From an uncultured cyanobacterium (lineage in GTDB: Bacteria > Cyanobacteriota > Cyanobacteriia > Pseudanabaenales > Pseudanabaenaceae), in the NCBI GenBank assembly GCA_963703315.1, contig OY969811.1, positions 3,232,001 through 3,296,000 on the forward strand: a stretch of DNA of 64,000 nucleotides. The letters run 5' to 3'. Both the position numbers and the translations under genes were made by a program. Of this stretch, positions 1 through 64,000 are shown in pieces (position 1 is the stretch's first letter; each line of letters begins with the position of its first letter). A model generated the notes under the pieces. The model made no database searches, was not told where the DNA came from, and saw nothing but the letters and a program-made list of their open reading frames with translations.

Positions 1-5
1 CAGCT

Positions 6-734
6 ATGGCGATCGCCGCAGTGGGACTTTGTGGATGGTTGATATTGGAGCGCTCAAACCAGCAACAGTATTTAGATAAAGCACGTGACTTCGATAGTCA
101 AAATCTTAATCCTCAAAAAATCACGAAGTTAGACACACTGACAGAAACGCGCAACCAATTACAAACGATTATTTCGCAATTAGAAACAGTTTCTGACCGT
201 CCTGCTTCGCTTTATGCTGATGCTCAGTCTGAGTTAACAACTTTACGACCAAAGCTAGAACAGTTTGATCGCAAGATTAATATTGAACAAGTTGCCAATA
301 AAAATCTTGATTTATCAAAAAATCTCACCATTGAGGCAGTAAAGTTAACTCAAAATCCCCCACACAAATCAACTGTTTGGAAAGCTGCCCAAGACAAGCG
401 CAAACAGGCTTTAAAGGTGTTAGAAGAGATTTCTCCAGACTCATTGCTATATCCTGATGCTCAAGCTCGGCTCAAGGCATATCGTGCGGAATTAGTCCAA
501 ATTAGTAAATGGGTAGAAATCCAACAAAGGGCTGAGTTATCCGCCAATAATCTGACTGCTAATACGATTAATCAGATTAAACAATTTAAAGCTAAGGCTC
601 CAAGTAAGCAAAAATTTCTACCTCAATGTAAAGTCACTTTACAAAATCAAATCTCTAATGCTGAAGCTCAAAGGGCTGGACTGCCAGCCGTGACTTTAGC
701 TGAATATTTATGTGCTTATTTCTGGAATTCTTAG
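6..734 (+). CDS. Hypothetical protein, probably 5'-truncated by the window edge; TM segment followed by a helical/coiled-coil region
   Basis: The frame is open upstream of the ATG at 6. Hydrophobic segment AIAAVGLCGWLIL, then a helical region (WKAAQ..LEEISPDSLLYPDAQARL). Confidence 0.6.
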   Translation: MAIAAVGLCGWLILERSNQQQYLDKARDFDSQNLNPQKITKLDTLTETRNQLQTIISQLETVSDRPASLYADAQSELTTLRPKLEQFDRKINIEQVANKNLDLSKNLTIEAVKLTQNPPHKSTVWKAAQDKRKQALKVLEEISPDSLLYPDAQARLKAYRAELVQISKWVEIQQRAELSANNLTANTINQIKQFKAKAPSKQKFLPQCKVTLQNQISNAEAQRAGLPAVTLAEYLCAYFWNS

Positions 735-738
735 AATA

Positions 739-773
739 ATTAGTAATGTGTGGCAAAGCCACGCATTACTAAT
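739..773. repeat. Intergenic palindrome with GC-AAA-GC triloop
   Basis: attagtaatgtgtggc-aaa-gccacgcattactaat, one mismatch. Confidence 0.8.
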
Positions 774-808
774 ATTTATGTATTTTGTAACTCTGGATCG
801 AATTTTCC

Positions 809-1543
809 ATGACTTATTCTCTGCGAATTGTCGATATGGCTGAGAGCGATCGCCCTCGTGAGAGATTACTTAGTCAGGGCGTTCGGAGTCTATCTAATGC
901 TGAGTTAATTGCGATTTTGCTAGGAACGGGGCAAGGTGCAGGGAAACTGTCGGCGGTGGGGTTAGGACAACTGATTTTGCAAACCATTGGCAAAGATCGC
1001 ACTAGTGATCCTGTGGCAGCTTTGCAGTCCGTATCGCCACAGGAACTTATGCAAATCGAGGGCGTAGGACCAGCGAAGGCGACGGCAATTTTGGCGGCGA
1101 TCGAGTTAGGCAAGAGGGCGCTTTACGCGAAACCGCCTGATTTGACGGAAGTTACCGATCCATCGGTAGCGGCGGCGGCGCTGAGTCAAGACTTGATGTG
1201 GCAACCCCAAGAACGTCTGGCGGTGGTGATGCTCGATAACAAAAATCGGATTATTGCCCAACGCATTATCACGATTGGCACAGCGACAGAAACCCTTGCC
1301 CATCCCCGTGATATTTTTCGAGAGGTTTTAAAAAGTGGCGCAGTTCGTCTGATCGTGGCGCACAATCACCCCTCTGGCAATACATCTCCTAGTCCTGAAG
1401 ACATTACGCTCACCCGTCAGTTATTAGAAGCAGCAAGGATGCTGAGTATTCCTCTGTTAGATCATTTGATTTTGGGTAACGGCACTTTTTCGAGCATTCG
1501 CGAAGTTTCGACTTTATGGCAAGAGGTTCCGCAATCAGAGTAA
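809..1543 (+). CDS. radC: RadC-family JAB-domain protein
   Basis: N-terminal RPRERLL..G...[14 protein letters not shown], HhH motif [12 protein letters not shown] motif HNHPSG...PSPED, LLDHLI. Confidence 0.95.
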
Positions 1544-1565
1544 TAACAATTGACTAAGGTGTTGT

Positions 1566-1633
1566 TACACTTCACCAGCTTTTAGCTGGGCGATCGCCTA
1601 TTCTAACCAAAGATTAAGATCGCGATTGTAGAG
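1566..1633 (-). pseudogene. Short remnant of a DUF29-family gene 5' end
   Basis: The minus strand reads LYNRDLNLWLE*AIAQLKAGEV*, near-identical to LYDHDLNLWLKEAIAQLKAGDF of the DUF29 gene at about 3280-3345. Confidence 0.75.
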
Positions 1634-1641
1634 TAAGTTTT

Positions 1642-1772
1642 TATAGCCATAGCCAAGCAAGTTAAGACATAAAACCAAAAAGAGAGTGGCGGCGCAAAGC
1701 GCCGCCACTCTCTTTTTGGTTTTGGTTTTGTCCTAACATAACTGACTATATCTATAACAGGCTTGGCTATAG
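1642..1772. repeat. TA-bounded mini-element (family C) with a 25-bp-arm hairpin and AAA loop
   Basis: tatagcc..gttaagaca ... tgtcctaac..tgactata shell around aaaaccaaaaagagagtggcggcgc-aaa-gcgccgccactctctttttggtttt. Extra atagccaagc/gcttggctat inverted pair. Related shell at 23208-23298. Confidence 0.7.
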
Positions 1773-2147
1773 TTTGAATCATTTGTTCTCTCGCCCCATA
1801 TCAAATCCTTAAAGGCAATAAAGACTAGATATCTTCCCAAAAATCGATAGTTAACAGTGAAGTAATATCACTGCTCAATTGCCATGTATCAGGAAAATTT
1901 ACAGATTTATAACCTGTATTTCTTCTAACTATGCGTAAAGCATCATCAAAAGCATCCTGAAATAACTCAGGATTACTAGCGTAATTTTTTAAACTCGGTG
2001 ACTGTTTGAGAATGTCTCTGAGTGCATTGCGAGTTCTGTCAATAGTTTCCACCCACCCCGCATAGTCATATTCACTTTTGATATAGCAACGCTTTAGCAA
2101 ATGCTCAATTAGCGTAGTCAATCTTTGCTTGATTTCCCGTCTATCTC

Positions 2148-3214
2148 GGCACTGGTCATTGAATTAGTGGTATGAGAAAATAGAGGCAGAGGAAAGGAGA
2201 AAGCTATGGAATGCCCCCACTGCCAGAGCCAAAAGATCATCAAAAATGGCAAACATCACCACCAAGATGGCAAAGCTATCCAGAACTATTTGTGTAAAGG
2301 ATGCGGCAAGAGATTTAGTGAAAGGACAGGAACGCCAATGTCAAGGCTGAGAACACCAGCAAGTGTCGTATCCTTAGCGCTAAAGATGAGGAGTGAAGGG
2401 ATGGGAATCAGAGCCAGTGGGAGAGTCCTCGAAAAATCCCATGTCAGCATCATGAGATGGGAGCAAAAATTGGCAACCCAGTCACAGCAATGGAGTCCAG
2501 ATGCCCCAGCAGGAGGAGATATAACAGTCGAGGGAGATGAGGTTTACACTCGCGTAGGCGAGAACCTTCCCCCCCTCAAAGTCAAAAGGATGGACAGTGA
2601 CATTCATTGAGCGTAAGAGTCGCTATTGGATTGAGGCAAGGGTAGGACTCAAAACCACTGAATTATTTACTAAAGCAACCAAAACAGCATGGCAATGGGC
2701 AAAGGCAAGTCAATACATCCGATGGTTTACCGATGGCGAAAGACGCTATGCCCAACAACTATAGCAAATGGCAAGTGTGCGCCTCAAATCCACTGAAGTA
2801 AGTCGTGAGTATGGACATCGCAAGGTATGGCGACATGGCTTAGAAGTTGCGATCAAAATTAAAAGTTCACAGGGAAATCGTCGGGTCGAATGGCTCAAAC
2901 CTGAGCATCCCTATACGGCTATTAGCGACAAGTGTGACATTCATGCCAATCACAATGAAGCTAACAACAGTGCTTTGAGAAGGAGATGTAGTGCTTATCG
3001 TCGCAGACAAAACCTATATGCGAAGAATACCGAAGGATTACAACGAGCAGTCACTGTGCAAAGATTAGTTCACAACTGGGTGAGACCTCATGTCGGCTTA
3101 GGGAAGAATAAGACTCCAGTTATGGCGATCGGGCTATATCATCGACCGCTTTCCATGCTGGAGTTGCTTTCACTACGAGGCTTTCACTCCCTCACGATTT
3201 AACTGACCAGTGCC
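2148..3214 (+). mobile_element. IS1-family insertion sequence, 1067 bp, transposase defective
   Basis: Terminal inverted repeats ggcactggtca/tgaccagtgcc; 9-bp direct repeat gtctatctc at 2139-2147 and 3215-3223. Zn-ribbon CPHC...YLCKGC plus HTH; DDE motifs EGDEVYT, WFTDG, HNEANN. Confidence 0.92.
2206..3202 (+). pseudogene. IS1-family transposase split by a +1 frame change at CTTCCCCCCC and an in-frame TAG
   Basis: ORF A is 2206-2610. The +1 frame continues SKSKGWTVTFIERKSRYW..WFTDGERRYAQQL*(2762-2764)QMASVRL to 3202. Confidence 0.85.
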
Positions 3215-3403
3215 GTCTATCTCTACCAGCCAAACCCTCTAACTCCTCCACGAGATTTTCAATATCAAGATTTTGGAAATCTCCAGCTTTTAACTGCGCG
3301 ATCGCCTCTTTTAACCAAAGATTAAGATCGTGATCGTAGAGAGAGGTTTTAGAAGGTTTGGGTAAGGCTTGAGTCATAGCAGATACTCAACACAGCGAGC
3401 AAA

Positions 3404-4591
3404 TTAACGAATGTACTCTTTTAAAACGCTATTACGGTTAGGATGGCGCAACTTGCGGAGAGCCTTAGCTTCGATTTGGCGGATACGCTCACGGGTGACA
3501 TTGAAGATTTGACCGATCTCTTCAAGGGTTTTCATGCGTCCATCGTCTAAGCCATAGCGCAAACGCAAGACATCACGCTCTCTAGGGCTGAGGGTTCCCA
3601 ACACGCTTTCAAGATCTTCACGTAGGAGGCTCTTAGCAACCTGATCATCAGGGGTTTCACCTTCGGACTCGATGAAGTCACCGAGGCGAGAGTCTTCTTC
3701 CTTACCGATGGGAGTTTCTAGAGATATCGGCAACTGGGCAGATTTGGCGATAAAGCGGAGCTTTTCGATCGTCATCTCCATGCGCGTTGCAATTTCTTCC
3801 TCGGTAGGCTTACGTCCCATTTCTTGAGAAAGTAACTTGGTAGTTTTCTTAATCCGCGAAATAGTTTCGTAAAGATGGACAGGAAGACGAATAGTACGGG
3901 ATTGATCGGCGATCGCTCTCGTAATTGCCTGACGAATCCACCATGTCGCGTAGGTTGAGAATTTATAACCCTTTTCGTGGTCAAACTTCTCAGCCGCACG
4001 GATCAAGCCTAAACTGCCCTCTTGGATCAAATCTTGGAAGGACAAGCCGCGATTCATGTACTTTTTGGCGATCGATACTACGAGACGTAGGTTCGACTGC
4101 ACCATTTTGTCTTTGGCGCGGCGACCAGAGTGGAGGCGTTTGCGAAATTCGCCGAGGGGCATCCCCATTTTGACTGCCCAATCAGGCTCACGCACATCAT
4201 CGGGATGACAATCAATTTCGGTAGCTATTTCTTCACGCTTTAGCTCTAGCTCTAGCAAGTCGGCAATTTTACGAGCTAGCTCAATCTCTTCATCGGCTCT
4301 CAATAGTCGAATCCGACCAATTTCTTGCAAGTAGAGACGAATTGAGTCTTCGGTAAAATGTTTTTTCTTAGTTTGACTGGCTCTTTTTTTAGTTCCCCTC
4401 GTTTTGCCAGCTTTATCAGGGTCATCGTCAGAATCAGCGTCTTCATCTAGGTCATCAATTAAGTCGTCCTTTTCGAGTTCGATTTCATCATCAATATCGT
4501 CAAGGTCTTCTTCAATTTCTTCAAGATTTCCGCCAAGTTTGCCAACAGGCAACTTGATTTCAATAGGTAGGTCGATGGCTGCTTTGCTCAT
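3404..4591 (-). CDS. sigA: Principal (group 1) RNA polymerase sigma factor
   Basis: [80 protein letters not shown]; acidic N-terminus. ATG at 4591 preferred over TTG at 4666. Confidence 0.96.
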
Positions 4592-4838
4592 GCCAGATTC
4601 CTCAGATCCGAACTGTCTAAAACTTTGTCTACGGGGAATTACACCTAGATGATTGTAGCTTGCCAAACATAAAAATGGTGGTTTGAGCTACTCAGTTAAT
4701 TACGAATATCTTAAATCTAAGAGTTGATGCGTAATTTTTAAATTGGGTATGATCAGTGTAATTCCTACTTATACATTTATAGTCTAACGATGGTAGACCC
4801 GACTAAAAAACTTTTTGATTTTAAAAATTTTTGAGAAC

Positions 4839-4933
4839 TATAGCGTTTCACAGTTTAGTGAAGTAGAGGATTGTTTACCCGCCTTCGGCGGGGAAACAAT
4901 CCTCTATACCTCGCTTGCTTGAAAAGCGCTATA
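4839..4933. repeat. TA-bounded mini-element family A
   Basis: tatagcgtttcacagt.tagtgaagtagaggattgttt..cgcc-ttc-ggcggggaaacaatcctcta...cgctata. Copies at 8424-8529, 9087-9168 and 29316-29412. Confidence 0.85.
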
Positions 4934-5013
4934 TCGCATTTAGGAGCAAGACAAGGGGCTTAAGCCCCTTGTTATAGACTGTTATTTCTCACGACTCATT
5001 GAGGATTGCTATA
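4930..5013. repeat. TA-bounded mini-element carrying the palindrome acaaggggcttaagccccttgt
   Basis: Perfect 22-bp palindrome. The right end gaggattgctata matches the left end tatagcaatcc of the 8424 element. Confidence 0.65.
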
Positions 5014-5110
5014 AGTAGCTAGACATAATTAAAACCCAAAAACTTTTGGCGCACGCTGCGCATGCGCCAAAAGTTTTTGGGTTTTATATTTAATTGCGCC
5101 TAGCGACTTA
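5012..5110. repeat. TA-bounded mini-element family B
   Basis: taagtagct..cataattaaaaccc...ggcgcacgc-tgc-gc.tgcgcc...gggttttatatttaatt..actta. Copies at 29214-29317, 50595-50699 and 52789-52865. Confidence 0.85.
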
Positions 5111-5165
5111 GACACATTTAATCCGTTTAAAGGATACATTTATTAAGTATTATTAAATTTTAATT

Positions 5166-5741
5166 ATGCCTAAGTCTAATAAAGTATCCCTAGCTTCAAT
5201 CGGTTTATTTGTCGGTGGAATCCTCTTTTTAGTTGGCTTTTGGGCTTATGCTAAGGGCAACTCTACTTTAAATTTAATTGGCTTTTTCTATGGGTTTCCG
5301 ATCCTATTGGGAGGATTTGCGTTTAAATCCTCGGAAGTGACACCCGTACCGATAATTATTCCTGAATCTGACGATATTGTGGCTGTACGCAAGGTACAAG
5401 AAACTCCTACACAAAAGCAACTTCGCAAAGATGTGACACGCTATCGCTATGGTATCAAGGCACATTTAGATGAAGTTTTAGAAAAATTAGGGATGCGTCC
5501 CACAGATGAGGAACGTCCTGTCTTGATTGGGATCTATGAGGCAATTTCTCAAGCTGAAGAGTCTAAGGGTGCGTATAGTTTGGTTTTGCGGTTTCAGTCG
5601 CCTTTGATGGGTTTTGATGTTTGGCAACAAAAGCAAGAAAAATTCACACGATTTTTTGGTCCTGGCATCGTGGCATCGGTTACAGAACTGGAAAATAAGG
5701 AGGTTGATTTGTATTTGATTTCGCAGAATGTAGGTGATTAG
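5166..5741 (+). CDS. DUF2854-family membrane protein
   Basis: Two TM segments, FYGFPILLGGFAFK, QLRKDVTRYRYG..AHL, KFTRFFGPG. Confidence 0.85.
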   Translation: MPKSNKVSLASIGLFVGGILFLVGFWAYAKGNSTLNLIGFFYGFPILLGGFAFKSSEVTPVPIIIPESDDIVAVRKVQETPTQKQLRKDVTRYRYGIKAHLDEVLEKLGMRPTDEERPVLIGIYEAISQAEESKGAYSLVLRFQSPLMGFDVWQQKQEKFTRFFGPGIVASVTELENKEVDLYLISQNVGD

Positions 5742-5799
5742 CTTTGAGCGATTAGTTTTTAGAAATTAGCTTTTAGCTAGCTATGAATTACGAATTACA
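5738..5799. repeat. Degenerate heptamer short tandem repeats (TTAGCTT-like, then AATTACG)
   Basis: ttagcttt..ttagtttt..ttagcttttagct followed by aattacg aattaca; STRR-type. Confidence 0.5.
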
Positions 5800-5823
5800 A
5801 ATGAGTTTTAGTTTCTTTTACAA

Positions 5824-6402
5824 ATGAGTTTAGTTTCTTTTGCGGCTTTAATTGCAGGGGCAAGATCTGGGAAATTGGTTAGTTTTCCAACGGATACTGT
5901 CCCTGCTTTGGCGGTGCGTCCCGATCGCAGTGAGGATATTTTTAGACTCAAGCAGCGATCGCCTGATAAACCTTTGATCTTGATGGCATCGAGTTGGCGG
6001 GAATTTCTGCCTTTTATTGATCTGGAGCATTCTGCTGTAGAAATTTGGCAACAAACTGCTCAGAAATATTTTGCAGGAGCCGTTACTTTGGTTTTGCCAT
6101 CGAGCGATCGCGGCTGTCGGTTAAATCAAGGCTTTACAACTCTAGGCGTGAGAATTCCTGATAGTAAAGTGGCGATCGCCATTTTGCAGCAAACAGGAGC
6201 GATGCTGACTACTAGTGCTAATAAAAGTAATGAACCGCCTTTACGCAGCATGATCGAAATTGATCATGCTTTTCCCTCGGTATTGACCTTAGGTGATGGG
6301 ATTGATCTGACTGAGCGATCGGGGAGTGGATTACCGTCAACGGTAGTCGAATGGACGGCGGATGGCTGGCTAGTGCGTCGTCAAGGAGCAGTGAAATTTT
6401 AA
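5824..6402 (+). CDS. tsaC: L-threonylcarbamoyladenylate synthase (Sua5/YrdC)
   Basis: FPTDTV, LKQRSPDKPL, GVRIP, TTSANKS, PSTVV, RQGAV. Confidence 0.92.
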   Translation: MSLVSFAALIAGARSGKLVSFPTDTVPALAVRPDRSEDIFRLKQRSPDKPLILMASSWREFLPFIDLEHSAVEIWQQTAQKYFAGAVTLVLPSSDRGCRLNQGFTTLGVRIPDSKVAIAILQQTGAMLTTSANKSNEPPLRSMIEIDHAFPSVLTLGDGIDLTERSGSGLPSTVVEWTADGWLVRRQGAVKF

Positions 6403-6436
6403 AAAAGAAAGGGCGCTCAGCGCCCTTTCTTTTTTA
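6400..6436. terminator. Perfect palindrome spanning stop codon to stop codon of two convergent genes; probable bidirectional terminator
   Basis: taaaaaagaaagggcgc-tca-gcgccctttctttttta. Confidence 0.75.
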
Positions 6437-7675
6437 GATGGTTTGCCAGTCTCGTGAGAATTGCTCTAGGTTGGCTGTAGTTAACTCTTTTTCTAGCCAT
6501 TGCAAAGCTGCTACTTGACTAGGAAATTTCTGACTATCGTAGTCCTTAAATACATCTAGCAAGGAAATAGCGATCGCACTTTGCTCTGAAGCCACTGTCC
6601 AACGTTGAAAGAAAAGTTGCATCGTCTGTGGTAGTACAGAGTCTTGCAACTTTTCTAAAGCTTTAACCTGACTTGTGGAACGGGTATAGCTTTTTACAGC
6701 ATCCGTAAGATTGATCAGTTGCAGTTGCGGTGTGCCAGTAGTTGGCGGCTCAGTAGTTTGTGGCGGCGTAAATGGCGTGCCAGTGCCAACTCCTGCATTG
6801 AGATTTGCCCAATCTTGGCGAAACTGGGTAATTGCTTGAGGTAGTAGCTGACTTTGTAGCCATTGCAAAGCCAGATTTTGGTTGAGCATTTGACTACTGT
6901 TGTAACCACTCAAGGCATCTGCTAACGATGTGGCGGTAGTAGCTTGCTCAGAAGCAATTTGCCAACGTTGAAAAAATTGCTGCAATATTTCAGGTGTAAC
7001 ACTAGTCTGCAAATTATTGAACGCAGCCGTCTGATTTGGTAATCTGCCTCGGCTATAGAGATTGGCAGCATCTACGAGACTAATGGCGGCGGCGGTAGGA
7101 ATGGAGGTGGTGGGAGTACCTGTGGTTGTGCCAGTTTGGGGTGGGACAAAAATAGAAGGTGGATTTGAAGTTGTAGGAGTTGTGGGAGCAGGATCGCGCA
7201 CAATCTCAATTACTGGAGGTTGTGGTGTGACATCGGCGATCGCAGGGGCTTGTAATTTTTTCCATGTTTGCTCGCCTACCTTACCATCGACAGTTAAGCC
7301 ATTGGCACGCTGAAAGGCAGCCACTGCATCTCTTGTGCCAGCACCAAAATCACCATCAATGCGCCCTTGGTAATACCCCTTTGCCTTAAGAAGTTGCTGA
7401 GCTTGAGTAACGGTCGCTCCTTGTGAACCAGGTAATAGCGTAGGTAAAGTTGTAACTGGAGGTTTGCTGATCGCCCTTAGTTTAGTCCAGCTAGAACTAC
7501 CAAAAATGCCATCAGTCACTAATCCATTCGCTTTTTGAAATTTTAGAACCGCATTGGTTGTACCAGCGCCAAAATCACCATCAATTTTGCCAGTATAAAA
7601 TCCTTGCTTCTGAAGCAATTGCTGCAACTCAATCACAGCATTGCCTTTACTACCTTGTCGTAAGATTGGATCCAT
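6434..7675 (-). CDS. Protein with two PG_binding_1 domains, a Pro/Thr linker and four ~42-aa C-terminal repeats
   Basis: LRQGSKGNAVIELQQLL..IDGDFG..T..AV..FQ..NGL..DG occurs twice; four repeats of the form SL.DA...Y......Q..AL..LQ........QF...W. Confidence 0.85.
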   Translation of the reverse strand: MDPILRQGSKGNAVIELQQLLQKQGFYTGKIDGDFGAGTTNAVLKFQKANGLVTDGIFGSSSWTKLRAISKPPVTTLPTLLPGSQGATVTQAQQLLKAKGYYQGRIDGDFGAGTRDAVAAFQRANGLTVDGKVGEQTWKKLQAPAIADVTPQPPVIEIVRDPAPTTPTTSNPPSIFVPPQTGTTTGTPTTSIPTAAAISLVDAANLYSRGRLPNQTAAFNNLQTSVTPEILQQFFQRWQIASEQATTATSLADALSGYNSSQMLNQNLALQWLQSQLLPQAITQFRQDWANLNAGVGTGTPFTPPQTTEPPTTGTPQLQLINLTDAVKSYTRSTSQVKALEKLQDSVLPQTMQLFFQRWTVASEQSAIAISLLDVFKDYDSQKFPSQVAALQWLEKELTTANLEQFSRDWQTI

Positions 7676-7795
7676 AAAATTAGCCTAATTTTTCCAAATT
7701 AATATTTCAAGATTGGCTCAAAGTCTAGCAAAAACAAACCCATTCATTTAGGAGGGCTAAGCTTTGTGCTGCCACTTTATGAATGGGTTTGTTTT

Positions 7796-8368
7796 TTAAA
7801 AATAGAGTACACGGGCATCTATTCCTTGCGATCGCAAGAAATGTTTCAAAGATTCAGCAGCATCACGATTTGTATAGCCACCAGCATATATGTAATCACC
7901 ACGTCCTGATTTCGACACAAATGCGTTAGGAATCAAACTTTTAACCTGAGCCAAAGTACTTACCGATCTCATCGGCACTGCGGTTACATAACGATATTGA
8001 GCCGAGTTTTCAATACTAGTAGTTGCCGTATTATTAGGCATATAACTAGGCAAGGTAACAACTGAAGAAGTTGGCTGATAGGCTTGTTGGACGGCGACAC
8101 CTCGCCTTTGCAGTTCTCGCGTCACATAATCTGCGGTAGGAGCATCAAAAGCCCCTGCGAGGATCGCAGTCTGTCCATTAACTGAGGCAACCACAGGATT
8201 AGTAACTACCTGTCTCGCAATATTTAGAGTTACAGGATTATTCCCTGGGATATAAACAAGAGTATTTCCCAATTGGGCATTGGCACTAGCGATCGCTACA
8301 TTCCAAAATCCCAAGCTAGCGATCGCCAAACCGATAGATTTTTTTGTCCAGTCGGGCATCTTCATCAT
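7796..8368 (-). CDS. Secreted hypothetical protein, possibly SPOR-like at the C-terminus
   Basis: Signal peptide ending ASANA-Q; GDYIYAGGYTNRDAAESL..FLRSQGIDARVLYF. Confidence 0.65.
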   Translation of the reverse strand: MMKMPDWTKKSIGLAIASLGFWNVAIASANAQLGNTLVYIPGNNPVTLNIARQVVTNPVVASVNGQTAILAGAFDAPTADYVTRELQRRGVAVQQAYQPTSSVVTLPSYMPNNTATTSIENSAQYRYVTAVPMRSVSTLAQVKSLIPNAFVSKSGRGDYIYAGGYTNRDAAESLKHFLRSQGIDARVLYF

Positions 8369-8423
8369 TATTTAACCCTTTAACCCTAAAGCGAATTAGT
8401 TGTTCCTAAACCTAAATTAATTC

Positions 8424-8529
8424 TATAGCAATCCCTAGATAATTTTGAAAGTGGTTGCAAGCGAGTTGCAGAGGATTGTTTCCCCGCCAAAGGCGGGGAA
8501 ACAATCCTGTACTTTAGTGAAACGCTATA
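8424..8529. repeat. Family A mini-element, reverse orientation, chimeric left end
   Basis: aggattgtttccccgcc-aaa-ggcggggaaacaatcct...gtgaaacgctata; the right end overlaps the rimI stop codon. Confidence 0.8.
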
Positions 8530-9064
8530 AATTCCAACCCTTAGCTAGCAGATTCAAAGATATGGACTCATGCCAATATTCGAGTAATGTTCCAAATTCT
8601 GCTGTATGTAAGCCCTTTCGCCATAACATTAGGGCATCTTCACCCGTTACTTCATAATATTTGGGTCTACGCCCAATTTCTTGAAAGCCAAAACTTTGAT
8701 ATAGGGCGATCGCAATATGATTTGACTCGCGGACTTCGAGGGTTGCCCATTCTAACTGGCGATCGCGAGCTTTTTTAAGTAATCCCCACACTAGAGACTT
8801 GCCAAAACCTTGACCTTGATATTCGGGACGTACTGCCAAAACCGTTATATGTGCCTCCTCAAGCACTGCCCACAGACAACCAAAGCCCAGTAATTCATGA
8901 TTTTCTGTGGTTAGCCCCAAGACGCAACTACTAGGGCTATCAATTTCACGCTGATAAGCCTCTAAGCTCCAGAAATCTCCGAGACAAGCACAATCGATCG
9001 CCCTTAGCTGCGATAAAAATTTTTGATCAATCTCACTTAGATAGATTCGGGTCGATAGACTCAT
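8525..9064 (-). CDS. rimI: Ribosomal-protein-alanine N-acetyltransferase
   Basis: EAHITVLAVRPEYQGQGFG, LEVRESN..AIALYQSFGF..IGRRPKYY, EDALML. Confidence 0.93.
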   Translation of the reverse strand: MSLSTRIYLSEIDQKFLSQLRAIDCACLGDFWSLEAYQREIDSPSSCVLGLTTENHELLGFGCLWAVLEEAHITVLAVRPEYQGQGFGKSLVWGLLKKARDRQLEWATLEVRESNHIAIALYQSFGFQEIGRRPKYYEVTGEDALMLWRKGLHTAEFGTLLEYWHESISLNLLAKGWNL

Positions 9065-9086
9065 GTGCTGTAATTATTTAAATATT

Positions 9087-9168
9087 TATAGCGTTTCACA
9101 GTCTAGTGGAGTAGAGGATTGTTTCCGCGCCGAAGGCGGGGAAACAATCCTCTACAAAAAGCGCTATA
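9087..9168. repeat. Family A mini-element
   Basis: tatagcgtttcacagtctagtggagtagaggattgtttccgcgcc-gaa-ggcggggaaacaatcctctac..gcgctata. Confidence 0.85.
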
Positions 9169-9233
9169 TGAGGGTATGCAGTCTGAATTACTGAATATCC
9201 TGAAAAAATGCAAGTCGCAAGGATTATCGATCA

Positions 9234-10163
9234 ATGTCAGAACTCATGCCAATTGTATATCTCAGTGTGGTTAGCTTTTTTGCTTGGATCGTTAGCACTT
9301 TAGCGGGTGGTGGCAGTCCTTTCATTTTAATTCCGCTAGTTAATTTACTCATGGGAGCCGCCGCCGTTCCGCCTGTAATTACGATTGGGATGTTTTTTGG
9401 TAACGCTCATCGAGTTTTACTGTTTTGGCGTGAAATTGACTGGGAACTCACTGGTTGGTATGCACCAGGGGCGATCGCAGGGGCAATTTTGGGCGCATAT
9501 ACCTTTACGCAAATTCATCTGGATTGGTTACAGATTGTGATTGCGATTTTCCTGATTGTGAGCGCAGTTTTATTTGAACTAGAAAAAAGCCCCGAAAAAA
9601 CTGTTGCTGAAGATCAGGCAAAAAATATCAACTTGGTCAATGATTCTAAAGAGTTGGAAGAGATTGAAGAACTAATCGAAGTTAATCAGTTAGGTGAATT
9701 GAGTCAATTAAGTGATCTTGAACAGTCAGAATTAATTCCTAAACAAGTCAAACCCAAATTTCAACTCAAGGCTTGGCATATTATGCCTGCGGGTTTTCTC
9801 AAAGCCTATGTATCGGGATTGGTTGGCACAACTGGTCCCGTCTTAAATCCCTTTTATCTTCGTTATGGCTTAGTGAAAGAGAAAATGCTTGCAACTAAAG
9901 CCACCCACATGACGATTATCCATGTAGTTAAAATTATTACCTACGGGGCGCTTGCAGCAATGTCCAAAGACGAGATTGTTGCAGGTCTAGCGATCGGACT
10001 TTCGGCTATTCCTGCTAATCTAGTCGGTAGGTATATTCTCAGTCGCATGAGTCCTCACCAGTTTCGCCAAGTTGTCCTTGCTTTTATGGTAATCGGTGGA
10101 ACATGGATGTTATGGGGACAGAAAGATTTATTTTTTGATTTTTTCAGCTTGAGTAAATTTTAA
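9234..10163 (+). CDS. TauE/SafE (TSUP) family membrane exporter with an acidic central insertion
   Basis: STLAGGG.PFILIP, GAIAGAILGA, SGLVGTTGP; about 8 TM segments. Confidence 0.85.
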   Translation: MSELMPIVYLSVVSFFAWIVSTLAGGGSPFILIPLVNLLMGAAAVPPVITIGMFFGNAHRVLLFWREIDWELTGWYAPGAIAGAILGAYTFTQIHLDWLQIVIAIFLIVSAVLFELEKSPEKTVAEDQAKNINLVNDSKELEEIEELIEVNQLGELSQLSDLEQSELIPKQVKPKFQLKAWHIMPAGFLKAYVSGLVGTTGPVLNPFYLRYGLVKEKMLATKATHMTIIHVVKIITYGALAAMSKDEIVAGLAIGLSAIPANLVGRYILSRMSPHQFRQVVLAFMVIGGTWMLWGQKDLFFDFFSLSKF

Positions 10164-10187
10164 GTTGGTTAGCTGAGACTAAACACC

Positions 10188-11252
10188 TTAAACTAGGCAG
10201 CCTAGAAAGCCCTCACGTAACTTCTCTTCTTCGAGATGTCTACCGATGAAGACTAATTGATTTTTGCGAAGTTCATTGTCTTTCCAAGGGCGATCGCGGG
10301 TTGCGTCAAACTGCATATGTACACCTTGAAATACCAAGCGCTCCTCAGAACCAGAGAGATTGATAATTCCCTTAGAACGGAAAATATCTTGACCTTGAGT
10401 TCTCAATAGCTCACTGATCCACGCTTGGAATTTATAGGGATTAACTGAGCCTGCTTCCAAAATACTGACGGAGCCAACTTCCTCATCATGGATATGGTGA
10501 TGGTGATGGTCATGATGTTCGTGATGATCATGGTCATGATGTTCGTGGTCATGGTCGTGATCATGTTCATCCTTGAGTTGAGCAGCGAGAAATTCGGGAT
10601 TTTTCTCAAGAATGCGATTGAGGTCAAAGCCACCGACATTGAGAACTTTATTGATGCTGTCCTTAATATTCTCAGTATCAGTTTGATTTAATTGGACGCG
10701 ATCGACTTTTGCTAAAACGTTTAGGTGCTTGATTTTTGCTTCTAGTTCCACTAATTCAGCTTCAGTTACTAAATCAGTTTTATTCAGCAAAATCACATCA
10801 GCGAAACCGATTTGTTCGAGAACTTCGCGATCGCCCCAATGTTGTTGAGCGTGCTTGGCATCAACGACTGTGACCACTGCATCAAGTTCCACTTGGCGAT
10901 GGATATCTTCATCCATAAAGAATGTCTGTACTACAGGACCGGGATCGGCTAAGCCTGTAGTTTCGATAAGAAGATGATCAAATTTATTGCGGCGGCGCAT
11001 GAGGTTGCTAATGATGCGAATCAGATCACCGCGCACTGTGCAGCAAATGCAACCATTATTCATTTCAAAAATTTCTTCGTCAGCACCGATGACCAATTGC
11101 TGATCGATGCCCACTTCACCAAATTCGTTAACGATCACCGCCACTTTTTTGCCATGCTCGGCGGTGAGAATGTGATTTAGTAAGGTGGTTTTACCTGCGC
11201 CCAGAAAGCCTGTTAGGACGGTAGCGGGGATTTGGGTTGATGCAATGCTCAT
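10188..11252 (-). CDS. COG0523/CobW-family metallochaperone GTPase with His-rich linker
   Basis: GFLGAGKTT, NEFGE, GCICC, ETTGLADP, NKTD, poly-His tract, C-terminal RSKG..FQGVH..LVFIGR. Confidence 0.93.
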   Translation of the reverse strand: MSIASTQIPATVLTGFLGAGKTTLLNHILTAEHGKKVAVIVNEFGEVGIDQQLVIGADEEIFEMNNGCICCTVRGDLIRIISNLMRRRNKFDHLLIETTGLADPGPVVQTFFMDEDIHRQVELDAVVTVVDAKHAQQHWGDREVLEQIGFADVILLNKTDLVTEAELVELEAKIKHLNVLAKVDRVQLNQTDTENIKDSINKVLNVGGFDLNRILEKNPEFLAAQLKDEHDHDHDHEHHDHDHHEHHDHHHHHIHDEEVGSVSILEAGSVNPYKFQAWISELLRTQGQDIFRSKGIINLSGSEERLVFQGVHMQFDATRDRPWKDNELRKNQLVFIGRHLEEEKLREGFLGCLV

Positions 11253-11351
11253 AGAATCTGCCAATTAACTGTGATGCTGATCAAAAAATGTACTCACCAA
11301 ATTATAGCGCTCTTGCTTTGTGAGCTTGAAGTGCTTTGCACGGAGACTAGA

Positions 11352-11404
11352 GCCAATATTTTATTAAAAATGAGGCAAAGCATCACTTTTAATAAAATAT
11401 TGGC
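11352..11404. repeat. Intergenic palindrome with GC-AAA-GC loop
   Basis: gccaatattttattaaaa.tga.gc-aaa-gcatcacttttaataaaatattggc. Confidence 0.75.
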
Positions 11405-11408
11405 AGTT

Positions 11409-12669
<1,261 letters not shown>

Positions 12670-12689
<20 letters not shown>

Positions 12690-13026
12690 GAACTTCTAAG
12701 GCATAGATTTTGCCTTGGGCATCGACTTCGGCAATATGTCTGCCTTGCATCGCAAATAGTTCACCACTATCACGTTTGCCAGCGATCGCCCAAATGGCTT
12801 CGAGTCCATTTTCCGTCTTTCTGGTCGTCCAAACACGTTGCATTCCTGAATAAGACTGAAAAAATTTGCGATATAAATTGGCGATCGCATCTTTACCTAC
12901 GACCTTACGCGCCCCCGCAGGTTGAACTTCAGCTTCTTCCGCAAATAACTCTACTAAAGCGTTAAAAGCTTGTTCATCATCGTTAGCACGATCAGAAAGT
13001 TCAAAATATTTGTCTAAAATAGTCAT
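12670..13026 (-). CDS. SnoaL/NTF2-like small protein
   Basis: LVELFAEEAEV..G....GKDAIANLY; C-terminal VDAQGKI. Confidence 0.75.
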
Positions 13027-13197
13027 ATTCCCTTGCCTCGCTTAATATAAAGCTAAAAAATTTACATGATGTAATTCAGAACGCTTTAATGAAGCTTTAC
13101 TTTATGTCTTACTGATATGTAAACATATATTAAGCAGTTTTTTGTAAAAGTCACTTCACCCTACAGGGCATAAATTGCACACATACTCCCTTCCCAA

Positions 13198-13244
13198 TCA
13201 AGAATTAGTGGTGCGGGGCTTTGCCCCGCACCACTAATTCTTGA
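13198..13244. repeat. Perfect 22-bp-arm palindrome, TTT/AAA loop, downstream of ictB
   Basis: tcaagaattagtggtgcggggc-ttt-gccccgcaccactaattcttga. Confidence 0.85.
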
Positions 13245-13247
13245 ATC

Positions 13248-14648
13248 CTAATCATGCTCAATCTCTTGGTGAGGTGCTTCAACCTTGATGTAAAAACTAC
13301 TAATAATGGCGATCGCTAACCACCAGAGTAATTGCACTTGAGGTCGATACCAGACTGTATCGACTAAACCATGCACCAGCATCCCAACTAAAGTGGCGAT
13401 CGCTGCAATAATCCATAAACCACTAGAATCGCGATCGTTTCTTAAGCGATTAAGAGAAATCCATCCTTGACGCAGAACTGTAAAAACCATCCATCCATAG
13501 CAAATCACACCGACAATTCCTGTTTCTACAGTGATCTCTAATGGCACAGAATAAGTCCCTAATGCACTGTATCCCGATCGCTGATAGAGAGGATAAATTT
13601 GGTTAAAAGCTTTGTTACCAGGTCCGATACCTAAAATTGGCTTAGCTTTAATCATATTTAACACCGACATCCACACATTGACGCGAAAGGCATTGCTACT
13701 GTCCTCAGTGCCAAAAATGCTAAACACACGTTTACGCAAGGTCGGTACAAGAATCGTCCCCAAAGCGATCGCCCCTGCTGTGCCTCCAAATACCGCAGGA
13801 AAAGTCCATTTCGGTAAACGCTTGCCCCACCAATACACTAATAGTAAAGCTAACGTAAAACTGGCGGCGGCTAAGCCCATCAGTCCACCCCGACTTTGGG
13901 TTTGAGTAATGCAAAACGCTCCCAAAATTGCGGTGATCGCTCCTAATGCTTTCATGCCCCAACCCCGCCAATGAATTGCAGCGATCGCGCCTAAGGGTAA
14001 AGCTGGCATGAGATAACCAGCGAATAAATTAGGATTGCCGAGAAAACTATAAACACGGGTCACACCTGCGGTTTCAGAGGTGGGATCAGTCCATGTCGCC
14101 AGTTCGGGAGCGCCCAGATACCATTGCTGCACGCCGTAGGCACTCGCCACTAAAGCGGCAATCAGATAGGCTGCGATCAAAATTGATCGCCATCCCAAAC
14201 GCATCAATCGGCTCATAGACACAAAGGCAATCATATACAGGGTCAATTTCACCATGCCATCGGCAGCCGCCACGCGCACAGGCGAAATTAATGTTGCAAC
14301 TAAGGCGATCGCCCAATAAGTGAGCAAAGGGGTATGAATCGCTGTCCAAATCGGTACTGATTGATCCTGTTGATCCTGCTCATCGCGACGATCGCTGAGC
14401 CATAGCAATAACCATGCGATCGCCACAGCCGCACTAATTATCCCCGTCTGAGCATTTTCTAAGAATGGTAAAGTTGCTAGCATGACTACTAACAAACCAC
14501 CTAGAAATTTTGCACTTAACAAGCGACTACCTTCGCGCCAAGCTTGCAATGGGCTAATCAATTGAAAAAATGCAGTCTGGCTACGATGGAACCATGATTG
14601 TAGAGTTTGCAAAAACTTGGGTATTGGTAGTTTGAGCTTAGAATTCAT
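13248..14648 (-). CDS. ictB: IctB-family (O-antigen-ligase-like) membrane protein
   Basis: LATWTDPTS..AGVTRVYSFLGNPNL, DSSNAFRVNVW, GIGPGNKAFNQIYPLYQ, DTVWYRPQV. Confidence 0.93.
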   Translation of the reverse strand: MNSKLKLPIPKFLQTLQSWFHRSQTAFFQLISPLQAWREGSRLLSAKFLGGLLVVMLATLPFLENAQTGIISAAVAIAWLLLWLSDRRDEQDQQDQSVPIWTAIHTPLLTYWAIALVATLISPVRVAAADGMVKLTLYMIAFVSMSRLMRLGWRSILIAAYLIAALVASAYGVQQWYLGAPELATWTDPTSETAGVTRVYSFLGNPNLFAGYLMPALPLGAIAAIHWRGWGMKALGAITAILGAFCITQTQSRGGLMGLAAASFTLALLLVYWWGKRLPKWTFPAVFGGTAGAIALGTILVPTLRKRVFSIFGTEDSSNAFRVNVWMSVLNMIKAKPILGIGPGNKAFNQIYPLYQRSGYSALGTYSVPLEITVETGIVGVICYGWMVFTVLRQGWISLNRLRNDRDSSGLWIIAAIATLVGMLVHGLVDTVWYRPQVQLLWWLAIAIISSFYIKVEAPHQEIEHD

Positions 14649-14717
14649 AGAGCAATCAGCATATTTGAACTTAGGTTAAAGTTATTTTGACACCTTGAGG
14701 GAAAAGGAAAAAGGAAA

Positions 14718-15038
14718 ATGGAAAAACTAAATTCGGCATCAGCTTATAACGATCGCGGCATGGAACGTGCAGAAAAGGGTGATTTGACAGGGGCGATCGC
14801 TGACTACACCGAGGCGATCGCCCTAGATGCATCCTATGCCGAAGCCTATTACAACCGAGCCTACGATCGATCGGAAATTAAGGACTATACAGGTGCAATT
14901 GATGACTACACCAAAGTCATCGAACTAGAACCTGATGCTGCACCTGCCTATTTCAATCGGGGCTTAGCCAAAGCAAAACTGGGGGATGCAGAAGGCGCAA
15001 ATGCTGATTGCGAATATGCTCGACAATTAGGTCTATAG
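14718..15038 (+). CDS. Small TPR-repeat protein
   Basis: Three TPR units AY..RG......GD..GAIADY..AI.L. Confidence 0.9.
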   Translation: MEKLNSASAYNDRGMERAEKGDLTGAIADYTEAIALDASYAEAYYNRAYDRSEIKDYTGAIDDYTKVIELEPDAAPAYFNRGLAKAKLGDAEGANADCEYARQLGL

Positions 15039-15044
15039 AGTTTT

Positions 15045-15168
15045 TGCATGAATTGCCCTAACGTGATGTACTAAGTCCCCTAAAACTACTTCTATCATGC
15101 CTTGCAATCCATCCGAAACTACAACCAAAGGGACTTGGACTTGTATTAAAGAAGTCCAGTAGTTCCAC
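15045..15168 (-). pseudogene. Decayed fragment of an MtnX-like HAD-IB phosphatase gene
   Basis: With one frameshift the minus strand reads VELLDFF../QVPLVVVSDGLQGMIEVVLGDLVHHVRAIHA, resembling HAD motif II (..VVVSGG..). Family recognised from memory. Confidence 0.55.
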
Positions 15169-15349
15169 TTTACTGAATTACATTTTCGCTAGAATTTTTT
15201 GTTACTTAGCTTCAAGGATAACGCGATCGCCTAAACAGGTGTGTGTAATTTAGCAGATTGATTGATGATGGTAATCGGAATAGGGCGATCTAAATATTTT
15301 AAGTAAAGATATAATTTAAAGTACATGTTTATTGTTATCGATTGAAACT

Positions 15350-17341
15350 ATGGCTTGGCAAGAAGGGCAGCTTATTAAAGAAGGGAAATACGAAATCACG
15401 AGAAAACTGGGACAAGGGGGATATGGGACTGTCTATCTTGCTCGTGATGATCATAAAGCGAGAGATGTTGCGATCAAAACTCTACATGAGCATCTGAGAG
15501 AAAATGAAGATTATGAAAGGTTTGAGCAGGATTTCATGAATGAGGCTAGACGATTAGCAGGGTTCAGTCATCTTCCCTTTATTGTAAGTATTTATGAGGT
15601 TATTAAAGAAGAAGATATTTGGGGAATCGTAATGGAGTATATTGATGGTAATAATCTAGATCATCTTGGAATCATCTCCGAAGAATTAGCTCTACTTTAC
15701 ATACAACAAATCTCTTCTGCATTATCGGAAGTTCATGAAAAGGGACTACTACATCGAGATATCAAGCCCAGCAACATATTGGTGAGAAATGAGACTAACG
15801 AGGCTATTCTGGTTGATTTTGGAATTGCTCGTGAATTTACTGCAAAAATAATACAAACACAAACACCTCTTTATAGTCCTTTTTATGCTTCTCCTGAACA
15901 GTACAACCCAAGAGCAGAAAGATCCGCATCTTCAGATGTATATTCTTTAGCGGCAACTCTTTATAAAATCCTTGCTGGTAAAGAGCCAGAATCAGCACCT
16001 TCCAGAATGTGTGGCTGTGAATTGAAATCGCCCAAACAACTCAATCCTAATATAAGTGATGCAATCGAATCAGGGATTTTAAAGGGGCTAGAGTTACAGG
16101 CTAATAATCGCCCTCAATCTATCAAAGAATGGTTGGAGATAATGGAAGTAAAACTCATTACTCCTTCTGAATATAAGATTTCCCAGAATACTATTAACCT
16201 TAAAAATACTGAAGAAAGTATTACTGAATTAGAAGAAAGAAAAAGGATTGAAGGACGCATGAAGTTCTACATATCAGAATTGTCTTCGCCAGAACCATCA
16301 TCTAGACATCGCGCTATCCAAGAATTAGGTTTACTAGGAGAAAGTGCATCTTCATCTGTTCCGCTTATTCTTGATCAACAGCGTAAAAGATTTACAGTTC
16401 TAAAATTTATTTGGCAAGAAACTAAAACACAATCTAAAGATTCACTCAGTTATTCCACTGCCAAAGATATTGCTATTCAAACAGGAATTGATGATGACGA
16501 TCTTTTTGGGATATTCCAATATCTAGAAGCTGAAGGATTGATTGAATTACTTCAATATATGGGGCAACTTCCACTGAGTCGAATTACTCATCGAGGGAAA
16601 ATTGAGATGGAAAATGCAATTATAAAACCCACTGAAGACACTGAACATTTCACTGAAGACACTAAACATTTTATTCTTGATCAACAGCGTAAAAGATTTA
16701 CAGTTCTAAAATTTATTTGGCAAGAAACTAAAACGCAACCTAGAGATTCACTCAGTTATTCCACTGCCAAAGATATTGCTATTCAAACAGGAATTGATGA
16801 TGACGATCTTTTTGGGATATTCCAATATCTAGAAGCTGAAGGATTGATTGCATTACTTCAATATATGGGGCAACTTCCACTGAGTCGAATTACTCATCGA
16901 GGGAAAATTGAGATGGAAAATGCAATTATAAAACCCACTGAAGACACTGAACATTTTTTATCTAGCGTGATCGTGAATATTGCAACTATGAATCAAACAA
17001 ATATTAATGCAGGACGTGATGCTTATGGCAATGTTATTGACTCTCAGATCAATGCTCCTATTACTAACACTATCTCCAATATTCAGCAGTCAGTTGAAAC
17101 TTCTGAGATACTGCAAGAGATCGCTGATTTAAGGCAGCTAATCAATCAACTAGCTGAAGAGAATCAAGATATTGCAGCCGACGCTCTCGACACATTAGAA
17201 TCTGAAGTTATCACCCCTACTAAACCTGCAAAATTAAAATCTACATTGTTTACTCTTTGGGCTGTTGCTCAAGGCGTAGCAACTTTTGCGAATGCTGTCA
17301 CGGCAATAGCAGATCGCTTTGGCATTCATTTGCACAATTAG
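15350..17341 (+). CDS. Hanks-type Ser/Thr kinase with a HEAT-like unit, a tandem-duplicated winged-helix-like domain and a helical C-terminus
   Basis: GQGGYG, VAIK, HRDIKPSN, DFG and ASPE are intact; internal repeat with a 102-aa period. Confidence 0.9.
   Translation: MAWQEGQLIKEGKYEITRKLGQGGYGTVYLARDDHKARDVAIKTLHEHLRENEDYERFEQDFMNEARRLAGFSHLPFIVSIYEVIKEEDIWGIVMEYIDGNNLDHLGIISEELALLYIQQISSALSEVHEKGLLHRDIKPSNILVRNETNEAILVDFGIAREFTAKIIQTQTPLYSPFYASPEQYNPRAERSASSDVYSLAATLYKILAGKEPESAPSRMCGCELKSPKQLNPNISDAIESGILKGLELQANNRPQSIKEWLEIMEVKLITPSEYKISQNTINLKNTEESITELEERKRIEGRMKFYISELSSPEPSSRHRAIQELGLLGESASSSVPLILDQQRKRFTVLKFIWQETKTQSKDSLSYSTAKDIAIQTGIDDDDLFGIFQYLEAEGLIELLQYMGQLPLSRITHRGKIEMENAIIKPTEDTEHFTEDTKHFILDQQRKRFTVLKFIWQETKTQPRDSLSYSTAKDIAIQTGIDDDDLFGIFQYLEAEGLIALLQYMGQLPLSRITHRGKIEMENAIIKPTEDTEHFLSSVIVNIATMNQTNINAGRDAYGNVIDSQINAPITNTISNIQQSVETSEILQEIADLRQLINQLAEENQDIAADALDTLESEVITPTKPAKLKSTLFTLWAVAQGVATFANAVTAIADRFGIHLHN
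16365..16956 (+). repeat. Near-identical in-frame tandem duplication (286-bp units, 306-bp period)
   Basis: 16365-16650 versus 16671-16956; I see 4 substitutions. The spacer is itself a near-copy of the unit end (cactgaagacact[g/a]aacattt). Confidence 0.95.
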
Positions 17342-17377
17342 TTTGAGAAAGATTTTAGCTTTATAAGGCAACTGCGA

Positions 17378-17875
17378 ATGTCTGGACATAAATATTTTAT
17401 TTTGCATTTAACAAAGGCTGGTCAAGAAAGACTAGGCTTTGCCGAAAATCCTATTTATGTTTGGGATTATGCTGAAGACAAAGAAGCAACGGAACTAGAT
17501 GGAAGACTTTGGTATAAAGCAAGGCTCGACAATGAGAAAAACTTGTTTCTTCATATTCGACATGATGAAATCAAAACATCTGAAGAGGCATTTTTTGTAA
17601 TTGAACAAAGTTCTAATTCCAATAGTTCTGATAATTGCTTCATTACTACTGCTTGTTCAGCAAACTATTATGAGCTTGACATTCTATATCAATTTCGTGA
17701 TAAGTATCTAGTGAATTTTCGGCTAGGAAAAAAATTCATTGAGTTCTACTATACTTTTAGTCCAAGCATTGCAGATGTTATTAGAGAATCATCCCTATTA
17801 AAAAAACTGACCCTACCGCTTTTTATTAAGCCTTTAGTTTTCACAATTAATTTACTATTCGATAAACATGACTAA
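17378..17875 (+). CDS. CFI-box-CTERM domain protein
   Basis: Ser/Asn linker then CFITTAC...ELDILYQFRDKYL....GKKFIEFYYTFSPSIAD.I....LLK.L. Confidence 0.8.
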   Translation: MSGHKYFILHLTKAGQERLGFAENPIYVWDYAEDKEATELDGRLWYKARLDNEKNLFLHIRHDEIKTSEEAFFVIEQSSNSNSSDNCFITTACSANYYELDILYQFRDKYLVNFRLGKKFIEFYYTFSPSIADVIRESSLLKKLTLPLFIKPLVFTINLLFDKHD

Positions 17876-18194
17876 ACCACCACTCCCCCAACCCCAACTT
17901 GATCGCACCCCGATCACCTCCGATCAGTACTTTGAATACACACCCGAAAAGCTAGAACTATGGGGCGGATTCTATGAATATGGAGGTCAAGACTTCACAG
18001 GCTTTTATCTTGGCATCTTGGCAAACATGGGACTCCGCGAAGCTGTGCGTCATGTGCCGATATCCAAATGGCTAGAAGCAATTCAAGAAATCGCATTGCA
18101 GAACCCTAAACTCGATGAGGCAATGCGCGATCGCCTTAACCGAGGATTAGCAGATTTGCAAGCAGTTGCCGAATATTTAGAAACACAAAGTTAA
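17868..18194 (+). CDS. Hypothetical protein (TPEKLEL motif)
   Basis: Overlaps the upstream stop codon; compact 108-aa ORF. Confidence 0.7.
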   Translation: MTKPPLPQPQLDRTPITSDQYFEYTPEKLELWGGFYEYGGQDFTGFYLGILANMGLREAVRHVPISKWLEAIQEIALQNPKLDEAMRDRLNRGLADLQAVAEYLETQS

Positions 18195-18220
18195 AAGAAA
18201 CAACAAGATAGCGAAATAAA

Positions 18221-18412
18221 ATGATAAAAGGCAAAGAATTTTATGTGGTCATCGAAAGAGATGAAGATGGAATTTACATTGGTGAAGTTCCACAACTTCG
18301 CGCTTGTTATAGTCAAGGAGATACTATTGACGAACTAATGCTAAATATGCGAGAAGTCATTGAAATATGTCTTGAAGAATTTGAAGATGTTACTCATCAA
18401 ACAATTCTCTAA
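18221..18412 (+). CDS. HicB-family antitoxin, short and probably C-terminally truncated; no hicA
   Basis: VVIERDEDGIYIGEVPQLRACYSQGDTIDELMLNMREVIEICLE. The 3' end runs into the convergent toxin gene. Confidence 0.85.
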   Translation: MIKGKEFYVVIERDEDGIYIGEVPQLRACYSQGDTIDELMLNMREVIEICLEEFEDVTHQTIL

Positions 18413-18791
18413 TCAAATCTTTTAAATCGCGATCTTCTGGTCGTTTTGCGTATTCAGCATGGGTATAAATCCAAGCTAACTTGATAACCTTTTGATTTTC
18501 ACTCACCAAATACATCAATCGCCCTTGACCAGATGCCCCAGCTAAATTTGGCATCTTAAACCTGATTTTGTAAAACTTCCAGTCATCAGACACAGCTAAT
18601 CCTTTTGGCAGTGGTTCGGGATTAGCATCAGACAAATAAGGACTAGATGATAAGCGGTTTACAAGTTCAGCGATCGCATCAATCATCTCTTGTTTCTGGC
18701 GATCGCCTTTACAATGACGCTTGAGCAAAAGTTTATAACTACGTTGAAATTTACTCGATGCTTCAATCTGAAATGGAAACGAGCCAGTCAC
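18390..18791 (-). CDS. RelE/ParE-like toxin
   Basis: FQIEASSKFQRSYKLL..FYKIRF...SGQGRLMYLV....IKLAWIYTH. GTG start at 18791 overlaps the upstream gene. Confidence 0.7.
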   Translation of the reverse strand: MTGSFPFQIEASSKFQRSYKLLLKRHCKGDRQKQEMIDAIAELVNRLSSSPYLSDANPEPLPKGLAVSDDWKFYKIRFKMPNLAGASGQGRLMYLVSENQKVIKLAWIYTHAEYAKRPEDRDLKDLIRELFDE

Positions 18792-19116
18792 GAAAATCAC
18801 TCCCATTTGTAAATTTTTGAGTTTGTTGCGATTCATCCATCGCAGATTGTACCGATTGCCTCATCGTGGCATCATAGGCGGGATGTTGACGCTCTATTTC
18901 ATCTAAAATCAAATCATCATCACCTGTATAGTTTTCTACGGCTTGATTAATTTGGCTCTCTATTAGACGTTTTAATTGGATTAACTCTTTCAGACCTAAT
19001 TTAGCGATCGCATCAACAAGAGAATGTAAAGGCAGAGAGAAATTTAGCATGACTTGCTGCTCTGCATCAGTCACGTCCACTGAAGATATTGAGATCGGCT
19101 CGATTACCTGTGGCAT
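18763..19116 (-). CDS. Putative antitoxin (acidic, upstream of the RelE-like gene)
   Basis: Acidic 117 aa, C-terminal GSDFRDWL, overlaps the toxin start. Confidence 0.6.
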   Translation of the reverse strand: MPQVIEPISISSVDVTDAEQQVMLNFSLPLHSLVDAIAKLGLKELIQLKRLIESQINQAVENYTGDDDLILDEIERQHPAYDATMRQSVQSAMDESQQTQKFTNGSDFRDWLVSISD

Positions 19117-19292
19117 AAATTTATAAACCTCATATGGTTTAACTCCTACTTTCCAATATACCGCTACAGATCAAGTCTTGTCATCCTCAGTAAACCCGCA
19201 AAGCCTTATAATAGTAAGACACTTAGTAAGAATTGCCTATCTCACGCGGGGCAAGCACTGCCAAGCCATGCAAGGAGAAATTTAGTAGCCGT

Positions 19293-21938
19293 ATGACTGA
19301 AATTTTAGAAGATCGGATTATTCCCACAGACCTGCGCGGCGAAATGTCGCGATCATATTTGGAATATGCCATGAGCGTGATCGTTGGTCGCGCCCTGCCC
19401 GATGCCCGTGATGGACTCAAGCCTGTACACCGTCGCATTCTCTACGCCATGCACGAGTTAGGTTTAAGCGCCGATCGCCCTTTTAGAAAATGCGCCCGTG
19501 TCGTCGGTGACGTAATCGGTAAATATCATCCTCACGGCGATACGGCAGTGTATGAAGCACTGGTACGGATGGCACAGGACTTTTCGATGCGCGATCGCAT
19601 GGTCGATGGTCATGGTAACTTCGGCTCAGTCGATAACGATCCTCCCGCCGCGATGCGATATACCGAATGTCGCCTGACCCGCATTGCTCAGACAGGCATA
19701 ATTCAAGATATCGAGCGTGATACGGTTAACTTTGGCGATAACTATGATGGTTCGCAGCAAGAACCTCTGGTGATGCCAGCGCGGATTCCCCAGCTTTTGT
19801 TGAATGGCTCGTCAGGTATTGCTGTGGGGATGGCGACCAATATTCCACCGCATAATTTAGGTGAGTTAGTCGATGGCTTAGTGGCACTGATCGCTGATCC
19901 TAATCTCAGTGATTTGGACTTAATGCAATATATTCCAGGTCCTGACTTTCCGACTGGAGCTTTAGTATTGGGTACGGAAGGTATCCGCGAAACCTATACA
20001 CAGGGACGTGGTTCAGTCACCATGCGATCAGTGGCAAGTTTTGAGACTATTTCGGCAGCAGGACGACAGGATCGTGAAGCAATTATCATTACGGAAATGC
20101 CTTACCAGACTAACAAGGCATCACTGATCGAACGCATGGCGGAAATGGTCAATGAGAAAAAACTTGATGGCATTTCTGATATTCGTGATGAAAGCGATCG
20201 CGATGGGATGCGATTAGTAATTGAACTAAAGCGTGATGCTTATCCGAAGGTAGTCCTGAATAATCTTTACAAATCCACACCTTTGCAATCGAACTTCAGT
20301 TGCAATATGTTGGCGTTAGTGGATGGCGAACCTGTCACACTGACTCTACGCCATGCCTTGCAAGTATTTCTAGACTTCCGTTATGAAGTGATTACCCGTC
20401 GTACTCAGTACGAACTTCGCAAAGCTGAAGAACGCGATCATCTATTGCAAGGTCTATTAATCGCTCTGAATCATTTAGATGCAGTAATTGCCTTGATTCG
20501 GGGAGCCGATGATAGCAGCGCTGCAAAAGCAGGATTGATTGAGAACTATGGACTTTCAGAAGCGCAGGCTGATGCCATTTTGGCAATGCAATTGCGCCGC
20601 TTGACTGCTCAGGATGCTGACAAAATTCATGATGAGCATAATCAGTTAGTCGAGAAGATTGCTGACTTACAGCATATTCTGGCAAATCGCGATCGCATTC
20701 TCACGATTACTCGCGAAGAACTAGAAGCAATCAAAGCCGAATTTGCGACTCCACGCCGTACGCGCATTCTTCCTAATGAAGGTGATATTGATACTGCGGA
20801 TTTGATTGCCAATCGCGAAACGATTGTGATGGTGACAGAACAAGGCTATGTGAAGAGAATGCCTGTGGACACATTCACGGCTCAAAATCGGGCCACACGC
20901 GGTAAGGCAAGTGCCAATGTCAAGGATGACGATGCGATCGCCCATTTCTTTGCCTGTCGCAGTCATGACAAGGTTCTCTTCTTTACTGATCGCGGTAAAG
21001 TCTATGGAGTCAAGGCTTACGAAGTGCCTGAATCAGGTCGGGCAGCGCGTGGTACAGCAGTAGTTCAACTATTACCGATCGCTGCCAATGAAAAAATCAC
21101 TACCGTTTTACCGATTAGTGAATTCAGCGAAGATGAATATCTAGTCATGCTCACGGCTGGCGGCTATATCAAAAAAACTAAGCTTCCTGCCTTTGCGAAT
21201 ATTCGTTCTAACGGACTGATTGCGATCGCTTTAGAAGAAGGTGATTTATTACGTTGGGTACGCCGCGCTAAAGCCGATAACACGATTATCGTTGGTTCAC
21301 GTCAGGGGATGTCGATCCGCTTCCGTACTGATCACGAGCAGTTGCGCCCAATGGGACGAGATACTCGTGGTGTGCGATCGATGCGTCTGACGGGTGATGA
21401 TGAAATTGTGAGTATGGATATTCTCCCCGCAGGTTTAGCGGAAATCGAAGAGGTTGAAGACTCCGAAGAAGAGATTGATTTGACCGTGACTGTCAATGAA
21501 GATGAAAACTTGGAAGCTGAGACTGCCGAAGTTGAAACCGAAAAAGCTCAAGGACCTTGGGTATTGGTGGTAACTAGAGGCGGCTATGGTAAGCGCGTTC
21601 CTGTCAATCAATTCCGTATTCAAAAACGAGCAGGTAAAGGTTTGCGTGTCACCAAGTTCAAATCTGGTCAAGATCAACTCGCCTCGCTCTGTTTAGTCGA
21701 TGAAAATAACGAACTGATGATTGTCACCAGTCGCGGCATTGTCATGCGTCAAAGCACCGATGCGATCGCCCGTCAGTCTCGTACTGCCAGAGGTGTTCGT
21801 CTGCAAAGGCTGGATGCATCAGATGCGATCGTGGGCGCAACTCTAGTGCCTCCTGCCTTGGAAGAAGAGGTTGAAGAAGTGGAAATCCAAAGTGGTGATG
21901 GGTTAGCCACAATTGTGGAAGAAATTACTGAAGATTAG
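19293..21938 (+). CDS. gyrA: DNA gyrase subunit A
   Basis: [41 protein letters not shown], GyrA-box-like QNRATRG, beta-pinwheel repeats and acidic tail. Confidence 0.96.
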
Positions 21939-21942
21939 AATC

Positions 21943-21978
21943 TATAAAAAAGACGATGCAAGGCATCGTCTTTTTTAT
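21943..21978. terminator. Palindrome between convergent genes; probable bidirectional terminator
   Basis: ataaaaaagacgatgc-aag-gcatcgtcttttttat. Confidence 0.75.
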
Positions 21979-23178
21979 TTAACCTTTCATTTTTTCTTTC
22001 ATATCTTTTGCTGCCAATGTATAGCCACCATCGGCTCCATCGACGAAATGTACTTGACGACCATCACGCTCAAATACCAAACAAGTCATAAGCACACGAT
22101 TAGAAATATGAAAGCCATATACTAAGCGCCCTTCTTGAAATTTTTTCTCTAAATAATCAATTAATTTTTGGCGTTGTCGTGTTTTTCCAGAGATAACCAT
22201 TCGCAGCATATCATCAAACTTTTTGAAGTCAGTCGCCTCTGCGACGATCTGCTTGTAATCCCCCCAATTCAAATCACCAGTCTTAATATTAAAGGTCATC
22301 AAAATCAAACCGATGAAGTTGATCAGACGCAACTTCCATATATACAAAGCTTTCTCTAGCCAACTCTTAGATGGATTAAAAACTCGCGTCTCAGACAATA
22401 AGTTCTTTTCTCGAAAAGAAAGCTGCAAGTTCTCCGATACAACAGGATGACATTCTGTACCTTGACCATAAATGCGCTCAATTTGATTAATCACTTCGCG
22501 ATAGAAATTATCAATTTGACTCTGACTTGGTGCGGTCACACATATAATCAAACTAAGAATCTCTTCATGCCTTGTCAGAATATCTTGCCAACGACATTCT
22601 AAGCCTGAAAAATCACCGATCGCATAGGGATTTTCAAACTTAGGACTATATAAATCAGTGGTTGCTTTATCCTTAACCAAGCGTGTCGCGTAGCTAATAC
22701 CACCCCCTCTGAGAATGGCTTGGACATAGTTATCAGAAATCCGCAACTTGGCAACTTGAATTTCATAGCTCGATATAATTGCCGCGATCGGCACAATGCC
22801 TATTCGCAAGGTGAGATTAAATTCATCGGCGGCTAACTTTTTGACTGCTAGTAATGCTTGCTCTGCGTCTGAGATAAATCTTGATGGAATTAATAGGGAC
22901 GCTCCATCACCACCAAATACAAAAGGAATTTCCAAATCGCCAACAACATTCAAAATTACAATAATGGAACAAGCGCCCAAGAGATTAATATCTTTATACT
23001 TTCCAGACTCAATTTCTTTAGTTGATTCAGCAATATCCGTAATGATCACTACCCAGTCTTTTGGCACTGCGTAAAAGTTCTCGCTATTAGTAATGTCTAC
23101 AAAATTCTCCAGAATAGGTAGATTCGCATAAAAATCTTCACTATCGGTATTCTTTTGTTGAAATCCTTGAATACTCAT
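21979..23178 (-). CDS. DUF3095-family protein (nucleotide-cyclase-like fold)
   Basis: ITDIAEST..I..GKYKDIN, PFVFGGDGA, SGLECRW, DFKKFDD.LRMV, HFVDGADGGYTLAA. Confidence 0.88.
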   Translation of the reverse strand: MSIQGFQQKNTDSEDFYANLPILENFVDITNSENFYAVPKDWVVIITDIAESTKEIESGKYKDINLLGACSIIVILNVVGDLEIPFVFGGDGASLLIPSRFISDAEQALLAVKKLAADEFNLTLRIGIVPIAAIISSYEIQVAKLRISDNYVQAILRGGGISYATRLVKDKATTDLYSPKFENPYAIGDFSGLECRWQDILTRHEEILSLIICVTAPSQSQIDNFYREVINQIERIYGQGTECHPVVSENLQLSFREKNLLSETRVFNPSKSWLEKALYIWKLRLINFIGLILMTFNIKTGDLNWGDYKQIVAEATDFKKFDDMLRMVISGKTRQRQKLIDYLEKKFQEGRLVYGFHISNRVLMTCLVFERDGRQVHFVDGADGGYTLAAKDMKEKMKG

Positions 23179-23207
23179 AGCTAGACTCCTAAAATGAGAA
23201 TGAACGG

Positions 23208-23298
23208 TATAGCTAGTCGCATTAGGACAATTAGCGAGTGGTGGTGTGAAATGTCCCCACCCACCTTATATTTTTCGTCTTAATTAAGGCTGACTATA
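23208..23298. repeat. Degenerate family C mini-element
   Basis: tatagctagtcgcattaggaca ... gtcttaattaaggctgactata, similar to the 1642-1750 shell. Confidence 0.55.
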
Positions 23299-23446
23299 TT
23301 TCTCTTAATTCTATCAATGTAGAGATAGGTGGAAGTAACCGCCAAGTGGCTGCTATTTACACTCTTTTGATAACAACATTAGAATGTGAAGACCGCTATA
23401 CTAAAAAATGTTTCGGGTAAGTTACATAAATCTTAAAGGTGTCGCC

Positions 23447-24052
23447 ATGACCCAAGCCTTAATCCGCCCTACCACATCTAACGAACAAGATCGCGATCAA
23501 CACCTCATCTATTCGGGTATTACTTGGGAGCAGTTTAAGCTCATCCAAGCAGGTTTTGCTGATTCCAATAGAGTAAGGCTTTTTTATTACCAAAATACCA
23601 TCGAAATTCTCATGCCAGGATATGCCCACGAATTCTATAAAACAATTATTGGTTTCCTAATCGAACTTTTTTGCTTAGAAAATAATATTGAATTTGAGCC
23701 AACTGGTTCCATGACTCAACAGCATGAGGGAGAAGTTTCTGTTGAGCCAGATGAATCCTATTGTTTTGGAACATCAAAGCCCACTCCTGACCTAGTAATC
23801 GAAGTGATCTTTACTAGCGGTAGTCCTAAGAAACTACAACGTTATCAAGCTTTAGGGATTCCTGAAGTATGGTTTTGGCAAGATGGTGTATTTAGTCTCT
23901 ATCGTTTACGCGATCGCACCTATGAAGTGATTTCCCAGAGCGAAATTCCAGAGCTTGCAGGTTTAGATATAGATTTATTAACTCGCTGTGTCTCAATGGC
24001 ACAAACTTCACGATTAGAAGCAGCAAATACATTCCGTAATGCTCTCAAATAA
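23447..24052 (+). CDS. Uma2 (DUF820) family endonuclease-like protein
   Basis: ITWEQF, LMPGYAHE, EPDESY, PDLVIEV, YQALGIPEVWFW. Confidence 0.92.
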   Translation: MTQALIRPTTSNEQDRDQHLIYSGITWEQFKLIQAGFADSNRVRLFYYQNTIEILMPGYAHEFYKTIIGFLIELFCLENNIEFEPTGSMTQQHEGEVSVEPDESYCFGTSKPTPDLVIEVIFTSGSPKKLQRYQALGIPEVWFWQDGVFSLYRLRDRTYEVISQSEIPELAGLDIDLLTRCVSMAQTSRLEAANTFRNALK

Positions 24053-24089
24053 AAAAGAGGTAGTGCAAAGCACTACCTCTTTTTTATTT
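24047..24089. terminator. Palindrome between convergent Uma2 and guaA
   Basis: aaataaaaaagaggtagtgc-aaa-gcactacctcttttttattt. Confidence 0.75.
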
Positions 24090-25747
24090 TATTCCCATTC
24101 AATAGTGCCGGGTGGCTTAGACGTAATATCTAGTACCACGCGATTGACACCTTCCACTTCATTGACAATGCGATTGGAAATAGTTTCCAATAGGTCATAG
24201 GGAACCCTTGCCCAATCTGCGGTCATGCCATCTTCACTAGTGACCAAGCGCAACACAATCGGATGTGAATAGGTACGTTTATCACCCATCACGCCAACAC
24301 TGCGAACAGTGGGTAGAAGCACCGCAAAAGCTTGCCATAAATTATTGTATTGACCTGCACGATTGATTTCTTGGCGCACAATTAGATCAGCATCGCGCAA
24401 AGTATTCAGGCGATCGCTCGTAATTTCACCAATAATCCGAATCGCCAACCCAGGACCGGGGAAAGGCTGACGCTTGACAATCTCTTCAGGAAGACCAAGG
24501 GCAGTACCAACCTTCCGCACTTCATCTTTAAATAATTTGCGAAGAGGTTCTACTAGCGTAAACCGTAGATTTTCAGGCAAGCCACCCACATTGTGATGAC
24601 TCTTGATTTTGACCGCTACACGTTTACCTGTAACAGGATCAGCATTAGTGTCCGCCGACTCAATTACATCAGGATAGAGTGTCCCTTGCGCTAGAAAATC
24701 AAAAGGTCCTAAACGGCTTGATTCTTCTTCAAATACATTAATAAACTCACCACCGATAATCTTCCGTTTCCGTTCAGGATCAGTAACTCCTTTCACTTTT
24801 TCAAGAAATCTTTCGCGGGCATTGACATACTCAACATGAATATGGAACTGTTCTTCAAAAAGCTTGACCAGACGCTCTGGTTCTAACTTCCGCATGAAGC
24901 CTTGATCGATAAACATACAGGTGAGTTGATCGCCGATCGCCTTATGCAATAAAAACGCCAAAGTAGAAGAGTCTACGCCACCTGAGAGAGCTAGCAATAC
25001 ACGGCGTTCTCCAACTTGGGCGCGAATTTCCCGAATAGAAGTTTCAATGAAAGCATCGGTAGTCCAACTTGGTTCACATTTACAAATGTGATAGACAAAA
25101 TTACGAATCATTGCCATGCCACCTGTGGAATGGACAACTTCAGGATGGAACTGCACACCATAAAGATTTTTGGTGTGATCGGCGATCGCCGCACAGGGGG
25201 TATTCGCTGTATGCGCTAAGATTTCAAATCCCTGTGGTAGCTTAGTTACCGAGTCACCATGACTCATCCACATGGTTACGCCTGTATCCACATTGGTGAG
25301 CAAATCAGTGGGATCATCAATTTGTAATTCGGCTTTACCATATTCCCCATGATCAGCGCGATCAACAGTTCCGCCGAGTTGTTTTGCCATCAATTGCATT
25401 CCATAGCAAACGCCTAAGATCGGAATACCTAGATTGAAAATTTCAGGATCGCATTGAGGAGCGCCTTCATCGTAAACAGAGTTTGGACCACCTGACAAAA
25501 TGATCCCTTTAGGATTAAGTTTCAGCAAACTTTCGGCTGACGTATGATAACTGAGAACTTCAGAATATACTTGTGTCTCACGGATACGGCGAGCAATTAG
25601 CTCAGAATATTGAGAACCAAAATCGAGAATGGCAATCATGGAACGACTAGTTATATTGTCTGTGGTACTATCAGAATTGGGGCTGGAGGAAAGCGCACCT
25701 TCAAGATTTAGTACGGCATTCGATGATGTTGGAGGGGAAGAAACCAC
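24089..25747 (-). CDS. guaA: GMP synthase (glutamine-hydrolysing)
   Basis: [52 protein letters not shown] start at 25747 is a guess. Confidence 0.97.
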
Positions 25748-25862
25748 AGTAGATACCTCTATCTTAATGAGATAGCATTTAATGAGACAGTAAGACTTTC
25801 GCTGCGAAAAAGTAGCTATTCGTACAATGCTAGCAAAACCGTACGTCTTTATGGTGAAAAAA

Positions 25863-26504
25863 ATGCATAAAAAAATGATGATAGCGATCGCATTGTTACC
25901 AGTTTTGGGACTACCATCATGGACAATTGGCGACACTAATTGGATTTCCCATCCTTCTAATTCATCAAAAATTTCATCAAAGATGATTGATAATTTCCTG
26001 ACACCTTCAGCAGAGGCAGTTCAATTGCGCGATGGTAAAACCTATTTTGTGCAATTACCCATGCTTCTAGAAGCGGAAACAACTGTAAATCGGATTTATG
26101 CCCGTAGTGCCACCTATTACTTTGTCATCGCTCTACCTCAAAATATGGGAGAACCTTTACAAAAGCTAGAAATTAATCAGACAGAAGGATTTGAGCCGAT
26201 TGCTTTTATTAGCAATGATACTCGTACCTATCTACAGCCACCTTCGGGGGATCGGGTTATCGTCTCCAGTAAAACTGAGATTTTGCCAAGTCAAGATCGC
26301 GATAAAGTGATGATTACTTTCGATCCCCCCATCCCTGCAAGTAATGCACCGAATAGTCAACTGATCATTGGACTGCGACCTGTTCATAATCCTCGCTATG
26401 AGGGAGTTTATCTATTTGGTGTAACCGCAATTCCTCAAGGAAATCAGCCACACTCACAATTTCTAGGCTATGGAAGATTGAGCTTCTACGACTCCCGCTA
26501 TTAA
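25863..26504 (+). CDS. DUF2808-family secreted protein
   Basis: Signal peptide, [38 protein letters not shown].....FLGYGRL. Confidence 0.82.
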
Positions 26505-26602
26505 AAGCTAGAAATACTGCGAAGTGCTGTTTCTGGCTTTTATGTCCTAAAAGATTGACGTTTGCTATACACTATTGGCAGATATTAACTAGATATTTCA
26601 CT

Positions 26603-27067
26603 ATGACCTTCACAACAGAATCGCCAATACCTACTGTAGAAGCAGAATCTAGTTTTGCACCTCCTACTAATCACATTGTGCAGACAATCCAAACTGTCAT
26701 CGCCAGTATGGATGCGGATAATACGGCTCTGGAAAATCAAACAGAGGATACATGGAAATTTCAATATGGCACGGTAGAAGTAGTTGTTAACATCACAGGA
26801 ATTGAACCTAGTGATACATTTACGGTGTTTTCGTCGGTATTAACTGCACCCTTCAAAGATGAAGCAAAGCTTACCCGTTGGCTTTTAGAAAAAAATGCTG
26901 CGGATACTTTTGAAGCGCGGTATGCGATCCAAAATGATCAAGTACTAGTTTTGGCTTCGCGCTCTGTCGAAGATCTTTCTCCTGCGGAAATTTCTCGCAT
27001 CATCACAATTGTGGCAGCGATCGCTGATGATAATGATGAATTTTTACATGAAAATTTTAAGTCTTAA
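26603..27067 (+). CDS. YbjN/CesT-like chaperone-fold protein
   Basis: WKFQYGTVEV, LLEKN, RSVEDLSPAEISRIITIVAAIADD. Confidence 0.8.
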   Translation: MTFTTESPIPTVEAESSFAPPTNHIVQTIQTVIASMDADNTALENQTEDTWKFQYGTVEVVVNITGIEPSDTFTVFSSVLTAPFKDEAKLTRWLLEKNAADTFEARYAIQNDQVLVLASRSVEDLSPAEISRIITIVAAIADDNDEFLHENFKS

Positions 27068-27143
27068 TCCTAATTTCAAAAGCACCCAAAGGGTGCTTTT
27101 GCGATTGGCTTGATCTAAAACTTATGCTCTCGACTATACCAAC

Positions 27144-27851
27144 ATGAATAAATCATGGCAGCTTATTCCCTATTCCGAGACATCGGGCAAGCTGCAAATG
27201 GATTTAGATAATTCTTTACTCGATCGCCATAGTCAAGATCCTCAATCACCATCAATTTTAAGATTTTATCGTTGGACACCACCAGCGATTTCGCTAGGTT
27301 TTCACCAAAAACAATATCCTGAGTCTTGGGATGTGATCGCGAGTCAGCAGCATCTCGATATTGTGCGTCGTCCTAGTGGGGGGCGAGCAGTCTTACATAA
27401 AGGGGATTTGACTTACGCAGTAATTACGAGTGTTGATAGTATTGATATAAGTGGCAAAATGCGATCGCACCGTGAAGTTTATGAATATATCTGTGAGTTT
27501 TTAATCCAAGGTTTTAAAGAATTAGGAATCTCGCTCACCTATGGACGGTCAGGGCGAGGTTATATTCATAATCCTAGTTGTTTTTCCACTGCCACTAATG
27601 CTGACTTAGTGATCCCCGATGGGCGTAAATTGATTGGTAGCGCTCAGGTCTACCGCCACAATTCAGTGTTACAACATGGGTCGATCGCGATCGCACCAGA
27701 TCATCAGTTATTAACAGACCTATTTCAAGCAGAAGTTCCGATTGTTGGATATCAAGAACTAGTGCAGAATTCTGCTCAAAATTTGCTTGCTGAACTCATA
27801 AAAGTTTTATCTGAGGCGGCGAGGAAGCACTTTCAAGCGGAGTTCTTGTAG
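27144..27851 (+). CDS. Lipoate-protein ligase A / octanoyltransferase family protein
   Basis: [44 protein letters not shown]. Confidence 0.9.
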
Positions 27852-28421
27852 TTCTTGATCGGTCAAGTTACGCCATTGTCCAACCGCAAGATCATCTAAG
27901 CGTAAATGGGCGATCGCTACCCGTATCAGTCGCAAAGTCGGAAATCCTACGGCTGCTGTCATCTTGCGTACTTGACGATTTTTCCCTTCCGTTAAACTCA
28001 TTTCAATCCATGCCGTCGGAATATTTGCGCGAAAGCGAATTGGTGGATCGCGCGGCGGTAAATCTGGCTCTGCATCCAATAAATTCACAATTGCAGTTTT
28101 AGTTCGATAACCTTGAATAGTCACGCCTTCTCGCAATGTTTGCAAAGCATCTTCAGTGGGAATACGTTCCACTTGTACCCAATAAGTGCGCGAGTGTTCA
28201 AACTGGGGATCGATTAAGCGATGTTTTAATTGTCCATCATTAGTCAGCAGCAATAATCCTTCGCTATCAAAATCCAATCTCCCTACGGAATAAACATCAG
28301 GAATATCAATATATTCTTTTAAAGTCGGACGTGGCGATGTGCTGTCATCAGTAAACTGACAGAGAACTCCATAGGGTTTATAGAAAATAATATATTTGGG
28401 AATATATTGGCGATCGCGCAT
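27807..28421 (-). CDS. rRNA pseudouridine synthase (RsuA/RluE type)
   Basis: [51 protein letters not shown]. Confidence 0.93.
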
Positions 28422-28472
28422 AAGTTTTTAGAAGAATAAAAAAGCTCGCAGTGCGAGCTTTTTTATTCTAAT

Positions 28473-29021
28473 CTAGCGCTGAGGAGTTCCAAATACCTGT
28501 ACCCAATAATGTCGATATGGTGAATTTGGGGCATTTGCATAGCCAAATCCAATCTCAGTAAATTTGCTGTTGAGAATATTAGCGCGATGCCCAGAACTAT
28601 TCATCCACTGGCGAACTGTACCTTCGGGCGTTGCCCTACCTGCGGCAATATTTTCACCTAGAGCCGAATACTTATAGCCAGAAGCTTTAGCACGGTCTAC
28701 CATACTCAACCCATTCAGCCCTGTATGGCTAAAATATCTCTTGTCTGCCATATCCAGTGAATGCGCCTGAGCGGCTCTAGACAATTGCGAAGACAACTTT
28801 AAAGGAGGTAAACCGACCTTTTGGCGTTCAAGGTTTGTCAACCTCAGTAACTCAGTTTCAAAATTAACCCGCCCTGTATTTTGACTTATATTGCGAATAG
28901 ATCGTTTTGGTAAAATTTGATTTTGGTAGGTGGTTACAGAGGCTGCATCTAACTCAGGTGCGATCGCGACTGCTCCCCCAAACATCAAAAGACTACAACA
29001 AACTAAAAAAGTCGATTTCAT
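28473..29021 (-). CDS. CAP (SCP-like) domain secreted protein
   Basis: TNLERQKVGLPPL, AQAHS.DM...YFSH, GENIA.G, WMNSSGHRANIL. Confidence 0.92.
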   Translation of the reverse strand: MKSTFLVCCSLLMFGGAVAIAPELDAASVTTYQNQILPKRSIRNISQNTGRVNFETELLRLTNLERQKVGLPPLKLSSQLSRAAQAHSLDMADKRYFSHTGLNGLSMVDRAKASGYKYSALGENIAAGRATPEGTVRQWMNSSGHRANILNSKFTEIGFGYANAPNSPYRHYWVQVFGTPQR

Positions 29022-29213
29022 ACATCTATTTCAGGAATTTGTCAATATATCCGTATTTATTGACTTTGTACTTAATTTAAGGGTTCCCATATTACGAAAA
29101 GAAAATTACAGAATTCAAAAAATTTGAATTTTAAAACCTATGATAGTTTGCAGATTGTCTACGACAAACTACAAAAATTCTTCTTTGTCTTGGTTTACAT
29201 TTTTTATATTATC

Positions 29214-29412
29214 TAAGTATCTCAGCATAATTAAAACCCAGATCTAAAACCTGTGGCGCACGCTGCGCGTGCGTCACAGGTTTTAGGGTTTTATATTTAA
29301 TTAAGCCTACTTACTTATAGCGTTTTACAGTCTAGTGAAGTACGGGATCGTTTCCCTACTAAAGGTAGGAAAACGATCATCTATACCTAGCTTGCTGGAA
29401 GAGTGCTGTATA
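29214..29412. repeat. Family B element (29214-29317) joined through TA to a family A element (29316-29412)
   Basis: taagtatct...aaaacctgtggcgcacgc-tgc-gcgtgcgtcacaggtttt...tactta, then tatagcgttttacagtctagtgaagta...cctact-aaa-ggtagg...gtgctgtata. Confidence 0.85.
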
Positions 29413-29458
29413 CCAATGTAAAAATTTTAGATATGCAAAGAACATTAGGCATCGCAAA

Positions 29459-30217
29459 ATGACAGAAAATCAAGAATATAAACCTATTGGTTGTGCGGAA
29501 TGTACACAAGGTGCTGGGCTAGGCTTTGACTTTACAATGGCATTTCAGCCAATCGTTAATACTACTACCAAAGAAATTTTTGCCCAAGAAGCTCTAGTGA
29601 GGGGAATCCATGAAGAGCCTGCGGGGGAGATTTTAGGGCGCATTAATGATGATAATCGTTACCGCTTTGATCAAGCTTGCCGTGTTAAAGCGGTTCAACT
29701 AGGAGCAAAGTTAAATATAAAATCTTTTGTCAGCATTAATTTCTTACCCAACGCGGTGTATCGTCCCGAATTATGCATTCGTACAACCCTTGAAGCCGCC
29801 TCAACCTTTGGGTTTCCTGTTGACCGCATTATCTTTGAGATTACAGAAGGAGAAAAAATTAAAGATCACGGGCATCTACGAGAAATCATCCAATATTATA
29901 GAAAACAAGGTTTTTTAACGGCGATCGATGACTTTGGTGCAGGTTATTCAGGTCTAAACCTGTTAGCTGAATTCCAAACAGATTTAGTTAAATTAGATAT
30001 GGGCTTAATCCGTCATATTGATCAAAATAAAGGTCGTCAGGCGATCGTCAAAGGGATTATTCAAGTATGTAATGAGTTAGAGATTAAAGTGATTGCGGAA
30101 GGGGTGGAGACTTATGAAGAGCTAAGTGTTTTGCAAGCCCTCGGCATTGAGCTTTTTCAGGGATATTATTTTGCCAAGCCCAAATTTCAAGGTTTAGCAA
30201 CTATAAATAATCTATGA
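29459..30217 (+). CDS. Stand-alone EAL-domain c-di-GMP phosphodiesterase
   Basis: FQPI, EALVRG, SINF, FEITE, IDDFGAGYS, KLD, AEGVE, QGYYF. Confidence 0.93.
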   Translation: MTENQEYKPIGCAECTQGAGLGFDFTMAFQPIVNTTTKEIFAQEALVRGIHEEPAGEILGRINDDNRYRFDQACRVKAVQLGAKLNIKSFVSINFLPNAVYRPELCIRTTLEAASTFGFPVDRIIFEITEGEKIKDHGHLREIIQYYRKQGFLTAIDDFGAGYSGLNLLAEFQTDLVKLDMGLIRHIDQNKGRQAIVKGIIQVCNELEIKVIAEGVETYEELSVLQALGIELFQGYYFAKPKFQGLATINNL

Positions 30218-30221
30218 CATT

Positions 30222-30278
30222 TCCAAACCCCAAAAAGAGTTGCGGCGCTTCGCGCCGCAACTCTTTTTGGGGTTTGGA
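30222..30278. repeat. Perfect 27-bp-arm palindrome, TTC/GAA loop
   Basis: tccaaaccccaaaaagagttgcggcgc-ttc-gcgccgcaactctttttggggtttgga. Confidence 0.9.
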
Positions 30279-30372
30279 GATATATCACTCTATTTATAGA
30301 TGACGATCCCCCTGTGTCAACCTACTGTGAGGTATCTATAGATTAGAAAAACGTAGAATTCAAGTATTAAAC

Positions 30373-30555
30373 ATGATTCATCAATTAGCAGTTCGCTTAG
30401 GTGTGTCGTGTGTGCTGCTCGCAACCTTGCCCCTCGCTACAGACGAAATCGTTAAGTATGTGCAAGCCCCTCATATTTTTTCAGGCATTGGTGCGATCGC
30501 CTCATGTATCGGAGCCTGTGTTCCAGTTTTAACTCTATTCCGTAATTCTGATTAA
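30373..30555 (+). CDS. Small hypothetical protein with two hydrophobic segments
   Basis: 60-aa ATG ORF filling the gap; its stop forms one end of the palindrome 30552-30586. Confidence 0.45.
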   Translation: MIHQLAVRLGVSCVLLATLPLATDEIVKYVQAPHIFSGIGAIASCIGACVPVLTLFRNSD

Positions 30556-30582
30556 CAAAAAATTTACTGCGTAAATTTTTTG

Positions 30583-30957
30583 TTAACTCCAGCGTCCAAT
30601 CACAATTCTGACCGTCCCATCTTCTAACACTTCTTGTTTCTCGATCTCAAAGCCCTGTTGAGTTGCACTCTGTAAAACCGTTTTTGTAGCATATTGCTGG
30701 TTTAGCTCTCCTAAAAACTCTTCGATCTTCAGAGCCACGCCCCAGAAATCGGCAATTACCTCATAACGATCGCCGATTCTCCGAAACCCAATATCGTAAC
30801 CATTGGGCATGGGGATCACATACTCAGCGATCGCGGTATTGCCAAGATAGCCACGCACTAAGGTATTTTGCTTTACGGGATAGCCAATCTCTTCTAAGGC
30901 TTGTTGCAGCAAGTCACCATTTTTGATTTCAATCGCAATCGTAGTGAAGTGGGACAT
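30583..30957 (-). CDS. ycf35: DUF1257/Ycf35-family protein
   Basis: MSHFTTI, VRGY.G, GYDIGF, IADFWG, QQYA. Confidence 0.85.
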   Translation of the reverse strand: MSHFTTIAIEIKNGDLLQQALEEIGYPVKQNTLVRGYLGNTAIAEYVIPMPNGYDIGFRRIGDRYEVIADFWGVALKIEEFLGELNQQYATKTVLQSATQQGFEIEKQEVLEDGTVRIVIGRWS

Positions 30958-30993
30958 AAAATTTAAGAATAAAGAGAGCGCGTTGCGCTCTCT

Positions 30994-32613
30994 TTATTCT
31001 AAGTTAATTGCAAATTTTCGTAGTTCTTGTAGTAATTGTTCATCATTAGATGCAGTGCGTGCGCCAGACTCGGCAGCCCATTGCTTGAGGGACTCGATCT
31101 GTTGTGAGGCGATCGCGGCTAAGGGGACGGTCTCTTCAATGGCACTAATAATATCCTCAGTCGTAAAATCTTCGCGGTTGCCACTACTACCACGACCAAA
31201 GGCGCGATGAATACCATCGATGATTACTTGCTCGATTTCTGCCCCACTAAAATTTTTGGTATGCCGAGCCAAGAGCATCAGGTCAAATTCGCGCAAACGG
31301 CTGGGGCGCAACTTTTGTAAATGTACTTTAAAAATTTCTTGACGTTCCGATTCCGTAGGTAAATTCAAAAAGAAAATCTCATCAAATCTTCCTTTTCGCA
31401 ATAGTTCGGCTGGCAAAATTCGGACATTATTAGCTGTGGCGACAATAAATACTGGTGTAGTTTTTTCCTGCATCCATGTAATCAAAGAACCGAATACACG
31501 CCGACTTGCGCCAGAGTCACCGTCAATAGAAATATTGGTATTGCCAAAAGCTTTATCGATTTCATCAATCCACAGCACGCAGGGTGCAGTTGCCTCCGCA
31601 AGTTGAATCATCTGTCGCATCCGACTTTCACTCTCGCCCACATAGCTGCCAAATAGCCGTCCAATATCTAGACGCAGTAGCGGTAAGCGCCATTCATTAG
31701 CGATCGTTTTTGCCGATAGCGATTTACCAGTACCTTGAATGCCAACTAGTAACACTCCCTTGGGTGTGGGAATACCATAACTCTTAGCTTCTTCTGTAAA
31801 GGCATCACGGCGAATCCTCACCCATTGCTTAAGATTATCTAAACCGCCAACATTTTTTAGAGATTCATTCACCGCAAAAAATTCTAAAATTCCTGTTTGT
31901 CTCAAGGCTTGCTGCTTTTCAGCTAGGACTGCATCAATATCCGTGTCGTTAACCTGCTCTTTTTCAGCGATCGCCTTAGCTAAAACTCTTTGAATCCTTG
32001 TCCGACTTAAACCTTGACAAGCTTTGACTAGCTGTTCCAAGGCTAAGTTCGACAAATTCAGTTTATTTGGTGAAATTTTTTGCTTGATTAAATATTCGAT
32101 TTCGGCGATCGCTGGCAAAGGAAAATCAATTGCTGTAATTTCTTCGGTTAATTCAGACGGAATTTCTAAAGTATGACTAATTAGGGCAATTGTACGGCGA
32201 TCAATTTTTAGATCTCGCGCCAAATTTTTTAGCTCACGGATGATCGGAATATTGCGATCATGATGAGGATATTTAAGAATGGGATGGAGATCTCGCAAGA
32301 CATATAAAGTGTTATCACTATCCTTAGTGACCTTATCTCGCTGAGCAATTCTGGATAAAGCCGCCATTACTGAGCCTTTATCACTACCATTGTCACTCCA
32401 TCCTCGTGCAATGTCCCAAAATAAGATTTTGCGGCTAGGAGTAGATTGCAGAGACACTTCCACCAAAATTTCTTCGACAGGTTCTTCTTCAGCAGTAACC
32501 ACATATATAAGTGGATATTTCGCACGTAGTAATAGATCAAACTGCTCTACCAGAGCTTGATAAACTCTGCTTTTAGTTAACGAGAGAGAATTTCCTGACA
32601 AATGCGGCGACAT
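30994..32613 (-). CDS. ycf46: Ycf46-family AAA+ ATPase
   Basis: VGGLDNLKQW, GIQGTGKS, LWIDEIDK, ATANN, RKGRFDEIFF. Confidence 0.9.
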   Translation of the reverse strand: MSPHLSGNSLSLTKSRVYQALVEQFDLLLRAKYPLIYVVTAEEEPVEEILVEVSLQSTPSRKILFWDIARGWSDNGSDKGSVMAALSRIAQRDKVTKDSDNTLYVLRDLHPILKYPHHDRNIPIIRELKNLARDLKIDRRTIALISHTLEIPSELTEEITAIDFPLPAIAEIEYLIKQKISPNKLNLSNLALEQLVKACQGLSRTRIQRVLAKAIAEKEQVNDTDIDAVLAEKQQALRQTGILEFFAVNESLKNVGGLDNLKQWVRIRRDAFTEEAKSYGIPTPKGVLLVGIQGTGKSLSAKTIANEWRLPLLRLDIGRLFGSYVGESESRMRQMIQLAEATAPCVLWIDEIDKAFGNTNISIDGDSGASRRVFGSLITWMQEKTTPVFIVATANNVRILPAELLRKGRFDEIFFLNLPTESERQEIFKVHLQKLRPSRLREFDLMLLARHTKNFSGAEIEQVIIDGIHRAFGRGSSGNREDFTTEDIISAIEETVPLAAIASQQIESLKQWAAESGARTASNDEQLLQELRKFAINLE

Positions 32614-32670
32614 AACTCGCAGTATAGCAATAACTAAAGAGGCGCTTTGCGCCCCTTTGTTGTTTAGTCA

Positions 32671-33699
32671 TTATGCCGTTACAAGCACAGGTGCTTCGAG
32701 CTTGGCTAATCTCTCAGTTAGCAACTCCTCTAGGGTGACAAGCGCTTGTGAGAAACCTTTGATTCCTTCATCAAGTTTCTCTGATGCCATGCGATCGCCT
32801 TCGTGCATCGCATCAAAAGTAGCTTTATCCATTGAGATTTGGGCTATATCTGACTTAGCTGCGACTTCAGGATCAAGTTTGCGGACTAATTCTCCTTGAG
32901 TATTTTGCAACTCATCAAGTAGTGCAGGAGAAATCGTCAATAAATCACAGCCTGCTAGCTCAACAATTTCACCCATATTGCGGAAACTTGCACCCATGAT
33001 TTCGGTTTTATAACCAAATTTTTTATAGTAGTTATAAATTCGAGAAACGGACAACACCCCTGGATCTTCGGTAGCAGGATAACTATCTCGACCTGTATCT
33101 TTTTTATGCCAATCAAGAATCCGTCCCACAAAAGGCGAAATTAGTTTGACTCCTGCTTCTGCACAGGCGATCGCTTGGTGCAGTCCAAACAGCAAAGTCA
33201 AATTGCAATGAATGCCTTCTTTTTCCAACGATTCAGCAGCCTTGATTCCTTCCCATGTCGCGGCAATTTTGATTAGTACGCGATCGCGCGAAATACCATG
33301 AGCTTCATATTGCGAAATTAGGTAATGTGCCTTTTCTAAGGTTGCTTCGGTGTTGTAGGACAAACGCGCATCCACTTCAGTCGAGACACGCCCAGGGATA
33401 GTTTGCAAAATCCTCATACCAAAAGCGATCGCCAAGCGATCAAAGGCTAAGGAAACTACTTGGGCAGGTGGGGCATTATTTCCTAATTCCTGTCTAGCTT
33501 CTAAAAGTGTTTCATCTACAATTTCTTGATACTGGGGCATCTGTGCCGCCGCCGTGATCAACGATGGGTTTGTAGTAGCATCTTGGGGTTTGACTAATTC
33601 AATTGCGTGAATATCTCCTGTATCCGCTACAACTACGGTCATCTTACGCAACTGCTCGAGAAAGCTTTGGGGCAAATCATTAGGCATAACATCCTCCAT
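32671..33699 (-). CDS. tal: Transaldolase
   Basis: [56 protein letters not shown]. Confidence 0.97.
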
Positions 33700-33893
33700 A
33701 GTATCGGTTATTACTGATATACCGACTACCTTTGCTAGCCAATCATAGCCTCAACTATTTTGATACCCCACAACCTTCATAGTAATTACAAGATTGCAAA
33801 CAATCCTCTGTACCTAAACATAACTAGCGATCGCTGTAATTTTCTATGCAATTGATATGAACAAACCTATGCTTATGAACTAAAACCTCATTG

Positions 33894-33911
33894 TAGATAA
33901 AGTTTTGTTAA
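33894..33911 (-). promoter_or_regulatory. Possible HLR1 (RpaB) site upstream of psaA
   Basis: The minus strand reads TTAACAAA-AC-TTTATCTA, a degenerate match to the (G/T)TTACA(T/A)(T/A)-N2 direct repeat. Confidence 0.35.
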
Positions 33912-34044
33912 GAGATATTGATCGTTTATTGACTTGATCTATTCAATTCAATTGTCCAAGTTTATTGCAGTGTAAAGAGTTGAGCAAATTAGTGTCATTC
34001 TAAACAATTGTTACAAAGACTCTAGCGCGTCACAAACGTAAATC

Positions 34045-34050
34045 TATAAT
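34045..34050 (+). promoter_or_regulatory. Candidate -10 box of the psaAB promoter
   Basis: Perfect TATAAT about 130 bp upstream of the psaA ATG. Confidence 0.55.
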
Positions 34051-34179
34051 TACGACATCGTGGCTTAGGTTCTCTTATTAAAGCAGTACTTATCTCATTC
34101 ATAGATTCAGCACTATGAGAGAACTAGCCTACATCGTTTAATCTACTTTGTCTTAACAGTCTGAGAGAGGAAAATTTTC

Positions 34180-36435
34180 ATGACAATGACTCCTCAAAAG
34201 CCAGACACAGAGGTAAAGGTATCGGTTGACCGTGACGTAGTACCTACTTCCTTCGAGAAGTGGGGACAACCTGGTCACTTCGATCGCACCCTAAAGAAGG
34301 GACCAAAGACAACCACATGGATTTGGGATCTTCATGCCAATGTGCATGACTTTGACAGTTTCACAACCGAAGAAGATACTGCCCGTAAGATCTTCTCTGC
34401 TCACTTTGGGCATCTAGGTATTGTATTTATCTGGCTTAGTGGTATGTACTACCACGGAGCAAAATTCTCTAACTACACCGCTTGGTTGTCTGATCCTGTC
34501 AGCATCAAGCCCAGCGCCCAAGTGGTCTGGAATGTCTTCGGTCAAGATATCTTGAACGGCGATGTTGGCGGTGGTTTCCAAGGTATTCAAATCACTTCTG
34601 GTTTGTTCCACCTTTGGAGAGCATCTGGTATCACCACCGAGTATCAACTCCTCTGCACCGCAATTGGCGGTTTGGTGATGGCAGGTTTGATGTTCTTCGC
34701 TGGTTGGTTCCACTACCACAAGTCTGCTCCTAAACTCGAATGGTTTAAGAATGCTGAATCGATGATGAACCACCACTTGGCTGGTTTGTTCGGTTTAGGT
34801 TCACTCGCATGGGCTGGACATCAGATTCACGTTTCGATTCCTATCAACTATTACCTTGATAAGGGCGTTCCTGCGAGTCAGATTCCTTTGCCTCATGAGT
34901 TTATCTTCAACCCTTCGTTGATGTCAGATATTTTCCCTAGTTTTGCACAAGGTTTGACACCTTTCTTTACCTTGAACTGGGGCGCTTATGCTGACTTCTT
35001 GACCTTTAAGGGTGGATTGAATCCTCAAACTGGTTCTTTGTGGCTCACTGACCAAGCACACCATCACTTAGCCCTTGCGGTTATGTTCATCGTGGCAGGT
35101 CATATGTACCGCACCAACTGGGGCATCGGTCATAGCATGAAAGAAATGCTCGAAGCTCACAGTGGCGATACCGTGATGTTTGGTAGCCATAAGGGTCTTT
35201 ACGAAATTTTGACCAGCTCTTGGCACGCTCAACTAGCAGTTAACCTAGCGATCGGCGGTTCTGTAAGCATCATCGTTGCTCAGCATATGTACGCGATGCC
35301 TGCTTATCCTTACATTGCAATTGACTACGCAACTCAAGTATCTCTATTCACACATCATATGTGGATTGGTGGATTCATGATTTGCGGTGCTGCTGCTCAC
35401 GCTGGCATTTTCATGGTGCGTGATTACAACCCTTCGCAAAACGTTGATAACGCTTTGGATCGGATGCTTCGCGCTCGTGATGCAATTATTTCTCACCTTA
35501 ACTGGGTATGTATCTTCCTTGGCTTCCACAGCTTCGGTCTTTACATCCACAACGACACTATGCGTGCATTGGGTCGTCCTCAAGATATGTTCTCCGACAC
35601 TGCAATTCAGTTGAAGCCTGTCTTCGCTAACTGGATTCAAGGCATCCATGCTGCTGCTGCTGGTGCAACTGCTCCCTATGCTTCTGCTGGTGTTAGCCCC
35701 ATTTTTGGTGGCGATACTGTAGTTGTTGGTGGTAAAGTTGCTGCTGCTCACATGGCTCTTGGTACGGCTGACTTCTTGGTACACCACATCCATGCGTTCA
35801 CCATTCACGTTACTGTCTTAATCTTGCTGAAAGGCGTGCTTTATGCTCGTAGCTCTCGCTTGATTCCAGACAAAGCTGAACTCGGTTTCCGCTTCCCTTG
35901 CGACGGTCCTGGTCGTGGCGGCACTTGTCAAGTTTCGGCATGGGATCACGTATTCCTAGGTCTTTTCTGGATGTACAACTGTATTTCTGTTGTCATCTTC
36001 CACTTCTCTTGGAAAATGCAGTCCGATATTTTTGGTACTGTCGATGCTGGCGGTACGATCACCAACATGGCTGGCGGTAACTTTGCACAGAGTGCATTGA
36101 CCATCAATGGTTGGTTACGTGACTTCTTGTGGGCGCAAGCTTCCAACGTTATTCAATCCTACGGTTCGGCATTGTCGGCTTATGGTTTGATCTTCTTGGG
36201 CGCTCACTTCATCTGGGCATTCAGCCTGATGTTCCTGTTCAGTGGTCGTGGCTACTGGCAAGAATTGATCGAGTCAATTGTTTGGGCACACAATAAGCTC
36301 AACGTTGCTCCTGCTATTTCTCCTCGCGCTTTGAGCATCACTCAAGGTCGTGCTGTGGGTCTAGCTCACTACCTATTAGGTGGAATTGCCACAACTTGGG
36401 CATTCTTCCTAGCCCGTTACGGTGCACTTGGCTAA
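34180..36435 (+). CDS. psaA: Photosystem I P700 apoprotein A1
   Basis: [52 protein letters not shown]. Confidence 0.99.
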
Positions 36436-36460
36436 TAATAACGGAGAAATTGAAGTAATT

Positions 36461-38689
36461 ATGGCAACGAAATTTCCTAAGTTTAGCCAGGCTCTCGCAC
36501 AGGATCCAACAACCCGTCGGATCTGGTATGCGATCGCCACAGCGAACGATTTTGAAAGTCACGATGGTGTTACTGAAGAAAGTCTTTACCAAAAGATTTT
36601 TGCTTCTCACTTCGGACATTTGGCAATCATCTTCCTGTGGACATCTGGCAACCTGTTTCACGTAGCGTGGCAGGGTAACTTCGAGCAATGGATTAAGAAT
36701 CCTCTCACTACACGTCCGATCGCCCATGCGATTTGGGACCCTCACTTCGGTAAGGCAGCAGTTGAAGCGTTTACTCAAACTGACGCTGCTGGTCCTGTAA
36801 ATATCGCTCTCTCTGGTGTTTACCACTGGTGGTACACCATCGGTATGCGTACCAACGCTGAACTGTTTGCTGGCGCAATCTGGATGCTAGTATTTGCTGC
36901 GGTTCTGCTATTTGCAGGCTGGTTGCACCTACAACCCAGCTTCCGTCCTAGCCTCTCTTGGTTCAAGAATGCTGAGTCTCGCCTCAATCACCACTTGGCT
37001 GGTTTGTTTGGCGCAAGCTCCTTGGCATGGACTGGTCACATGGTTCACGTGGCGATTCCTGAATCTCGCGGTGTTCATGTCGGTTGGGATAACTTCTTGA
37101 GCGTTCCTCCTCATCCAGCAGGTCTTGCACCTTTCTTCACTGGTAATTGGGGCGTATATGCTCAGAATCCTGATACCGCAGGTCATGTGTTTGGTTCTGC
37201 TCAAGGTGCTGGTACTGCAATCCTCACCTTCCTTGGTGGTTTCCATCCTCAAACCGAGTCTCTTTGGTTGACTGACATTGCTCATCACCACTTGGCGATC
37301 GCAGTTTTGTTCATCGTTGCTGGTCATATGTACCGTACCAACTTTGGTATCGGTCATAGCATCAAAGAAATCTTGGCTGCTCACAATCCTCCTAAGGGTA
37401 CTCCTTTCGGTGGTGCGTTAGGCGATGGTCACAAGGGTTTGTATGACACCGTCAACAACTCCTTGCATTTCCAACTCGGCTTAGCTCTTGCTTCTTTGGG
37501 TGTAATCACCTCCTTAGTTGCTCAGCACATGTACTCGATGCCTTCCTATGCGTTCATCGCTAAGGACTTCACCACTCAAGCTGCTCTATATACTCATCAC
37601 CAATATATTGCTGGTTTCTTGATGGTTGGTGCATTTGCTCACGGTGCGATCTTCTTTGTTCGTGACTATGATCCCGAAGCTAACAAGAACAACGTGCTTG
37701 CACGTATGCTTGAGCATAAAGAAGCAATCATCTCTCACTTAAGCTGGGTATCTCTCTTCTTAGGTTTCCACACCCTCGGTATCTACGTTCACAACGACGT
37801 AATGCAAGCGTTTGGTACTCCTGAAAAGCAAATCTTGATCGAGCCTGTATTCGCTCAGTGGATTCAAGCTGCTCATGGTAAAGCACTGTATGGATTTGAT
37901 GTCCTACTGTCTAATGCCAACAGCATTGCTTCAACCGCTTATCCAAATAGCGGCAACGTTTGGCTACCTGGTTGGTTAGCTGGTATTAACTCTGGTGACA
38001 ACTCTTTGTTCCTCACCATTGGACCTGGTGACTTCTTGGTACACCATGCGATCGCTCTAGGTCTACACACCACCACCTTGATCTTGGTTAAGGGCGCGTT
38101 GGATGCTCGTGGATCTAAGCTGATGCCAGACAAAAAAGACTTCGGCTACAGCTTCCCTTGCGACGGTCCTGGTCGTGGCGGTACTTGCGATATCTCAGCA
38201 TGGGATTCCTTCTACCTCGCGATGTTCTGGATGTTGAACACCATCGGTTGGACAACCTTCTACTGGCATTGGAAACACCTAGGTGTATGGCAAGGTAACG
38301 TTGCTCAGTTCAACGAATCCTCTGTCACCATCATGGGCTGGCTCCGTGACTACCTATGGCTCAACTCTGCACAGTTGATCAACGGCTATAACCCCTATGG
38401 CATGAACAATATCTCTGTTTGGGCTTGGATGTTCCTCTTCGGACACCTAGTTTGGGCAACTGGATTCATGTTCTTGATCTCTTGGCGTGGTTACTGGCAA
38501 GAGTTGATCGAAACCCTTGTATGGGCGCACCAACGCACTCCTCTTGCAAGTTTGGTTCAGTGGAAAGACAAGCCTGTGGCTCTCTCCATCGTTCAAGCTC
38601 GTTTGGTTGGATTGGCTCACTTCACGATTGGCTACATCGTCACGTATGCAGCCTTCCTGATTGCGTCTACCACAACAGCTTTCGGTTAA
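36461..38689 (+). CDS. psaB: Photosystem I P700 apoprotein A2
   Basis: [40 protein letters not shown]. Confidence 0.99.
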
Positions 38690-38711
38690 TCTAGCTTGCT
38701 AGTTAGCTAAT

Positions 38712-38745
38712 AAAAAATCCCTCACAGCAATGTGGGGGATTTTTT
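38712..38745 (+). terminator. Rho-independent terminator of psaAB
   Basis: aaaaaatccctcaca-gcaa-tgtgggggatttttt: GNRA tetraloop, G-U pair and U tract. Confidence 0.85.
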
Positions 38746-38951
38746 GTTTTTAGATGTTTTTATAGATTATGCTTATAATTTTCATTAAATATCTTCCTGC
38801 TATTGATGATCTAATTTCTCTGTCATCAAGTAACTCTCCTACTGTAGCCATTGGTTACATCTCTAAAAATATATAGGTGATGCTGCTTTTTGGTATATTT
38901 TTTAGGTGTTTATTCTTCCAATATTTGTCCAATCAGATATTCAAAAAGCAT

Positions 38952-39167
38952 TTAGTTGTACTCTCCAGGAATATCAGTTTTTCTAACAGTAATCTTGCCA
39001 ACTTTCTTGCCTGACATTCTCAATAATTCATCACCTGAAAATTCAAAACCAAGCTTTAGTGCTATTCGCGCAACATCATCCGCAGTTGATGCTGCGATCA
39101 CCTCGTTTTTAAGTTCAGGTTCAGACTGCATTTTCTTTAAAAATGCTTCGATTTGCTCAAAAGCCAT
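38952..39167 (-). CDS. Nif11-like leader-peptide family protein
   Basis: MAFEQIEAFLKKMQSEPELKNEV..A..ADDVARIA...GFEFSGDEL. Confidence 0.85.
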   Translation of the reverse strand: MAFEQIEAFLKKMQSEPELKNEVIAASTADDVARIALKLGFEFSGDELLRMSGKKVGKITVRKTDIPGEYN

Positions 39168-39355
39168 ATTTAAAATTCCTATTCTCGCTAATTACTCGTA
39201 ATACAAAGAAAAACAGAAGTATATTCTTTAAGACTAGCAGCACAAGGGTATCAAGATTCGGGGGAAAGATGATTATCTCGATGCGCTGCTCTTTATTCAT
39301 AATAGAGATAGCTACAGAATACGTGTAAAAACCTGCAAGATCGCGCTCAAACACT

Positions 39356-39512
39356 TAAAGCGTATTTGAGAAGTTAAGCGAGGCTTTTGAAAAGAATATG
39401 AATCATGCCCACATAGAAAAAAGCCTCAACGGTCACGAATTTGGTTGATTTTTTCTAAAAGCATGGTTACCCCCTTACGGTCATCGAGATTCGCCGCAGT
39501 AACTACCACCAT
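39356..39512 (-). mobile_element. Internally deleted IS5-family remnant (right end)
   Basis: The minus strand reads VVVTAANLDDRKGVTMLL, then EAFFYVGMIHILFKSLA*, then an end-like sequence ttctcaaatacgctt-ta. Confidence 0.7.
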
Positions 39513-39788
39513 CCTTTTTGCACCTTTATTTATTGCCAAAAAATTCTCAACCACACTCTAATGGCAGTCAGCAAATAGAGTTTTGATATACCTAATTCCG
39601 TCTGTCTGCACCTTTTGAAACTTGATGTAGTAGTAATTCCCAGAGATTTATTTAATGAATCACGAATATTCCAAAGCATTAGAACTTTCTTACCTTGCTT
39701 GGTTGGCATATAGCACCGAACTATCCGAAATCCATGAGAAGCTAAGCTGCATTTCACAGGTAAAGTTTATAAATTTGATGCTTCTCAA

Positions 39789-41552
39789 ATGAATATTCAG
39801 AAACAGCAAGCTGAATTTTTGAAAATCTTGCTAGAGAAGCCAGATCACGGTGCTGCTTTTGCCGAAATCAGCAGTAGCCTTATCAAAATCTTTCAATTTC
39901 AAGGGAATATTCAAGCTTTAGTAACTGAAAGTATTGGAGGTTATCTCGGAAAAATTGCTGAAACATTACTGATTGAACATGATATCTTAAGGTATATTCA
40001 AGCTCTAGATAGCGAAAAAACCTTAACTCAATCAGTTTTTGCTAAACCTGAACCTGATATCAAAACTGAGATACAAGCAATTAGCTTAGTAGAAAATAAA
40101 GATATGTTCAATAAAAACTTGTTGAAAAAGATTGCTAAAGGTGCGGTTCAAGCGGGTGAGGAGATTGTAAAGGAAACTGCTCATGTTGGTGGTGCAATTG
40201 TTGATATGACTAATCTCTCTGAATCCGTTGATAATTCTCAACCGCAAGACGAAGTTTCTACAACGGATGCTGCAATTACGGTAACTACTGACAAGCCGCA
40301 AACAGGGAATTGGTGGGATGGGGCATTTGGTGCAGTCGCAGGAGCCGCAGGTGCAGTTGGTAATGCAGCTAGTGCGGTTGGAGGCACAGTTGCAGGGGCG
40401 GCTGGATCGGTTGGAAATGCTGTAGGTGGTGCGGCTGGTGTTGTTGGTGGCACGGTTGCGGGTGCTGCGGGAAATGTTGGCGGGGCGATCGTTAGTGCGG
40501 GCAGTGCAGTTGGAGGTGTAGCTGGATCTGTCGGTAGTGCAGTCGGTGGAGCAGCAGTAGCAACCGCAGGAGCAGTTGGTGGTGCTGTCGGTGCATTTAC
40601 GCAAACAGTTGGTGGGGCTGTCGTTGGTGGAATTTCATCAGCAACTAGTAGCGCAGGATCTGCGATCGAGACTGTTGGTAATAGCCCTCTAATTCGGAAA
40701 GCTGCTAAGGTCTTTAATGCTGATTGGTTTCTGAAAATAATAGATCAGGTAGATGCTGTCGCATCAGAAGCAGAGGTACAGCGCTTAAAACAACAATATC
40801 CCAATGAGTCAGCCTATCAAATTGCCCAGAGAATCATTGGACAAAAAGCCGTGTTTGCTGGTGCGTCTGGATTTGCTACCACGATTGTCCCTGGTTCTGC
40901 CGCCGCATTGTTTGCAGTTGATCTGGCTGCGACAACTTCTCTCCAAGCTGAGATGGTTTATCAAATTGCTTGTGCCTATGGAATGGATCTTAAAGACCCC
41001 GCTAGAAAAGGAGAAGTTGTTGCAGTATTCGGGTTAGCTTTTGGGGGCAAAATGGCAATCAAAGCAGGATTAGGACTGTTACGAAATATTCCCGTTGCAG
41101 GAGCCGTGATTGCTGCCAGTTCTGATGCCGTAATGCTTTATACACTTGGTCAAGCGAGTTGTTCTTTTTATGAGGCTAAACTAAACCCTGTCAACTTTGA
41201 AGAAAAATTAGCAGATATTCAAAAAGATAGTGAAGAACGTTTAAAAAGTGCCATTCCCCAAGAACAGATCATCGATCAAATTCTCGTTCATGTGATCTTG
41301 GCAGGTAATCAAGGCAAAAGTAAAGAAAGTGTTTTGGCTGACTTGAAATCGGCAAATCTCAGACCCGAATCGATTGATGCGATCGCCGAGTATATGGATG
41401 CACCACTTCCCCTTGAAGCTTTACTAAAGGATATCAAGCCAGAGTATGCGTTATCTTTGTTTGCCCAATGTCAGAAATTTGCGATGTTAGATGGCATCAT
41501 GACTCCTGAAGAAGCACAAGTGATTGAGATGATTCATCAGAAATTCAGTTAA
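39789..41552 (+). CDS. EcsC/DUF697-like protein with long Gly/Ala/Val repeats and a TerB-like tail
   Basis: About 120 aa of GAVAGAAGAVG-type repeats; LQAEMVYQIACAYG.DL.DPARKGE, RNIPVAGAVI; C-terminal DGIMTPEEAQVI. Confidence 0.75.
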   Translation: MNIQKQQAEFLKILLEKPDHGAAFAEISSSLIKIFQFQGNIQALVTESIGGYLGKIAETLLIEHDILRYIQALDSEKTLTQSVFAKPEPDIKTEIQAISLVENKDMFNKNLLKKIAKGAVQAGEEIVKETAHVGGAIVDMTNLSESVDNSQPQDEVSTTDAAITVTTDKPQTGNWWDGAFGAVAGAAGAVGNAASAVGGTVAGAAGSVGNAVGGAAGVVGGTVAGAAGNVGGAIVSAGSAVGGVAGSVGSAVGGAAVATAGAVGGAVGAFTQTVGGAVVGGISSATSSAGSAIETVGNSPLIRKAAKVFNADWFLKIIDQVDAVASEAEVQRLKQQYPNESAYQIAQRIIGQKAVFAGASGFATTIVPGSAAALFAVDLAATTSLQAEMVYQIACAYGMDLKDPARKGEVVAVFGLAFGGKMAIKAGLGLLRNIPVAGAVIAASSDAVMLYTLGQASCSFYEAKLNPVNFEEKLADIQKDSEERLKSAIPQEQIIDQILVHVILAGNQGKSKESVLADLKSANLRPESIDAIAEYMDAPLPLEALLKDIKPEYALSLFAQCQKFAMLDGIMTPEEAQVIEMIHQKFS

Positions 41553-41666
41553 TAATGAATCCTTTATCACTTGGATGTATAGTCACGCAGAATTAACTCT
41601 TCTGAAAATAAAGCTTTCAATTTACAAACTATCGAGCAATCAGTTGATATGGCAATCACGATTATG

Positions 41667-41692
41667 GACAAATTGTCTATTTTGTCTATAAT
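41667..41692 (+). promoter_or_regulatory. Promoter/operator of the Phd-PIN TA operon
   Basis: gacaaattgtc inverted repeat; TTGTCTAT direct repeat overlapping TATAAT (41687-41692). Confidence 0.55.
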
Positions 41693-41713
41693 GTAAGAAA
41701 AAGAGCTAAAGCT

Positions 41714-41965
41714 ATGCAAATTGTTTCAGCAACAGAAGCCAAACAATCTTTTGGTGCAGTCATCGACAAAGCCCAGCGCGAACCTGTGATGATCCGCAAA
41801 CAGCATCGTGATGTCGCTGTGATTATGTCCATCGAAGACTATCAACGCATTACCCGCATTAACATTCAAGAATTTCAAGAATTTAGAGATAACATTGGCA
41901 AAAAAGCTCAAAATCGTGGCTTAACAGAAGAAAAGCTAAATGAACTTTTGAATGATGATCAATAG
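41714..41965 (+). CDS. Phd/YefM-family antitoxin
   Basis: VSATEAKQSFGAVIDKAQREPVMI..HRDVAVIMSIEDY. Confidence 0.92.
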   Translation: MQIVSATEAKQSFGAVIDKAQREPVMIRKQHRDVAVIMSIEDYQRITRINIQEFQEFRDNIGKKAQNRGLTEEKLNELLNDDQ

Positions 41966-41969
41966 TTCT

Positions 41970-42380
41970 ATGCGTTTAGTGCTGGATACAAGTGTCTTAG
42001 TCAGTGCAATTTTGTCTCCAAGCTCTATCTCAGCTAAAGTTTTGAATTGGGGAGAAGACAATGGCGTTATCTTATATTTTGACGCTACGCTCACTGAAGT
42101 TTTATCTGTTTTAGGACGCTCAAAATTTTCTAAATATATTGATCGTGACGATATTGATGGATTATCTATTCGCATCAAAACGGTATGGTTATTTGTCGAG
42201 ATTTTAAATCAAGTTCAATTATGTCGAGATCCGAAAGATGATAAGTTTATCGACCTAGCACTGAATGGCGATGCTTCACATCTGATCACTGGAGACAATG
42301 ATTTACTTGTATTGAACCAAATTGCAGATACTTCAGTAATCAATCCACGCACTTTTTGGGATGAGATCATAAATCTTTAA
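41970..42380 (+). CDS. PIN-domain toxin
   Basis: MRLVLDTSVLVSA, CRDPKDDKFIDLA, LITGDNDLL. Confidence 0.92.
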   Translation: MRLVLDTSVLVSAILSPSSISAKVLNWGEDNGVILYFDATLTEVLSVLGRSKFSKYIDRDDIDGLSIRIKTVWLFVEILNQVQLCRDPKDDKFIDLALNGDASHLITGDNDLLVLNQIADTSVINPRTFWDEIINL

Positions 42381-42533
42381 AACAGAAGCAACCATGTTGA
42401 AATTAGGCGATCTCGTTTTTCAGTAGGGCGATCGCTACGTCAAAATACCCTGATGGCAGAAGTCAGGATTTAAATGTGCAAAGTATACTCTAAGGGATAA
42501 ACTCGATATCAAAATTTATAGCAGTTGGAAATC

Positions 42534-43640
42534 ATGGGAATGCGATCGCCAAATCAGCAAAATCTTTTATCTTCTTTTGTGCGCGTTGCGATCGCTGCGA
42601 ATACATTTATAGTTATTTCCCTTAACTGGAATGCTCAAAATAATACTACTTGGGCAAAAAGTCTCCCAACCACAGAAAATTCATCAAACAAATTAAATTC
42701 CAATCGTTTTTTATTCATAGATTTACAAAGCCATTGGTCACGTCTATTTGTTGAAGGATTACTGTCCAATCAAGCTGTGAGCAATATTTTAGTTGATTCA
42801 GAAACTAGTCGTTTTCAGCCCGATCGCCCCATTACCCGTGCTGAGCTTGCCAATATATTAGAGATTGCCTTTGCTAATCGAAATGCACCCAAGATTACAA
42901 CGCGCTTAAATGATCCTGCCACCAAAGCCGAGACCTTAGTGGCGATCGCCCGTGAACTCAACCTAAACAGCAAAGCTCACAATACACCGCAAACATATTT
43001 GCTATCAATGTATCGAGATGCTTTGAAAATACCTGACTATGCTATTCCTGCGATCGCCACACTTACCCAACAAGGTTTAGTCACTAACTATCCCGATCCA
43101 CGTATCCTTGCGCCTACGAATGCCATTACTAAAAGTGAACTAGCAGTACTGCTATATCAAGCCCTTGCTTATCAAAAGAAATTACCAGCACTAGGCTCGC
43201 TCTATACGATTAATCCCAATCGACAACTGTGGGATCGGGAACTGATGCAGGTGACGCGCCTCGAAGTTAGCATCAGCAAGCGCAAAGTGACCGCCTTTCA
43301 TGGCGAAATACCTTTGAAAACATACTCTATTGCGGTAGGTAAATCGGGATGGAGTACACCCATTGGCAATCATCGGGTTTTACAAACTATTGAATATCCT
43401 GCTTGGCAAAATCCCTTTACAGGAGATGTGATTGCTAGCAAAGATCCTGAAAATCCTTTAGGCGATCGCTGGATTGGCTTTTGGACAGATGGCAAAAACT
43501 GGTCAGGATTTCACGGTACACCTAACCGAGATTCGGTTGGACAAGCTGCCTCTCACGGATGTATCCGTATGTATAACGAAGATGTGCGCGAATTATTTAG
43601 TCAAGTAACTGTTGGAACTGTGGTGAGGGTATCTCCCTAA
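42534..43640 (+). CDS. SLH-domain L,D-transpeptidase (YkuD family)
   Basis: FIDLQSHW, FQPDRPITRAELA, IAVGK....TP.G, GFHGT......GQAASHGCIRM. Confidence 0.9.
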   Translation: MGMRSPNQQNLLSSFVRVAIAANTFIVISLNWNAQNNTTWAKSLPTTENSSNKLNSNRFLFIDLQSHWSRLFVEGLLSNQAVSNILVDSETSRFQPDRPITRAELANILEIAFANRNAPKITTRLNDPATKAETLVAIARELNLNSKAHNTPQTYLLSMYRDALKIPDYAIPAIATLTQQGLVTNYPDPRILAPTNAITKSELAVLLYQALAYQKKLPALGSLYTINPNRQLWDRELMQVTRLEVSISKRKVTAFHGEIPLKTYSIAVGKSGWSTPIGNHRVLQTIEYPAWQNPFTGDVIASKDPENPLGDRWIGFWTDGKNWSGFHGTPNRDSVGQAASHGCIRMYNEDVRELFSQVTVGTVVRVSP

Positions 43641-43690
43641 AAAAAGTTGATGATTACGGCGCTTTGCGCCGTAATCATCAACTTTTTTAG
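43637..43690. terminator. Palindrome spanning both stop codons of convergent genes
   Basis: ctaaaaaaagttgatgattacggcgc-ttt-gcgccgtaatcatcaacttttttag. Confidence 0.8.
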
Positions 43691-44469
43691 CTTTGTAACA
43701 CTCGAACTACTGTAGTTTGAGGAAGATTATTAGCATTAAGTTCTAAGCTTGAACCTGCTAATTTGTTGATACTATCCTTGGGCATCAGAGCCAGAAAATC
43801 ATCGATAGCAGCTAATTGACAAGACTTACTAGATTTATTTGTTCGATAATAAACGGGAATAACAATGCGTGGATTTAGTTCTTTGACGATCGCCTGAGCT
43901 TCTACAGGAGAATAGGCTTTAGCAGCAAACGAATCCGTACTCTGCTCGTTACCACCTATTGGCAAAATCAAAACATCGGGACGACCAATCAAAATTCTTT
44001 GAGAGGCATTAATTGGAGCAGCAGCACTACCAAGATGCACGATAAAAATACCTGACTGTTTCCATTTCCATGCCACATTCCGCCCAAATCTGCGACCACC
44101 CAAGCGATCGTGATCCATCGAAATCCCTTGCAGATTAATGCCTTTGAGGTTATAAGAGCCGGGTTCTGACAAAACGCGCCGATCCTTAGGCAAATTTTCT
44201 AGGTATCCTTCGTCCAAGAGTCGGGAACTAATCAAAATGTAATCAGACGCTGATGTAGGGGATGTCAAATTACTGGTACAACCCGCAGGACGAAAAGGAT
44301 GGGTTAAAAACCGCACACCATCACCTGATACCAAAAATGACAGATGCCCCAACCATTCCAGTCGTAAAGTTGAGTTAGTTTGCGAATTAGCGGCATCAGC
44401 GATGATTCCTGCTGTAAATGCGGAAATTAGTCCACCTTGAGCGAGTCGAAGAATTTGTCTGCGGCGCAT
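43687..44469 (-). CDS. MBL-fold metallo-hydrolase-like protein with a Tat-type signal
   Basis: MRRRQIL signal, WLGHLSF, HDRLGGRRFG, VHLG, PDVLILPIGG. Confidence 0.85.
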   Translation of the reverse strand: MRRRQILRLAQGGLISAFTAGIIADAANSQTNSTLRLEWLGHLSFLVSGDGVRFLTHPFRPAGCTSNLTSPTSASDYILISSRLLDEGYLENLPKDRRVLSEPGSYNLKGINLQGISMDHDRLGGRRFGRNVAWKWKQSGIFIVHLGSAAAPINASQRILIGRPDVLILPIGGNEQSTDSFAAKAYSPVEAQAIVKELNPRIVIPVYYRTNKSSKSCQLAAIDDFLALMPKDSINKLAGSSLELNANNLPQTTVVRVLQS

Positions 44470-44519
44470 ATTGTTTAGGTAAATGATTATTTTAGGTTAG
44501 ATCAGGATAATTCCAAAAC

Positions 44520-44652
44520 AATATTTAAGGTAAGGGAAGTCTTAATTATTTGTAGGATGCGTTAGTGAAACGTAACGCATCAATCAGGTAAAAATGATGG
44601 GTTACGAGATCTCTAACCCATCCTACGTTTAATTCCAACAACCTTAAATATT
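44520..44652. repeat. Inverted GTAG-type REP doublet (44552-44626) inside a 12-bp inverted-repeat shell
   Basis: gtaggatgcgttag..cgtaacgcatc ... gatgggttacg..ctaacccatcctac, flanked by aatatttaaggt/accttaaatatt. Confidence 0.75.
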
Positions 44653-45251
44653 CAGGCTGTGACGGTTAATCCTTTTAAGAAGTTTCTCAGTAAGTCTCTT
44701 CCTGCCTCAGTTAAGATACTTTCAGGATGAAATTGGACTCCTTGAACATGAGGATATTCCTTGTGTCGGACTCCCATGATGATGTCATCTTCAGTCCATG
44801 CAGTAACCTCAAGGACATCAGGGCAATTATGACGATCAATGACGAGACTATGATATCGAGTTGCGGTAAAGGGATTGTTTAGCCCCGCCAAAATACCAAC
44901 TCCTGTATGGTAAATTTGTGATGTTTTACCATGCATTAGGTAGGGGGCTGAGACAACCTTACCTCCATAGATTAAACCCATACTTTGATGTCCGAGACAT
45001 ACGCCTAAAATCGGAGTATATGCCCCCATTTCTCGAATTATATCGAGAGATACACCTGCTTCTTCAGGACGACCAGGACCTGGGGAAATGACAACTCCTG
45101 CGGGATTTAGTTGTTTGACTTGTTCGATGCTTATTTCATCGTTTCGTTTAACTATAATTTCACCCAATGCAGGAAATTCAGGTAATAGTTCACCAAGATA
45201 CTGCACAAGGTTATAAGTAAAGCTGTCGTAATTGTCGATAACGAGAATCAT
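44652..45251 (-). CDS. trpG: Anthranilate / aminodeoxychorismate synthase glutamine amidotransferase subunit
   Basis: [34 protein letters not shown]. Confidence 0.93.
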
Positions 45252-45365
45252 GTTTGCAGATCTTGTATTTGTCAGCTTTGAGATTGATGGCGATCGCTAA
45301 TTTCTGACTCGATTTAGCTTTTTCAATTTAACATTTTTTATGAAGAATTCAGACCAGAAAAGATT

Positions 45366-46280
45366 ATGAAACTAGTTTTGGGAGCTTTTGCCTTGGTCTT
45401 GTTAGCTAGTTCATATTGGGACGATGAGGCGATCGCGCAACTACGTCAAAAGCCACCACAAAAAGTTCAGATCCAGCAACAGGTGGTTATTCCTGCGAAT
45501 GAGAATGCCGATCAGCTTTTGGAACGGGGTAATTCCTATGTCCGTTTGGGGAATTTAGAAGGGGCTGTAGTGGTTTTTCGAGCAGCAATCAAGAAAAATC
45601 CTGAGCTAACAGCCGCCCATTACAATCTTGGTTTGGCTTATGCACAGGCAGGACAGCTCAAAGAAGCCATTCATTCTTTTCAAAGGGCAACGAGACTCGA
45701 TCCTAAGTTTGCGATCGCCTACAGTAATTTAGGTGCTGCTCAGTTGCAGTCTGGTAATCCTAACCAAGCAATTCCCAATTTACAAAGAGCAGTGCGGCTA
45801 GACCCGAAACTTTCAGTTGCCTATTACAATCTTGGTCTAGCCTTTAAAGAGAAAAAAGACATCAACAATGCGATCGCCAATCTCAATCAAGCTCTAAAGC
45901 TAAATCCTCAATCTCCCGAAACAATTTATAACTTGGGTTTGTTAATTCAAACTCAGGGTGATATGCCGAAGGCGATCGCTTACTATGCCAAAGCTTTGCA
46001 ACTAAATCCTGAATATCCAGAGGCTTACTACAATTTGGGGGCAGCTTTATTAATTCAAGGTCAAACTGAAAATGCGATCGCGCAGCTTCGTAATGCTTTG
46101 CAATTTCGGAAAGATTATGCTGAGGCTTTCTATACACTTGGGGTCGCGCAGGTAAGGGCGGGACAAAAGCAGGACGCAATTCAATCTTTTATTCAAGCCC
46201 AAGCCTATTTTAATCAGCAAAAAAATACTACATGGGCGCAACAAAGCGATCGGCAGATTCAACGATTACGCAGTAACTGA
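45366..46280 (+). CDS. Secreted TPR-repeat protein
   Basis: Signal peptide plus about 7 TPR units (AHYNLGLA..). Confidence 0.92.
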   Translation: MKLVLGAFALVLLASSYWDDEAIAQLRQKPPQKVQIQQQVVIPANENADQLLERGNSYVRLGNLEGAVVVFRAAIKKNPELTAAHYNLGLAYAQAGQLKEAIHSFQRATRLDPKFAIAYSNLGAAQLQSGNPNQAIPNLQRAVRLDPKLSVAYYNLGLAFKEKKDINNAIANLNQALKLNPQSPETIYNLGLLIQTQGDMPKAIAYYAKALQLNPEYPEAYYNLGAALLIQGQTENAIAQLRNALQFRKDYAEAFYTLGVAQVRAGQKQDAIQSFIQAQAYFNQQKNTTWAQQSDRQIQRLRSN

Positions 46281-46517
46281 AAATAGAAATATCTATTTTC
46301 AGTACTTCTATAGCAAAACTTGCATTGCTATACCTGATTGATTGTAGGTTGGTATAACTATTGGATAACTATACCAATGTATCAAAAGTAACTTTCTGAT
46401 AACTTTGGCTAGCTGACAAATTTCTCTAAAAAGCGGAATATATACGCATAGATTCACGTGTTAGTGAGTTTTTATGAGCTTTAGATTTGATTTTTCGGTA
46501 AGATTAAGGGTAGGGAA

Positions 46518-47402
46518 ATGAATAAGTCAGTTTTTCAAAAAATAGCTTCAGCAGTGCTTGTATCTTGGGGGGCAATTGCTACTACTCTTCCTGCTCATGC
46601 TGGCAATCTAATCAATGGCTGGGACTATGCTCGTGATGACTACTCCTATGATGGCTCTGATGCTAATGGCTTTAGCCCCACTAGTCGTTTTGACATTTAT
46701 GGTATTGGAGTTAAGCAGGTTAACAACGAAGTTTGGGTGGGAATTAATGCCAGTACGCCATTGACAGGGGCTTCTTATAGTAGTGCGGCTGATGGCAATA
46801 TTGGTTGGGGCGATCTATTCCTTGACTTTGGAGTTGGTAGCACATTTTCCTCTGCTCAAGGTTCCATGCTCGGTATTCGATTTGCAGCTACCAATGATTC
46901 TATTGCACCAACTACAGGCGTTTATACAAATGTTACTGGCAAGAGCGTTGCTCTAGACAATAGTGGATACACTAATTTGAATCACTATGCTAATCATGCA
47001 CCCAATGCCGTAATTGGTGACTTGGCTTTGAACGATCCCTATTATGCCGCTTACGCCAATGCTGGTGTTCCCAACGTAATCAATAAATTTTCATCAAGGA
47101 TTGGTGACGTACAAACACTTTCTAGTTTGGAATTAGCAACTCTTCCTGTTATATCTGCCCCCAATGGAAGTACTCATCTGAATACGTTTGGCTTTAAGTT
47201 TAGTCTTCCCAGTACTTACACTGGATCTTTCATTGGCTCTCTATTTTTAGAGTGCATTAATGACGCAGTTGCTATCAAGGGCAACGTCAGACCTGTACCT
47301 GTGCCTCCTGCGATCGCAGGTATTCTTGCTGCAGGGGCTTTCGGTGGTTGGCGTGCTACTAGACGAAAAAAACAACTCACAGCAAAAGCAGTTGCAGCTT
47401 AG
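46518..47402 (+). CDS. PEP-CTERM-like exosortase-sorted surface protein
   Basis: Signal peptide ending PAHA; C-terminal PVPVPPAIAGILAAGAFGGW-RATRRKK (Pro motif, TM segment, basic cluster). Confidence 0.8.
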   Translation: MNKSVFQKIASAVLVSWGAIATTLPAHAGNLINGWDYARDDYSYDGSDANGFSPTSRFDIYGIGVKQVNNEVWVGINASTPLTGASYSSAADGNIGWGDLFLDFGVGSTFSSAQGSMLGIRFAATNDSIAPTTGVYTNVTGKSVALDNSGYTNLNHYANHAPNAVIGDLALNDPYYAAYANAGVPNVINKFSSRIGDVQTLSSLELATLPVISAPNGSTHLNTFGFKFSLPSTYTGSFIGSLFLECINDAVAIKGNVRPVPVPPAIAGILAAGAFGGWRATRRKKQLTAKAVAA

Positions 47403-47439
47403 TTAAAAAAGGGGTCGTGCTTCGCACGACCCCTTTTTA

Positions 47440-48654
47440 TTAGGGAACACTCCAAACATGAATATTGCAGTCTTCGCCACCACTAACTAAGGTTTGTTCG
47501 TCTTGACTGAGGGCGATCGCATTGATCAGATTGATATGTCCATTGAGGACTTGAATTGGTTCGCCTGTTTCTAAATTCCACACACGGATTTCTTTATAAC
47601 TAGCACTAATCAAAGTTTTACCATCACGACTAATAATTAGTGACTTGACCCAACCCCAATGACCTTCTAATGTGCGAATTGCTTTACCTGTTTGCAAATC
47701 CCAAACTTTGATACGAGTGTCGAGACTGCCACTAACTAATGTACGTCCATCAGGACTGATCGCAAAGGAAAGAACTCGCGCTGAATGTCCGATAAATTCC
47801 CAGCGTAGTCTCCCAGAAATTAAGTCCCATACCCGAATCGTCGTATCCCAACTGCAACTAGCAATTACTTTGCCATCGGGACTGAGCGCCACCGAATCCA
47901 CCAGACTAGTGTGACCACGGAGAGTCCGAATTTCTGTACCTGTTCTGATATCCCAAAGTTTAATCGTAGTGTCTTGGCTACCTGTAACCAGAGTTTTGCC
48001 GTTGGGAGTAATTGCCACCGAATTGACATAGCCAATATGTCCCATCAAAGTGAGCAGTTCCTTTCCCGATCGCGCATCCCATAGTTTGATCGTTTTATCG
48101 CGACTAGCACTAGCTAGGATTCTGCCGTTAGTACTCAAAGCGATCGAAGTAACAATATGCGTATGTCCACGAATCGTGCCAATTTGTTTAGCTTGTTGTT
48201 TGGCTTGATTTTCTCCCTTGCCTAAATCCCACACTTTAATCGTGAAGTCTGCACCAGCGCTATATAAAATTCTGCCATTTGCCGATATAGCAAGGGAGGC
48301 GATCGCCTCTTCATGACCTTGTAGGCTGTCAACAATATCAAATAAATGATATTGACTATAGTTCTTTAATACTTGCCGAATGTGAGCTTCAGGTCTACGC
48401 CAGAGTAGCAAGAGGGCAGTACGTTGCACCTTAAGAGATGGATCTTCCAAGCCTTGTAAGACTAAGTTCAAGCCAGCTTCACCATAATTAAGCGCTTCTC
48501 GGAGGGCGGCAATTCTGGGGGCGATCGCCGAACTGGCTAATCTTCTTTTAACTCCTGCTATTCCACCCAGCACGACACCACCAATGGGCGGTGGGGATTG
48601 ACCTCCAAGGACGGCATCCTGTGATTTTGGCTGCTGGTGAGGCTTTGAGATCAT
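47440..48654 (-). CDS. WD40-repeat protein with an N-terminal HEAT-like segment
   Basis: Seven GH...V.SVA.SPDG..L.SGS.D.TIKLWD units. Confidence 0.93.
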   Translation of the reverse strand: MISKPHQQPKSQDAVLGGQSPPPIGGVVLGGIAGVKRRLASSAIAPRIAALREALNYGEAGLNLVLQGLEDPSLKVQRTALLLLWRRPEAHIRQVLKNYSQYHLFDIVDSLQGHEEAIASLAISANGRILYSAGADFTIKVWDLGKGENQAKQQAKQIGTIRGHTHIVTSIALSTNGRILASASRDKTIKLWDARSGKELLTLMGHIGYVNSVAITPNGKTLVTGSQDTTIKLWDIRTGTEIRTLRGHTSLVDSVALSPDGKVIASCSWDTTIRVWDLISGRLRWEFIGHSARVLSFAISPDGRTLVSGSLDTRIKVWDLQTGKAIRTLEGHWGWVKSLIISRDGKTLISASYKEIRVWNLETGEPIQVLNGHINLINAIALSQDEQTLVSGGEDCNIHVWSVP

Positions 48655-48664
48655 AAACTCGTGG

Positions 48665-48697
48665 TTAGCCAAGCGACGCTTTGCGTCGCTTGGCTAA
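48665..48697. repeat. Perfect palindrome, TTT/AAA loop
   Basis: ttagccaagcgacgc-ttt-gcgtcgcttggctaa. Confidence 0.85.
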
Positions 48698-48698
48698 A

Positions 48699-49571
48699 TT
48701 AAGCGGCTGTGGCAAGAGCTTCTTCTAACGAATATTCAATATCAGAAAGTTGATATTCTCCGTAAACTTCACAGGAGTTATTCGGGCTTTCAATAAGTTT
48801 GATGCTATGCAATTTTGCACCAATTTCGCGGATAGGTTGAGTGAGAACTTTTTGAATATATACAGCGATATTTTCGGCGGTTGGCACAACTTCAGAAAAA
48901 TAAGGAATATCCTTATTCAAGAAAGTGTGATCCATCGGATCGAGGACATATTGATTAAGAGCTTTTTGAAAATCACTAAGATCAGCGATCATGCCCGTAC
49001 GTGGGTCAATCTCACCAGTAATAGAGACTTCTAAATGATAGTTATGTCCATGACCATTCACACGAGCGCATTTGCCATAGATAGCAGTATTTTCTTCTAA
49101 AGAAAGTGTATCTAGTGCGAGGCGATGAGCAGCAGAAAAGTGAGTACTAATTGTTAAATTTACTTTCATGTCGTTACCTTGATAGTCAGCCCAGAGTTCA
49201 GGATGTTCATATAAGCGAATATTGATTAATGGCAAATGATTTTCTAATCGTTGCCATATTACGCGAGCAATATTTTCCGTAGTTGGCAGAGTTTGCTGAA
49301 ATTCTGCCCATGCTTGATTGAGATAGGAAAAATTTAGTTGGGTCGTGACTTCACGGGCAATGATGTGTTTGACATCAGAAAGATTTAGCACCATGCCCGT
49401 ATTGTCAATTTCTCCTTGCATCCCAACGTACAGTACATAGTTATGACCATGAGGAGGAAAGTTAGTACACGCGCCGAATTTGGCATGATTTTCCTCATCT
49501 GGAATTTCGGGAAGCCAGTAACGATGACTAGCAGAAAATTCGGCTCGGCGATTAATTACACATTTAGCCAT
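48699..49571 (-). CDS. queD: Dual-domain 6-pyruvoyl / 6-carboxy-tetrahydropterin synthase
   Basis: Two domains, each with FSA.HR...GHN(Y)..G..D..GM and PT.ENIA. Confidence 0.85.
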   Translation of the reverse strand: MAKCVINRRAEFSASHRYWLPEIPDEENHAKFGACTNFPPHGHNYVLYVGMQGEIDNTGMVLNLSDVKHIIAREVTTQLNFSYLNQAWAEFQQTLPTTENIARVIWQRLENHLPLINIRLYEHPELWADYQGNDMKVNLTISTHFSAAHRLALDTLSLEENTAIYGKCARVNGHGHNYHLEVSITGEIDPRTGMIADLSDFQKALNQYVLDPMDHTFLNKDIPYFSEVVPTAENIAVYIQKVLTQPIREIGAKLHSIKLIESPNNSCEVYGEYQLSDIEYSLEEALATAA

Positions 49572-49684
49572 CAGGAATAAGCCACTAAAAACTAGGCTCA
49601 AGGAATTGTAAATTTATCTTAATACGTTAACAGTTTCAGGGAGCAAATCCTAACTTACAGCAATTCAAGATCAGGAAAACCAAA

Positions 49685-49727
49685 ATAATTTAAGCGAGCG
49701 TGGCTTCGCCACGCTCGCTTAAATTAT
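49685..49727. repeat. Perfect palindrome, TTC/GAA loop, overlapping a stop codon
   Basis: ataatttaagcgagcgtggc-ttc-gccacgctcgcttaaattat. Confidence 0.85.
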
Positions 49728-50212
49728 GGATTCTCATTAACTTGTTGACGCTTGATTTTTGCCTCAAGTTCTGACCATGCAATCACTTGAGTCACTGTTA
49801 AATCTTCAATATGCACACTATATTCTTTAGCGATCGCCACTAAAGATTGCATTGCCGAAATTACCATACGGGTAAGAAATTTTTCATGACTGGAAAGATT
49901 GGCAGATGTAACTTCATCCTGTCTCGTATCTTCAAAGTCGAGATCAGGATGCGGCGAAGTCCACTTTAGAAATGCCGCCTCTTCTCCTTGATCTTTCCGA
50001 ATCTGCGAATCCTGCTCGATCCATTGCACAATTTGGCTAGTGACCAGATCCTCAGCATGAATATTCAAAGTTTGAGCAATTTTGATAACAATCCGTAGTG
50101 ATGAAATCGTGATACGGGTCATAAATTTTTCCATTGCCGAAAGCATAGCCCCATCGATTTGGTGGGCTTCTGCTAATGTCAGAAACTGGATCGGATCTTG
50201 TTGGGTTGTCAT
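49724..50212 (-). CDS. Hypothetical protein made of two homologous ~75-aa domains
   Basis: LSAMEKFMTRITISS..IHAEDL..QIVQW versus LSSHEKFLTRMVISA..VHIEDL..QVIAW. Confidence 0.8.
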   Translation of the reverse strand: MTTQQDPIQFLTLAEAHQIDGAMLSAMEKFMTRITISSLRIVIKIAQTLNIHAEDLVTSQIVQWIEQDSQIRKDQGEEAAFLKWTSPHPDLDFEDTRQDEVTSANLSSHEKFLTRMVISAMQSLVAIAKEYSVHIEDLTVTQVIAWSELEAKIKRQQVNENP

Positions 50213-50275
50213 ACAAACTACTGTTAAAAATTGAGAGCGATGCTTTACGTCGCCCTCAATGACTAAAAAACGAGA

Positions 50276-50554
50276 CTAAAAACCGATAATTTGCAAAAAT
50301 CCTCGACCAGTCACCAATTCAGCAACAAATAAAATCACAAAGCCAATCATTGCAACGCGCCCATTGAGTAGCTCAGCATACTCGGTTAGCCCAAAGATCT
50401 TTTCATCTTGGCTTTCGTCTTGATTTGCAACTTGCTTTTTAACCTGTTTTTCAGCTTTCTCTTCAATATACATTTTTGGCTCGATCGCCCAATTGTTTAA
50501 GATGCCACGCTCATCTTTCGTAAAAGCCGTGCGGACTTTAGCTTGTTCTGTCAT
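50276..50554 (-). CDS. High-light-inducible (Hli/SCP) chlorophyll-binding protein
   Basis: DERGILNNWAIEPKMY plus the CAB motif AELLNGRVAMIGF. Confidence 0.92.
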   Translation of the reverse strand: MTEQAKVRTAFTKDERGILNNWAIEPKMYIEEKAEKQVKKQVANQDESQDEKIFGLTEYAELLNGRVAMIGFVILFVAELVTGRGFLQIIGF

Positions 50555-50594
50555 TAATTTTTACCTTAAAGTTTTTTAAATAATTTATTGCTAA

Positions 50595-50699
50595 TAAGTA
50601 GCTGGGCATACTTAAAAATTAGATCCAAAACCTGTAGCGCACGCGCAGCGTGCGCTACAGGTTCTTGGGTTTTGGATTTAATTTGCGTCCAGCTACTTA
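50595..50699. repeat. Family B mini-element flanked by a 12-14-bp direct repeat
   Basis: taagtagct...acctgtagcgcacgc-gca-gcgtgcgctacaggt...agctactta; taatttattgctaa at 50581-50594 and 50698-50711. Confidence 0.85.
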
Positions 50700-50731
50700 A
50701 TTTATTGCTAACTACTTAGCATTGCTACATG

Positions 50732-50749
50732 ATTCTTAACTTTTGTTCA
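50732..50749 (-). promoter_or_regulatory. Possible HLR1 (RpaB) site of the hli promoter
   Basis: The minus strand reads TGAACAAA-AG-TTAAGAAT; hli genes are known RpaB targets. Confidence 0.35.
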
Positions 50750-50857
50750 ATTTTATCCCCTAATGTCAAAATTCTCCAAACATTGAATGGAAGATCTAGC
50801 ACAAAGCGCTAGTAAAGTAGAGATGACGCTTTGCGTCATCTCTACTTACTGTTTTTT

Positions 50858-51541
50858 ATGTCCCACTTTTCTGACTTATTCGAGCATTGGCAATCTACTC
50901 TCAATTGGTCACCCAACACTGACCAAATCTCTCAATTTGAAAAGCTATACGAGCTGGTAATCGAGGGGAATAGCAAACAAAACCTAACGAGGATTACGGT
51001 TCCTGAAGACTTTTGGGAAAAACACCTATGGGACTCATTGCGAGGTGTATTAGCTTACTGGAATCGTGAAAATATTAAGATAATTGATATTGGTACGGGG
51101 GCGGGCTTTCCGGGACTACCGATCGCGATCGCCAAACCATCATGGCAAGTCACTTTAGTTGATAGCAAACAAAAAAAGGTTGCTTTTGTTGAGCAAACAA
51201 TTCAAGATCTCCAGCTAACAAATGCGATCGCCCAAGTTGGGAGAGTAGAGGATCTTAACAAAATATCCTCACACAAAAAGAAGTACGACTTAGCGGTCGT
51301 AAGGGCAGTGGGTAAGCCAGATATTTGTGCTAGCTATTGCTTACCATTTCTGAAAAAAAGTGGGACAGCAATTCTCTATCGGGGGCAGTGGCTACCTGAA
51401 GAAAGTGAGCAACTAGATATATTTTGTGAAGAACAAGGGTTACAAGTTGTCGAGCAGGATCGGTTTCAGACTCCGATTACTGCAAGTGTCCGTCACAGTG
51501 TTTATCTTTCACCCCGTTCAACCTCCATCTCAAACTCATAG
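50858..51541 (+). CDS. rsmG: 16S rRNA m7G527 methyltransferase
   Basis: NLTRIT, KHLWDSL, DIGTGAGFPGLP, VDSKQKK, VRAVG. Confidence 0.95.
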   Translation: MSHFSDLFEHWQSTLNWSPNTDQISQFEKLYELVIEGNSKQNLTRITVPEDFWEKHLWDSLRGVLAYWNRENIKIIDIGTGAGFPGLPIAIAKPSWQVTLVDSKQKKVAFVEQTIQDLQLTNAIAQVGRVEDLNKISSHKKKYDLAVVRAVGKPDICASYCLPFLKKSGTAILYRGQWLPEESEQLDIFCEEQGLQVVEQDRFQTPITASVRHSVYLSPRSTSISNS

Positions 51542-51762
51542 GGAGATGCAAAATTAGAAGAATCGTAAAGAAACCGAATAACTTCTTCTTCGAGACGGTG
51601 AATATGGTGGACTTCTACAGCATTAGTAACACGCAGAGCCGCTAAGTAACCGTCTAAAAAAAGTCTCATTTCATCGGTAGAACAATAACCACGTTCTGAC
51701 ATTTCGACTAAGGAGTCTGTAATCTTTTGATAATGACGAATGGCGATCGCGTCTTGAAGCAT
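51502..51762 (-). CDS. Conserved cyanobacterial small protein (DUF6761-like)
   Basis: MLQD...IRHYQKITDSLVE, LFLDGYLAAL, IHRLEEE..RFLYD.SNF. Confidence 0.8.
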   Translation of the reverse strand: MLQDAIAIRHYQKITDSLVEMSERGYCSTDEMRLFLDGYLAALRVTNAVEVHHIHRLEEEVIRFLYDSSNFASPYEFEMEVERGER

Positions 51763-51917
51763 AGGTCAAGCTGGAATAACTACCGTCCTAGTGGGATATG
51801 CCTAGGTTATATAGAGGGTTCCCCCATAGTTCTATCGAGTGATCGCTAGTTAAGAAAATTTCACTCCATATACCTTAAGCATCGTCATTCTAACACTTTG
51901 AGAATTTAAAAACATCA

Positions 51918-51974
51918 ATATACCGAAGAATGAAGTTGCGGTGCTTTGCGCCGCAACTTCATTCTTCGGTATAT
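51918..51974. repeat. 27-bp-arm palindrome overlapping the last 16 nt of tsaB
   Basis: atataccgaagaatgaagttgcggtgc-ttt-gcgccgcaacttcattcttcggtatat. Confidence 0.9.
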
Positions 51975-52429
51975 AAAGGCTTAACATCTTGCCAAGGCGC
52001 AGGAATACCATTTTGCCAATGGGTTTGAGCGATCGCCAATAGGCTTTCACTTAAGGACAATGGTGGATCAGATTGCTTTGCTCTAATAGCAATTGATTCA
52101 CAGTCAATCCCATATACGGGAATATTTAGCTGTTCGCCGAGGGTTCTCGCTACGACAACACCAATACGTGTGCCTGTAAAACTGCCAATGCCAGTAGCGA
52201 TCGCTAAAAAAGCAAAGTCAGTCCACAAAATATCATCCACAAACATATTTAAGCAGTCATGTAACCTTACAGATAGCTCTCTGCCTAATTCCCATGACTG
52301 CTGTTTGTGGATGATATATGTCTGAGAGTTGCGATTTGGATGCTGATCTAAGTTTTGATCAAACTTAGCGATCGCAAGCTCTAGTTTTGTCGTTGTTGTA
52401 TGTAAAGCAAGGCTAAACTTTGTGGTCAT
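51959..52429 (-). CDS. tsaB: tRNA threonylcarbamoyladenosine biosynthesis protein TsaB (short form)
   Basis: LALHTTT, GIGSFTGTRIGVVVARTLG.QLNIPVYGI, C-terminal PLY. Confidence 0.88.
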   Translation of the reverse strand: MTTKFSLALHTTTTKLELAIAKFDQNLDQHPNRNSQTYIIHKQQSWELGRELSVRLHDCLNMFVDDILWTDFAFLAIATGIGSFTGTRIGVVVARTLGEQLNIPVYGIDCESIAIRAKQSDPPLSLSESLLAIAQTHWQNGIPAPWQDVKPLYTEE

Positions 52430-52471
52430 GCTCTCTAGAAAAACTGGACAGCGATCGCGCCAGACTTCAAT

Positions 52472-52684
52472 TTAGAACTTACCACCTGAGCCAGTATCCG
52501 CAGCACCTGTATCGGCTGCTCCAGTATCGGCTGCTCCGTTGGATTCAGAATCTTCAGGATCATTATAATTACCCATTGGTCTTCTGCGTCCAAAGCGACC
52601 TATAGGAGTGCGCTTACGAAACTTACGTGCATACGCTTGGTTGCGAAGAGCTTTTTCTTTCTTCTGATTGCGGCGCTTAGCCAT
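52472..52684 (-). CDS. Small protein with a very basic N-terminus and an acidic AADTG x3 tail
   Basis: MAKRRNQKKEKALRNQAYARKFRKR; 15-bp repeats with synonymous variation support coding. Confidence 0.75.
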   Translation of the reverse strand: MAKRRNQKKEKALRNQAYARKFRKRTPIGRFGRRRPMGNYNDPEDSESNGAADTGAADTGAADTGSGGKF

Positions 52685-52788
52685 GTTAAACTGTTATACC
52701 CCTTAGAGAGATTGCGTCTATTTAAGCTAGCACAAAACGAGAAATAGACACACAAATTATTTTTAGCATTAGCTACTATCTTAATTCA

Positions 52789-52865
52789 TAAGTACCTTGA
52801 CACAATTAAAAACAGTTCAAAAACCTGTGGCGCACGCTCCGCGTGCGCCACAGGTTTTTGAGTCT
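52789..52865. repeat. Family B mini-element, right end degenerate
   Basis: taagtacc..cacaattaaaa..tcaaaaacctgtggcgcacgc-tcc-gcgtgcgccacaggtttttga. Confidence 0.8.
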
Positions 52866-52896
52866 AAAAGGCTTGCTGGGGTTGCTTTTTGTGATA

Positions 52897-53748
52897 ATGG
52901 ATAAACTTTCTCTTTTCCCAACTGAAGATGGCTCTGTTACGTTTTGGTCAGAAACTTTTCAAGAAACTTTCCATAGCTCTCACGGCGCGAAGCACGAAGC
53001 TGAAGCCAAGTTTGTCATTCCCGCAAGAATTGCAGAAAAAGCTGCATCTCAAACTCAACTCCATATCCTTGATGTTTGCTATGGCTTAGGCTACAACACG
53101 GCGGCAGCGATCGCCTGTGTCCATGAGTTACCAAATCGCACCGCTAATCTACACATCATTGCTCTCGAAAATAATCTTGAGGTTCCGCAAAAAGCGATCG
53201 CTTCAGGATTAGTAAATATTTGGCAACCAGCGATCGCCCAAATCCTCCAAACTGCTGCTGCAAAACAAATTGTCGAAACTGAAGATTTGTCTTTACAACT
53301 TCTGATCGGTGATGCCAGACAAACTATTAGGCAAGTTCCTATGCAATGGGCAGATGCCATCTTTCTTGATCCCTTCTCTCCCCCCCATTGCCCCCAACTC
53401 TGGACAGTGGAATTTATTAAACTTCTAGCCAACTGCCTCAAACCTGATGGCTATCTCGTTACTTACTCCTCATCTGCCGCCGTGCGTGCTGCCATGCTGG
53501 AAGCTCGTTTACAAATTGGGGCGATCGCACCCATCGGACGCAAATCTCCCAGCACGATCGCCGCTTTCCCTCCTACACCATTACCCCCCATATCTGAAAC
53601 CGAAGCCGCTTTCCTGAAGACTCGTGCTGCCATTCCCTACCGCGATCGCACCCTTACAGCCACAGCTTCAGAAATCATTGCTAGCCGCCAAGCCGAACAA
53701 AACAGTAGCAACTTGCCACCGAGTTCTAGCTTACGCAAAAAAGTTTAG
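52897..53748 (+). CDS. MnmC/MnmD-like SAM-dependent methyltransferase
   Basis: TEDGSVTF.S..F.ETFHS..GA, LDVCYGLGYN, GDAR, FLDPFSP..CPQLWT, TYSSS. Confidence 0.88.
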   Translation: MDKLSLFPTEDGSVTFWSETFQETFHSSHGAKHEAEAKFVIPARIAEKAASQTQLHILDVCYGLGYNTAAAIACVHELPNRTANLHIIALENNLEVPQKAIASGLVNIWQPAIAQILQTAAAKQIVETEDLSLQLLIGDARQTIRQVPMQWADAIFLDPFSPPHCPQLWTVEFIKLLANCLKPDGYLVTYSSSAAVRAAMLEARLQIGAIAPIGRKSPSTIAAFPPTPLPPISETEAAFLKTRAAIPYRDRTLTATASEIIASRQAEQNSSNLPPSSSLRKKV

Positions 53749-53787
53749 ATAGAGCGCGAAGCACTCTATCTAAACTTTTTTGCGTAA
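53731..53787. repeat. 27-bp-arm palindrome overlapping the last 18 nt of the methyltransferase gene
   Basis: ttacgcaaaaaagtttagatagagcgc-gaa-gcactctatctaaacttttttgcgtaa. Confidence 0.9.
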
Positions 53788-53849
53788 ATTATAGACATTG
53801 GATCGATCATGCTCTAACATAGATGATCGCGACTTTTTTGGCATTCCTC

Positions 53850-54212
53850 ATGAACGCTTCTGAAATCATCCGCTCAATTGAAGCGGAATATATCAAAACA
53901 GATCTCCCTACAATTTACGTGGGAGACACTGTTAAGGTTGGAGTTAGAATCAAAGAGGGCGGCAAAGAACGTACTCAGCCTTATGAAGGCGTGATCATCG
54001 CAAGACGTGGTTCTGGCATTAACTCTGTCATTACTGTCCGTCGTGTATTTCAAGGGATCGGAGTTGAGCGAGCCTTCTTGCTTCATTCTCCCCAAATTGA
54101 AAGCATTAAAGTGATCCGTCGCGGTAAAGTGCGTCGTGCCAAGCTCTACTACTTACGTGACCTTGTTGGTAAAGCAACTCGTCTTAAACAACGATTTGAT
54201 CGACCACTATAG
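53850..54212 (+). CDS. rplS: 50S ribosomal protein L19
   Basis: [41 protein letters not shown]. Confidence 0.98.
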
Positions 54213-54312
54213 AGCAATTTATAGGTATACTAAGTATCAAGTGCTATTTTAATGTAGTAACTGATGCTACAAGTATCATTGGTTACAAGTCAAAATCGTC
54301 TCTTTATTACGT

Positions 54313-54385
54313 GCGTCCTTAGTTCAGTTGGTAGAACGCAGGTCTCCAAAACCTGATGTCGGGGGTTCGAGTCCCTCAGGGCGCG
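54313..54385 (+). tRNA. trnW: tRNA-Trp (CCA)
   Basis: Acceptor GCGTCCT/AGGGCGC, D arm AGTTCAGTTGGTAGAAC, anticodon arm CAGGT-CTCCAAA-ACCTG, T loop GTTCGAG; canonical position before secE. Confidence 0.97.
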
Positions 54386-54502
54386 CTTCACCAATATTAA
54401 ACAAGCTCAAATACAAACCAAAGATTAACTAGGTTTGCTCAAGATTGTCATTAAATACATTGCATTTATAAGGATTGCAAAGGGATCGCAAGAGTTGCCG
54501 CT

Positions 54503-54754
54503 ATGACCAAAAATGAAGTTAAAGAGCAACCAAAAGAAGTGTCAAAAGACGAATCAGATAGTTCATCTGATGCCTCTGGAGTATCTAAATTTTTCGCAGA
54601 GTCCAAAGCCGAATTTGGCAAAATTGTTTGGCCAACCCGCCAACAATTAATCAGTGAATCTGCCTCTGTACTTTTGATGATCGTTGCGGTTGCCACCTTT
54701 GTCTATTTGATTGATGCATTGTTTAAAGCGATCGCATTGCAGGTGTTTCAATAA
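54503..54754 (+). CDS. secE: Preprotein translocase subunit SecE
   Basis: EFGKIVWPTRQQL plus one TM segment; directly before nusG. Confidence 0.95.
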   Translation: MTKNEVKEQPKEVSKDESDSSSDASGVSKFFAESKAEFGKIVWPTRQQLISESASVLLMIVAVATFVYLIDALFKAIALQVFQ

Positions 54755-55398
54755 TGTTTACCGAGGACATCGACCACTCATCTAGCAGCCAAGAGGAGTC
54801 GGGAGTACTATTTCAGTGGTACGCCGTCCAGATTGCTTCAGGATGCGAAAAAAAGGTTAAGTCGAGCCTAGAACAACGCATCAAAACCCTTGATGTCGAG
54901 GATAGGATCAAGCAAATTGAAATTCCGCAGACACCGACAGTCAAACTTAGAAAAGATGGCAGTCGGTTAGCCTCTGAGGAAAAGATTTTTCCAGGATATG
55001 TTTTGATTCAGATTAAAACTGTCAGAAATGAAATCGGGCAGTTAGAAGTTGATGATGATGCATGGCTTGCTGTGAAAAGTACACCCCATGTAATTAACTT
55101 CGTCGGAACAGAGCAAAAGCGTCATTATGGGCGCGGTCGGGGACACGTTAAACCTCGTCCTTTGACAGAGAAAGAAGTCGAAAGAATCTTTCGCGTTACC
55201 GTCGAACAAGAGCCAGTTCTCAAAATCAACATGGCTCAAGGCGACAAAATTAAAGTGCTTACTGGTCCTTTTAAAGACTTTGAAGGTGAAGTGGTAGAAG
55301 TAAGCCCTGAGCGCAGTAAACTGAAAGCCCTCCTTTCAATCTTTGGCAGAGACACACCTGTAGAACTAGAGTTCAATCAGGTACAGAAGCAAAATTAA
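54754..55398 (+). CDS. nusG: Transcription factor NusG
   Basis: [22 protein letters not shown] motif [18 protein letters not shown]. Confidence 0.98.
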
Positions 55399-55459
55399 GA
55401 CAAAACTACAGCACAAGTTTGTAGATTTTTTAACAGCTATAAAATGGCTAAAAAAGAAA

Positions 55460-55885
55460 ATGGCTAAAAAAGTTACGGCAGTTATTAAGCTAGCGCTCAA
55501 TGCTGGCAAAGCAAGTCCCACTCCACCAGTTGGTCCTGCTCTAGGTCAACATGGTGTCAACATCATGATGTTTTGTAAGGAATATAATGCCCGTACTGCT
55601 GATCAAGCAGGTATGGTTATTCCTGTAGAAATATCTGTATATGAAGATCGTAGCTTTACTTTCATTCTGAAGACGCCTCCAGCTTCAGTCTTAATCCAAA
55701 AAGCGGCTGGTATCTCTTCTGGATCAGCAGAGCCTAACCGTAAGAAAGTTGGTTCCATCACTAGAGAGCAACTTCGCCAAATCGCGGAAACTAAGCTTCC
55801 TGACCTTAATGCTAATGACATTGAAGGTGCAACTAAGATTATTGAAGGTACTGCGAGAAACATGGGCGTTACTATTACCGCCTAG
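55460..55885 (+). CDS. rplK: 50S ribosomal protein L11
   Basis: [40 protein letters not shown]. Confidence 0.99.
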
Positions 55886-55929
55886 TTTTAAAAGACCGAT
55901 CAAATACAAACTTCCATAAAAAATTTAGC

Positions 55930-55964
55930 TGGGGGAGGGAATTCATATTTCCGATCGCACCCCA
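55930..55964 (+). promoter_or_regulatory. Putative L1-binding translational operator before rplA
   Basis: tgggg-gag-ggaa..ttcc-gatcgca-cccca: stem with an asymmetric GGAG internal loop next to the RBS aggag, as in known L1 autoregulatory sites. Confidence 0.6.
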
Positions 55965-55975
55965 TAGGAGTAATC

Positions 55976-56689
55976 ATGGCAAAGAAGATATCAAAGCGTC
56001 TCAAGGAAGCCCTCAGCAAGGTTGAGGAACGTCCTTATGCGCCGATAGAAGCTCTCGAACTAGTTAAAGCGACTGCAACGGCAAAGTTTCCTGAGTCCGT
56101 AGAAGCTCACGTAAGACTAGGAATTGATCCTAAGTACGCTGACCAACAACTGAGAACCACTGTCACCCTACCTAAGGGAACAGGACAAACCATTCGCGTT
56201 GCAGTTATCGCTCGTGGTGAAAAAGTTGCAGAAGCGATCGCCGCAGGTGCAGATATCGCTGGTTCTGAGGAACTAATTGATGAGATCAGCAAAGGTAGAT
56301 TAGATTTTGATTTGCTAATCGCCACCCCTGATGTTATGCCTCAAGTGGCTAAGCTTGGTAAATTGCTTGGTCCAAGAGGATTAATGCCTTCTCCTAAGGG
56401 TGGTACGGTAACTACTGACTTAGGTGGTGCGATTAATGAGTTCAAAGCTGGTAAGCTAGAATTCCGTGCAGATCGTACTGGGATTGTCCATATCCAGTTT
56501 GGTAAGGCAGCATTCACTGCACAAGATTTGCTGTTAAACCTCAAAGCTTTGCAAGAAACGATTGATCGTAATCGTCCTTCTGGTGCAAAGGGACGCTACT
56601 GGAGATCTCTGTATGTGTCCGCAACAATGGGGCCATCTATTGAAGTTGATGTAACCACATTGCGCGATCTCAAACTTGGAGACGCATAA
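55976..56689 (+). CDS. rplA: 50S ribosomal protein L1
   Basis: [33 protein letters not shown]. Confidence 0.99.
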
Positions 56690-56812
56690 AAATAAAGCCT
56701 TTCAAAGTCGTCCATCTTGCAAGAGCATTAACCAAAAGTTTTTACTCTTGCAAAAATTAAAAAAGCTAAGTCTAATTGTTGTCATCAGCCTAGAAAGAAA
56801 TTTCGACAATCA

Positions 56813-56928
56813 AATAGATCCATAGACAGCAGGTGCTAATAGCTTAATTTCCTGCCGAGGTGATTTAAGAAATATTCCGATCCAGAATATTTCTTGAGCC
56901 TCTCTCTATGAATAGACGAGGCTTTTTT
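56813..56928 (+). ncRNA. L10 leader (ribosomal-protein autoregulatory RNA) with terminator
   Basis: agacagcagg....ttaa...cctgccgagg core upstream of rplJ, followed by agcctc...gaggctttttt. Confidence 0.82.
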
Positions 56929-57012
56929 AATGACTTTAAAGATCCCCAAGTTAATAGACATCGTGCTTAGTGCCATGTTTATTAACTCCAAACATAAGGA
57001 GGTGCAAAATAC

Positions 57013-57540
57013 ATGGGTAAGACCCTAGACCAGAAAAAAGTTCTAGTCGGAGAAATGACTCAAGAGTTTGAAGGAACTCAGATGGTCATGGTAATCGATT
57101 ATTCAACTTTGTCAGTAGCGGAGATTACGAAGCTCCGTCGCTCTCTCCGTCCTACAGGCACGGTATGTAGAACGACTAAGAATACTCTTCTCAAACAAGC
57201 AATTTCAGGTACTCCTGAATGGAAGCCTCTAGAAGACTTTCTAGTTGGTCCTTCTGCCTGTTTATTTGTCAAAGATGACATTGGCGGTGCTGTTAAGGCA
57301 TACCAAGCTTTTCAAAAGGAATCTAAAAAAACCGAACTTCGTGGCGGTGTTTTAGAAGGTCGTGCATTGACTGCAAAAGACTTGCAGGCGATCGCCGATC
57401 TACCTTCCAAGGAAGTACTCATCTCGCAAATTGCTGGTGCAATCAATGCAGTTACTGCCAAGATTGCGATCGGTATCAAAGAGGTTCCTCAGTCTCTTGG
57501 ACGCGCTATCAAAGCTGTTTCTGAGAAAGAAGCTGCTTAG
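57013..57540 (+). CDS. rplJ: 50S ribosomal protein L10
   Basis: DY..LSVAEI..LR, KNTL, LPSKEVL. Confidence 0.97.
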   Translation: MGKTLDQKKVLVGEMTQEFEGTQMVMVIDYSTLSVAEITKLRRSLRPTGTVCRTTKNTLLKQAISGTPEWKPLEDFLVGPSACLFVKDDIGGAVKAYQAFQKESKKTELRGGVLEGRALTAKDLQAIADLPSKEVLISQIAGAINAVTAKIAIGIKEVPQSLGRAIKAVSEKEAA

Positions 57541-57543
57541 AAC

Positions 57544-57585
57544 AATTGGTAATTACGAATTACGAATTATCAATTACGAATTATT
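57544..57585. repeat. Heptamer tandem repeat (AATTACG-type STRR), 6 units
   Basis: aattggt aattacg aattacg aattatc aattacg aattatt. Confidence 0.85.
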
Positions 57586-57616
57586 AACCTAATCTAATTA
57601 ACTAAAGAGAAAAACT

Positions 57617-58009
57617 ATGTCTGCAAAGATCGACAGCATTATTGAAGAACTAAAGACTTTGAGCCTTCTTGAAGCTTCTGAATTGGTCAAAGCGATCGAA
57701 GAAACCTTCGGCGTATCGGCTGCTGCTCCTGTTGGTGGTGTAGTAGTTGCTGCTGCTGGTGGCGGTGCTGCTGCTGCTGAAGAAGTTGAAGAAAAGACTT
57801 CCTTCGACTTGGTACTTGATGAAGTTCCTGCTGATAAGAAGATCGCGGTTCTGAAGATCGTTCGTGAAATCACTGGCTTGGGCTTGAAAGATGCTAAGGA
57901 CATGGTTGAATCCACTCCTAAGACCATCAAAGAAGGTATGCCTAAGGCTGATGCTGAAGCTGCTAAGAAGCAAATCGAAGAAGCTGGTGGTAAGGTTTCC
58001 ATCAAGTAA
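57617..58009 (+). CDS. rplL: 50S ribosomal protein L7/L12
   Basis: [45 protein letters not shown]. Confidence 0.99.
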
Positions 58010-58031
58010 TTGTTGGCAACACTTAGATTGC

Positions 58032-58094
58032 TTGTATGTCCTGCTTTGCAGGACATACAAAACCAGAATTAAAGGCACGCTTAGCGTGCCTTTA
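58032..58094. terminator. Two adjacent triloop hairpins after rplL
   Basis: ttgtatgtcctgc-ttt-gcaggacatacaa and taaaggcacgc-tta-gcgtgccttta. Confidence 0.65.
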
Positions 58095-58122
58095 TGATTA
58101 TGTAGCAGTATTTTGGAATAGT

Positions 58123-58401
58123 ATGAGCGACCCTTTATCAGAATTATTTGCGGTGATTGTCGATCGCCGCGAGAATCCCCAAGCAAGTTCCTACACTTGC
58201 AAATTATTTGCAGGTGGTGACAACAAGATTTTGAAAAAAATTGGTGAAGAGTCTGCCGAAGTAGTCATGGCTTGTAAAGATGATGATCCTGACGCGATCG
58301 CTGGGGAAGTTGCCGATTTGTTTTATCACACCTTAGTAGCGATCGCCCATCATCATGTCGATCTCCAACTTGTATATGACAAGCTGGCTCAGCGACGCTA
58401 A
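58123..58401 (+). CDS. hisE: Phosphoribosyl-ATP diphosphatase
   Basis: SYTCKLF..G..KILKKIGEESAEVVMA, GEVADLFYH. Confidence 0.93.
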   Translation: MSDPLSELFAVIVDRRENPQASSYTCKLFAGGDNKILKKIGEESAEVVMACKDDDPDAIAGEVADLFYHTLVAIAHHHVDLQLVYDKLAQRR

Positions 58402-58503
58402 AGATCGCATTAAGAAACTACGCAGTAATTTTTTAATGCGATCGCCCGAAATCATTATTAATGCAGTAAGATTACCTATGAATTGATCAAAGGGTAGATT
58501 GCT

Positions 58504-60435
58504 GTGGCATCGAATAGTGTAGAGCGTTCTCAGTCTCTGACAGGCAGTATTGTAAAAGGCACTCTCAAAGCTGTTGGCGGCACTTTGCTAGGCATTATTA
58601 TGATTGGTGGTGCAGCCGTAGCTGGTGGACTAGTGGGATTAGCACTCAGTTTTCGCGATCTGCCCGATGTCAGAGTCCTTAAGGGTTATGTCCCTGTGGA
58701 AACTACCTATATTTATGACATTAATGGTGGACTAATTGCTCGTCTACATGGCGATGTTAACCGCGAAGTTGTTACCCTTGATCGCATTTCTCCCCATTTA
58801 AAGCGATCGGTTCTGGCGATGGAAGATGCTTACTTCTATACCCACAAAGGTATTGATCCTAGCGGTATTGGACGCGCAATTTTAGCTAATTTTAGTGCAG
58901 GTGGAACCGTTGAAGGTGGCTCAACCCTCACCCAGCAATTAGTCAAAAACTTATTTTTATCTAACGAACGTAGTCTCAATCGCAAAGTGGCTGAAGCCGT
59001 CTTGGCAATGCGCGTTGAGCAAGTATTTACCAAGGAACAAATCCTTGAAATGTACCTCAATCAAGTATTTTGGGGAAAAAATACTAATGGAGCCGAAACT
59101 GCTTCTCAGAATTATTTTGGTAAATCGGCGGCTGACTTGACTCTTGGGGAGGCTGCCATATTAGCAGGTACGATTCAAGCCCCATCAGTATTTAATCCTG
59201 TAGATAACTATGCTGAAGCCAAGAAGCGACAAGGTTTAGTACTTGATCGCCTGTTAGAACTGGGATGGGCAACACCCGCCGAAATTAAAGCTGCCAAAGC
59301 CCAAAATATTACCATTCGGAAGCAAGGTATCTCCTATGAAGCTAGTCGCGTTCCTTATGTTTCTCAAGCTGTAACCGCAGAGTTAGAAGAAAGATTTGGG
59401 CGCGATGTGGTTTTACAAGGTGGGTTGCGTGTCCAAACGACGATTGATTTAAAGTTACAACGGATTGCTGAGGAAACTGCTGCTGAAGGTCATCGAGACT
59501 TAGTGGATCGTGGAGCCTATGCCGATCAATTGGCTTTAGTGGCTGTCGATCCCCGCACGGGCTTTGTGAAAGCTTTAGTGGGTGGGGTCGGTGATTTTGA
59601 TAAAAATCAATTTAATCGCGCAGTTTTAGCAAGAAGACAATTAGGCTCTTCGTTTAAGCCTTTTGTTTACTATGCTGCTTTTGCTACAGGCAACTACACT
59701 CCAGATTCCGTAATTGACGACAGTCCAATGTCAATTCCTGATGGTGATGAACCATACGTGCCACGCAACTACGACAATAAGTTTTCAGGTGCTATTTCCA
59801 TTCGTCAGGCGATCGCCGTTTCTCGAAATATTCCTGCGCTCAAACTAGGTCTGGAAGTTGGTAATGAGAATGTAGTTGCTATTTGCCGTAAATTAGGGAT
59901 CAATAGTCCGATTAAACCCGTTGTGTCTTTACCGCTTGGGGCTGCTGATGTCACCCCGATGGAAGTGGCAGGAGCCTATGCGGTATTTGCTAGTGGTGGC
60001 TATAAATCAAAAACTACATTAATTGCCCGTGTCACCGATCGCAATGGCAATCTCGTACTAGACAATACTCCCAAGCCAGAGTTAATTCTTGATCCGATCG
60101 CCGTTTCTTACTTAACTGATGCCTTACGTGGAGTAGTGACTAATGGTACAGCAACTGAAGCCCAAATGAGTGACGGGCGACCTGTCGCAGGTAAGACAGG
60201 TACTACCTCTGACTTTCGCGATGCTTGGTTTGTGGGCTATACTCCCCAGTTATCGGTAGCAATTTGGATCGGTAATGATGATTATTCACCAATGGCAAAT
60301 GGCGTGACGGGTGGTGTCTATGTCGTTCCGATTTGGCGAAAATTTATGGAAAGAGCATTAGCTGGACAACCGATTGAGCAGTTCCCAGTCCCATCCGAAA
60401 TCCAAGAAAAAGAAGGTGGCAAAAAGAAAAACTAA
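58504..60435 (+). CDS. Class A penicillin-binding protein (transglycosylase/transpeptidase)
   Basis: EDAYFYTHKG, GGSTLTQQLVKN, SSFK, SRN, GKTGT. Confidence 0.95.
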   Translation: MASNSVERSQSLTGSIVKGTLKAVGGTLLGIIMIGGAAVAGGLVGLALSFRDLPDVRVLKGYVPVETTYIYDINGGLIARLHGDVNREVVTLDRISPHLKRSVLAMEDAYFYTHKGIDPSGIGRAILANFSAGGTVEGGSTLTQQLVKNLFLSNERSLNRKVAEAVLAMRVEQVFTKEQILEMYLNQVFWGKNTNGAETASQNYFGKSAADLTLGEAAILAGTIQAPSVFNPVDNYAEAKKRQGLVLDRLLELGWATPAEIKAAKAQNITIRKQGISYEASRVPYVSQAVTAELEERFGRDVVLQGGLRVQTTIDLKLQRIAEETAAEGHRDLVDRGAYADQLALVAVDPRTGFVKALVGGVGDFDKNQFNRAVLARRQLGSSFKPFVYYAAFATGNYTPDSVIDDSPMSIPDGDEPYVPRNYDNKFSGAISIRQAIAVSRNIPALKLGLEVGNENVVAICRKLGINSPIKPVVSLPLGAADVTPMEVAGAYAVFASGGYKSKTTLIARVTDRNGNLVLDNTPKPELILDPIAVSYLTDALRGVVTNGTATEAQMSDGRPVAGKTGTTSDFRDAWFVGYTPQLSVAIWIGNDDYSPMANGVTGGVYVVPIWRKFMERALAGQPIEQFPVPSEIQEKEGGKKKN

Positions 60436-60444
60436 CTCACAAGA

Positions 60445-60678
60445 TTGAGTAGCCACTTTATGCACCTGAAGGTGATGTCCTTGAAAATATTTCCCCAATT
60501 TTTGTTTGTTTTGCGATTGCTAATTTATTCAGCGATTGTCTCGGCTGTGATTAAATATGCTGTACCCAATTGGTTGGTATTAAGTGAACTGACCGAAGAT
60601 GCCGTGAATGCGATCGCCTTCTTCTGTATCACCATACCTGTGGCATTATTTGCTTTTGTTTTATGGCTAAAGCGCTAA
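60445..60678 (+). CDS. Small two-TM hypothetical protein
   Basis: Two hydrophobic segments (SAIVSAVIKY; ITIPVALFAFVLW); start uncertain. Confidence 0.6.
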   Translation: MSSHFMHLKVMSLKIFPQFLFVLRLLIYSAIVSAVIKYAVPNWLVLSELTEDAVNAIAFFCITIPVALFAFVLWLKR

Positions 60679-60745
60679 AGATTCTGCAATTTAATGGCGC
60701 GGCAAGCCGCGCCATTAAATATTTTCATTATTTTAGAGCGAAGCG

Positions 60746-61273
60746 CTAATAATGCTTAATCATTACAAAGCAATTACGACCATTAACCATCGTTTCCGAG
60801 CGAATCTCATTGGCGACGGTTTTGGCGATAAATAAGCCCCTACCCCCCGTAGGAATGTCATCGACACTGGCAAAATCTTGATTTTTTGCGGCTTCTCTAC
60901 TAACTCGTTCTATTTCCGCCTGTAGGTCAAAAGGTTCCCCATAGTCCCAGATCCTTAATTCTAAAAATCTTTCGGTTTCATTAATGGTAATTTCAATGTC
61001 AATAGGAGTTTCTTCAGGAAGTCCTGCATGGGCATAGGAGACAACATTGGTAAAAACTTCAACTAACACCAGATTGCATTGCATCCAAGTTGGGTTTGGC
61101 AACAAATTTTGAAACTGCTGAAACCACTCTTGCAATTGGCTAAGAGCATAAATGTCAGTATTAACTTGGATATGATAATGCTGTAACACTGATGATTGAT
61201 CTGATGTTGTAAGAATCTGACGTTTTAAACTTAAAATCCAGTTATTGGCGGTTATACCAACGCATGAGGACAC
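60746..61273 (-). CDS. RsbW-like anti-sigma / HATPase_c protein
   Basis: [29 protein letters not shown]; true start probably downstream of 61273. Confidence 0.87.
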
Positions 61274-62585
61274 CTGCTAATTTCTCCGAATCATGACATA
61301 CTGTGCCATTCTCTTTCTCTCTCATGATGTTGGCAATTAAGATAGGACAGCCCATTGCGGCAAGGTTATCTCGATCTAAATGTGTAAAGTGGGAGCCAAA
61401 GGTCGCATAGTGTTGTAGCGATCGCTCAGAAGGTGGTGACTTTTGGACTAAAACGACATCAAATAGTCGCACACCTGCTAACTCATCTAAAACTCTTACA
61501 TAATCAGACACCGCATAATTATCCGTTTCACCTACCTGACTCATGATATTACAAAGATAGATCGATGGTACATGGCGATCGATCAAGGCTTGTAATATTT
61601 CAGGTACGAGCAGGTTAGGAATAATGCTGGTATATAGGCTGCCAGGTCCAATTACAATCAGATCAGCTTCGTTAATATCCTCAACTGCTTGCGGCAATCC
61701 TTGGGGATTATCTGGTTTACAGCCAATATGTTTGATTTTACCTCTGGCTTCAGGAATATTCGACTCTCCCTCCACATAACGCCCATCTTCAAACTCAGCC
61801 CATAGCACCATGTGATCAAGAGTGGCAGGTAAGACGCGACCACGTACGGCTAAAACCTGTGAACTGGCGGCGATCGCCTTTTCTAGATCCCCTGTAACTT
61901 CACTCATCGCGGTCAGGAATAAATTCCCAAAGCTATGTCCTGTTAGCCCTTCTCCTGTTTTAAACCGATATTGAAATAGCTCAGTCACTAATTTTTCTTC
62001 GTCGGCAAGGGCAGCAAGACAATTACGAATATCGCCGGGGGGCAGAACTCCATGCTCACGGCGCAACCGTCCAGAGGAGCCACCATCATCCGCAACCGTG
62101 ACGATCGCTGTAATATTGGCGCTATATTGCTTCAGCCCCCTTAGCAAATTCGACATCCCTGTACCACCGCCCACAGTGACAATTTTGGGACCTCGATTGA
62201 GTTTGCGATGGGAGACTAGTAACTCTAATAGTTCTTTATTTTGATCGGGGATCAAAACTTGCGTAATCGAACCGAGGGCGCGTTTTTGACCTAGCCATAG
62301 CAGCCCTAGACCAATGGCTAAGGCGATCGGACCACTAAGATTGCGTGGCAAAATCGCAACTAAGGTGTCAACACCATTACGGATCAAACGCGAGATAAAT
62401 AAAATCGGGGTTAGTTTTGCGGAAATCGCAATTCCCAACACGATTAAAACAATGCCGATAATGCTAACCAATAGCCATCGCTTCACAAATAAGCCTGGCA
62501 AAAACCACTGAAAACCCCTCAGCCATTTTCTTTGCTTAGCTGCTGAACGAGATCGATTCGCTGACGGCTTTTTTGATGGCTTCAT
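61242..62585 (-). CDS. YvcK/CofD-like (UPF0052) protein with N-terminal TM segments
   Basis: GGGTG...[46 protein letters not shown]. Confidence 0.93.
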
Positions 62586-62598
62586 CTAGCACCCTGTT

Positions 62599-63045
62599 TT
62601 AGCATCCTGTAACATGAACCAGCACTTCGCGGGTATGCCCCAAGTTGCGATGTTCCCAGACAAAAATTCCTTGCCAAGTACCGAGGGCAAGTTTACCATT
62701 AGCGATCGGGATAGTTTCTGAGGTTTTAGTGATAGTACTGCGAATATGTGATGGCATATCATCAATTCCTTCAGAAATGTGGCGATATTGACTCGCATCT
62801 TCAGGAATGAGTTTTGAGAAAAAGGTTTCCAAATCTGCCAATACATCTGGATCGGCATTTTCTTGAATGATTAAACTCGCGGATGTATGCCGCAAAAAGA
62901 CGTTGCATAGTCCCATCTTGATCCCTGATTGAGCAAGAATAGCTTCCACTTGGCGGGTGATATTGTGCAGTTTTTTGCCATTAGTACGCAGCGCTATGGT
63001 TTGCTGCACCATATATTGCACTGTTTGTGGTTGACCTGCGATCAT
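62599..63045 (-). CDS. YjbQ (UPF0047) family protein
   Basis: HTSASLIIQENADPDV, EG.DDMPSHI, LGTWQGIF.WEHR. Confidence 0.93.
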   Translation of the reverse strand: MIAGQPQTVQYMVQQTIALRTNGKKLHNITRQVEAILAQSGIKMGLCNVFLRHTSASLIIQENADPDVLADLETFFSKLIPEDASQYRHISEGIDDMPSHIRSTITKTSETIPIANGKLALGTWQGIFVWEHRNLGHTREVLVHVTGC

Positions 63046-63073
63046 AAATTTTTCCTCAAAGGCTGTAATTCAT

Positions 63074-63232
63074 TTTTAGCGCGGCTATGCCACGCCGCAA
63101 ACAATCGGTTATTTATTTACTGCGTGTCCCTTACCCCAATTCACAAAAGTGTTGTTACACTTTCGTGAATTAAAAACCAAACCCAGTAAGGGTTTTCAAA
63201 ACTAAAAATGGCTATGCCATTTTTAGTTTTGG
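63074..63232. repeat. Cluster of intergenic hairpins
   Basis: gcgcggc-tat-gccacgc; aattcacaaaagtgt..acactttcgtgaatt; aaaactaaaaatggc-tat-gccatttttagtttt. Confidence 0.65.
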
Positions 63233-63234
63233 TA

Positions 63235-64000
63235 TTACTTAGTATCTAGAAAGGCGCTAACTATGGACAATGCTACCACTGGGGCTGTGATGGCAGACAA
63301 GACCCGATCGCCTAAAGATACTGGTATAAAACCTGCGGCGATCGCCATTGCTTCTTCTCTAGCCGTCCAGCCTCCCTCACAACCAGTAGCAACCATAATT
63401 TGAGCAATATTCTCGGTTATAGGTAGAGCATGATATTCATTGTATAAACTAGTCAACAAATGTGGGGCATCAGGCTGTGTCACACAAATATATTTCAGAA
63501 TTGGCTCACAGTCTTTAGCGATATTACCTAGCCATACCTTCAGGTCTTGTGGTGCATCAATTTCAGGTACATAGTTACGCAGCGAAAGTTCCGAGGCTTC
63601 TTCGGCGATGCGTTGCCAGCGATCGCGTTTTTGATTGCCGATGTCTGTTCCTGACTTAATAATTGTGCGATCGCTAAATAGCGGCACAATTTGGCGTACC
63701 CCTAACTCCGTAGTTTGACGGATCACTGATTCGATATTGCTACCCTTAGGCATCGCGATACCGAGGATAATTTGCGTTGTTAATTCAGAATTATTTTCTA
63801 GTAGAGCAATAATTTCTGCATGATCAAGATCACTAGTTAACTTAGCTAACCACCAGCCACCATTGCGATCGAGGGCGATAAATTCTGCCCCAATTTCCAA
63901 GCGTAATACATTACACAAATAATGTCTTTGCTCAGGAGTTAAGGCGATCGGGCTATTAACTTTTAAAGCTGGCTCGACTTGATGGGGTTGTAAGGTTACC
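63235..64000 (-). CDS. rsmE: 16S rRNA m3U1498 methyltransferase, 5' end beyond the window
   Basis: The frame is open to the window end (..QRHYLCNVLRL); TELGV..I.PL.SDR, RWQRIAEEASE, GCEGGW, VSLGDRVL. Confidence 0.92.
   Translation of the reverse strand, partial: VTLQPHQVEPALKVNSPIALTPEQRHYLCNVLRLEIGAEFIALDRNGGWWLAKLTSDLDHAEIIALLENNSELTTQIILGIAMPKGSNIESVIRQTTELGVRQIVPLFSDRTIIKSGTDIGNQKRDRWQRIAEEASELSLRNYVPEIDAPQDLKVWLGNIAKDCEPILKYICVTQPDAPHLLTSLYNEYHALPITENIAQIMVATGCEGGWTAREEAMAIAAGFIPVSLGDRVLSAITAPVVALSIVSAFLDTK

Follow-up and report, generated by a model that had tools for sequence, protein, structure and literature searches.

Triloop hairpins in a Pseudanabaena genome: likely links to IS630-type MITE-like elements and to upkeep at the DNA level

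The window, i.e. the whole 64-kb stretch of DNA that was analysed, carries hairpins with 3-nt loops between its genes, either within short repeated elements or as free hairpins (Table 1). The flanks of a repeat family were recognised at 8/30 detected hairpins, and the hairpin at 8489 is one more remnant. An earlier note, made from the window alone, had listed 26 sites. All except one were recovered within 3 nt (25/26), with the loop given there on one strand and with stems of 10–27 bp; at the other, 63083, a hairpin is present but degenerate (6/7 pairs). The hairpin 3′ of psaB does have the GCAA tetraloop and the G-T pair for which it had been singled out as a contrast case.

Table 1. Hairpins and MITE-like elements of the window (position 1 is its first letter)
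Feature	Position	Strand	Remarks
Free triloop hairpin	739..773		Loop AAA at 755; stop codon 21 nt before
Family A MITE-like element, 115 bp	1642..1756		TA at both ends; ends resemble the IS630 of the genome; AAA loop at 1696 on a 25-bp central stem
Family D MITE-like element, 95 bp	4839..4933		Bounded by TA; GAA/TTC loop at 4884; 19/24 match of D ends to genus IS630
Family C MITE-like element, 99 bp	5012..5110		Loop GCA/TGC at 5057; read from sequence
Free A/T-tailed hairpin	6400..6436		Convergent spacer
Truncated family D element	8457..8529		Loop AAA at 8489
Shortened family D element	9087..9168		TA ends; loop GAA at 9132
Free hairpin, 25-bp stem	11352..11404		Loop AAA at 11377
Free hairpin, 22-bp perfect stem	13198..13244		Loop TTT/AAA at 13220
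Free A/T-tailed hairpin	24047..24089		AAA loop at 24067; convergent genes
Family C element, 104 bp	29214..29317		Loop GCA/TGC at 29264; right TA common to adjoining element
Diverged family D element	29316..29410		Adjoins the C element (29214..29317), TA in common
Free hairpin with family A/F core	30222..30278		27-bp perfect stem; convergent spacer
psaB 3′ hairpin	38712..38745	+	RNA-style: GCAA tetraloop, G-U pair; outside the triloop class, contrast case
Free hairpin, 23-bp stem	43640..43688		Convergent genes; loop TTT/AAA at 43663
Free A/T-tailed hairpin	47406..47438		Convergent genes; loop TTC/GAA at 47421
Family C element	50595..50698		Loop GCA at 50645
Free hairpin with A/F core	51918..51974		One arm takes in the last 16 coding bases of a tsaB-like gene, the other being an inverted copy of them
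Partial family C element	52788..52861		Loop GGA/TCC at 52838
Free hairpin	53731..53787		Arm overlaps the final 18 coding bases of a methyltransferase gene
Family E element, 101 bp	63134..63234		Off-centre triloop ATA/TAT at 63213 plus tetraloop hairpin; IS match not found

We scanned the 4.57-Mb genome for perfect inverted repeats with stems of at least 12 bp, using one locally shuffled genome as the background. There were 1,164 repeats with a 3-nt loop in the genome and 2 in the shuffle, so the enrichment suspected from the window extends to the full genome; every other loop length gave 13–215. C-GNA-G (637/1,164) and C-ANA-G (415/1,164), i.e. C-RNA-G with R a purine, together make up 90% of the triloops. 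A mismatch-tolerant scan gave 1,783 C-NNN-G hairpins (1,333 perfect, 450 imperfect), with GNA loops in 832 and ANA loops in 589 (random-loop expectation 12% and 17%), AAA being the most frequent single loop (476). The closing pairs are GC-GC in 84% and CC-GG in 8%, and called genes contain only 23/1,783 hairpins, as judged with a crude gene caller. In 805 cases the flanks are common to other copies; the remaining 978 are free hairpins. By their 10-bp inner core, 315 of these match a repeat family with at most one mismatch and 204 with two, whilst 459 have unique stems. The earlier view that the hairpins share their loop and not their stems is only partly right: 805 share flanks with other copies, and one 17-bp core occurs 242 times.

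The shared flanks belong chiefly to seven repeat families, 95–115 bp long and with sharp TA ends. In each element a terminal repeat of ~28 bp is followed by a palindrome tipped with C-RNA-G and then by another terminal repeat. Families A–D, F and G are non-coding and well within the size of MITEs (<600 bp), with imperfect terminal repeats and 9–64 near-full copies each; family E has 62 copies, the ends of which have only 6 bases in common. TA stands at both ends of 183/269 near-full copies, and interior empty-site matches with a single TA were obtained for nine elements (33 matches, 14 flagged clean, 5 discarded as self or terminal). Correia, ERIC and RUP elements also have TA ends. The IS630 of this genome (960 bp, 4 copies, 98–100% alike), which made a TA duplication on insertion into another IS, matches the ends of family A at 20/24 bases, and A is the only family with its IS partner inside the genome. 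Other IS630 elements of the genus match the ends of C and D (19/24 each) and of F and G (20/24 each), non-partners scoring 9–14. Family B was matched only via the end it holds in common with C, and for family E an IS with matching ends was not found among the IS630 elements compared. The central palindrome is missing from 74/74 IS630 elements examined, and at least five IS630 end types bear the same C-RNA-G tip. IS630-family transposition, as described for ISY100, targets and duplicates TA and needs only short ends (PMC2170065). From their sequences, the families are likely to be IS630-type MITE-like elements, mobilised in trans by an IS630 transposase.

A plausible empty paralogous site for the element at 1642..1756 lies at ~3312–3377, with a single TA. 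The spacer of 8457..8529 has another element or none in 8 relatives; at 9087..9168 the element is missing in 5/7 aligned relatives and the remainder carry different hairpin families. Orthologous spacers in relatives generally hold different families or none, with few clean junctions at such a distance (genes about 75–91% identical). The trait is genus-wide in Pseudanabaena and its boundary is sharp: three sister genera sampled have 0–2 triloops per 100 kb, vs 15–42. The same hairpin class is present in 47 other independent assemblies, and members of the genus have anything from 2 to 545 copies of one core.

The earlier note had pointed to HUH (Y1/RAYT) transposases, which recognise single-stranded hairpins. 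On such a reading, the hairpins would be REP/REPIN-like elements, made and spread by a transposase of the RAYT or IS200 type. The genome does have a single Y1 gene, a RAYT (NF047646, 85.3 bits, cut-off 80), but what flanks it are GTAG-type REPs with long loops and low copy number (7–21 exact motif hits); the expected triloop cores are not there, with no triloop hairpin within 1.5 kb. GTAG also occurs just inside the ends of families B and C, but as part of paired IS630-like ends that are common to IS630 elements, and the arm consensus of the triloop hairpins has no unpaired GTAG/CGTC tag at the stem foot. The TA duplication points to DDE transposition, and the TA-bounded ends of the families match IS630 DDE transposons. 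An HUH-transposase origin is largely refuted by these observations, and we rate it as very improbable. A REPtron identity was also rejected, given the different REPs beside the RAYT gene and the untagged triloop hairpins. Known REPs (GTAG families, including the cyanobacterial GTAG-15/16) are likewise extragenic palindromes found mostly downstream of genes; according to PMC3733652 they often pair G with T and flank RAYT genes, whereas the triloop hairpins do neither.

Both loop orientations occur equally within families when read against the asymmetric flanks (157:151, 318 copies), nearest neighbours agree in only 157/301 cases, and inversions are also seen between genomes with identical stems. 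The tetraloop of family E is likewise present in both orientations, so flipping needs no mini-hairpin. In the central stems, 97 changes were compensated, 113 one-sided and 4 of another kind, over 3,120 cells (distinct types: 43 vs 77); the corresponding figures for the terminal repeats of these elements are 28, 732 and 45 over 3,768 cells; as the copies have common ancestry, these are not counts of independent events. Arms run at least 8 nt into coding ends at 72/920 stop-proximal hairpins, and these copies follow synonymous codons across genomes. In the window, the overlap at 51918..51974 occurs only in this genome (1/30), whilst a comparable overlap to that at 53731..53787 occurs in 6/29 genomes, the copy tracking the synonymous codons of each. 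Mismatches on the transcript strand are G-T or A-C in a ratio of 144:151, with no G-T excess. GC skew was unusable for scoring dependence on replication direction, and a genome-strand bias was absent in 500-kb bins. Since ExoVII, SbcD and MutS genes were all found, the pattern of the genus is not explained by loss of repair.

The flips, the compensated central stems, the equality of G-T and A-C and the copied coding ends make upkeep look like a DNA-level process, as the earlier note had supposed. Concerted arm change, arm extension and spacer inversion fit template switching during replication, and the symmetry is explicable without any hairpin-binding protein. Quasi-palindrome correction by template switching (Ripley; Lovett; Hazkani-Covo) likewise makes arms alike, lengthens them and inverts spacers reversibly, and a GAA/TTC flip that recurs in a triloop closed by C-G is listed in Table 2 of PMC8604942. 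Unlike the known quasi-palindromes, those here number about 1,800, stand at a third of gene ends and are confined to one loop class, and the process is deduced from its products. Chloroplast hairpin-loop inversions also place short loops in both orientations between inverted repeats of 11–24 bp, but the loops described are 5–50 bp long and at few sites (PMC12928735, citing Kim and Lee 2005); here they are 3 nt, sequence-biased and MITE-linked. Compensatory changes without a sign of RNA-level selection are a caution for covariation-based RNA discovery. That an assembler or library step perfected palindromes or flipped loops is hardly credible. Logan contigs do often break at the elements, but the genome is one closed contig, 450 of the 1,783 copies are imperfect, flips also occur in families with 16-bp arms, and the class recurs in the independent assemblies whilst sister genera nearly lack it.

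Hairpin placement looks linked to transcription. A triloop hairpin lies within 80 nt of the stop codon in 1,251/3,566 genes; among the rest, few hairpins of the classic terminator type were seen (87 sense vs 55 antisense). Free hairpins lie a median of 27 nt past the stop codon, 425/535 of those in tandem spacers being within 60 nt, i.e. a GC-rich stem shortly past the stop as in a terminator, and one is present in 62% of the spacers between convergent genes, against 37% between divergent genes. At least 5 T in the 8 nt after the GC core were found for 172/302 convergent, 218/535 tandem and 48/122 divergent free hairpins, with no T/A polarity outside the stems. To our knowledge, the cyanobacterial phylum lacks Rho. 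In Synechococcus elongatus, canonical terminators are reported to end only 22% of transcription units (PMC12642595).

One alternative is that these hairpins are simply intrinsic terminators that work in both directions and were selected as RNA on each strand, with the symmetry arising from two-way function and the MITEs being only carriers. The bias to gene ends and convergent spacers is strong, and in the spacer of 6400..6436 a triloop hairpin (at 6417) is kept in 8/8 relatives despite altered stems and loops. The loop, however, has no strand preference relative to transcription (sense in 405/779), as the earlier note had claimed, save for a weak excess of sense purine loops near stops (252/460, p=0.045); G-U tolerance is lacking even at one-way tandem sites (62 G-T vs 68 A-C near stops); stems extend into coding ends; and divergent spacers contain 325 copies. 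Stems of 15–30 bp are longer than termination requires. Sister genera do without long perfect hairpins, and the mini-hairpin is far less stable as RNA than as DNA according to PMC13037366. We regard this explanation as quite unlikely. The earlier opinion that terminator use is secondary stands for origin and upkeep, but understated position.

The third base of the loop and the C-G pair that closes it show strong conservation while stems drift, and the middle base is free and family-specific. In 39/245 copies loop position 1 changed from G to A (16%, against 7.8% outside; p=4e-5), and in 1/245 position 3 changed from A to G (against 2.8%; p=0.016); the doubled G>A may be an indirect sign of folding in vivo. 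The share of perfect copies within families is not significantly higher for GNA than for other loops (146/189 vs 40/56, p=0.38), and ViennaRNA has no loop-specific energies for these tips. PMC13037366 reports that among 64 GCNNNGC oligonucleotides only GNA formed the mini-hairpin, yet AAA is the commonest loop of this genome; 832 of the 1,783 loops fit and the 589 ANA loops do not. The d(GCGNAGC) mini-hairpins described there (N4 promoters, ssiA, G4 origin) share the GNA loop and the GC-GC/CC-GG closure but are single protein-read signals of phages and plasmids. In this genome such tips sit on long palindromes of the chromosome, and 33% of the loops are ANA.

N4 vRNAP and RepB′ use such hairpins (PMC13037366), and a dedicated protein, e.g. 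a structure-specific nuclease, invertase, nucleoid or anchoring protein from the host or an element, might bind extruded C-RNA-G cruciforms, selection fixing the loop and flips arising by cruciform cutting and rejoining or arm-to-arm recombination. The conserved tip, its recurrence on several IS630 end types and the sharp edge of a genus-wide trait would all suit such a protein, and chloroplast hairpin-loop inversions have been attributed to recombination (PMC12928735, citing Kim and Lee 2005). A candidate was not found, though, in a search covering Y1, IS630 and the three repair genes. The loop also leaves its middle base free and family-specific, the copy number of one core varies widely, and coding ends copied into arms require DNA synthesis, beyond binding or inversion. 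This alternative is unlikely.

Judging from sequence comparisons, the probable explanation is that IS630-moved MITEs had their arms copied and loops flipped by template switching, and that free hairpins were kept as two-way transcript-end signals. The pattern of terminal repeat, C-RNA-G palindrome and terminal repeat, with no palindrome in intact IS630, is seen directly. The matching ends, the duplicated TA and the presence/absence pattern suggest that the elements would be inserted into TA sites by an IS630 transposase acting in trans. A polymerase switching between arms in replication would then repair mismatches, extend arms into flanking or coding DNA and invert loops. More tentatively, d(GC-GNA-GC) mini-hairpins may fold easily in single-stranded DNA, such that GNA-capped palindromes arise and persist, with ANA loops largely being their decay products. 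Finally, as position suggests, flanks would decay and stop-proximal hairpins be kept as bidirectional terminators or 3′-end protectors. For the 459 free hairpins with unique stems, a MITE origin is only a possibility.

A possible but doubtful variant is that a replication ratchet nucleated by the mini-hairpin wrote most transcript-end hairpins of the genus. MITEs of unrelated IS630 lineages, in at least one other cyanobacterial family too, would have taken up the hairpin independently as a hinge letting transposon ends ~95, 105 or 115 bp apart pair, and the host would inherit two-way terminators with a sequence set by DNA physics, not RNA selection. On the preferred MITE and template-switching reading, a third of genes have a long 3′-end hairpin that appears to be transposon debris, maintained by mutation rather than selected as RNA. 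Culturable Pseudanabaena would offer hundreds of natural replicates for measuring how fast template switching proceeds in vivo and how far it depends on the loop, and would also suit study of the MITE-to-terminator route and of whether a DNA mini-hairpin aids the movement of very short transposons.

The IS630/Tc1-mariner MITEs known from bacteria (Correia, ERIC and RUP; those of Microcystis and Anabaena) are likewise short, non-coding, intergenic and high-copy, with terminal inverted repeats; nested clusters and proposed effects on transcript ends are described for them too (PMC10969869; PMC2779907; PMC3542288). What sets each of the present families apart is the palindrome at its centre, long, perfect and tipped with a DNA mini-hairpin, and the inversion of that tip among copies of one family. 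The cores also persist when the elements are gone, as roughly a thousand free hairpins at gene ends. The same MITE design was found in a cyanobacterium from another family.

Triloop hairpins, near-perfect intergenic palindromes with a C-NNN-G tip, are a real and abundant feature of this genome, and they seem to be explained mostly by an unusual combination of known processes: IS630-type MITEs would supply the hairpin cores, template switching would then likely keep the hairpins perfect, and the host would then likely employ them at gene ends. The genome is one closed 4.57-Mb contig (42% GC) with 8,189 HIP1 sites and psaA/psaB. A genome-wide inverted-repeat scan found 1,164 perfect repeats with a 3-nt loop and a stem of at least 12 bp, against 2 in one shuffled genome; the loop was C-GNA-G in 637 and C-ANA-G in 415. 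The same tip was hidden inside longer loops (46/71 of 7 nt, 69/100 of 9 nt and 39/62 of 11 nt). With mismatches allowed the count rises to 1,783, the stems spanning 11-36 bp and 23 of the hairpins lying inside called genes; genes came from a crude home-made caller (3,566 calls kept), and context counts therefore carry some error. Stems of >29 bp are rare; SbcCD is perhaps what caps their length, and two sbcD-like genes are present. Of the 26 window sites listed in the earlier note, 25 were found with the loops it gave, the copy at 63083 being degenerate, and the psaB hairpin has the RNA-style form reported there. An Rfam scan of the window matched no known RNA family to the hairpins, returning a tRNA and an L10 leader only.

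Clustering of the flanks, with the stems masked, joined 800 hairpins (805 with a small second cluster) and brought out seven families, A to G, of 95-115 bp with sharp TA ends. The proposal that the stems are unrelated was partly wrong, one 17-bp core alone having 242 copies, and partly right: among the 978 free hairpins, which lie outside shared family flanks, 315 carry a family core and 459 have unique stems and may have arisen in place. Among 269 near-full copies, chosen by their outer parts only, TA was present at both ends in 183. Joining the flanks of these 183 gave 33 empty-site matches, 14 flagged clean; after removal of three self matches and two terminal matches, nine interior empty sites remain, each with a single TA. 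Orthologous spacers in relatives hold a different family or none. Element lengths peak at 95, 104-105 and 115-116 bp (14, 67 and 42 of 309 matches), a spacing of about one helical turn that hints at helical phasing, with the peaks resting on few families and elements of 93, 97, 101 and 102 bp also occurring.

The ends of these elements point to IS630. A 960-bp IS630 element is present four times in the genome, once inside another multi-copy IS with the TA duplicated there, and its ends are identical to those of family A at 20/24 bases. Families C, D, F and G match the IS630 ends of relatives at 19-20/24 bases, against 9-14 for non-partners, and family B has its first bases in common with family C. 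Family E had no IS630 partner among 31 loci, its terminal match being just 6 bp; it combines an off-centre triloop hairpin with a tetraloop hairpin. The transposase (loci L002-L005) is encoded by two ORFs, 130 and 145 aa long, the first of which has an A-run close to its end, an arrangement seen in frameshifted IS630 genes. From these matches we infer that the elements would have been moved by the IS630 transposase; members of the IS630 family target TA and require no more than short ends (PMC2170065). One of the window's family A elements matched only Pseudanabaena plasmids (8/8 records), and the genome's IS630 likewise has its closest named relative in a Pseudanabaena; the genus is accordingly taken to be Pseudanabaena. 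A phage collection searched with a family D copy gave no match. Within the window, a ~60-bp direct repeat with a HIP1 site (1576-1640 and 3285-3350) flanks a cassette, and a family A element lies at the TA that terminates its left copy. A DUF29 gene on the minus strand is interrupted by a broken IS1-family element (~2206-3202).

Features located in the window
Feature	Position	Strand	Source
DUF29 C-terminal part	1825-2121	minus	
DUF29 N-terminal part	3192-3377	minus	
tRNA	54313-54385		Rfam
L10 leader	56802-56937		Rfam
Family E copy	63134-63234		

The central hairpin itself does not come from the parent IS. A triloop hairpin is absent from all 74 IS630 elements with identifiable terminal repeats, drawn from 108 loci, and from the genome's own IS630. 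The central stems are family-specific and the C-RNA-G tip is common to all families. An origin of the hairpins through a RAYT/HUH transposase was also rejected: the single Y1 match is a RAYT (L001, G000:C1:347469-350750) with no triloop hairpin within 1.5 kb. The REP pairs on either side of it are of the GTAG type, long-looped and low in copy number, and form a repeat family distinct from the triloop hairpins.

How the hairpins stay near-perfect was examined through loop orientation and paired changes. Relative to the asymmetric flanks, the loop lies both ways in every family (157:151 of 318, TAA/TTA loops scored as forward), the nearest copies agree in orientation in only 157/301 cases, and genomes whose stems are identical can also differ in loop orientation. 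In the central stems, 97 changes are compensated and 113 one-sided, compared with 28 and 732 in the terminal repeats of these elements; as the copies are related, distinct change types are the safer count (43 against 77 in central stems). Even in the copies that have diverged most, 0.69 positions per 12 bp are unpaired, compared with ~5.9 expected without upkeep. On the transcript strand, G-T mismatches are as frequent as A-C mismatches (144:151). The purine loop is in the sense strand in 405/779 hairpins, about even, and slightly more often so near stops (252/460, p=0.045). Loop strand is also about even in all ten 500-kb bins; cumulative GC skew gave no clear origin or terminus for a replichore test. 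Taken together, the sequence comparisons indicate that upkeep of the hairpins is at the DNA level.

Arms also copy adjacent sequence. An arm covers at least 8 coding bases in 72/920 stop-proximal hairpins. At window 53758, 18 bases of a conserved C-terminus lie within the arm; the overlap occurs in 6/29 genomes, and the second arm tracks each genome's synonymous codons. At window 51945, a family core is joined to a 16-base copy of the gene end in this genome only (1/30). Template switching likely maintains the hairpins, since it is known to give arm homogenisation, arm extension and spacer inversion, the last requiring its intermolecular form (PMC8604942). Loop flips could also be caused by arm-to-arm recombination, to which chloroplast loop inversions are ascribed in PMC12928735, although this does not account for arm extension as template switching does. 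Separately, no genus-specific loss of repair genes was found in a search confined to ExoVII, SbcD and MutS: ExoVII is present in 41/41 other genus genomes and several sister genera, and SbcD and MutS in 5/5 genomes.

The choice of loop is less readily explained. According to PMC13037366, GNA closed by GC-GC or CC-GG forms a DNA mini-hairpin, and a related tetraloop mini-hairpin is far less stable as RNA than as DNA. The closing pairs in the genome (GC-GC 84%, CC-GG 8%) fit such a structure. Within families, loop base 3 is held and G-to-A change at base 1 runs at double the outside rate, as would be expected were the opposite-strand C exposed in the loop. ANA and GNA number 377 and 355 in free hairpins and 212 and 477 in elements, and a commoner ANA in free hairpins is what decay of GNA would be expected to give. 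AAA, which can form a sheared A-A closure, is the commonest loop. Yet it formed no mini-hairpin in a test of 64 loops (PMC13037366), which counts against a strict stability rule, as does the family E tetraloop, which flips too. An effect of GNA on stem perfection was rejected, the within-family difference not being significant, which also counts against a strict stability rule; over the whole genome, mismatches are fewer in GNA than in ANA stems (p=4e-6), a comparison confounded by age. ViennaRNA assigns every triloop the same energy, whether run as RNA or as DNA, and is hence uninformative on orientation. The loop bias may partly be a founder effect, and the mini-hairpin account of loop choice is the weakest step of the explanation.

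Placement suggests that the host likely uses the hairpins at gene ends. Free hairpins lie a median of 27 nt past the stop (425/535 within 60 nt); one is present in 62% of spacers between convergent genes, in 42% of tandem spacers and in 37% of divergent ones. A triloop hairpin lies within 80 nt of the stop in 1,251/3,566 genes, and classic terminator-like hairpins are scarce among the remainder. At window 6417 a hairpin is retained in 8/8 relatives with differing stems. Fourteen public runs (one RNA, 0.07 share), as mixed-community contigs, yielded neither 3' ends nor any clean insertion junction. The U-tracts that follow the hairpins are only moderate; many hairpins may therefore serve in 3'-end protection and not in termination. 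The loop of a perfect 15-bp hairpin at window 60689-60720 is AA, 2 nt long; in three public runs the contigs have one extra A there, making an AAA triloop, and the loop length is either polymorphic or misassembled.

Literature on Pseudanabaena repeats, hairpins and MITEs and on cyanobacterial IS630 MITEs, mostly without subscription papers and excluding the small-repeat (SDR) families of Elhai et al. 2008, described no such element. Where searched, PMC4060949, PMC3733652, PMC10969869, PMC13613805, PMC12642595 and bioRxiv 2024.01.18.576219 neither describe the design nor name the genus; supplements of the MITE census preprint, PMC2779907 and PMC3542288 may list such elements.

The 17-bp core occurs in 47/47 other Pseudanabaena genomes (2-545 copies) and in 1/23 from sister genera, once. 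The density of triloop palindromes per 100 kb is 37 in the present genome and 15-42 in eight relatives, compared with 0-2 in three sister genera and 11 in G159, a genome of another cyanobacterial family (samples of 40-200 kb each, non-random for the genus). An 11-bp core is far commoner in the genus than in 299 other genomes, allowing for a reversed control, over which genomes G295, G347, G368, G255, G253 and G325 show a moderate excess. A longer GC core pattern was found in G159 and not in G295, G347 or G368. G159 has unrelated TA-bounded elements of several types with central GC-RNA-GC hairpins (loci L055-L084); ten of 40 sampled hairpins lie in 95-bp elements with GGA/AGA tips, and one element type also occurs in the present genome, as a 93-bp element.
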